Part shown: piece by piece, positions 1 to 28,506 of the stretch
How positions within the stretch are numbered: position 1 is the first letter of the stretch
Layout: each line of letters starts with the position of its first letter
IMG/VR virus record: IMGVR_UViG_3300029823_000010
Span: 1-28,506 of that record
Direction: 5' to 3' (one strand)
Length of the DNA: 28,506 bases
From: a virus
Lineage: Duplodnaviria > Caudoviricetes
The notes under the pieces: model-generated
What the model was told of the DNA's origin: nothing
Seen by the model: only the letters and a program-made list of their open reading frames with translations
Databases searched by the model: none
Position numbers and translations under genes: made by a program

Positions 1-177
1 GTTTGTACCGCGAATTTGAGAGAAATTCGCCATATATTAAAATTACGGTGCAATAAGCGCGCCCACCCTCAAATTCGGGAACTTATGATACCTCTTTTAC
101 AAGAATTGCATTCAAAGGTACCGGTGATTTTTGACGACTTGTTTGACACTTATTGCAGAGGCAATCATAATGAATAG
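1..177 (+). CDS. thyX: FAD-dependent thymidylate synthase, C-terminal part (5' end outside window)
   Basis: Frame 1 reads VCTANLREIRHILKLRCNKRAHPQIRELMIPLLQELHSKVPVIFDD...*, matching the ThyX C-terminal pattern T-N-R..RH...LR....AH.QIRE; not in the ORF track because it lacks a start. Confidence 0.85.
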   Translation, partial: VCTANLREIRHILKLRCNKRAHPQIRELMIPLLQELHSKVPVIFDDLFDTYCRGNHNE

Positions 178-856
178 TTTTGAAGATTTATCTGGAAAAA
201 AGTTTGGAAAGCTAACCGCAATAAGACGTACGGGCGATTACATATCTCCATCCGGGCATCATGCAACAAGATGGCTTTGCCAATGTGATTGCGGGAATAC
301 GGTGTATATAGCAGCGCATCAACTAAAGAGCGGAAAAACCAAGAGTTGCGGTTGCTATCAGAAGGAAAGGGCAAGTGAAAGCAACAGAACCCACGGGCTA
401 TCCAAAGAACGCCTTTATTTTACATGGAAAGATATGCGCTCCAGATGCCAAAATCCACGGTCAAAAGAATATGAAAATTATGGCGGACGCGGGATTTTGC
501 TATGCAAAGAGTGGGAAGACTATCTAAAATTTAGGGAATGGGCACTTTCACACGGCTATCAAAGTAATTTAACGATTGACCGTATTGATAACGGAAAGGG
601 CTATTCCCCTGAAAATTGTAGATGGGCTACAAAGGCGCAGCAGAACCAAAACACAAGGAGAAATCATCATGTAGTCTATCATGGGAAGGATTATGTTGTA
701 GCTGAATTGGCGAAGAAAGCAGGTATCAACAAAAGCGTTTTTCTGCGTCGGATAGCACAGGAGCATTTTACAGTCGAAGAAGCAGTTGAGCTTCCAGCAA
801 TAAAAGGCAAAAACAAAAAGCAGCTTAGCAATATTGCAGAAAGGATGAGGAAATAA
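170..856 (+). CDS. HNH homing endonuclease (phage type with N-terminal CxCxCG/SCGC motifs)
   Basis: Motifs KFGKLT, WLCQCDCGN, SCGC, YGGRGI, LTIDRIDNGKGYSPENCRWAT..Q..N; ATG at 170 overlaps the thyX stop. Confidence 0.88.
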   Translation: MNSFEDLSGKKFGKLTAIRRTGDYISPSGHHATRWLCQCDCGNTVYIAAHQLKSGKTKSCGCYQKERASESNRTHGLSKERLYFTWKDMRSRCQNPRSKEYENYGGRGILLCKEWEDYLKFREWALSHGYQSNLTIDRIDNGKGYSPENCRWATKAQQNQNTRRNHHVVYHGKDYVVAELAKKAGINKSVFLRRIAQEHFTVEEAVELPAIKGKNKKQLSNIAERMRK

Positions 857-857
857 A

Positions 858-1025
858 ATGGAACTGACTGAGTTAATTAAGTATCTAAAAGGTTGTATGC
901 AACTAAATTGCCGCGATTGCCCCTTTATCACAAAAGCGGGTTGCCAAAACTATTTAATGGGTGAAGCAGTCAAGGCACTTGAGAGTGTTGCGCAGACACC
1001 GGAAAAAGACAATTCCCATGAATAA
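858..1025 (+). CDS. Small Cys-rich hypothetical phage protein (55 aa)
   Basis: MELTELIKYLKGCMQLNCRDCPFITKAGCQNYLM...; GAGG SD upstream; starts right after the HNH stop. Confidence 0.6.
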   Translation: MELTELIKYLKGCMQLNCRDCPFITKAGCQNYLMGEAVKALESVAQTPEKDNSHE

Positions 1026-1236
1026 ACTTACAACACGGATTCAAAAACAGAGCTAAATTATACAGATAGTAATAAATGGCCTCTCACTTTCAAAAAAGCA
1101 TAATTGCTTCTATAATCGCTTGTGCTGAGTTTTTATGCTAAAGACATAAAACATACCATAGAGCACAAGATATCTCAATGCAGGCCGTTGTACAGCCAAA
1201 TGGAGATATTGTAGCTCGATACTCAATAGGCAATGT

Positions 1237-1286
1237 TTGTACGGCTTTGCTATATACTTGCAATTATATTCAATCTGTGGTATAAT
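1237..1286 (+). promoter_or_regulatory. Conserved sigmaA-type promoter, copy 1
   Basis: TTGTAC-N15-TTGCAA-17 bp-TATAAT; near-identical copies at 10020-10069 and 24768-24817. Confidence 0.85.
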
Positions 1287-1294
1287 TAGAAACG

Positions 1295-2240
1295 TTAGAT
1301 AAAGCCATTGGCGGCAGGGAAAGACCTGCAAATATGCCAAAGTCAGGAACAACGCAGATTCACACCGGTCTGTGTAGCGGTTCGACTCCGTAAATTGGCA
1401 ACACGAGAGTATAGCGACGTCGCACCGCAGACGCTAACTGCGGTATATGCCAGTTAAGAGCGTGTTAGCTTGAAACTGGCACAAACAACTGCCGCGAAGC
1501 TAACGGCGGAATCACGATTATGCAAGAGGCACTTTCAGTCTACCAGCTACAAATCGTGTTGACGGATACCAATACGGTATTAGCGGCATGGGATATCCAG
1601 TAAGTCCGCTTTATATGCCAGCATAGGCCGCATGAGGCTGACGCTGACACAATGAGACTGCCCGCACCTCTCAACGATGTGTCCCAGTGGCAGACATAAG
1701 GCAGCTCGGAAAGACGAGCACATATGCGCCACACTTCCGCGTAACCTGTGGAACGCGGCTAAAGAGCAGCGAGTGCACAAAGAGCTGCCTTTAGAGTAAC
1801 GCGGTGGGGTTCAAGTCCCCAGCGGTGCAAATGACACGGTTTCAAAGCCGGTAGATAATCCTACAGGCAGGAGAATTCCAGAGCAAGCGCCTATCCGCCA
1901 TGTGCGGAAAAGGTTATAGGCAACGTGAAAGCGTTGCTTGCAGTGTGAAGGGTGACACGCTGTCCCTTCCAACGGGGAAGCAAATCTACATTGGAGTTGG
2001 CCTTATTGGGGCAGTGAGTACCAATATCATCTAAAAGGTTATCGGTGGTGTAATTTTCATTAAAGGCACTGCGAAAAAGGCAACGGGCAATATGGGAACC
2101 GTGCTACCGCCCCGTTGACGAACGAGGATATTGCCCCTATCGTAGCTGAGCCGTGCAAAGGTGGAAGTCCTTTGCCTGATAGCCTTTATTTTGAATGAAA
2201 CCCGCAACGCCTCTGAATATGCGCACCATGCGGGTATTTT
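1295..2240 (+). ncRNA. Candidate structured non-coding RNA block / array of hairpins and degenerate tRNA-like elements
   Basis: No + strand ORF in the track; dense stems; T-arm-like GCGG-TTCGACT-CCGT, TGGGG-TTCAAGT-CCCCA and GCAAAGG-TGGAAGT-CCTTTGC; lies between a promoter and a tRNA plus terminator. Confidence 0.55.
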
Positions 2241-2244
2241 ATAT

Positions 2245-2318
2245 TGCGGAGTAGCCAAGCGGTAAGGCAACGGACTTTGATTCCGTTATCGGCAGCTCGA
2301 ATCTGTCCTGCGCAACCA
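2245..2318 (+). tRNA. tRNA-Gln(TTG), slightly degenerate
   Basis: Cloverleaf: D arm GCCAAGCGGTAAGGC, anticodon arm ACGGA-CTTTGAT-TCCGT, T arm GGCAG-CTCGAAT-CTGTC, encoded CCA; one G-G mismatch in the acceptor stem. Confidence 0.85.
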
Positions 2319-2327
2319 TTGAAAATT

Positions 2328-2384
2328 AGAGCACCAAGAGTGCCGATATTTCCTATTTGTTTAGGAGTATTGGCGCTCTTTTTT
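2328..2384 (+). terminator. Intrinsic terminator carrying tandem heptamer site 1
   Basis: AGAGCACC-aa-GAGTGCC; stem AGAGTGCCGATATT(T)CCTA/TAGGAGTATTGGCGCTCT followed by a T run. Confidence 0.85.
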
Positions 2385-3069
2385 ATTTTGATAAGTCTGC
2401 CGGTGTAACACACCGCTATTTCCACAAAAAATAATTGAATAGCGCAAAATAAAAAGCACCCATGAGCTTTAGACTCATAAGTGCTGCGCCGAAAGCAGAA
2501 GCAGTGCTCTCGTACTAATTAATATTTTACCACAAAAAGCGGCGAAATGTCAAGTACGATTTACATTAGCTGATTGCTTCACAAACGGCAGTTGGCTTTT
2601 TATTTTGTCCGTGGCACAAATGCAAACCGGAACCACGCAAAACAAATCAGGCAGGCGGCTCTCACCGACGCAATAACGAGAGGGCAGGGAATAAAGCGCA
2701 TAACACACGCGCTCCCCGTACATAGCGCATAGGTTGTGAGCGAAACGAGCGCAATACAAATACGGAACTCGATTTGGTGCTGGAGGTCTGCGAAGAAGAA
2801 CGCATTGTAGACGGGGTTGCAGATACGTCGTGCAATCGGAAACGGTTGTAATCATGCGCTGGGCTTGTGATAGTCCAGACTATGTGTGTTGCTTTGATGG
2901 TGATGGCTGGCTCCGTATGGGTAGTTATCATAAATCTAAAGTGTAGTTAAATCTCATTGAGATATATTATATATTTAAAAGAAATATAGTGTATGCTCCA
3001 ATGAGAAACTATGCTTTTCCAGCTCCAGCTTCACCGTTGGGTAACATAGTCAGAAAGGGAATGCAAACC

Positions 3070-3252
3070 ATGAAATGTCCTTACATACAGAATCAAGTTA
3101 CCGTTGAGGAAATCGCGCAAGAATTTGACGACAACCAATGTTGTACGGCAGTCACGACAACGAATGTCAAGAACGTTGAGTTGCCCGACTGCTTGCAAGC
3201 AGACTGTGTTGCATGGCGAAATGGCCATTGCAACTTCAAGGGCAACGCTTAA
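3070..3252 (+). CDS. Small Cys-rich hypothetical protein
   Basis: MKCPY...DCLQADCVAWRNGHC; AAGGGA SD before ATG 3070. Confidence 0.7.
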   Translation: MKCPYIQNQVTVEEIAQEFDDNQCCTAVTTTNVKNVELPDCLQADCVAWRNGHCNFKGNA

Positions 3253-3345
3253 ATGCCATTTCCAACGTTTCTGGAGGCCATAGAGAAGATTTTACAGCTT
3301 TCGAGGGTAATTTCACGTCCGGCATATAAAAGGGGCTGAAATGCT

Positions 3346-3567
3346 TTGAAAAACGATAATTTAAAGGGGCGCATAGGGAGGCAAAAACTTATGAAGAGCA
3401 GATATTCGGCTTATCCATATCGCATCCGTAAATCCGACGCAGAAAAGATGCCCGCTATTTCACCTGAAAAGCTGAAGCAAATGAAAAAAGACGTTGAAAA
3501 ATATCTGTCACATAAGGAAAGTGAAAGAGGTTGGATTTCACGAGTGGGAAACAATATAAGAAAGTAA
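3346..3567 (+). CDS. Small basic hypothetical protein
   Basis: ORF abuts terS; AAGGGG SD; start codon uncertain. Confidence 0.45.
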   Translation: MKNDNLKGRIGRQKLMKSRYSAYPYRIRKSDAEKMPAISPEKLKQMKKDVEKYLSHKESERGWISRVGNNIRK

Positions 3568-4362
3568 GTGAGTAGTATGAAAGAAAAAGATAGTATAGAT
3601 ATTACTGCGGAAGATGAACCGCCGAAGGCCGTCCGGCGCATAGGAACAATGGACACTACCGCATACATGGCGGAAGCTCCGAAACGTACCAATCTGACAC
3701 CCAACATTGTCGGCACAGATGAACAGGTCATGCAGATTGCTAAAGGCATGGGCCGCAAAACATTCAATAACCCGATGGAATTGGCAGAGTCTTTACAGGG
3801 ATTTGAAGATTTCTGCGTGAAAAAGAATATAGCCCCTTCTTTTGTAGGACTTGCGATATTCCTTAACATCAGCAAGTCTACCCTCTTAAAATATCTTAAA
3901 GATGAAACAGAATTTACAATAGAGATAGTTGTAAATACTATTACCGGAGAATACGTCTATTCTAATATAGATAAGAGTGCTTTTAATAAGTACATTGAGT
4001 CTGTATATGAAAAAGATAAGAATGGTAATAACTATTCTATTAAAGAGTATATAGAGAAAGGTATTTACAAGATAGAATATAAGTCTTTGACATTCGCTGA
4101 TGTGCTCGCTCCAATGAGGTCACTCATCGAACTTTCTGTGACTAATAAGGGCTTTGAAATGAGGAATCCAGCGATGGCAATTTTCACAATGAAAAACCGT
4201 TTTGGTGAAACGAATCAGTACACTGACGAGCAGCAGATAGCCATTAAGCCGCGCAATCCGTTTGATGAAATGAGTGATGAGCAAATTTTGAACCTCGCCA
4301 AGAACCTTCCAGACGACGAGGAGGGCATTTCTGGAAAAGAAAAGCCGGCGCATAATGAATAA
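3568..4362 (+). CDS. terS: Terminase small subunit (DNA-packaging protein)
   Basis: GRKTFNNPMELAE...F.DFC....APSFVGLAIFLNISKSTL..Y (HTH) and C-terminal AIFTMKNRFG...D.QQI, typical of small terminases. Confidence 0.75.
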   Translation: MSSMKEKDSIDITAEDEPPKAVRRIGTMDTTAYMAEAPKRTNLTPNIVGTDEQVMQIAKGMGRKTFNNPMELAESLQGFEDFCVKKNIAPSFVGLAIFLNISKSTLLKYLKDETEFTIEIVVNTITGEYVYSNIDKSAFNKYIESVYEKDKNGNNYSIKEYIEKGIYKIEYKSLTFADVLAPMRSLIELSVTNKGFEMRNPAMAIFTMKNRFGETNQYTDEQQIAIKPRNPFDEMSDEQILNLAKNLPDDEEGISGKEKPAHNE

Positions 4363-4572
4363 ATATGCAGAATTATTGCATAAAAATTCATAAATAAGGC
4401 AGGCGGGTACGCATAAGAGCGGCCTTCCTGCCTTTATCATTCCCAAAAAAGGAGGTGGGTACGGCGCATAAGAGGATTCCTTTTCCACGTTTTGCCACAA
4501 AAAGGCGGCGCATAGGGAGGTCCGGCGCATAAGACATTGCCAAAAAAGATTTTTAAAATTGGGCAGCGCATA
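4347..4572 (+). repeat. Cluster of (G)GCGCATA direct repeats
   Basis: GGCGCATA at 4347, 4463, 4507, 4524; GCGCATA at 4566; ACGCATA at 4409. Confidence 0.7.
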
Positions 4573-4789
4573 TTATCGCAGCTGGTGCCGTCCAGCCGGG
4601 AATATCGCGGAAATCGATGCCGTATCTGCCCAAGCGGAGGAACTGGCGGCGTGCAGGTAATTATCCCGCTTGCGCTGTAATGCGGCCACAGCCGGGCGAA
4701 ACAGAGAGAGTATAGGTATGCCATGTCCGGCCATACGGCGCTTATAGGCCGCTGTAGAAGGCAAGTGTTAAACGATTAACAATATAGGG

Positions 4790-4824
4790 TAAAAGGAAAG
4801 GCAGAAGCAATTAAGCCCCTGCCT
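4790..4824 (-). terminator. Intrinsic terminator closing the minus-strand island
   Basis: Minus strand AGGCAGGGGC-TTAATT-GCTTCTGCCT then TTCCTTTT. Confidence 0.65.
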
Positions 4825-4837
4825 ATTGTGCTGCGCC

Positions 4838-4912
4838 TTAGTCGTCGTTGTCCTCGTCGTCCATGTCGTCGCCGAAAATGACAAGCATATCGTCCATGCC
4901 ATCATCGCCCAT
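4838..4912 (-). CDS. 24-aa highly acidic peptide
   Basis: MGDDGMDDMLVIFGDDMDDEDNDD*; AGGAGG 9 nt before ATG; overlaps the recombinase stop; precedes the terminator. Confidence 0.55.
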   Translation of the reverse strand: MGDDGMDDMLVIFGDDMDDEDNDD

Positions 4913-5477
4913 CGTCTGCCGCCTCCTCTCCATGCACGAAGCTGTAGAAGGTGTTACGCTTGAGACCGGTTTCTTCCATTGCCTGCGCTCCGGTTATTTC
5001 CCTGCGCTTCCAGCGGGCATAAACGTCCTGCCAGTTTTCGGGCTTAGCTATGCGCTTGCGGCCCTTGTAAACGCCTTTTTGCTTCGCTTTCTCAATTCCC
5101 TCGGCCTGCCGCTCGTGAAGGTTGTCAAGCTCAAACTGATTCAAAACGCCCACCATTCCAAGCATCATTCGCCCTGCCGCTGTGTTCGTGTCGATGTTTT
5201 CTTTCAGCGACACGAGGCCGACACCCTTTCCTTTGAGCACGTCAACGACGTGCAGCAAGTCAAGCAAGGACCGAGAAAGCCGGGAAAAATCCTCGACATA
5301 AATTGTATCGCCCTCCCGGATATACTCCAGCATTGCCCGGAATTGTGGGCGGTCTGTGTTTTTGCCGCTGATTTTCTCGCGGAACCACTTGTCAATCTTG
5401 TACGGAGTGAGCGCGGCGACTTGCCTGTCCTCGTGCTGCTCAATTGTCGACACTCTCACATATGCTACTCTTGCCAT
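4902..5477 (-). CDS. Small serine recombinase (resolvase/invertase family)
   Basis: AYVRVST.EQ...RQ catalytic motif, SGKN.DRP, GDT..V..FSRLSRS, C-terminal HTH (GLKRNTFY); GAGGTG SD. Confidence 0.95.
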   Translation of the reverse strand: MARVAYVRVSTIEQHEDRQVAALTPYKIDKWFREKISGKNTDRPQFRAMLEYIREGDTIYVEDFSRLSRSLLDLLHVVDVLKGKGVGLVSLKENIDTNTAAGRMMLGMVGVLNQFELDNLHERQAEGIEKAKQKGVYKGRKRIAKPENWQDVYARWKRREITGAQAMEETGLKRNTFYSFVHGEEAADDGR

Positions 5478-5488
5478 ATAATCACCTC

Positions 5489-5530
5489 TTTAAAAATTGT
5501 GGAGGCGGGCCAGACGTGACCCGCTGGGCG
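5489..5530 (-). repeat. Intergenic hairpin repeat, copy 1
   Basis: CGCCCAGCGGGTCACGTCTGGCCCGCCTCCACAATTTTTAAA, near-identical to 6349-6390. Confidence 0.85.
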
Positions 5531-5531
5531 G

Positions 5532-5879
5532 CTAACCGACTATTTCGAAATGTATTCCCTCAGTTACAAGCGCCGTTCCATGACCACCTGGCAGGCAACC
5601 TTCCAGCACTGTCCGCTTGCCTATCCATTCTTCCGGGACGTTCCAGTCACCTTTTTTCCAACGGCCTTTGTAATCACTCGGAATTGCGCTCCACTGTTCC
5701 TTTGTGATTCTTGCTACCCCGCTGAATGTTGCCTGCATTACTGCCGCCTTGTCTACCGTAACGCCACGTTCCGCCCAACTGTCGGCCCACTCGTTAATAT
5801 GGGCAGCGGCTTTTTCTTTTCCAAACAGGCGCAACCTTTTCTGTGCGCAACGTACAGCCGCTTCTTCATATGCTTTCAT
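5532..5879 (-). CDS. Hypothetical protein
   Basis: Likely start MKAYEEAA at 5879 with AGAGGT SD; C-terminal ITKEQWSAIPSDYKG...EGIHFEIV. Confidence 0.75.
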   Translation of the reverse strand: MKAYEEAAVRCAQKRLRLFGKEKAAAHINEWADSWAERGVTVDKAAVMQATFSGVARITKEQWSAIPSDYKGRWKKGDWNVPEEWIGKRTVLEGCLPGGHGTALVTEGIHFEIVG

Positions 5880-6080
5880 AACAATGTACCTCTTTCGTTT
5901 CGTCGTCGGCTGTGGTACAATTACCATGCAGCCGGGTTTGTAGTTACTCTCGGTCTGTATTTTTGCCGCTGCACTTGTCAATGTACCATTTATCAATCTG
6001 ATGCGGTTTAAGGGCGGCAACCTGCCGCCCCTCGTTCTGCTCCTGAGTACTAACCCTTACGTAACCAACGCTTGCCACAA

Positions 6081-6338
6081 TTATGCCCCCTTCAAGAAAT
6101 CAGCAATTGGTATAGACGTTTCCGGCCCTGCCTTATATCCGTCTGGCGTTGTGGGATAAACTGCGACACATACCGAGCGTTTCAGCTCGTTGGCGTAAAT
6201 TGGCGCAGCCCAACCGGTGTACAGGTCGTGCAACTTTTCAATGACGGTCGAGGCCCGCTTATATGGCCAGCGCTCAAAGTCTACCATGCGCCCGCACTCG
6301 TCGCGGAGCTCGCTTTCATAGTACTGCTTCATCATCAA
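6081..6338 (-). CDS. Hypothetical protein
   Basis: ORF track; AGGGGG SD directly after repeat copy 2. Confidence 0.75.
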   Translation of the reverse strand: MMMKQYYESELRDECGRMVDFERWPYKRASTVIEKLHDLYTGWAAPIYANELKRSVCVAVYPTTPDGYKAGPETSIPIADFLKGA

Positions 6339-6348
6339 TCATCCCCCT

Positions 6349-6390
6349 TTTAAAAATTTTTGGAGGCGGGCCATCGTGACCCGCTGGGCG
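6349..6390 (-). repeat. Intergenic hairpin repeat, copy 2
   Basis: CGCCCAGCGGGTCACGATGGCCCGCCTCCAAAAATTTTTAAA. Confidence 0.85.
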
Positions 6391-6398
6391 ACTTCTTT

Positions 6399-6551
6399 TT
6401 ACTCCATCCCGTCTGGAATCTCAAAATCGACTTCCCATTCGTCCCCATAATTATCGTGGACTTTTTGACCGGACACCAATCTGTCGACTGTCACCGCCAT
6501 CATGTGGTGTGTGCCGTTTCTGTCATCGCGCCTAAGCCAGTACTTCCGCAT
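6399..6551 (-). CDS. Small hypothetical protein (50 aa)
   Basis: MRKYWLRRDDRNGTHHMMAVTVDRLVSGQKVHDNYGDEWEVDFEIPDGME*; GGGGTG SD; below the ORF-track cutoff. Confidence 0.65.
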   Translation of the reverse strand: MRKYWLRRDDRNGTHHMMAVTVDRLVSGQKVHDNYGDEWEVDFEIPDGME

Positions 6552-6803
6552 CGTTTCACCCCCGTTTGTTTGGTCTCAGGCTTGTGAGGCCGTTTGTTTG
6601 TTTTCGCTGATTCCTACCCTATTCGGATTGATTGTTGCTTGTCTCCGGGCGTCCTATTAGAGGGTGCCCCAAACGGACACTCAGCGCCGCCGTCGTCGGC
6701 CGCGGAAGTCGCCGCGCAGCCAGCGAAGAATGTGTATCTGCCCTGCTAACAGCAGAGCAACTATTGCCTCTGCCGCCCTTATCACCTCCCTTTGTGGCGC
6801 TTG

Positions 6804-6965
6804 TCAATAGTCGCTTGACACAACCACCCTATCTACATCTTCATCGACATAGACAGATGTTATATCGGCGTCCCCGTCATCGTATGGGGCGCGGAATATT
6901 ACCTCCATGTCGCCATACAATTCTTTGCGTTTTTGTAATTCCTTAATAACGTCGCTGATGGTCAT
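6804..6965 (-). CDS. Small acidic hypothetical protein
   Basis: MTISDVIKELQKRKELYGDMEV...; GGAGGTG SD before ATG 6965. Confidence 0.75.
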   Translation of the reverse strand: MTISDVIKELQKRKELYGDMEVIFRAPYDDGDADITSVYVDEDVDRVVVSSDY

Positions 6966-7036
6966 TCTATCACCTCCATGGCTGGACTTGTAACCAGCCT
7001 GTAGCATTACGCGCCGTTTCCGGCGTGGTACTCTGC

Positions 7037-7258
7037 TTATGCCCTAACTGCCCTGTATCCCCACACGTTACAGCCGTTGCGGTCGTCCCACATCATCTTA
7101 GCCGCCGCGCGTGCGTCCTTAAGATTGCGGGCGATTGTGCCGCAGTCCTCACTGTGCCCGTCTGCCGTCTCCGCTGTGATGGGTTGCCCTACGCCATTGT
7201 AATAGATTGTCATTTTCCCTGTGCTCGTGCTGATTGTAGCGATAGCCTTTTTCATCAT
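7037..7258 (-). CDS. Small hypothetical protein
   Basis: MMKKAIATISTSTGKMTIYY...; GGAGGT SD. Confidence 0.7.
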   Translation of the reverse strand: MMKKAIATISTSTGKMTIYYNGVGQPITAETADGHSEDCGTIARNLKDARAAAKMMWDDRNGCNVWGYRAVRA

Positions 7259-7338
7259 TGTACCTCCATCGCCTGCCTGCCTTGCGGTCAGGGCTTGCGG
7301 TTGTTGTCTGCAAACATTTGTTTGCTTCAACATCTACT

Positions 7339-7400
7339 ATCTTAGTCCTTTCATTTCTGATTGTCAATAGCTTTTTTGGATTTTTATACATTTATTTTTT
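7339..7400 (-). promoter_or_regulatory. sigmaA promoter driving the minus-strand island
   Basis: TTGACA (7367-7362), 17 bp, TAAGAT (7344-7339), with an A-tract UP element upstream. Confidence 0.75.
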
Positions 7401-7645
7401 TGCCGGCGCTTCCCCAACTCAGGGCAGGATATATGCGGCAGGTAGGGGGGGTGTACCCCTATTATCTGGGCGTGCGCGGGCGTAGTAGCCCCCGTCAGCA
7501 CCCGAAAAAACCAAACGGGCTTTACTTAGTTAAAGCGCTTTATACTTTGAGCATAGCAATACATAATGGCGCATAGCAATTGCATATTTAATCAAATATA
7601 CATAGAATATTGCATATAGTTGCATAGTAGGCCTCGAAATAGCTA

Positions 7646-7674
7646 TTGACAATACACTTTGAAAGTGGTACAAT
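7646..7674 (+). promoter_or_regulatory. sigmaA promoter upstream of the XRE gene
   Basis: TTGACA-17 bp-TACAAT with TG extended -10. Confidence 0.7.
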
Positions 7675-7762
7675 ATAATTATGTTTTTTTAGTTAAATGT
7701 GCGTATAACAAAGCAATTGCAATTTTCTCTCTGGTGCGTCATAATACTTTCAGGTGATTATT

Positions 7763-8053
7763 ATGACAATTGGTGAGAAGCTTAGAGAAATACGTGAATC
7801 AAAGGGTATGACGCAAGAACAAGTCGGGAATCTTACAAATATGACGCGGCAGCGGGTTCAAGCCATTGAAGATGGCGGAGGGTATCCGCTTATGAAAACG
7901 ATTATTTCATTTTCAAAGGCGCTGCGCTGCCCGTTGCGGGATATTCTCAATGAGCCGTTGAAGCTTTATCTTGACGCTCCGGCAAAAACAGATGGTACGG
8001 ACTTCCCGTGCGCAAATGCCGAGAAGTGCCCGTTTTTCAAGAAAAGAGAATGA
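7763..8053 (+). CDS. XRE/Cro-family HTH transcriptional regulator with C-terminal Cys motif
   Basis: IGEKLREIRESKGMTQEQVG......RQRVQAIE.G...P; ends CANAEKCPF. Confidence 0.85.
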   Translation: MTIGEKLREIRESKGMTQEQVGNLTNMTRQRVQAIEDGGGYPLMKTIISFSKALRCPLRDILNEPLKLYLDAPAKTDGTDFPCANAEKCPFFKKRE

Positions 8054-8054
8054 T

Positions 8055-8257
8055 ATGCAAGAAATCTGGAAAGACGTTGTTGGATATGAAGGACTATATC
8101 AGGTAAGTAATCTTGGGTCGGTACGTTCACTACGTTCGGGCAAGCCAAAGCCGCTAAAGCAAAGCGTTTTATAGGCGTACATTCTGCAGCACACATTTAT
8201 GATTGCTGTAATGGTAACAGAAAATCAGCTTATGGGTATATTTGGCAATACAAATAA
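8055..8257 (+). pseudogene. Internally deleted NUMOD4/HNH/NUMOD1 homing endonuclease remnant
   Basis: MQEIWKDVVGYEGLYQVSNLG.VRS (NUMOD4) stops at 8174; the -1 frame continues ...IYDCCNGNRKSAYGYIWQYK* (NUMOD1-type tail); HNH core absent; compare 13742-14374. Confidence 0.75.
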
Positions 8258-8267
8258 ATAAGGGTAG

Positions 8268-8315
8268 AGAGCGCCGGAGAGTGCCATTCCTTTAGAGAGG
8301 GATGGCATTCTTTTT
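8268..8315 (+). promoter_or_regulatory. Tandem heptamer site 2: hairpin occluding the terL SD, with a T run
   Basis: AGAGCGCC-gga-GAGTGCC; GAGTGCCATTCC pairs with GGATGGCATTC over the GAGG SD region; TTTTT then ATG 8316. Confidence 0.8.
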
Positions 8316-9989
8316 ATGTTACCGGAAGATTTTATTCAAGCGAGAGGCAAAATTCTAATAGACTTGAAGCACTACCCAAATATGAAGCTTGACATGAAAA
8401 TTGAAAGTTTTCGTGCGCTTAGAAGCATCTATAAAAAAGACAAAGACACAAGCCACGAGCTATGGGCTAACTATGAATTGCGTAAGTCACTAAACCAAAA
8501 GCTGTCTGAAAGCCTGCCCGCATCTGAAACCAAAAGGTTGTTGAAATACTATTGGAACACATTTTTGGTAGGCTCCAGATATTCTTTTCACGATTATATG
8601 CTGTATTTGGAACATAATCGTGACGCAGATAAAAAGTTCTATGAGAACCGGCTCGCACAGTTAAGACCGATTGTACAGGACTTGCAAGACCTTTACGATG
8701 GTAAAATAATGCGGCTTGGCATATCACTTCCCCCGGGGGTTGGGAAAACCGCATTAATTATATTTTTCTTGTCGTGGGTAATGGGGAAAGACCCGTTAAA
8801 GCCTAATTTGTACTCTGGATATGCTGATAAACTTTGCCGCGGCACGTTCGACGGCATTATGAGCATACTGAAAGACCCGGAATATTGCTACAATGAGATT
8901 TTCCCCGATTCTCCGCTTGCCACTACAAACGCAAAAGATGAAAGCATCGACCTTGTAAAGCCGCAGAGGTTTAAGACCTTTACGGCTCGTTCGCTGGATT
9001 CAAGTTTGACCGGTGCTACACGCTGCGAGAACATTCTTGTGCTCGACGACGCTGTTTCTGGCATTGAGGAAGCCATGAATCTCGAACGGTTGGATTCTTT
9101 ATGGATGAAAGTTACAAATGACCTTTTCAGCCGAGCCAAAGAGGGCTGCCGCGTTCTTCTGGTGGGAACTCGTTGGAGCTGCCATGATGTTTTGGGGCAT
9201 ATGGAATCAAGATATGGCGGAGACAAACAGTCAAAATTTATTCGTATTCCCGCACTGAATTCAAATGGCGGTTCAAACTTTGAATACAAACATGGAGTTG
9301 GCTTTTCACGCGAGTATTTTGAAAATATGCGTGGCAGCATGGATGATGTATCTTGGAGAGCCATCTACCAGCAGGAGCCGATTGAAAGAGAAGGCCTACT
9401 TTACCCGAAAGATAGCCTGCATTACTATTTTGACCTCCCAAATAATCGGCCGGATGCGATTATTGCGGCCTGCGACAGTAAAAACCAAGGCAAAGATTTT
9501 GTTTGCGCTCTTTGCGGCTATGTTTACGGGGAATCGGTGTATATCCCTGACTTGGTATTCAACAACGGTCTGCCGGAAGTCACTAAGCCACTTGTCGCAA
9601 ACCTGTGCATAAACAATAAAGTGAGCCGAATGGATATAGAATCCAATAATGGCGGCGAATATTACGCGCAGGACGTAGACGACCAGATTAAAAAGCGCGG
9701 CGGTTACACTTCCGTGAGGACATTTTTTACTTCAACCAACAAAATCACTAAAATCATAACTGAAAGTGACTTTATCAAAAAGCATTTTGTGTTTTTGGAC
9801 GAATCGAAGTTACAAGATGGTAAGCATGAAGAATACAAAGCGTTCATGCGTAACCTTTTGGAATTTACAATCACTGGCAAAGTAAAGCATGATGACGCTC
9901 CAGACGCACTTTCCATGCTTTCACAGCTCGTAAAGGATTTGTCCGGAATGGACGTAAGAATAATCGACCGTCGGAGCTTGCCGTTTTAA
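8316..9989 (+). CDS. terL: Terminase large subunit
   Basis: Walker A ISLPPGVGKT, Walker B LVLDD, motif GTRW, YQQEP, nuclease HDDAPDAL. Confidence 0.95.
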   Translation: MLPEDFIQARGKILIDLKHYPNMKLDMKIESFRALRSIYKKDKDTSHELWANYELRKSLNQKLSESLPASETKRLLKYYWNTFLVGSRYSFHDYMLYLEHNRDADKKFYENRLAQLRPIVQDLQDLYDGKIMRLGISLPPGVGKTALIIFFLSWVMGKDPLKPNLYSGYADKLCRGTFDGIMSILKDPEYCYNEIFPDSPLATTNAKDESIDLVKPQRFKTFTARSLDSSLTGATRCENILVLDDAVSGIEEAMNLERLDSLWMKVTNDLFSRAKEGCRVLLVGTRWSCHDVLGHMESRYGGDKQSKFIRIPALNSNGGSNFEYKHGVGFSREYFENMRGSMDDVSWRAIYQQEPIEREGLLYPKDSLHYYFDLPNNRPDAIIAACDSKNQGKDFVCALCGYVYGESVYIPDLVFNNGLPEVTKPLVANLCINNKVSRMDIESNNGGEYYAQDVDDQIKKRGGYTSVRTFFTSTNKITKIITESDFIKKHFVFLDESKLQDGKHEEYKAFMRNLLEFTITGKVKHDDAPDALSMLSQLVKDLSGMDVRIIDRRSLPF

Positions 9990-10019
9990 TAATGCTAAAG
10001 CCCATACTATGCCTGCAAA

Positions 10020-10069
10020 TTGTACAGTTTCGCTCATGTGTTGCATTTACATTCAATTTGTGGTATAAT
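10020..10069 (+). promoter_or_regulatory. Conserved sigmaA-type promoter, copy 2
   Basis: TTGTAC-N15-TTGCATTTACATTCAATTTGTGGTATAAT. Confidence 0.85.
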
Positions 10070-10089
10070 ATAGAGGCAAAAGAAATTTG

Positions 10090-10154
10090 AGAGCGCCTTT
10101 GAGTGCCAAAGCAGAAACGATTATTCAATCTTTTGTATCGGGAGAAGGCGCGAC
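10090..10154 (+). promoter_or_regulatory. Tandem heptamer site 3 in the portal leader
   Basis: AGAGCGCC-ttt-GAGTGCC; GCGCCTTT can pair with GAAGGCGC (10144-10151) between the SD and ATG 10155. Confidence 0.75.
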
Positions 10155-11717
10155 ATGATATTTGAAACTAACAATAATGAAATTCTCAATGCCCTCGGTA
10201 AAGACCATAAATTTCTCGGGCGCAGAGCGATTTATACATCTCGTGCAGAAGATGAAATTAACGAAAACACGATTCCAGCTGTTGTGAATGGCGCTATGCA
10301 GCGGCATCTTATCAACAGGCAGGAAATCATATATTTGTTTCGGTATTTTTGCGGTGACCAGCCAATCCTTTCCCGCAAAAAGGCCGTTCGTCCAGAAATA
10401 AACAACAGGCTTGTCATAAACAACGCCTATTCTATTGTCCGCAATTCTACAGGCTATTTCCTTGGCGAGCCTATTCAATATACGGCAAAAGAGAGCAGCG
10501 ATAACAACGATGTTATGCAGCTCAACACCTTTATGGACAGCGAAAACAAAGCGCAGGAAGATATCAAGCTTGCGCAGGACGCTTCCATTTGCGGCACGGC
10601 ATATCGCCTTGTGTCAGTTGGAGACGGCACAGAAGAAGATGAAGCCCCGTTTGAAATCCCAACTTTGGAACCATGGAATACATTCGTAATTTACTCTTCA
10701 AAAGCAGGCCATAAGCCACTTTTGGGAGTTACATATAGCAAGTTGCTTGACGATAATGGCAACGTAAGCGGCACACTTTATACAGTTTATGACAAAGAAT
10801 GCCAATATCAGTATTCCGTTGAGGGCGGCTTCACAACACAAATCAAAGCCGAGAACATAATTGGTACTCCAAAAGCACATTTCCTCGGGGCAGTGCCAAT
10901 TATTGAATACCCAAACAACGAATTCAGAATTGGTGACTTTGAAGTTGTAATGACAATTCTTGATGCCATATCGCAACTTCATTCAGACCGTATGAACAGT
11001 ATACAGCAAATTGTAAATTCGGTGCTTGTGTTTATTGGCTGCCATATGAAGAGCAAAGAAGAAAATCAAGCCAAAGGCGAAGGAAACGCAAGCGACTACG
11101 ATATGCTCCAGCAATACGGAGCAATGGAATTGCCTGCTACAGGGGGCACGGCAAAACCGGAAGTTAAATATGTTAGCGCTTCTGTAGACCAGAATGAGGC
11201 CGAAACGCTTGCGCAGACACTAATTGACTACGCCTACGCAATTTCTGGTATTCCTGACCGCAAGCAAAAGAGTAGTGGAGCGGGTGGAGAAACAGGGGAC
11301 GCGGTTTATCTCCGTGACGGATTCCAGTCTTTGGAGCTTGTTGCTCGCGTGAAAGAGCGCAGCTTTAAGCAGTCTGAGCGGCAGTCGCTCCGCATGATTT
11401 GCAAGATTCTGAAAATTTTCAATGGCATTGACTTGAAGCCAATGCGAGTTGATGTGAAGTTTATCAGAAACCGCACAAACAACCTCGTTAATAAGTCTCA
11501 GGCCGCAGTCAATTTGAGGCAAACGGAAATGTTTGCTCCGGAAGATATTATAGGCCTTATCGGTGTTACAGATGATGCAAAGAGCATGGCAAAAAGGGGA
11601 GAAGAGTGGCTAAAGCAAAACTCACAGCAGCACTCTGAGACGAAGCCAATAGCTCAAAAAAATGTGGAGGCAGACACAGGCAATGGTGGGAACGGATACA
11701 GTGGAACAATGGCGTGA
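10155..11717 (+). CDS. Portal protein, SPP1 gp6-like
   Basis: 520 aa after terL; NNRLVINNAYSIV....GYFLGEPIQY, HFLGAVPIIEYPNN...GDFE.V..ILDA. Confidence 0.92.
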   Translation: MIFETNNNEILNALGKDHKFLGRRAIYTSRAEDEINENTIPAVVNGAMQRHLINRQEIIYLFRYFCGDQPILSRKKAVRPEINNRLVINNAYSIVRNSTGYFLGEPIQYTAKESSDNNDVMQLNTFMDSENKAQEDIKLAQDASICGTAYRLVSVGDGTEEDEAPFEIPTLEPWNTFVIYSSKAGHKPLLGVTYSKLLDDNGNVSGTLYTVYDKECQYQYSVEGGFTTQIKAENIIGTPKAHFLGAVPIIEYPNNEFRIGDFEVVMTILDAISQLHSDRMNSIQQIVNSVLVFIGCHMKSKEENQAKGEGNASDYDMLQQYGAMELPATGGTAKPEVKYVSASVDQNEAETLAQTLIDYAYAISGIPDRKQKSSGAGGETGDAVYLRDGFQSLELVARVKERSFKQSERQSLRMICKILKIFNGIDLKPMRVDVKFIRNRTNNLVNKSQAAVNLRQTEMFAPEDIIGLIGVTDDAKSMAKRGEEWLKQNSQQHSETKPIAQKNVEADTGNGGNGYSGTMA

Positions 11718-11929
11718 CGCAGAGGAAGGAAGCAATCCAGATGACGCAACAGATGGAGAAGAATAAAGGACCGCTTGTCGAAGTCCGTTGCAACAACATC
11801 ATGTACAATCCGGCAACGGACAGATATTACACGTGCAACCGGCTTTTGGGGAGACTCCCGAAAGATTCGGAATATCAGATAAAATGCCCCAAATGCGGAC
11901 ATATGAACGTAAAGGGGAAAACGGAATGA
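11714..11929 (+). CDS. Mu Com-like zinc-ribbon regulator
   Basis: EVRC-x14-CNRLLG...YQIKCPKCGHMN resembles Mu Com (IRCxxCNKLL...EIRCPRC); start GTG 11714 (coupled to the portal stop) or ATG 11741. Confidence 0.8.
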   Translation: MTQRKEAIQMTQQMEKNKGPLVEVRCNNIMYNPATDRYYTCNRLLGRLPKDSEYQIKCPKCGHMNVKGKTE

Positions 11930-12075
11930 AAATCGGAGACAAGGTTATCGACAAAAATGGATATACTGGCGTTATTTCACACATCTGGGAAACCGGTCAA
12001 ATTGCAGTTGAGCAAGAGCCAAATGTCACTTACACGTATGACCACGCCAATATGTTGACCGTCATTAAGAGCTAA
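11926..12075 (+). CDS. Small SH3/KOW-like beta-barrel protein
   Basis: MKIGDKVIDKNGYTGVISHI...; ATGA overlap with the Com-like stop. Confidence 0.65.
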   Translation: MKIGDKVIDKNGYTGVISHIWETGQIAVEQEPNVTYTYDHANMLTVIKS

Positions 12076-12097
12076 TAATGGAAAGTGAGGAAGCAGA

Positions 12098-12211
12098 ATG
12101 AATCAGAATGAAAGATGGTACCCAAAGCCAAAAGATTCCGACGATTTATCTTTTGGATACAAGGTTGATTGTTGTAGCCATTGTTACGTGGATAAACAAG
12201 TAAATACATAG
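12098..12211 (+). CDS. Small hypothetical peptide (37 aa)
   Basis: MNQNERWYPKPKDSDDLSFGYKVDCCSHCYVDKQVNT*; GAGG SD; its TAG overlaps heptamer site 4. Confidence 0.4.
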   Translation: MNQNERWYPKPKDSDDLSFGYKVDCCSHCYVDKQVNT

Positions 12212-12265
12212 AGCGCCTTTTGAGCGCCGGTTTTTCGAGAAATCGAATTGCTGGCGCTCTTTTTC
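12210..12265 (+). terminator. Intrinsic terminator carrying tandem heptamer site 4
   Basis: AGAGCGCC-tttt-GAGCGCC; GAGCGCCGGT...GCTGGCGCTC stem then TTTTTCTTCTT. Confidence 0.85.
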
Positions 12266-12310
12266 TTCTTTATTCAATTTGAAATTAATACCGGTGAAAG
12301 GTTGACAAAT

Positions 12311-12499
12311 ATGGCAAAAAAAGCTCTAAATTTTAAATCTTCGGCTGCAAAGAACCGTTGGATTAAGGCAGTCCATAGCATTCCTTCCAAAACACACCCG
12401 GGTAAATCCGTTGCGCAGGCTTCCCCGGGCAATACTCCGCTGAAAGTTAAAGGAAAATCCGTAAAAGTAAAGCATTCTGTGAGACGCAAGAAAAAGTAA
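12311..12499 (+). CDS. Small very basic protein (62 aa)
   Basis: MAKKALNFKSS...KVKGKSVKVKHSVRRKKK; AAAGGT SD; no acidic residues. Confidence 0.65.
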   Translation: MAKKALNFKSSAAKNRWIKAVHSIPSKTHPGKSVAQASPGNTPLKVKGKSVKVKHSVRRKKK

Positions 12500-12529
12500 T
12501 CCATTTGCCGGGGGAATCCGGCTTTATAT

Positions 12530-12609
12530 GGGGCTGGTAATGGAATCGACGAGGTGAAAAGCCAATGTGCAAGCCTCGCATCGGAGTCCGATTCTCCGCA
12601 GCTCCACCA
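12530..12609 (+). ncRNA. Minimal tmRNA-like RNA (tRNA-like domain only)
   Basis: 5' GGGGCTG-GTAATGGAATCGAC and 3' CGGAG-TCCGATT-CTCCG-CAGCTCC-ACCA; G3-U70 pair; short CGAGGT/GCCTCG helix in place of the mRNA domain. Confidence 0.75.
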
Positions 12610-12755
12610 ATATGCGGCAGACGTGTCGCCGTGGCATTCGGCTGCCCGCTTGAACCCCAACAGACCTCCTTTTAGACCTTCTTTTGAGGCGCGTTACAAC
12701 AAAGCCGGATTGATGGCAAACCACGTTTTCGGTGAGGCCGACAAACCGAATCTAT

Positions 12756-12832
12756 TGTGGGTTAGAGAAGTGGCCCATCTCACATGGCTCATATCCATGA
12801 GAACGTTGGTTCGAATCCAACACCCGCAACCA
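12756..12832 (+). tRNA. tRNA with CAT anticodon (Met or Ile2)
   Basis: Acceptor TGTGGGT/ACCCGCA, D arm GAGA-AGTGGCCCA-TCTC, anticodon arm CATGG-CTCATAT-CCATG, T arm GTTGG-TTCGAAT-CCAAC, CCA. Confidence 0.9.
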
Positions 12833-12920
12833 CAGGCAAGTTTAAAGGTTTTCTGCCGCTAAAACGACCGGCATAGCGCCCGGTAAAACCTTTCTTTTAT
12901 TAAAAACAAGGGGTGAGGAA

Positions 12921-13685
12921 TTGCTAAATGACTTTGTGATGGTAAAACACAAGTTACCGCGTGACTTGCCATACATTCACCTTTACCCGTTGGCTGATGT
13001 ACATATAGGCTCTGCCGAATTTAATGAAAAGCTGTTCAAATTGTGGATTCAAACCGTTCAGAATGACCCATTTGGCTATGCAGTTATTGCAGGCGATATG
13101 ATGAACAACGGCATTAAGACCAGTAAGACCAACGTCTATGAAGAAAAGATGCGCCCTGCACAGCAAAAGGAATATCTTCACGAATCCTTAAAGCCAATCA
13201 AAGAAAAAATCCTCGGGGCTTGCGGAGGAAATCACGAATATAGAAATATCCGCGAGGTAGACGATGACCCACTTTACGATGTATTTTGCAGACTCGGAAT
13301 TGAGGATAGATACCGTCAAAATGCTTGCTTTATGAAAGTAAGTTTGGGCGCTGCAAAGAAAGACAGACAGGTTTCTTATTGCATTGTCCTAATTCACGGG
13401 AAGTCACGGAACAAGCTCCAAAAGTGGGAATACACGGTTGACGGGGCAGACATTGTTATTTCAGGTCACACGCACATACCGGAAGAATCTCCTCCCTGCA
13501 AAATTCGTGTTGATATGCACAACGAAACGGTTTCAACCGCCGAATTTACAAATGTAGTTTGTAGCAGCTTTCAAGACTATGGCGGATACGCATTACGTGG
13601 GCTTATGCCTCCGAATGCAAGCAAGAGATTCCAAATTCTAACGTTGGATGGTACTGCCAAGCACGTTGGATATGAGAATAAATAA
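12921..13685 (+). CDS. Calcineurin-like metallophosphoesterase
   Basis: DxHxG (ADVHIG), GD (AGDMMNN), GNHE, HG and GHTH motifs. Confidence 0.9.
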   Translation: MLNDFVMVKHKLPRDLPYIHLYPLADVHIGSAEFNEKLFKLWIQTVQNDPFGYAVIAGDMMNNGIKTSKTNVYEEKMRPAQQKEYLHESLKPIKEKILGACGGNHEYRNIREVDDDPLYDVFCRLGIEDRYRQNACFMKVSLGAAKKDRQVSYCIVLIHGKSRNKLQKWEYTVDGADIVISGHTHIPEESPPCKIRVDMHNETVSTAEFTNVVCSSFQDYGGYALRGLMPPNASKRFQILTLDGTAKHVGYENK

Positions 13686-13741
13686 TTTGAGAAGTTTGGC
13701 GGATAAATACCGCCCCTTCTCCCTTAAATGGGGGAAGAAAA

Positions 13742-14374
13742 GTGAAAGAAATCTGGAAAGACGTAGCTGGATTTGAAGGGCTATATAAAATCAGTAACTT
13801 TGGAAATGCAAAAAGTTTGGACATGATGGTTTTATGCTCCGGAGGGAATCGGAGAAAAGTAAACGGAAAAATTCTTAATAAAAGAATCAATCACAAAACC
13901 GGTTATGTCCAGTATGTGCTATGCCACGACGGAAAAAAATACTGGAAATATGCTCACAGGTTAGTAGCCGAAGCGTTTATACCAAACCCAAATCATTACG
14001 CAGAAATAAATCACAAAGACGAAACCAAATCCAACAATTATTTCGAAAACCTTGAATGGTGTTCGCATTCTTATAATAACAGCTATGGCACAAAGATCGA
14101 ACGCTGTAGACAGCATACAGATGCCAAAGCAAGAGCACAAAAAATTGATTATAAAGCACTGGTTCAAAAAATTGACTACAACGCAATTGCTGAATATAGC
14201 AGAAAGCCGGTTGTTCAATTAAGCCTTGATGGTAAAAAAATAAGCGTATTTAAATCGCAGAGAGAAGCATCAAGAAAAACCGGTACAAATGTTTGCAGAA
14301 TTTCTCAATGTTGTTTGGGAAACGCAACACAATCCAATGGCTTTAGATGGGAATTTTTAAATCAACCAGCCTAA
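13742..14374 (+). CDS. NUMOD4-HNH-NUMOD1 homing endonuclease
   Basis: EIWKDVAGFEGLYKISNFG, HRLVAEAFIPNP, INHKDE.KSNN..ENLEWC, F.SQREASR.TG...ISQCC.G....NGFRW. Confidence 0.92.
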   Translation: MKEIWKDVAGFEGLYKISNFGNAKSLDMMVLCSGGNRRKVNGKILNKRINHKTGYVQYVLCHDGKKYWKYAHRLVAEAFIPNPNHYAEINHKDETKSNNYFENLEWCSHSYNNSYGTKIERCRQHTDAKARAQKIDYKALVQKIDYNAIAEYSRKPVVQLSLDGKKISVFKSQREASRKTGTNVCRISQCCLGNATQSNGFRWEFLNQPA

Positions 14375-14487
14375 TACCCGGAAGGGTTTAGATATTAGAA
14401 ATTTTTATTACACGGCGGGCCAATGCCAATCGGGAACTTACGAGGTCCTTACGCAGAGGAACGGCGCGGAATACGGAGGAATTCAGA

Positions 14488-15207
14488 ATGAAAATGAAAA
14501 GGTTTAACACAATTTCTAAATACGCAAGGCGCTTTGATGGTGAAGGCGGCGGCGGTTCTGCCACAGGGGCAGCTTCTGCGGCGTCTGCCACAACAGGCTC
14601 AGAGGCATCTACCGGCGTTGGAAGCGGCACTCAAACCGCAGCAGTACCCACAACACAGACAGCTGCGGAGGAAACAAAGCCTTTTAAAACTTTTGCTTCG
14701 CAGGCCGACTTTGACCGCGAAATTCAGCAAGCCTTGAAATCCCGCGAGGAATCCATCAAGGCAAAACTCACACCAGAAATTAAAGCTCAACTCGACAAGG
14801 AATCCAAAATGACAGCAGAGCAAAAGGTGCAAACAAAACTTGACGAGTTGAATAATCAAAAGGCGGAACTTGCAAAAGAAAAATGCCGCATCAAGGCTGA
14901 GTCATTGCTTGTCAGCAAGGGCATTACCGATGAAGTTTCACGCTCCACAATGCTTGACAGTGTAGTAACAGGAGACGAAACAGAAACATTGAAGCGTGCA
15001 CAGGCTCTTGTAGACGCTATTGACAAAGCCACTAATGACAAAATTAAGGAAGAAATGAAAAGAGTCAAAAAGCCTGCTTCTGACGTTGGACAAAACGACG
15101 AGAACAAAACCATTGCCGTGAAGTATGCTCAAGACTATGCTAAACGCCGCGCAACTGCATCAAAAGCCTCTAATGACATTCTGAACCAGTTTATCCACAA
15201 GGAATAA
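14488..15207 (+). CDS. Capsid scaffolding protein (DUF4355-like)
   Basis: FDGEGGGG N-terminus, low-complexity linker, KTF.SQADFDR, KMTAEQK coiled coil; lies upstream of the decoration and capsid genes. Confidence 0.8.
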   Translation: MKMKRFNTISKYARRFDGEGGGGSATGAASAASATTGSEASTGVGSGTQTAAVPTTQTAAEETKPFKTFASQADFDREIQQALKSREESIKAKLTPEIKAQLDKESKMTAEQKVQTKLDELNNQKAELAKEKCRIKAESLLVSKGITDEVSRSTMLDSVVTGDETETLKRAQALVDAIDKATNDKIKEEMKRVKKPASDVGQNDENKTIAVKYAQDYAKRRATASKASNDILNQFIHKE

Positions 15208-15221
15208 TGGAGGGTTAAATA

Positions 15222-15554
15222 ATGAAATTTACTAAGACTGGCACATATGGCGATACCACAGAAATTCTTGCCAACGACCATTATGTAGCCATTACAAAGG
15301 CGCTCAACTTTGCAGGCAACAGCACAGGTATTTTTAAGGCCGGTACACCGATTGGTGCAGATAGCAAAGCAGCTACAACAACATCTAATGTTTCGAATGC
15401 AGTCGGTATTCTGCTTTCAGACGCCACAGCAGACAATCCAAACGGCACCATTATTGTCCATGGGTTCATTGACACAGCAAAAGCACAGGCAAATTCTGGT
15501 GTTACGATTGACGCAGCCACAAAATCCGCACTTCCAATGGTGCTCTTTTGCTGA
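15222..15554 (+). CDS. Head decoration protein
   Basis: KAGTPIG, AVGILLSD, GTIIVHGFID; between scaffold and major capsid. Confidence 0.75.
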   Translation: MKFTKTGTYGDTTEILANDHYVAITKALNFAGNSTGIFKAGTPIGADSKAATTTSNVSNAVGILLSDATADNPNGTIIVHGFIDTAKAQANSGVTIDAATKSALPMVLFC

Positions 15555-15573
15555 TTAACAGGAGGAAATAATT

Positions 15574-16650
15574 ATGAATTTAACTGACCTTTTTTCGCCA
15601 CAAGCCGTTTCCGTGGCGTTCACAGAAAACCCGAGCAATAAACAGCCTTTTTTTGGCGCAGGACTTTTCCCTGAGCGTAAGAAAGCAGGGCTTGACCTTT
15701 CATGGATTAAAGGCACACATGGACTCCCAATTTCCTTGAAGCCCTCCAACTTTGATGCAAAAGCAACATTCCGCGATAGAGTCGGTGTTTCAAAGATTGA
15801 ATCCGAAATGCCATTCTTCCGTGAAGGCTACCACATCAATGAAAATGACCGGCAGGAAATCCTTAAGGCACAGGACTCTGGCAGCCCGTTTGTGCAGACC
15901 GTCCTCGACAACATCTACAACGATGTCAATGGCCTTGTCACAGGTGCTTATGTTGTACCTGAGCGCATGAGAATGCAACTTCTTGCTCCAGATTCCGGCA
16001 ATGTCGGTATTCATATCTCGGCTAACGGTGTGGATTACTCATACAACTATGACCCTGACGGCAGCTGGAAAGCATCTAACTATGTGCCTATTGCGGATGC
16101 AACAAAAAAGTGGAATGTTTCAGATACAGCGACACCAATTACAGACATCGAAGCTGTTCAGGATACTATTGAAGATGCTACAGGTTCACGCCCCAACACT
16201 GCAATTATGAGCCGTGCAACATTCAATATGCTTATGGCCTCTAAGCAGGTTCACGATGCTGTACTTGCGCGCAACCCAACAGCAAACGTCTTTATTACTC
16301 CGAGTATTGTTAAGCAGGCTTTTGCACAGATTCTCGGTGTTGACATTGTTGTTTACACTAAAAAGTTCCGTGACGAAAGTAAGGCCATTCATGCGTACTA
16401 TCCAGACAATTATGTCACGCTGTTTGATAGCGAAGTAACCCTTGGCAGTACATATTACGGCACAACGCCAGAAGAAGCAGACCTTATGGGCAAATCCACG
16501 CCGCAGGCAAGGACTTCTGTAGTCGGCACCGGCGTTGCAATAACGCAGATTTTAGAGCCGCACCCAGTGAATCTCGAAACGATTGTATCTGAAATTGTGC
16601 TTCCGTCTTACGAAGGCATGAATACGGTCGGCGTGTTGAAGGTGGCTTAA
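15574..16650 (+). CDS. Major capsid protein (lambda gpE-like family)
   Basis: 358 aa; LFPERK..GL.L.WIKG, SNFDAKA..R.R, MPFFRE, G.TYYGTTPEEADL. Confidence 0.9.
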   Translation: MNLTDLFSPQAVSVAFTENPSNKQPFFGAGLFPERKKAGLDLSWIKGTHGLPISLKPSNFDAKATFRDRVGVSKIESEMPFFREGYHINENDRQEILKAQDSGSPFVQTVLDNIYNDVNGLVTGAYVVPERMRMQLLAPDSGNVGIHISANGVDYSYNYDPDGSWKASNYVPIADATKKWNVSDTATPITDIEAVQDTIEDATGSRPNTAIMSRATFNMLMASKQVHDAVLARNPTANVFITPSIVKQAFAQILGVDIVVYTKKFRDESKAIHAYYPDNYVTLFDSEVTLGSTYYGTTPEEADLMGKSTPQARTSVVGTGVAITQILEPHPVNLETIVSEIVLPSYEGMNTVGVLKVA

Positions 16651-16652
16651 CC

Positions 16653-16847
16653 ATGGCAAAAGTTGTATTTCCATATCACGTACTTTACGGTGGCCTTTTA
16701 AGGCCGCCTCTAAAGCCTTTTGACGTACCAGACGCCGAAGCAAGTAAATTAGCCCAGCAAGGGGCAAAAGTCGCTTATACGGCATCACAGGCAAAGCCAA
16801 GGGCATCTAACACTTCTAATGCTAAAGCAACACAAAAGAAGAGGTAA
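16653..16847 (+). CDS. Small hypothetical virion-associated protein
   Basis: Tightly packed ORF between the capsid and connector genes. Confidence 0.65.
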   Translation: MAKVVFPYHVLYGGLLRPPLKPFDVPDAEASKLAQQGAKVAYTASQAKPRASNTSNAKATQKKR

Positions 16848-16850
16848 CTT

Positions 16851-17165
16851 ATGGCAGACTTTTCTCAGCTTGAAAAACTTAAGATATGGCTTGACATTCA
16901 AAACCCAGAGCAGGACGCAAAGCTCCAAATGCTCCTTGATATGGCCGAATCCACTATAAAGGAACGTCGCGGATTGCCAGATGAGCCGATGGAATCGCGC
17001 TGGAAAATGAAACAGATTGAGATTGCCACTTATTTGTACAACAAGCAAGGGGCAGAGGGAGAAACAAAGCACAACGAAAACGGTGTAGACCGCACATACG
17101 AAAGCGCATCTATTCCAGAAAGTATGCTCTCTGATATTTCTCCAGTAGTTCAGGTGGTATCATGA
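16851..17165 (+). CDS. Head-tail connector/adaptor (SPP1 gp15-like)
   Basis: LEKLK..L......D..L..LL..A; YNKQGAEGE..HNENGVDRTYES. Confidence 0.85.
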   Translation: MADFSQLEKLKIWLDIQNPEQDAKLQMLLDMAESTIKERRGLPDEPMESRWKMKQIEIATYLYNKQGAEGETKHNENGVDRTYESASIPESMLSDISPVVQVVS

Positions 17166-17569
17166 GAAGCCTCAGCAGAGAAAAGCGTACAGTGTACGTT
17201 TCACAGCCTTTGCCTCAACAGGAAATTAAAGATGCTGACGGCAACGATACTGGCGTCATGGAAAACGTTTGGGACGAACCAGCTCAGCTCTCCATAAATG
17301 TTAAACCAATCACCAACAAACTGGAACGTCAAGCGTTCGGCACAGATGTTAATAGCATATTAAAAGCCGAATGTACTCAATTCGACGTTGGCGGATATGA
17401 ATTCGTTGAAAACTCTATTGCGTGGATTGGCACTGAGCCAAATGGTGTTCTTTCTGATAGTGACGTTTCAAAGCCAATGAATTATAACTACACGGTTGAA
17501 CAAGTGCTCGATACGGGCAGCCAGATTGCCGTGTATTTCAAAAAGGCATCTGGGGCTGGTAAGGCATGA
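17162..17569 (+). CDS. Head closure/stopper protein
   Basis: Position and size; MRSL.R.K..VY, D.DGN.TG. Confidence 0.65.
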   Translation: MRSLSREKRTVYVSQPLPQQEIKDADGNDTGVMENVWDEPAQLSINVKPITNKLERQAFGTDVNSILKAECTQFDVGGYEFVENSIAWIGTEPNGVLSDSDVSKPMNYNYTVEQVLDTGSQIAVYFKKASGAGKA

Positions 17570-18051
17570 GCGAAAAAATCTCTATCAATATATTCAGCCC
17601 ATCATCTATTCAGAATGCAAAAGAGCTATTGACGAAGAAAGCCGACAAGGTCGATGGTGGGGCAAGGCGAGCAGTTGAAGAGCTCACAAAGATGGGCTAT
17701 GAGTACATGATGTCCATAGTTCCAAAGGCGTCTGGGGAGCTTGCAGATTCTATCTCATGGGAATATGACGTGCAGGCAAATACCGGCAGAATCCATGTGG
17801 GAGCTGACTATGCAATCTTTGTTGAATATGGAACCGGCATAGTTGGTGCGAATAATCCACACCCTGAGCCAGCGCCCGGCTGGGAATATGACAGCCATGG
17901 CCATGGTACAAAGGGTTGGGTATATGTTGGCAAAGACGGTAAAACGCATTGGACGGCTGGTGAACCTGCACGGCCATTTGTTTATAGCACGCGAGAATTT
18001 ATGCGGCAGCACGCGGGAGAAACGTTGAAAGTGAGTATGAGAAATGCTTGA
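17566..18051 (+). CDS. Neck protein, HK97 gp10-like
   Basis: VP..SGEL..SI, YAIFVEYGTG, T.G.PARPF. Confidence 0.85.
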   Translation: MSEKISINIFSPSSIQNAKELLTKKADKVDGGARRAVEELTKMGYEYMMSIVPKASGELADSISWEYDVQANTGRIHVGADYAIFVEYGTGIVGANNPHPEPAPGWEYDSHGHGTKGWVYVGKDGKTHWTAGEPARPFVYSTREFMRQHAGETLKVSMRNA

Positions 18052-18439
18052 CTTGACAAATTCAATCTACACAAAAATTAAGAGTGCTGTAAAAGCAGTT
18101 TATCCAAATGCCATTGTCGAAAAGACATATCAGGCAACAAGCACAAAATTTCCTTATGTTACAATTACTGACATTGACAATCCGGAAATTGGCAGAAACC
18201 TTAGTGGCACAGGCAAGCAATCCAGCCCATCATGGCAGATTGATGTTTATGCCAGCGGGAGTACTGGAGAGATTGTCGCAAAGGAAATCCGCGACGCGAT
18301 AATCCCGGTTATGGAAGATTTGTTCTTTTGCAACCGAGACACATCAAGGCCAACAGTAAACGCAGCAGACACGACAATCTATCGCTGGACACTTAGATAT
18401 TCATGCAAGGTTGACGAAGATACCGAGTGCATTTACTAA
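18044..18439 (+). CDS. Tail terminator/completion protein
   Basis: FPYVTI...DN, WQIDVY, IYRW..RY; sits just before the major tail gene. Confidence 0.75.
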   Translation: MLDLTNSIYTKIKSAVKAVYPNAIVEKTYQATSTKFPYVTITDIDNPEIGRNLSGTGKQSSPSWQIDVYASGSTGEIVAKEIRDAIIPVMEDLFFCNRDTSRPTVNAADTTIYRWTLRYSCKVDEDTECIY

Positions 18440-18459
18440 TAAGCACTTTAAAAGTCCAT

Positions 18460-18516
18460 AGAGCGCCTCCGAGCGCCACATAAACATTGTTTATTTTGCG
18501 ACGGGGGGAACACTTT
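18460..18516 (+). promoter_or_regulatory. Tandem heptamer site 5 in the major-tail-protein leader
   Basis: AGAGCGCC-tcc-GAGCGCC; CCTCCG pairs with the SD region CGGGGG (18502-18507) through a long interrupted hairpin. Confidence 0.75.
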
Positions 18517-18963
18517 ATGGCAGCTATAACTCCGAGAGCTATTTCAGACTATAAAACCTATTTATACGTCGAAGGCACAACCGCAGGGAAATACCACAAG
18601 ATAGTCGATATTATTTCCGCACCAGCAACAGGCTCAACTCCAAAAAGCATTGACGTAACAACTCTTTCGGATTCACAGAGCGTTGGTATACCGGATAGGC
18701 CACAAACGCCTTCACTCGAATTTGAGTATAACTACACGAAAGAAAACTTTGCGGCTGTTGAGGCCGCAGTAAGCCTGACTGATGACAAAAACTACCTGAT
18801 TATTTTTCAGGACGACACAGGGTGGCAATTCACGGCACGTGGTGCTACATACACAGACGCCGTTTCAAAAGGCAAGCAGATTACTGCAAAGCTTGGCCTT
18901 GTAACTTCCACTGTGCCTGAGCATATTGACGATGTAACGTCTATGCTTGAGACCACTGCTTAA
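18517..18963 (+). CDS. Major tail (tube) protein
   Basis: P.TG.TPKSIDVTTLSD, LEF.YNY; likely start ATG 18517. Confidence 0.85.
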   Translation: MAAITPRAISDYKTYLYVEGTTAGKYHKIVDIISAPATGSTPKSIDVTTLSDSQSVGIPDRPQTPSLEFEYNYTKENFAAVEAAVSLTDDKNYLIIFQDDTGWQFTARGATYTDAVSKGKQITAKLGLVTSTVPEHIDDVTSMLETTA

Positions 18964-18985
18964 ACCGTTTAATAAGTTGTTAATC

Positions 18986-19025
18986 ATTAGCCGCTTGTCA
19001 TAAATAGGCAAACGGCTAATCTTTT
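18986..19025 (+). terminator. Hairpin / possible weak terminator after the major tail gene
   Basis: ATTAGCCGCTTGTC...GGCAAACGGCTAAT then CTTTT. Confidence 0.5.
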
Positions 19026-19049
19026 AAAATTTGGAATGGAGGGGCTAAA

Positions 19050-19226
19050 ATGCCAGATTTATGTATTAAGTCAGACGGTGTACTTACCCATATTGTCTTA
19101 GACGGCAAAGAAATACAAGGTGTCCAGTCATGCTCTTTTGAACATAATTTGAACGAGGCAGCATTTCTAAATCTAAAGTTTTGTGTTCCGGGAATGAAAT
19201 TTAATGATATGCAGGAGGATAAATAA
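19050..19226 (+). CDS. Small hypothetical protein (58 aa)
   Basis: MPDLCIKSDGVLTHIVLDGKEIQGV...; GGAGG SD; below the ORF-track cutoff. Confidence 0.65.
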   Translation: MPDLCIKSDGVLTHIVLDGKEIQGVQSCSFEHNLNEAAFLNLKFCVPGMKFNDMQEDK

Positions 19227-19227
19227 T

Positions 19228-19572
19228 ATGGCAGCTTTTGATGTTTCAGTAAATGGGAAAATTTACAAGATGTTCTATAACCGCGATTCTATTCGTCAAT
19301 TTGAGGAAATCGGCGGAAGCATTACCGACATGAAAGAAAAATTATTTAGCACTACAGACCGGCTCTTTTATGTAGGCCTGCGTAAATTTCACAGGAATAT
19401 TAGCTTCATGGAAGCGCAGCAAATTTCAGACAAGGCTATTGAAGAATATGGAATTGACAACGTATATAGTGCTCTTGTGGACAAATTTATGGAGGTTTTT
19501 ACGTTGGGCGCGGACAATGCTACAACGATGAAGAGCTTTATCGTGAGCAAAGCGCCGAAAGCGTCAGCGTAA
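19228..19572 (+). CDS. Tail assembly chaperone (gpG-like)
   Basis: AGGAGG SD; position between the tail tube and tape measure genes. Confidence 0.8.
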   Translation: MAAFDVSVNGKIYKMFYNRDSIRQFEEIGGSITDMKEKLFSTTDRLFYVGLRKFHRNISFMEAQQISDKAIEEYGIDNVYSALVDKFMEVFTLGADNATTMKSFIVSKAPKASA

Positions 19573-19988
19573 TAAATAAAGGCCAGCGTTTAAATTCTTT
19601 TTCAGAATACTTAGAAACTAAAATGTTTCCCGACGCTATCTTGTGCGGGTGTCCGTATGATGTGTTCTGGTATCATGACCCACGGGAATTTTGGAGCTAT
19701 GTAAACGCTTTTCAAAGCAAGCAAAAAGTTGAAGCAAAACAGAAAAATGCCTTTGCATGGTTGCAGGGCGAATACATAGCAAAAGCTATCGGTGCTGTGC
19801 TTCCTAATGGTGACGCTTATCCAAAGCGTCCATATTCGTTTAAAGACGATAAGCAGGAAAGTATACCAGATAACGCAGAAAACGCAGCAGAGGACACTAC
19901 AGACACCAACAGGGATATGATTGATGCACAACTCATTCGTGCCGGCTCAATCATCAAAGAGAAGAAAGGCAATGCTAAAAACAATTAG
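19494..19988 (+). CDS. gpGT-like -1 frameshift extension of the tail chaperone
   Basis: The -1 frame is open from the slippery G_GTT_TTT (19494-19500) through the ORF 19623-19988, which has no SD of its own. Confidence 0.7.
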   Translation, partial: GFYVGRGQCYNDEELYREQSAESVSVINKGQRLNSFSEYLETKMFPDAILCGCPYDVFWYHDPREFWSYVNAFQSKQKVEAKQKNAFAWLQGEYIAKAIGAVLPNGDAYPKRPYSFKDDKQESIPDNAENAAEDTTDTNRDMIDAQLIRAGSIIKEKKGNAKNN

Positions 19989-20037
19989 AGCTTCTTTGAA
20001 GGCCATGCTGAAAATAACAGCTTGGCCTTTTATTTTT
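19987..20037 (+). terminator. Terminator with a degenerate tandem heptamer (site 6) before the tape measure gene
   Basis: AGAGCTTC-ttt-GAAGGCC; AAGGCCA(T)GCTG/CAGC(T)TGGCCTT stem then TTATTTTT. Confidence 0.6.
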
Positions 20038-20056
20038 CATTACGGGAGGGACAAAA

Positions 20057-23000
20057 ATGGCAGATGGAGATGACCTCACCATTGAAGTTGCAGCTTCGAC
20101 CGAACAAGCCGATTCTGCAATTCAAAGGATTTTAAAGACAATAGATGAATTGGGGGAACACATCAATAGGCTGGTGCCCTCCCTCGCAAAATTTTCTGAA
20201 AAGATGGATTCCATTGCTTCCGGTCCAAAGGCATTTTCTACCCTTGACAAGCTTTCTAAAAGCACTGACAATGTGGCAGCCTCCAGCAAAAAGGCGGAAG
20301 CAAATGAAGCCATGTATCAAGCGCGTTTAGACCGTGCAAATGTATCCATGGAGCGCTCAAGCCAGCAAATCGATAAATTAGCAGCAGCAAAAGAAAAGTT
20401 GGCAAGTATCGATGAATCGCAAGCAAAAAACAATGCTGCTTTTTCTATGCCACCAGAAGAATTTCAAAGGAAATATGGCTTTAACGCAAGCGCTTCAGCC
20501 ATGGGTAATGAGGCATATACGGCTCCTACACCCGTAAATTCGCCAACCGTAGACTACAACCCTGCAAAAATTGAAGCAGCAATGGACGCAGCCACAGCGC
20601 AGATTGAGGGCAAGCACCCGAAAGTCAACCTTGACACTAATATGGCGACACAACAGATTCGCCAAATTAGCGCATACATAGACAACCTTACTCCGCAGAT
20701 TTCCGGTATGTCGGCAGAAGCACAAGAAAAGTTTAATGCAATAGCTACATCTCTATATACTGTCAGCCAGCAACTGGACAATCAGCGCATGATTTATCAT
20801 AATCTTGCAGCGGAGACTGAAAAGGTTGGGCAGAAACAGGGAACAGGCAGCGACGCTTATCTCATGCTTGAAAAAAAGATGCTTTCTGCCGCATCGGCTA
20901 CAGATACACTTTCTGCAAAGCAGGAAAAGTTAAAAGAAGAGCTCAATGACGTTGCATCTGCTTCTAAAGAAGCCGGAGACGCAGAAGAAAAAAGTGCCAG
21001 CCATGCTTCCAGAGGGTGGGGCAACTTGCTTCGAATGTCTGAAAATATGCTCGCCCGTATTTCAATGTTCAGACTGTTTAGTGCCGCCACACAAGGCATT
21101 GCAACGGGTATTCAGGACATGGCACTTGCAAGCAGTCAAGCCAACAGTACAATGTCTGCTTTGTCGGCAGATTCACTTTATCTCAAGAATAGCTTGGGCG
21201 CAGCCCTTATGCCTACGTTACAAGCACTTGTACCCACTATAAACCAAGTATCAGATGCTTTAGCAGACGTATTTAACACTATCGGAATGCTGACTGCTCG
21301 CATTTTCAACCATGCTTCATCTGTACAGATTGCTAAACGCTCATATGTGGACTATGCAAAAACAATCAATCAAAGTGGGAATGACTCTTCACAAGTTGCG
21401 TCGAAAGAAGCAGCAGCGCAAGAAAAGGCCATCAAAAAAGCAGCAGCAGCTCAAGAAGCCGCTACCAAAAAGCAGGCAGCTCAAGAAGAAAAAATTGAAG
21501 AAGCAGAAGAAAACGCGCAAAAAAAACAGGCAGCAGCCGAAGAGCGTGTACAGCAAGCAATTAAAAAGCACCAGCAGAAAATTGACGCTATGAAAAAAAG
21601 CATCATGGGCTTTGATGAGCTGAATACACTTACTGCAAAAGTAACAGATACATGGACGGCTCCAAAGGTGCCGGACTATATGTCTAAACTGCCAAAAGCT
21701 AAGAACTATATGGCCAACATACCTTCCGCCGCATCATACAATACCGCAGCAACTCCGGCATGGAATGGCAAGCAAAGCCCAAAGGAAATGTTTAAAACGG
21801 TAAAAGTGCCAGAATGGATTAATAAAATTGGAAAAGTCACAGACAAAATTTCTGCTTTTATTAAGACAAACCTTGAAAGAATCAAAAGGCTCTTGCGTGC
21901 CGCTCCGTTAGTAATAGGTGCAATCCTTGCATTTTCCGGAGCTAATGTTCCTCTTGGCATCGGGCTTATGGCGTTTGGCGCTATTGGTATGGCAAAGCAG
22001 ATAAAAGAGGACTGGGACTATTTAAACGACAAAACAAAAAGCAGCCTTGACAAAACAAAGCAGTTGCTTGAGATAGTGGGCGCAACCGAAATTGCCATAG
22101 GCGCTATCATTGCGTTTTCAGGTGGCAATGTTCCTCTTGGTATTGCCCTTATGATTGGCGGAATTACCACAACTGCCGCTTCCATGAATTGGGGAGCTAT
22201 AACAGACAAAGTACGCACTGTTTTGACCACTATTACAGGGATTGTCGGCGGTGCATCTCTTGCAATCGGCGTTATGCTGGTATGCCTTGGAAGTTATGCA
22301 CTTGGCGTAGGGTTCATTATAGCAGGCGCGTTGGACATCGCCTCTGCCATAGCTCTTGACGCTACCGGTCCGACAAATCAGGTTTCCAACACTATCAATC
22401 TAATTACGGGTATTGCGTCCGGCGCTATGCTTGCTATCGGTACCATATTAGTGTGTTTGGGAATTATAACGCCTATGAGCATTGGCCTTATTGTTGCAGG
22501 TGCAGTTGGCCTTGCAGCATCGGTTTCCCTTGACTGGGGCGCCATTGGAAAAGATGTTGGAAAAATTCTGGACGACATTAAAAAGGCGTTTGGAGATGCT
22601 TGGGATTCAATAAAAAAGATTTGGAACGGCGCTCCAAAATGGTTCGGCGGTGTATGGGATGGCATTAAGAGCAAATTCAAGCCAAACCTGATTTCAGACG
22701 CCTTCAAAACAGCATGGAGCAAGATACAAGACGCTTGGAAGGGCGGCCCGGACTGGTTCAAAAACATAGGCAGAAACATTGCCAATAACGTTGTAGGCAA
22801 AGTCCTCGGAGCTGTAAACGGAGTAATCGGCGGAGTAAACTGGGTTCTCGGAGCAGTGGGGTCGAAAACGCGAATTAAGCCTCTTACAATTCCAAAGTAT
22901 GCCTATGGTGCTGGTGCTCATCCAGGAGGTGCAGCCATTGTCAATGATGCTCCAGGCTCAACATATCGCGAGCTTGTGCAGCTCCCTAACGGCAGGGCAT

Positions 23001-24022
23001 TCATTCCAAAAGGCAGGAATGTTCTTATTCCAAACCTGCCAAGAGGCTCAAAGGTGCTCCCTGCAAAAGAAACGCATACGCTATTTCCACATTACGCTGG
23101 AGGTATAGGCGCTTTCTTTGGAAATGCAATATCTTCTATCAAGGATTTTGGCACAACGATGTGGAAATACATCAGCGAACCGAAAAAGCTATTTCAACTC
23201 GCAGTAGACAAATTTGTGAATGCAATTCACATAAACGAGCCGTGGCTTTCACTCGGGAATTCTGCTGTGAAGTTTGTCACAAACCATGTGGCAGACGCGC
23301 TGAAAGGCATTTTTGCAAAATTCTCTCCACCTTCCGGAGTGGGGGGATACGGAGTTGATCGTTGGAGCGGGATAGCCACACAAGCGCTGCGCATGACTGG
23401 ACAATACTCATCCGCGAATCTAAGTCGTCTGCTCATGCAGATGCAGTCTGAATCTGGAGGCAACCCGTATAGCATCAACAAATGGGACAGCAACTGGGCC
23501 GCAGGCCATCCTTCCAAAGGGCTGATGCAGCTTATTGACAGCACGTTCCGCTCGTATGCCTATCCGGGCTACGGCAGCAATATTTACGACCCGCTTTCCA
23601 ACATTCTCGCGTCCATACGCTATACGGTTTCTCGGTACGGCTCTTTGGCCGCAGGGTGGCGCGGACACGGATACGAAAGCGGCATTGGCAAGATCGACTT
23701 TGCCGGGTGGAATGCTGATGGAGCACTGTTTACGAAACCCGCCCTTGCAGGAGTGGGAGAGGCCGGGCCGGAAGCTGTGCTTCCGCTCAACGATGGTGTA
23801 TTTTCACAGATCGCGCGTGGCATTCAAAAGAACGGCGGAGAAGATAGAGACATAGACATTCTGAACCGCATGGACAGTATTTCGGAGCAGCTCGAAAGGC
23901 TCGAAAAAGCAATTCTGGAGCGTCCGGTCAATCTTTATACGACCGATGAAAAGATTGCTGAATCTGCAAATAAAGGGAATAGACAACTTGGAAAACGCTA
24001 TCATAGAATTATCGTAGAATAA
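20057..24022 (+). CDS. Tape measure protein with C-terminal lytic transglycosylase (SLT) domain
   Basis: 1321 aa, Ala-rich helical; GFDELN; hydrophobic repeats; W-spaced repeats; ESGGNP..IN.WD.N...G.PSKGLMQ.I..TF. Confidence 0.93.
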   Translation: MADGDDLTIEVAASTEQADSAIQRILKTIDELGEHINRLVPSLAKFSEKMDSIASGPKAFSTLDKLSKSTDNVAASSKKAEANEAMYQARLDRANVSMERSSQQIDKLAAAKEKLASIDESQAKNNAAFSMPPEEFQRKYGFNASASAMGNEAYTAPTPVNSPTVDYNPAKIEAAMDAATAQIEGKHPKVNLDTNMATQQIRQISAYIDNLTPQISGMSAEAQEKFNAIATSLYTVSQQLDNQRMIYHNLAAETEKVGQKQGTGSDAYLMLEKKMLSAASATDTLSAKQEKLKEELNDVASASKEAGDAEEKSASHASRGWGNLLRMSENMLARISMFRLFSAATQGIATGIQDMALASSQANSTMSALSADSLYLKNSLGAALMPTLQALVPTINQVSDALADVFNTIGMLTARIFNHASSVQIAKRSYVDYAKTINQSGNDSSQVASKEAAAQEKAIKKAAAAQEAATKKQAAQEEKIEEAEENAQKKQAAAEERVQQAIKKHQQKIDAMKKSIMGFDELNTLTAKVTDTWTAPKVPDYMSKLPKAKNYMANIPSAASYNTAATPAWNGKQSPKEMFKTVKVPEWINKIGKVTDKISAFIKTNLERIKRLLRAAPLVIGAILAFSGANVPLGIGLMAFGAIGMAKQIKEDWDYLNDKTKSSLDKTKQLLEIVGATEIAIGAIIAFSGGNVPLGIALMIGGITTTAASMNWGAITDKVRTVLTTITGIVGGASLAIGVMLVCLGSYALGVGFIIAGALDIASAIALDATGPTNQVSNTINLITGIASGAMLAIGTILVCLGIITPMSIGLIVAGAVGLAASVSLDWGAIGKDVGKILDDIKKAFGDAWDSIKKIWNGAPKWFGGVWDGIKSKFKPNLISDAFKTAWSKIQDAWKGGPDWFKNIGRNIANNVVGKVLGAVNGVIGGVNWVLGAVGSKTRIKPLTIPKYAYGAGAHPGGAAIVNDAPGSTYRELVQLPNGRAFIPKGRNVLIPNLPRGSKVLPAKETHTLFPHYAGGIGAFFGNAISSIKDFGTTMWKYISEPKKLFQLAVDKFVNAIHINEPWLSLGNSAVKFVTNHVADALKGIFAKFSPPSGVGGYGVDRWSGIATQALRMTGQYSSANLSRLLMQMQSESGGNPYSINKWDSNWAAGHPSKGLMQLIDSTFRSYAYPGYGSNIYDPLSNILASIRYTVSRYGSLAAGWRGHGYESGIGKIDFAGWNADGALFTKPALAGVGEAGPEAVLPLNDGVFSQIARGIQKNGGEDRDIDILNRMDSISEQLERLEKAILERPVNLYTTDEKIAESANKGNRQLGKRYHRIIVE

Positions 24023-24061
24023 AAAAAGGCAGGCGGCTTAAAAACCGTCTGCTTTCTTTTT
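24021..24061. terminator. Bidirectional intrinsic terminator
   Basis: A7-GGCAGGCGG-loop-CCGTCTGCT-TTCTTTTT between convergent genes. Confidence 0.8.
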
Positions 24062-24067
24062 GCATTT

Positions 24068-24619
24068 TTATTTTGGCTTTACTTCATAGAAAGCAGACTT
24101 ATACGTAACAATTTTGCCTTCCGGCTTGTTCGTGCCATACTGGACTATTTCGACTTTATGCTTTCCGTTTGTCAAATTGTTTGCTTTTGCATATATGGAA
24201 CTATCTTCATCAGAAATTTGATTTTTGCTTATCAAATATCCATCAATATATTCATACGAAAGTTTTGAGCCATCAAAGCCTCTTGCAGAGGACCCAAGCC
24301 CATAACTGGTTGCCTCGTCTTTCCCAATATAGATAATTGGCACATTCCCGTTTTCAGAAGTGCCGGACGGAGTGGAAATTGAAAATGAACCTTTTCCACA
24401 ACTCTTATAGTCCTTTTCAGGTAAATCTCTTTTTGCGGTGGCAATGCTACTAATGGCGCTTGGAATGGCGCCGCTTGAAGCTTGTTCAGAGCTCATTGCT
24501 TCACTACCTTTAGACGAAGAGGAAAGCACACTCGATGCTTTTGCATTTGGGTTTTGCCCACAACCAGAAAAAGGCACGCAAAGCGCTATGGCCATTGCAA
24601 TAACTAATAATTTTTTCAT
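24068..24619 (-). CDS. Lipoprotein (moron; possible superinfection exclusion)
   Basis: MKKLLVIAMAIALCVPFSGC signal peptide II with lipobox, Ser-rich linker; GGAGG SD. Confidence 0.8.
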   Translation of the reverse strand: MKKLLVIAMAIALCVPFSGCGQNPNAKASSVLSSSSKGSEAMSSEQASSGAIPSAISSIATAKRDLPEKDYKSCGKGSFSISTPSGTSENGNVPIIYIGKDEATSYGLGSSARGFDGSKLSYEYIDGYLISKNQISDEDSSIYAKANNLTNGKHKVEIVQYGTNKPEGKIVTYKSAFYEVKPK

Positions 24620-24642
24620 AGTAAAATTCCTCCCACGTCGTA

Positions 24643-24670
24643 ATCTTAGCATATATTTCTCATATGTCAA
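24643..24670 (-). promoter_or_regulatory. sigmaA promoter for the lipoprotein gene
   Basis: TTGACA-16 bp-TAAGAT with TG extension. Confidence 0.6.
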
Positions 24671-24767
24671 TAGGCGGCAGCACTATTCTGCTGAAAAATT
24701 CTTACGGACAATTTCCCTTATTATATCACACCCGTATGAGATATACAAGTATTATTCTTAATGTGAA

Positions 24768-24817
24768 TTGTACATAGCAGCTATGCACTTGCATTTACAT
24801 TCAATTTGTGGTATAAT
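24768..24817 (+). promoter_or_regulatory. Conserved sigmaA-type promoter, copy 3
   Basis: TTGTAC-N15-TTGCATTTACATTCAATTTGTGGTATAAT. Confidence 0.85.
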
Positions 24818-24996
24818 ATAGGAGCTGGGAGGAACACCTCCCAAAGGTACAAAAAGGGCGCTATCCTTGCGCGGGAGAAAAGCGGTTGCCGCCGCAACTG
24901 CCGCGCCCTTTATTTTTTTATTCACGGCGGCATACCGGCATAGAAACTTGTTTGGGCAAGGACAACGTGCCAGAAAGATACGGCGGGGTCAAAAAT

Positions 24997-25350
24997 ATGA
25001 ATTATCGAGAAAAGTACAAACGCCACTATGGCATTGTTTTTGGGCCAGAGTATGAAGTACATCACATCGATTTGAACCACAAAAATGATGATATTGAAAA
25101 TCTTTTGCTCTTACCAAAAGATTTGCACAGAGCATATCACAAAATAATAGCTGAATTATGTGGGCCAGAGGATTTAAGCCATTTTACTCTTGACTTTGCA
25201 ACATTAGACCCATATTCTGAAAACTTTGCATCAAGTGTTGGCAAATTATGCAGTATTATAGGGCAATGTCAAAGATGGATACAGTACAAAGAATCTCTCG
25301 ATAGCAGGGTTTACTATCATTATAATATCTCGGCAGGGGGCGCCACCTGA
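24997..25350 (+). CDS. HNH endonuclease
   Basis: YEVHHIDLNHKNDDIENLLLLPKDLH..YH; likely start ATG 24997 after GGGG. Confidence 0.8.
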   Translation: MNYREKYKRHYGIVFGPEYEVHHIDLNHKNDDIENLLLLPKDLHRAYHKIIAELCGPEDLSHFTLDFATLDPYSENFASSVGKLCSIIGQCQRWIQYKESLDSRVYYHYNISAGGAT

Positions 25351-26093
25351 TGATTTATAGAGTTGAAAGAAAAGAAAATCCCTTCGTCCAAGTTGATAAG
25401 GGATTTATCAATGATAAGCGATTAGGGTTTAAAGAAAAAGGAATTCTTCTTTATTTTTTGAGTAAACCGGACGGCTGGAACTTTTACGAAGAAGAAATTG
25501 CTTCAAATTCCACTGACGGACTTTCGGCAGTTAAAGCCGGAATTCACAAGCTAATGGAAACTGGATATATCGTTCGTGGAGAGCGCCAGAGAAACGGGAA
25601 AGGTCAGCTTGGTGCGTATGAATATGTTGTAAAAGAAGTTTCAGCCACATGCGAAAACCCTACGCAGGAAAACCCTACGCAGGAAAACCCTACGCAGGAA
25701 AACCCTACGCAGGAAAATCGCACCTTAGTAAAGAATGAAGATAGTAATATATATAAGAATAATATAGAGAGTAAAGATACTCTTGCGGAGAAGTCAAAAG
25801 ATTCTCCGCAGGACGAACCGGCAATCATTACTCTTTTGCTGAATGACAAATCAGAATATCCAATCACACAAAAGCAGATTGATGAATGGAAGCCGCTCTA
25901 TCCAGCAATCGATGTTATGCAGGAATTCCGTAATATGAAGGCATGGCTGATTTCTAACCCGACCAATAGAAAAACAAGACGGGGAATTATGAAATTTATC
26001 AATGGGTGGCTGTCAAGGGCACAGAACCGAGCGCCAAGGCAAAATGCGACCACTCAACCAGCAAACAACCCGTGGGAAGGTGTCCGGTCATGA
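25350..26093 (+). CDS. Phage replication initiator (N-terminal wHTH, iteron-encoded repeats)
   Basis: NPF.QV....IND.RL..KEKGILLY.LSKPD.W; (ENPTQ)4 linker; C-terminal W...YP.IDV.QE...M.AWL..NP..RKT.RG..KFI..WL; directly upstream of DnaB. Confidence 0.85.
   Translation: MIYRVERKENPFVQVDKGFINDKRLGFKEKGILLYFLSKPDGWNFYEEEIASNSTDGLSAVKAGIHKLMETGYIVRGERQRNGKGQLGAYEYVVKEVSATCENPTQENPTQENPTQENPTQENRTLVKNEDSNIYKNNIESKDTLAEKSKDSPQDEPAIITLLLNDKSEYPITQKQIDEWKPLYPAIDVMQEFRNMKAWLISNPTNRKTRRGIMKFINGWLSRAQNRAPRQNATTQPANNPWEGVRS
25653..25712 (+). repeat. Four 15-bp tandem iterons (probable replication origin)
   Basis: (GAAAACCCTACGCAG)x4 followed by an AT-rich tract at ~25740-25780. Confidence 0.8.
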
Positions 26094-27319
26094 TTCCTTC
26101 CTATGATGCAGAATCCGCAGTTATTGGAGGATTACTCCGCTGCCCGGAAGAATGCTCTTCCGCAATTGATGCTTTGAATCCGGGAGACTTTGAGAACCCG
26201 TACGCGGCAAAGGCGTTTGAAATTATCAAAGACGGCGTTAAAGCTGGAAAGACGATAGACGCTTCCATATTTGGCAGCGAAAATACGGACGCGGAGGTAA
26301 AACAGTTTGCTATAGCGGCAACGGAGACTTTTCTTACGCCCTCCAACTTTGACGGATATATTGCAACAGTTAAAGAGCTCAGCAACAGGAAAAAACTTTT
26401 TAGCCGATTGCAGGAAATATCATTTGAGGCCGATGACTGCGCCGTTACCGTTGACAAGTTGTCAAAACTTGTTGACAGTGCCCGGTCGAATATGACAGAA
26501 AAAGACGACGATAACTTTTTGATAGACTACATCACAAGCCTTGACAAACCCATTGACCCATCGAGCCGAATTCAGACAGGGTTTCCATGGTTGGACGAAA
26601 AGTTAAAAGGAATCCGAAAGGGTTCTCTCTGCTATATTGGCGCAGCCCCGAGCACTGGAAAAACGGCATTTGCAATTAACATATTAGCAAAGAACCGGAG
26701 AAATGGCAAAAAGGTTTTGATGTTCAGCCTTGAAATGTCAAAGTCGCAAATCCTCGACCGTTATTTTTCTTCCGAACTCAATATTGACTATTCCCATCTT
26801 GACACACGGAATCTTTCAGATGACGAAATACAAGAGGTAGTTGACGCGACCTCACGGATTCAGGAATGCAAGAATTTTAAAATAATAGACGATACATATT
26901 CTATTGAATCTATTTCAGCAAAGACAGCTCAATATCATCCAGACCTTTTAGTCGTGGATTACGTTCAAGTAATTCAGACTTCGCAAAGGTTTTCCAGCAG
27001 AAAAAACGAAATTGACCATATTTCATCTGAACTCAAACGCATTGCAAGAATGAATGATTGCGCTGTAATTGCGCTTTCGCAGGTTGCACGTTCAAATGAG
27101 GCTCCTTCAATGTCCAGCTTAAAAGAATCTGGCGACCTTGAAGCAAACGGAGACTACATTATTCTTATGCACCGGCCTTATGTTACAGACAAAAAGCAAA
27201 ATCCCCACCAAACATTTATTCTGCTCGACAAAAACAAATACGGAGAATGCGGAACTGTGGAATTAAGCTTTGATGGAGCACATCAACGCTTTACGGAGGT
27301 AGAAAATAGATATGGCTGA
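26090..27319 (+). CDS. dnaB: Replicative DNA helicase, DnaB family
   Basis: AESAVIGGLL, TGF..LD, AAPSTGKT, FSLEMS, VVDYVQ, ALSQ, L.ESGDLE, KNKYGECG; ATGA overlap with the initiator stop. Confidence 0.95.
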   Translation: MIPSYDAESAVIGGLLRCPEECSSAIDALNPGDFENPYAAKAFEIIKDGVKAGKTIDASIFGSENTDAEVKQFAIAATETFLTPSNFDGYIATVKELSNRKKLFSRLQEISFEADDCAVTVDKLSKLVDSARSNMTEKDDDNFLIDYITSLDKPIDPSSRIQTGFPWLDEKLKGIRKGSLCYIGAAPSTGKTAFAINILAKNRRNGKKVLMFSLEMSKSQILDRYFSSELNIDYSHLDTRNLSDDEIQEVVDATSRIQECKNFKIIDDTYSIESISAKTAQYHPDLLVVDYVQVIQTSQRFSSRKNEIDHISSELKRIARMNDCAVIALSQVARSNEAPSMSSLKESGDLEANGDYIILMHRPYVTDKKQNPHQTFILLDKNKYGECGTVELSFDGAHQRFTEVENRYG

Positions 27320-27494
27320 CAATACGCGCACCAACCGAGAGACCGCTCAAATAATTAAGAGAAATATTGAATTTCTCATTAAAGCGGTAGTATCAGATGG
27401 TAAATATGATGGAATTGAAAATCTGCTTGAAGCGAGAAAACAAGTTAGTATGTTTTTAGGTAAGCATCCCATAACGGATGACTACTTAATCTAA
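27312..27494 (+). CDS. Small hypothetical protein
   Basis: Overlaps the dnaB stop; GGAGGT upstream. Confidence 0.6.
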   Translation: MADNTRTNRETAQIIKRNIEFLIKAVVSDGKYDGIENLLEARKQVSMFLGKHPITDDYLI

Positions 27495-27505
27495 AACAAA
27501 GCATT

Positions 27506-27559
27506 AGAGCGCCATTAGAGCGCCTGACCTATTTAGAAGATAGGTTGGGCGCTTTTTTT
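27506..27559 (+). terminator. Intrinsic terminator carrying tandem heptamer site 7
   Basis: AGAGCGCC-atta-GAGCGCC; AGCGCCTGACCTAT/ATAGGTTGGGCGCT stem then T6. Confidence 0.88.
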
Positions 27560-27598
27560 GTTGCCCATTTGTTATTTAAAAGAGGTGGAAAGCTTACC

Positions 27599-27961
27599 AT
27601 GATACAAATTCTTACTATAAACGGCACACCAATTAGAACTCCGGCAGACGTAACATGGGCTCTGCAGGACATTTCCAGCTCAAATTCCGGCCGCACGCTC
27701 GACGGCGTTATGCACAAGGACCGCGTAGCGCAGAAGGTCAAACTGTCGTGCAAATGGCCTGCAATGCCATTTTCGGACGCGTCAACGCTGCTAAGAAACG
27801 TAAACTCTCGGGTGACATTTAGCCTTACATATTTTGATGTTATGCAGAACGGTATGCGCACGGCAAATTTTTATGTTGGCGACCGTTCGGCAGATTATAA
27901 GTGGGTTTTAGATGATAGCAAAGTCGTTGAGGGCGTGTCGTTTGACTTTATAGAAGTTTAA
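27599..27961 (+). CDS. Distal tail (Dit-like) protein
   Basis: LTING, QDIS...SGRT.DG.MHK.RV..K.KL...W, YVGDRS; GAGGTG SD before ATG 27599. Confidence 0.75.
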   Translation: MIQILTINGTPIRTPADVTWALQDISSSNSGRTLDGVMHKDRVAQKVKLSCKWPAMPFSDASTLLRNVNSRVTFSLTYFDVMQNGMRTANFYVGDRSADYKWVLDDSKVVEGVSFDFIEV

Positions 27962-27996
27962 TTTCTCTTAAACGCAAAAGAAACAGGTGAAAAACA

Positions 27997-28506
27997 TTGA
28001 TTCAGACAAGCACGGCGTACCAGCGGAAAATAGCCCTTGACGGGCGCAGGCAGAAAGTCAGCCTGCTTGTCACGCTGCGCAACAGCTATACTTATTCATT
28101 TTCGAATGAGGACGTCATGGAAGGCGGAATATCGCTTTCTGATGGCACAAGCGAACAGAATTCGCTTAGCATCGGTTCGTTCATAAGCAGATGCCTGACG
28201 GTCAAGCTACATAACTTTGACGGCAGGCTCGCTGAAAGCCAGTTTGAGGGCTCAACTGTTTCCCTTAAAATCGGGCTTGTTATGGAAGATGCAACAGAAG
28301 ATTCCGTGGAAAAAGTTGAATGGGTGTACCTCGGCACTTTTTACACAGGCGAGCATTCAGAGAGCGGCGGGATTATCACGCTCACGGCGTATGACAAGTC
28401 GATGAAATTTGACCGGAAATACGACAGCGCACTGCAGTATCCGGCGACACTTTACCAGATACTGTGGGACGCCTGCAAAAACTGTGACGTTGAGCTTGCA
28501 AATGTG
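27997..28506 (+). CDS. Tail tip/baseplate hub protein, N-terminal part (truncated by window)
   Basis: TTG start after AGGTG; MIQTSTAYQ...SIGS...VYLGTF...ITLTAYD.SMKFDR.Y...L.YPATL..I..DAC; open to the window end. Confidence 0.75.
   Translation, partial: MIQTSTAYQRKIALDGRRQKVSLLVTLRNSYTYSFSNEDVMEGGISLSDGTSEQNSLSIGSFISRCLTVKLHNFDGRLAESQFEGSTVSLKIGLVMEDATEDSVEKVEWVYLGTFYTGEHSESGGIITLTAYDKSMKFDRKYDSALQYPATLYQILWDACKNCDVELANV

What the first reader, a model, noticed from the sequence alone, without database searches (positions are those of the whole stretch)
2328..27559. Com-like RNA switch regulon: seven tandem GAGYGCC sites built into terminators and RBS hairpins of the late genes
Seen: A-GAGYRCC-N2-4-GAGYGCC occurs at 2328, 8268, 10090, 12210, 18460 and 27506, with a degenerate copy at 19987. 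All are intergenic and on the + strand. They precede the terS region, terL, portal, the accessory and capsid block, tail tube, tape measure and Dit. In four sites (2328, 12210, 19987, 27506) the second heptamer forms the 5' arm of an intrinsic terminator. In three (8268, 10090, 18460) the repeats pair over the SD/start region. A Mu Com-like Zn ribbon is encoded at 11714-11929. Known: Mu Com binds a tandem GAAUGCC-N3-GAGCAUC RNA site and opens a hairpin that blocks mom translation. Inference: here one Com-like protein acts as a genome-wide late switch, through both antitermination and translational activation, instead of controlling a single gene. I do not know whether this has been described.
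Basis: partly seen in the sequence, partly recalled or inferred. Interest (0 to 1): 0.9.

Follow-up and report, generated by a model that had tools for sequence, protein, structure and literature searches.

The report
Seven Com-gated phage late-gene switches
This phage places the same small RNA hairpin in front of seven blocks of its packaging, head and tail genes, overlapping predicted stop signals or ribosome sites, and a tiny zinc protein related to phage Mu's Com likely binds these hairpins to switch virus-building genes on together.

Summary
Confirmed and extended. Six strict tandems lie on +, none on - (shuffles 0.004). Each tandem is better read as one 4-bp hairpin, GA-stem-C-N2-5-GA-stem-C; that pattern finds exactly the seven sites and matches the published Com SELEX motif (PMC6483171). 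The ORF at 11714-11929 just passes Pfam Com. Around 73 non-redundant Com-like genes elsewhere, 103 sites lie on the Com strand against 9 opposite, 62 against 0 in terminators; the stem co-varies; targets are mostly the same virion genes. Against: regulon size varies (1-5 elsewhere, portal gate only here), five records have a site but no detectable Com, and no binding or read-through is shown. Likely mechanism: Com holds the hairpin, which excludes the terminator or ribosome-blocking stem, site by site. Ten literature searches found only Com-mom translational control; this scan has noted Com-terminator switches on other DNA before.

The parts
11714..11929 (+). Com-family C4 zinc-ribbon gene (probable start ATG 11741, 62 aa), directly behind the portal gene
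   Evidence: PF10122 23.3 bits vs cut-off 22.9; phrog_6417; four Cys invariant in alignment A1; start by comparison with L121/L126 (inference)
2329..2387 (+). Gate 1: Com-type hairpin 2329-2344 overlapping the 5' arm of a predicted terminator, just after tRNA-Gln; downstream target uncertain (terS candidate 1.2 kb on)
   Evidence: -24.5 kcal/mol
8269..8318 (+). Gate 2: hairpin 8269-8285 overlapping a predicted terminator that also buries the SD of terL (ATG 8316)
   Evidence: -21.7; kept in L121, L122, L124, L125, L073, L396; alignment of 17 terL gates, 12 pairs, 6 with both-side changes
10091..10157 (+). Gate 3: hairpin 10091-10107; first heptamer predicted to pair over the SD of portal (ATG 10155); no terminator
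   Evidence: absent before portal in L121, L123-L127, L396
12211..12268 (+). Gate 4: hairpin 12211-12228 overlapping the strongest predicted terminator, behind com and before the tRNA-Met, phosphoesterase, HNH and head genes
   Evidence: -26.2; kept in 7 of 7 relatives L121-L127 with changed stems
18461..18519 (+). Gate 5: hairpin 18461-18477; rival fold predicted to cover SD and AUG (18517) of the major tail protein; weakest fold contrast
   Evidence: equivalent site in L396 and L358; absent in L121, L123
19988..20036 (+). Gate 6: variant hairpin (stem GCUU/AGGC) overlapping a predicted terminator before the tape measure gene (20057)
   Evidence: -15.2; same variant type at the same place in L396
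27507..27561 (+). Gate 7: hairpin 27507-27524 overlapping a predicted terminator between the replication module and the DUF6711 gene
   Evidence: -22.8; sites before phrog_1194 also in L387, L389, L391, L416
1237..1286 (+). Promoter-like repeat copy 1 (extended -10 type), upstream of gate 1
   Evidence: repeat D2; listed by the promoter scan at 1258-1286; function untested
10020..10069 (+). Promoter-like repeat copy 2, about 20 nt before gate 3; would start the portal-com transcript
   Evidence: repeat D2; similar -35/-10 text before portal in L121 and L126; not listed by the consensus scan
24768..24817 (+). Promoter-like repeat copy 3, before the replication module that ends at gate 7
   Evidence: repeat D2
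8316..9989 (+). Terminase large subunit (target of gate 2)
   Evidence: phrog_38
10155..11717 (+). SPP1-type portal (target of gate 3)
   Evidence: PF05133
14488..16650 (+). Scaffold, head decoration and major capsid genes (downstream of gate 4)
18517..18963 (+). Major tail protein (target of gate 5)
   Evidence: phrog_158
20057..24022 (+). Tape measure protein (target of gate 6)
   Evidence: phrog_167
27599..27961 (+). DUF6711 protein, tail-tube-like fold, probably Dit-like (target of gate 7); followed by a tail protein cut by the window end
   Evidence: PF20458; model pLDDT 71; best PDB E 5.8e-3, SPP1 Dit E 0.026; follows the tape measure directly in L387, L389; phrog_6616 at 27997

Best explanation
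The seven sites are copies of one small RNA hairpin that overlaps a predicted terminator or ribosome-blocking stem, and the phage's Com-like zinc ribbon likely binds each hairpin on the nascent RNA and so opens the packaging, head and tail genes site by site. Positions 3-6 of the first heptamer pair with positions 3-6 of the second, leaving a C-N2-4-GA loop. Without protein the larger stem is predicted to win by 5-17 kcal/mol: at five sites the second heptamer forms the base of a terminator next to its U-tract, at two the repeat covers SD and start codon. Bound Com would hold the small hairpin, strip the base from the terminator and free the ribosome site. Inferred timing: a promoter-like repeat before portal would make a portal-com RNA that meets no predicted terminator until gate 4, so Com would build up first and then open all gates, with positive feedback because com lies behind gates 2 and 3. 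Shown here: sequence, strand bias, predicted folds, co-variation, co-occurrence, targets. Inferred: binding, direction of the effect, timing, feedback.
For: Six of seven sites fit the SELEX motif NGAGNNCC(N)2-3GAGNNCC apart from spacer length 4 at two; Com binds the hairpin form and only weakly a duplex (PMC6483171). The hairpin pattern alone returns these seven sites on + and none on - (300 shuffles 0.37 per strand, max 3). In 70 distinct strict sites beside Com genes both variable pairs are kept in 51 (permutation mean 28.4, max 37 of 5000); among 17 distinct NN combinations 12 (mean 3.5, max 10). 55 of 70 tandem sites fold as terminators against 40 of 855 lone heptamers. 73 non-redundant Com loci: 103 sites on the Com strand, 9 opposite; terminator class 62 vs 0; 57 of 73 have a site within -150..+700 of com. 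From the RNA side: about 180 stretches vs 26 for a permuted pattern; PF10122 in 36 of 76 records vs 1 of 26 controls. Five of nine predicted + strand terminators carry a site, including the four strongest. L396 keeps four of the five sites in the shared span; L358 has sites before terS, terL, scaffold, tail tube and tape measure.
Against: No binding, termination or expression data. The Pfam score is marginal and the protein has a 12-residue insertion between its first two Cys. Five records picked because PF10122 missed them (four at least 90% complete) hold a textbook site plus terminator but no Com by alignment A1 or a local six-frame search; 40 of 76 RNA-first records had no PF10122 match, many being fragments. 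16 of 73 Com loci have no nearby site. L121 and L123, 90% identical in Com, lack the portal, tail-tube and tape-measure gates. 19 of 70 strict sites break one inner pair, 13 by A-C/C-A. Predicted SD accessibility rises only modestly when the hairpin is forced (0.36 to 0.45, 0.42 to 0.55, 0.34 to 0.51). Four predicted + strand terminators carry no site. The A2 query was built from Coms found beside sites and the loci are related, so the counts are not independent events.
Confidence: 0.75

Rival explanations
1. Com gates only the two conserved terminators (before terL and behind com); the other five sites are recent copies with weak or no effect.
For: L121 and L123 lack three of the sites over homologous genes; no locus of 73 had more than two terminator-class sites within 10 kb of com; the portal gate was found in no close relative; gate 5 has a small fold contrast.
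Against: L396 keeps the tail-tube and tape-measure sites with changed sequence and the same fold types; L358, L387, L389, L391 and L416 have sites before the same gene classes; a variant contig in run X4 keeps the tandem before the tail-tube gene with a different spacer.
Confidence: 0.12
2. The hairpin-terminator switches are real, but another factor (a host protein, a Com made elsewhere in the cell, or RNA polymerase itself) opens them.
For: Five records have the switch without detectable Com; marginal family score.
Against: Enrichment of PF10122 (36 of 76 vs 1 of 26); sites cluster at the 3' end of com itself, often inside its last codons; match to the Com SELEX motif.
Confidence: 0.07
3. 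Com binds the sites but acts in another way: it favours termination, or protects or marks processing ends.
For: No functional data; the free RNA strongly favours the terminator, so capture needs to be kinetic.
Against: The bound form reported for Com is the small hairpin, which cannot coexist with the terminator base or the SD-covering stem; Mu Com is an activator.
Confidence: 0.04
4. The tandem is a DNA operator (direct repeat) for a transcription factor.
For: Here most heptamer pairs look like direct repeats; A-C mismatches in 13 of 70 sites would be G-T on the other strand.
Against: Across phages the two heptamers change so as to stay complementary, not identical; strict strand bias; position inside terminator stems with G-U pairs on the 3' arm.
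Confidence: 0.02

Closest known systems
Phage Mu Com and its hairpin on com-mom mRNA (PF10122; PMC6483171, parts 1-4 of 6 read)
   Same: C4 zinc ribbon of the same Pfam family; bipartite GAG(N)2CC site folding into a 3-4-bp hairpin closed by C-G; Mu's natural site as printed in the paper fits the same GA-stem-C-N3-GA-stem-C format (checked by eye); site overlaps an inhibitory stem.
   Different: Seven sites instead of one; five of the inhibitory stems are predicted transcription terminators; targets are virion genes, with no mom or methyltransferase among the 47 window ORFs scanned; a non-Mu-like siphophage whose closest Com cluster is named from a Ruminococcaceae genome.
com genes before methyltransferases, bacteriocins and lysis genes (PMC3299994, PMC6240691; passages seen)
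   Same: A small com gene placed just ahead of the regulated cargo; my set includes such com-methyltransferase loci (L328, L337, L375).
   Different: One com per cargo gene; PMC6240691 states that the general regulatory role of Com remains to be explored; the passages seen describe no terminator control or distant sites.
BglG/SacY antiterminators with RAT sites, and TRAP-type attenuation (recalled, no call)
   Same: A protein binds a short RNA element overlapping the 5' arm of an intrinsic terminator and acts locally at each site.
   Different: Unrelated protein (62-aa zinc ribbon; no such family among the Pfam hits), 4-bp hairpin, phage late genes, mixed transcriptional and translational outputs.
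Processive antitermination: lambda N/Q and HK022 put (recalled); conAn (PMC8191782, abstract only)
   Same: Late or long operons are opened by overriding several terminators.
   Different: Those modify the polymerase once; here each gated terminator carries its own site and two sites have no terminator.

Membership tests
Com family (PF10122) | Score over the curated cut-off | tested here: met
   23.3 vs 22.9 bits, marginal; close homologs 23.1-27.1
Com family (PF10122) | Four zinc-ligand cysteines in a protein of about 40-70 aa | tested here: met
   Four Cys invariant in 30 rows of A1, with a 12-residue insertion after the first in this lineage
Com family (PF10122) | Binds zinc and RNA | not testable with these tools
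   needs protein; no solved Com structure matched A1 at E below 0.001
Mu com-mom switch | Bipartite GAG(N)2CC site in a short hairpin | tested here: met
   6 of 7 by sequence, 7 of 7 by the hairpin pattern
Mu com-mom switch | Site overlaps a stem that hides a translation start | tested here: met
   predicted at 8269, 10091, 18461; not at the other four
Mu com-mom switch | Target is mom or a DNA methyltransferase in a com operon | tested here: not met
   targets are virion genes; no such gene among 47 ORFs scanned; the window is a fragment, so one elsewhere is not excluded
Local RNA-binding antiterminators (BglG/SacY type) | Protein site overlaps the terminator 5' arm and excludes it | tested here: met
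   predicted folds at five sites; 55 of 70 elsewhere; definition recalled
Local RNA-binding antiterminators (BglG/SacY type) | CAT RNA-binding domain with PRD domains | tested here: not met
   no such Pfam family among 39 window proteins; works like it, not a member
Processive antitermination (N, Q, put, conAn) | One loading element that lets polymerase pass terminators lacking a site | tested here: inconclusive
   each strong terminator has its own site, which argues for local action, but four weaker ones have none; processivity needs an experiment
Rfam families | Match to a curated model at the sites | tested here: not met
   nothing at gathering; only a sub-threshold NrrF hit on the other strand over 27518-27636 (25.4 vs 60 bits) at E up to 5
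Distal tail protein (Dit), for 27599-27961 | Tail-tube-like fold, between tape measure and tail tip genes | tested here: inconclusive
   position met in L387, L389; fold hits are all tail/baseplate tube folds but none at E <= 0.001 in PDB

The most novel reading that the evidence does not exclude
Com is the master late regulator of a broad group of Bacillota siphophages: a 62-residue zinc ribbon that stands in for a transcription activator by opening a portable 16-19-nt RNA hairpin wired into terminators and ribosome sites, with self-amplifying feedback; phages gain and lose these gates gene by gene, and this one has all seven working.
Probability: 0.5. Interest if true: 0.87.

Novelty: new variant of a known kind. 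Interest (0 to 1): 0.76.

Why it matters
Com has been a one-gene curiosity of phage Mu. If it opens terminators and ribosome sites across the virion genes, it is a post-initiation way of timing late gene expression in temperate phages of gut and fermenter anaerobes, and it explains a tiny gene that is usually unannotated and often ends inside its own binding site. The hairpin rule gives a simple test of which genes are late in uncultured phages, and a 62-residue protein with a short RNA site that works at both transcription and translation would be a compact synthetic switch. Every step can be tested with one small protein and short reporters in laboratory strains.

Tried and rejected
Plain tandem scan of viral contigs: mostly GC-rich chance matches, Com in 7 of 120 loci, so not used as support. 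Sequence searches with the window's Com reached few relatives (2 clusters; 14 representatives, several unrelated long proteins). tblastn of a short Com against annotated phages gave 16 weak hits, none followed up. Search for relatives of the tail-tube gene in viral contigs found none. The degenerate pattern GARNNYC tandem over 22 records was about as frequent as its reversed control and was not informative without the pairing rule. RNA runs were all contigs and cannot show ends, strand or level; missing cover over terL in run X1 is not evidence. No Rfam family fits the sites. My local Com profile was seeded from site-bearing loci, so I repeated that test with PF10122. I searched a decoy-type array of extra sites in the window: the hairpin scan finds only the seven. 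No structure of Com or of a complex was predicted. Term searches for 'Com' in the main text of three RNA-motif surveys (PMC11109978, PMC8632094, PMC5737381) gave no occurrence; the supplement of the last could not be read and those of the other two were not asked for.
Full report
Observation. The six strict tandems are at 2329, 8269, 10091, 12211, 18461 and 27507, all on +, none on -. 500 dinucleotide shuffles give 0.004 on both strands. The degenerate copy at 19988 is there. The window is a 28,506-base virus record carrying terL, an SPP1-type portal, scaffold, capsid, connectors, tail tube and tape measure on +. An independent fermenter contig, L393, is identical over 5027-21926. The ORF at 11714-11929 passes Pfam Zn_ribbon_Com narrowly (23.3 vs 22.9); its closest cluster is named from a Ruminococcaceae genome.

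What the repeat is. PMC6483171 (parts 1-4 of 6 read) selected RNAs with a Com zinc finger and obtained a bipartite GAG(N)2CC motif, folding into a 3-4-bp stem closed by C-G, bound as a hairpin and weakly as a duplex; it also notes an earlier report that preferred the duplex. Reading the tandem that way, positions 3-6 of the two heptamers pair. In 70 distinct strict sites beside Com genes both variable pairs hold in 51, against a permutation mean of 28.4 and a maximum of 37; among the 17 distinct NN combinations 12 hold, against 3.5. I framed this pattern after seeing the variants and an earlier scan note on Com-type hairpins, so it is not blind. The 19988 copy is a full variant with a U-A closing pair, and the same variant type occurs beside Com in L313, L327 and L396.

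What the hairpins gate. At 2329, 8269, 12211, 19988 and 27507 the second heptamer is the base of a stem followed by a U-tract. Of nine predicted + strand terminators (at most -11 kcal/mol, six U in nine), five carry a site, including the four strongest; 2200, 2569, 12844 and 24026 do not. At 10091 and 18461 the repeat is predicted to cover the SD of portal and the SD and AUG of the tail-tube gene. Forcing the small hairpin removes these stems at a cost of 5.3-16.5 kcal/mol; predicted openness of the three start regions rises modestly. A 50-nt promoter-like repeat lies upstream of three gates, at 1237, 10020 and 24768.

From the protein side. A ten-sequence Com alignment without the C-terminal tail (which is often encoded by the site itself) fetched 80 viral and 30 genomic loci. 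All 110 were counted; 73 remain after removing repeats of the first 27 residues, a few of them probably not Com. Strict tandems: 55 on the Com strand, 1 opposite, reversed control 3 and 1; 43 of 73 loci have one, 11 have two or more. With the hairpin rule added: 103 against 9, terminator class 62 against 0, and 57 of 73 loci have a site close to com. Tandem sites fold as terminators in 55 of 70 cases, lone heptamers in 40 of 855. The query came from site-bearing loci and the loci are kin, so these are not independent events.

From the RNA side. Tandem plus terminator complement matches about 180 stretches of the viral collection (an estimate), a permuted pattern of equal degeneracy 26. I gave 76 distinct records from the first 80 of 125 listed loci to a PF10122 search: 36 of 76 match, against 1 of 26 controls. 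Against the model, five records chosen among the misses, four at least 90% complete, have a clean site and terminator and no Com by A1 or by a local six-frame search. In 39 hand-picked whole records, 25 have two to four strict tandems; 39 sites beyond the one searched for, against 16 for the reversed control, with one gut-phage family over-represented.

Targets and breadth. The first ORF after such sites elsewhere is most often terL, scaffold, portal, tape measure or phrog_1194, with terS, tail tube, head protease, endolysin, Mu-type methyltransferases, an integrase, two regulators and some unassigned genes also seen (63 and 19 proteins). Among close relatives the gate behind com is kept in 7 of 7 and the terL gate wherever that region is present and was checked (L121, L122, L124, L125, L073, L396); 17 aligned terL gates give 12 terminator pairs, 6 with both-side changes, while the first heptamer stays nearly invariant though unpaired in that fold. 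L396 (Com 64% identical) also keeps the tail-tube and tape-measure gates. L121 and L123 (Com 90%) lack them, and no close relative has the portal gate. L358 has five gates before terS, terL, scaffold, tail tube and tape measure. So the core is two gates, up to five elsewhere, seven here. The last target, DUF6711, follows the tape measure directly in L387 and L389 and has a tail-tube-like predicted fold (pLDDT 71; PDB hits no better than E 5.8e-3): Dit-like, not proven.

Mechanism. Most likely the small hairpin forms first during transcription, Com captures it, and the terminator loses the seven pairs next to its U-tract or the ribosome site is freed. The promoter-like repeat before portal, echoed in relatives, would yield a portal-com RNA ending at gate 4, so Com could accumulate before it opens the head and tail genes; com lies behind gates 2 and 3, which would give feedback. 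Binding, direction, timing and feedback are inferred. Action is probably local, since each strong terminator has its own site. RNA runs were contigs and could not test any of this.

Known and new. The protein family and site are those of Mu com-mom; the terminator output, virion-gene targets and multi-site use differ. Ten searches of the open library (listings seen) found no description. PMC6240691 and PMC3299994 (passages) report com before bacteriocin, lysis and methyltransferase genes, and the first calls the general role unexplored; PMC13551039 (passages) was not relevant; PMC8191782 was seen as abstract and outline. Three RNA-motif surveys lack the word Com in their main text, but their supplements were not seen and may list the motif under another name; subscription journals are not covered. 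BglG/SacY, TRAP, N, Q and put are recalled. Earlier notes of this scan describe Com-terminator switches on other DNA, some with three or four gates; they are leads, not support. What this window adds is the largest set I saw, both output types in one phage, and a pairing rule that explains the odd site.

Verdict. Real, well above chance, and most likely a Com-operated late-gene regulon: new variant of a known kind, interest 0.76.

Noticed in passing
window 24068-27494: A replication module (HNH-like ORF, initiator with 15-nt repeats at 25653-25727, DnaB helicase) sits between the tape measure and the Dit-like gene, behind an ungated terminator at 24026-24065 and with its own promoter-like repeat.
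   Followed up: partly
window 1237-1286, 10020-10069, 24768-24817: Three copies of a 50-nt promoter-like element, each upstream of a gate; the conserved part 5' of the -35 could be a regulator site.
   Followed up: partly
window 1300-2318: About 1 kb with no convincing ORF and tRNA-like loops, ending in tRNA-Gln; possibly a large structured RNA; no Rfam family reaches its cut-off there apart from the tRNA.
   Followed up: no
window 6982-7037 (-): Type-P5 twister ribozyme, 46 bits vs 37.6.
   Followed up: no
window 12530-12832: Sub-threshold tmRNA-like match (38.9 vs 47 bits) followed by a tRNA with CAT anticodon, just behind gate 4.
   Followed up: no
L196:1628-1753, L139:5006-5137 and others: Many short Coms end in a TERQKSAS-like tail because the RNA site lies inside the last codons of com.
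   Followed up: partly
L382:13736 (-), L386:6633 (-): In a gut-phage family a third site, repeated in L386, lies on the strand opposite the late genes over the SD of a 27-codon ORF upstream of an HTH regulator, hinting at a link to the lysogeny module.
   Followed up: partly
L403:15322, L406:17766, L407:13334, L411:12165, L415:8563: Largely complete phages with one textbook gate and no detectable Com; candidates for use of a host or helper Com or of another protein.
   Followed up: partly
window 7763-8174: A Cro/C1-type HTH gene and a NUMOD4/HNH fragment lie just before the terL gate; L121 has a 914-aa terL, probably with an insertion.
   Followed up: no

Follow-up and report, generated by a model that had tools for sequence, protein, structure and literature searches.

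An 80-nt gene in a tailed phage resembles the tmRNA of phage DS6A that consists only of a tRNA-like domain, and occupies a slot that some sister phages fill with tRNA genes

The closest described counterpart of the gene analysed here belongs to phage DS6A, which PMC4131195, in its available text, lists as 'Mycobacterium phage DS6A (TLD only)', that is, as a tmRNA consisting of the tRNA-like domain (TLD) alone. According to the same text, tmRNA is strongly inhibited by a molecule of similar kind whether or not it can be charged, and titration of SmpB may be the cause (Mao 2009). The available text of PMC11915505 instead attributes inhibition of the endogenous tmRNA in E. coli to the DS6A form, and the two sources disagree on which RNA was assayed, that of DS6A itself or a similar one. 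PMC11915505 also counts 9 'standard, no CDS' entries among 97,179 curated tmRNA sequences and, in the part available, describes TLD-only genes of about 65 bp in plastids. As for the TLD itself, excerpts of the following articles give A15, U17, A334, C18 and G19 as the SmpB contacts (PMC8363625), G3-U70 plus the discriminator A as the determinants for alanyl-tRNA synthetase (AlaRS), and contacts between the D and T loops as a need of SmpB binding (both PMC3968760, PMC3989591). In vitro, the isolated TLD is reported in such excerpts to be alanylated, bound by SmpB and able to accept a peptide (PMC3968760, PMC2481249, PMC3929946), and together with SmpB to yield template-free polyalanine (PMC2481249, PMC3929946). 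The literature searched, mostly lacking subscription journals and supplements, held no survey of phage TLD-only RNAs. The original prediction, made from the bare sequence, had given protist mitochondria as the precedent for tag-less tmRNAs; its TLD with alanine identity stands, but it had overlooked that the DS6A form and two plastid forms were already published, along with the inhibition of tmRNA (PMC4131195, PMC11915505, as far as their available text goes).

The window, that is, the whole stretch of 28,506 nt that was analysed, is a linear tailed-phage record, about 50% complete. On its plus strand it carries a gene of 80 nt that we classify, from all the sequence-level features tested, as a predicted DS6A-type TLD-only tmRNA (12530-12609). 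Its parts are as follows.

12530..12609 (+): TLD-only (tag-less) tmRNA gene, 80 nt; RF00023 match, bridged unchanged in 4/4 DNA runs
12530..12536 (+): 5′ strand of the acceptor stem, G3 at 12532; 7 bp with 12599-12605
12537..12549 (+): stemless D loop ending TCGAC, with G13 G14 A15 A16 U17 C18 G19 A20
12550-12555/12573-12578 (+): helix 2a, 6 bp, closed by a 17-nt loop; from covariation
12557-12563 (+): A-rich+RCC motif inside the 17-nt loop; a sequence pattern
12579..12581 (+): connector CAT, its A at 12580 being the A334 equivalent; numbered against L152
12582..12598 (+): T arm, 5-bp stem and loop TCCGATT with C at position 55; RF00023 alignment and fold
12599..12605 (+): 3′ strand of the acceptor stem, U70 at 12603; from sequence
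12606 and 12607-12609 (+): discriminator A and encoded CCA; from sequence

The D loop and the connector were numbered after a 363-nt tmRNA (L152). Infernal matched the tmRNA model RF00023 to both ends of the gene (12530-12609, plus strand; model positions 1-374) with 38.9 bits and an E value of 2.1e-12, below the Rfam gathering score of 47; 312 model positions collapse to 17 nt in this match. The gene has neither a tag reading frame nor pseudoknots, their place being taken by the 17-nt loop, and no tag-like frame was found within it or downstream of it. ARAGORN made no call at 12530-12609 and reported in the window just tRNA-Gln (2245) and tRNA-Met (12756). A pattern requiring both tmRNA ends at a distance of 22-52 nt, designed with the window in view, matched once in the window and in 0/100 shuffles. 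Folded alone, the RNA had an energy of z -1.27, which is not significant; the structure is therefore based on comparison, and the energy is no basis for it. In this lone fold, pair probabilities were 0.91-1.0 for the acceptor stem, 0.79-0.88 for helix 2a and merely 0.12-0.14 for the T stem. An inner 2-bp hairpin in the 17-nt loop was considered and dropped as unsupported (36.6% of cells paired in a model-fitted alignment whose register is poor there). All of the SmpB-contact bases, namely A15, U17, C18, G19 and the A334 equivalent, are present, and the equivalents of A16, C333 and U335 depart from the tmRNA consensus. The anatomy that the original prediction had drawn (7-bp acceptor stem, G3-U70, discriminator A, CCA, stemless D loop, 6-bp helix and 17-nt loop) was thus borne out position by position, as was its reading as a stand-alone TLD with alanine identity, which agrees with the RF00023 ends and the conserved G3-U70.

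DS6A carries its gene, unannotated in GenBank, at 28478-28560 of JN698994.1 (tmID 11587), with a length of 83 nt against 80 nt in the window and 60% identity between the two. Both have the same order of ends, G3-U70, the discriminator A, the stemless D loop, helix 2a and the A-rich+RCC motif, and in both a C directly precedes the connector A, the DS6A connector being G-CAC. They differ in that CCA is encoded in the window whereas DS6A has CTA, and in that only the window shows the T loop TCCGATT, a tRNA-Met neighbour in the head module and hypervariable alleles among sister phages. Moreover, the closest cultured capsid relatives of the window phage infect Bacillota (49% identity), while DS6A is a Mycobacterium phage. 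The standard tmRNA (RF00023) has in common with the window both TLD halves, alanine identity, the SmpB-contact bases and helix 2a, but it measures 340-369 nt and contains a tag frame, a resume codon and pseudoknots, all missing from the 80 nt; A16, the connector CAT and C55 of the window occur in none of 88 full-length tmRNAs. Tag-less TLDs are also found in organelles (mitochondrial RF02544; Mallomonadaceae plastids, about 65 bp), where, according to the available text of PMC11915505, the CDS-less form is the organelle's own tmRNA and in mitochondria mostly permuted, unlike the phage-borne form, whose host presumably has a full tmRNA. In engineered TLD fragments (the PDB 2CZJ construct; Shimizu and Ueda 2006) the ends are likewise joined by a short loop, but the window holds a natural gene with a conserved motif in its 17-nt loop. 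Finally, tRNA-Ala (RF00005) has the same G3-U70, discriminator A, T arm and CCA; unlike it, the window gene lacks a D stem and an anticodon arm, and Rfam ranks tmRNA above tRNA, so a canonical tRNA is not the better fit, a doubt that had been attached to the original prediction.

Several other assignments were tried and rejected. A standard tmRNA is contradicted by the missing tag-coding domain and pseudoknots and by the score of 38.9 bits, below 47; a permuted two-piece tmRNA by the standard order of the ends, the lack of any permuted-family match and a spacer without a tag frame; and a canonical tRNA by the lack of a D stem and of a 7-nt anticodon loop, ARAGORN being silent. A tag supplied in trans by the downstream spacer would have to use the frame from 12713, which reads MANHVFG... 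through the tRNA-Met and has no alanine-rich end. An attP fragment of ssrA, already doubted in the original prediction since both ends are there, does not agree with two ends that co-vary and no integrase beside the gene. Recent deletion from one particular tmRNA found no support, the window copy being no closer to the two ends of any of 88 full-length tmRNAs (best 0.74) than to other mini forms (best 0.76).

Public runs containing the stretch or part of it numbered 20, from nine studies. In 4/4 DNA runs, each of a different study and chosen so as to exclude the possible source of the record, a single contig bridges 12530-12609 with no differing letter and no internal joint, the few changes seen in these runs being located in the flanks; a misassembled full tmRNA is therefore excluded at this locus. 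In four RNA-labelled runs, two of which are probably DNA, contigs span the gene partly or wholly and continue through the flanks. Large internal deletions do occur in some tmRNA genes of older metagenome-assembled genomes (MAGs), as the available text of PMC11915505 records, and a full tmRNA collapsed in assembly might be invoked here too. Besides the four unchanged bridges, however, there are 92 distinct short forms, including two loci (L033, L068) that look like prophages of isolate genomes, judging from the form of their contig identifiers; the cultured phage DS6A is a carrier as well. We regard an assembly artefact as scarcely credible.

How widespread are such genes? In viral DNA, for which the original prediction had suggested a search for tmRNA-like ends less than 100 nt apart, the two-ended pattern returned 119 loci, from which about 140 are estimated in the viral collection, and these represent 92 distinct mini-form sequences of 63-90 nt. 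ARAGORN left 113 of the 119 copies uncalled and overlapped six, with four over-long tmRNA calls and two tRNA-Glu; in the two over-long calls that were inspected, no upstream 5′ end was seen. A tRNA lies within 300 nt of 19/119 viral copies, some loci having short flanks. For scale, the full-length version of the pattern is estimated to match about 680 viral stretches, many of them probably host genes at prophage edges. A looser second pattern, in which U70 and the whole 5′ end were free and the 5′ register was chosen by best pairing, gave 120 loci with 106 distinct sequences (about 310 stretches estimated, false ones included). Of these 106, 75 passed a TLD filter and 31 were excluded, several of the latter being TLD-like with G3-U70 but rejected by the helix test. 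Even though the loose pattern left U70 free, 74 of the 75 TLD-like sequences had G3-U70.

Across the 92 distinct mini forms, the connector A equivalent to A334 was present in every one, unforced by the pattern, with varying neighbouring letters; the connector GGAC occurred in 67/92 mini forms against 86/88 full-length tmRNAs. The T loop TCCGATT, which the original prediction had listed as a caveat, recurs in 14/92 mini forms and in the sister locus L139, and in 0/88 full-length tmRNAs, so this objection carries little weight; GGAATCGAC was found in 3/92 mini forms and 0/88 full-length tmRNAs. By a pattern chosen post hoc, the A-rich+RCC loop motif is present in 43/46 mini forms of 79-84 nt and in 0/46 of other lengths, and on this sequence evidence the window copy and DS6A belong to a 79-84-nt, A-rich+RCC subtype.

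Other searches delimit the family. Among 185,579 species genomes the pattern matched 16 times, two of the matches being permuted tmRNA genes of Microvirga (L121, L124), which were left out. Blastn of the 80 nt against 50,697 phage records gave a single chance match of 21 nt, a narrow window-like pattern had no match in metagenome contigs, and a search with the portal protein found no relative. Probed via one mini form, phage Bongo has a full tmRNA, and three Xanthomonas/Stenotrophomonas phages match one mini form by its 3′ half only. Tag-less forms that are longer (111-123 nt) and have additional stems were also noted (L271-L276, L281, L282), several with an A-rich+GCC motif; L270 and L277 were left out of this set for want of T-arm pairing. 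In three Saccharibacteria MAGs (L123, L126, L128; G001, G003, G004) a 65-nt TLD-only gene adjoins a gene for a TrmB-family regulator; these MAGs also encode a full tmRNA and smpB elsewhere, and a prophage location is not obvious. In a fourth (G002), a MAG of merely 0.5 Mb, a single tmRNA match exceeds the cut-off; it is a TLD-only form of 73 nt (L125:3001-3073) with smpB about 570 nt away, and represents either a chromosomal tmRNA without a tag or a deletion introduced in assembly.

Acceptor pairs 1-4 and the last T pair are imposed by the two-ended pattern itself; they were therefore excluded as evidence of covariation, leaving the remaining pairs to count. In 53 representatives less than 80% identical, acceptor pair 5, T1, T2, T3 and helix-2a pair 1 were paired in 53/53, against shuffle means of 20-31 and maxima of 29-40 (for acceptor 5, T1, T2 and helix-2a 1 alone, 20-25 and 29-34), in shuffles that ignore relatedness. 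Each of these five unforced pairs was realised by four or five pair types among the 53 forms. RNAalifold, run on 41 selected members aligned with MAFFT, recovered helix 2a and the T stem, with both-side changes in 9/11 pairs. None of the 18 pairs, the seven of the acceptor stem included, is broken in the window copy, in the sister loci L139 and L140 or in DS6A; relative to the window copy, both sides of a pair have changed 5 times in L139, 6 in L140 and 8 in DS6A. Compensatory changes in the stems, which had been proposed as a check of the original prediction, are thus found, and this sequence record argues that the structure of the mini forms is under selection.

The surroundings of the gene on the plus strand contain the following features.

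8316-9989 (+): terminase large subunit (PHROGs)
10155-11717 (+): portal (PHROGs)
12311..12499 (+): 62-aa lysine-rich ORF immediately upstream of the gene, without a family match
12507..12522 (+): terminator-like hairpin followed by a T-rich tail, ending 7 nt upstream of the gene
12610..12755 (+): conserved spacer from mini-tmRNA to tRNA-Met, without a tag frame
12756..12832 (+): tRNA-Met (CAT) (ARAGORN, Rfam)
12921..13685 (+): calcineurin-like phosphoesterase (PF00149, phrog_7339), the bait for sister phages
14488-15207 (+): scaffold (PHROGs)
15574-16650 (+): major capsid (PHROGs)

The mini-tmRNA lies inside this head module (8316..16650, +), in the order terminase, portal, small ORFs, mini-tmRNA, 146-nt spacer, tRNA-Met, phosphoesterase, HNH gene, scaffold and capsid. 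Profile scans with PHROGs and Pfam took 42 and 15 hand-picked ORFs, respectively, out of 170 in the window; no integrase adjoins the gene among the ORFs scanned with PHROGs. Being on the same strand, tRNA-Met and the mini-tmRNA are likely co-transcribed. No sigma-70-like promoter was found between 11900 and 13100. Terminator-like sites numbered 2 against 1.2 expected, and sisters have a longer hairpin at the position of that at 12507-12522. The contig, of which about half is at hand, contains no smpB, and an SmpB partner would therefore be the host's. The closest cultured capsid relatives are phages of Brevibacillus, Psychrobacillus and Clostridium (41-49% identity), and the runs holding the stretch are mostly fermentation and bioreactor metagenomes; these relatives and sources lead us to take an anaerobic member of the Bacillota as the likely host.

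The spacer could be a phage RNA motif in its own right. It shares 121-122 of 134 aligned letters with L139 and L140 (L139:3699-3832; L140:784-917); this conservation of about 90% is above that of the mini-tmRNA itself, and a few of the changes look compensatory. Rfam has no match in 12610-12755, single folds disagree, and matches in the viral collection amount to 4. Elsewhere in the window, a 71-aa Com-like zinc-ribbon protein (11714-11929, +; PF10122, 23.3 bits), a 'translational regulator' in PHROGs, overlaps the end of the portal gene. A Type-P5 twister ribozyme (6982-7037, minus strand; 46.0 bits, above the Rfam cut-off of 37.6) sits in a region at about 5000-7000 where the skew is reversed and GC is higher, and where a DNA invertase gene (4902-5477) is also located. 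An int-alpA RNA match at 24854-24927 (+) scores 32.2 bits, below the cut-off of 35.8, and a weak abiF match (2201-2235, +) comes right before tRNA-Gln(TTG) at 2245-2318 (+).

Sister phages were collected with the phosphoesterase, which gave 13 loci, and the upstream region was inspected in 12 of them, eight close (80-89% protein identity) and four distant (40-42%). A mini-tmRNA occupies the corresponding position in L139 and L140, L300 being identical to L139 over the gene. In other close sisters the slot is occupied by tRNA-Trp (L137, L138), by a tRNA with anticodon GAA (L142, L143; Phe by ARAGORN in L143, tRNA by Rfam in L142) or by another tRNA (L144); with an ordinary tRNA in these five loci, the mini-tmRNA must be dispensable. 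In L141, the expected position of the mini-tmRNA, before the spacer, is taken up by unrelated DNA (1-198). None of the four distant loci has a mini-tmRNA or tRNA in the slot, and none of the 12 inspected has a full tmRNA there. Given this and the compensatory pairs in the sisters, the gene is not the one-off deletion that had been considered as an objection to the original prediction.

Between the window and L139, 59/79 letters are shared over the gene, 121/134 over the spacer and 68/77 over tRNA-Met. L139 and L140 share just 50/80 letters of the gene within flanks that are nearly identical, with 55/59 shared upstream and 133/134, 77/77 and 88/88 downstream (1 difference over 299 letters). The L140 D loop is without GG and its usual T loop is lost: in L140:704-783, a D loop ...ACAGTTTCGGC and a T loop GGCGGCA replace the usual motifs with all 18 pairs kept. 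Rfam at E 0.01 misses the mini-tmRNAs of both L139 and L140. Judged from three alleles, this pattern suggests that entire alleles are swapped in a slot that otherwise holds tRNAs, with the shape under selection. What appears to be new in these sequences is the presence of hypervariable alleles in near-identical flanks and of a slot interchangeable with tRNA.

What might the RNA do? The original prediction had offered an SmpB sponge, tag-less rescue and a nuclease decoy as candidates. The reading we favour, which could well be right and could equally well be wrong, is that the phage TLD RNA is cut from a transcript, alanylated, and competes with host tmRNA for SmpB. The mini-tmRNA and tRNA-Met would be cut from the same late transcript, and the former, once alanylated, would be bound by host SmpB and EF-Tu; in competition with host tmRNA it would lower the tagging and decay of proteins whose ribosomes have stalled in the infected cell, and its charged form could also enter empty A sites and take over the nascent chain with no tag added. 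The anatomy, the presence in independent assemblies, the family and the selection on structure are observed; expression, processing, charging and competition are what we infer for this copy. Given the strict conservation of G3-U70 and CCA, the competing molecule is probably alanylated; the inhibition described by the cited authors is independent of charging, and a pure sponge would therefore leave the kept G3-U70 unexplained. Departures at A16, in the connector CAT and at C55 might make SmpB binding or the D/T-loop contact weaker, and the terminator-like hairpin 7 nt upstream and the lack of a sigma-70-like promoter in 11900-13100 speak against expression. The G3-U70 found in 74/75 sequences, stricter than a pure sponge requires, would also suit an active role, in which the charged RNA and SmpB add one or more alanines without a message on non-stop ribosomes, and the chain is freed or marked on the phage's terms, beyond blocking the host. 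Organelle tag-less forms do persist as the cell's own tmRNA (PMC11915505, available text). With no stop codon, however, chain release would need another factor or drop-off, and the only in vivo report, in the available text of PMC4131195, is of inhibition; we consider such tag-less rescue or alanine tailing possible but rather unlikely.

The exchange of alleles bears on a different proposal, that an RNA without an anticodon loop is a decoy or stand-in that absorbs or evades nucleases of defences cutting or sensing tRNA or tmRNA, and is swapped as quickly as the defence changes. The slot's alternation with tRNA-Trp, tRNA-Phe and another tRNA, the 50/80 letters shared by the L139 and L140 alleles and the tRNA near 19/119 viral copies would fit it, and phage tRNAs evading anticodon nucleases are a published idea (PMC10264068), as are SmpB-like folds predicted in defence proteins (PMC10542128), to judge from the excerpts available. 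On the other hand, 100/119 viral copies have no tRNA within 300 nt (some flanks are short), no defence system was linked to the gene in this analysis, and a decoy does not alone account for the kept SmpB-contact bases and alanine identity, which makes this proposal distinctly unlikely to us. A decaying remnant, whether left by a deletion inside a tmRNA or by an attachment site, would have no present role. The sub-threshold RF00023 score, the three departures from consensus and the dispensability among sisters could be read in this way, and the loop motif resembles the 5′ strand in 33/88 full-length tmRNAs, but in only 4/58 outside the enterobacterial type; this resemblance makes an origin by deletion plausible. 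Yet decay is hard to reconcile with 18/18 intact pairs and 5, 6 and 8 both-side changes in L139, L140 and DS6A, with 0/12 sister loci holding a full tmRNA, with a head-module location lacking an integrase alongside, or with a 3′ end whose connector and T loop set it apart from every one of the 88 full-length tmRNAs, a difference impossible for an attP core. The covariation seen in the alignments thus largely refutes this reading, and we hold it to be improbable.

A bolder view is that TLD-only RNAs form a large hidden class of phage counter-defence, in which charged, SmpB-borne molecules would replace the SsrA tag by untemplated alanine tails, with whole alleles exchanged in an arms race with host enzymes directed at the tRNA shape; as a whole, we think this unlikely. 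The kind of system is not new, having been published from one phage, DS6A, but phage TLD-only RNAs are far commoner than curated lists show, and most are unannotated. To this the window copy adds that the gene appears to behave as a fast-exchanged cassette in a tRNA slot. Its natural alleles are ready probes of the bases needed by SmpB and by alanyl-tRNA synthetase, and if such RNAs blunt or redirect trans-translation, host ribosome rescue would come under phage control through an RNA of 80 bases.
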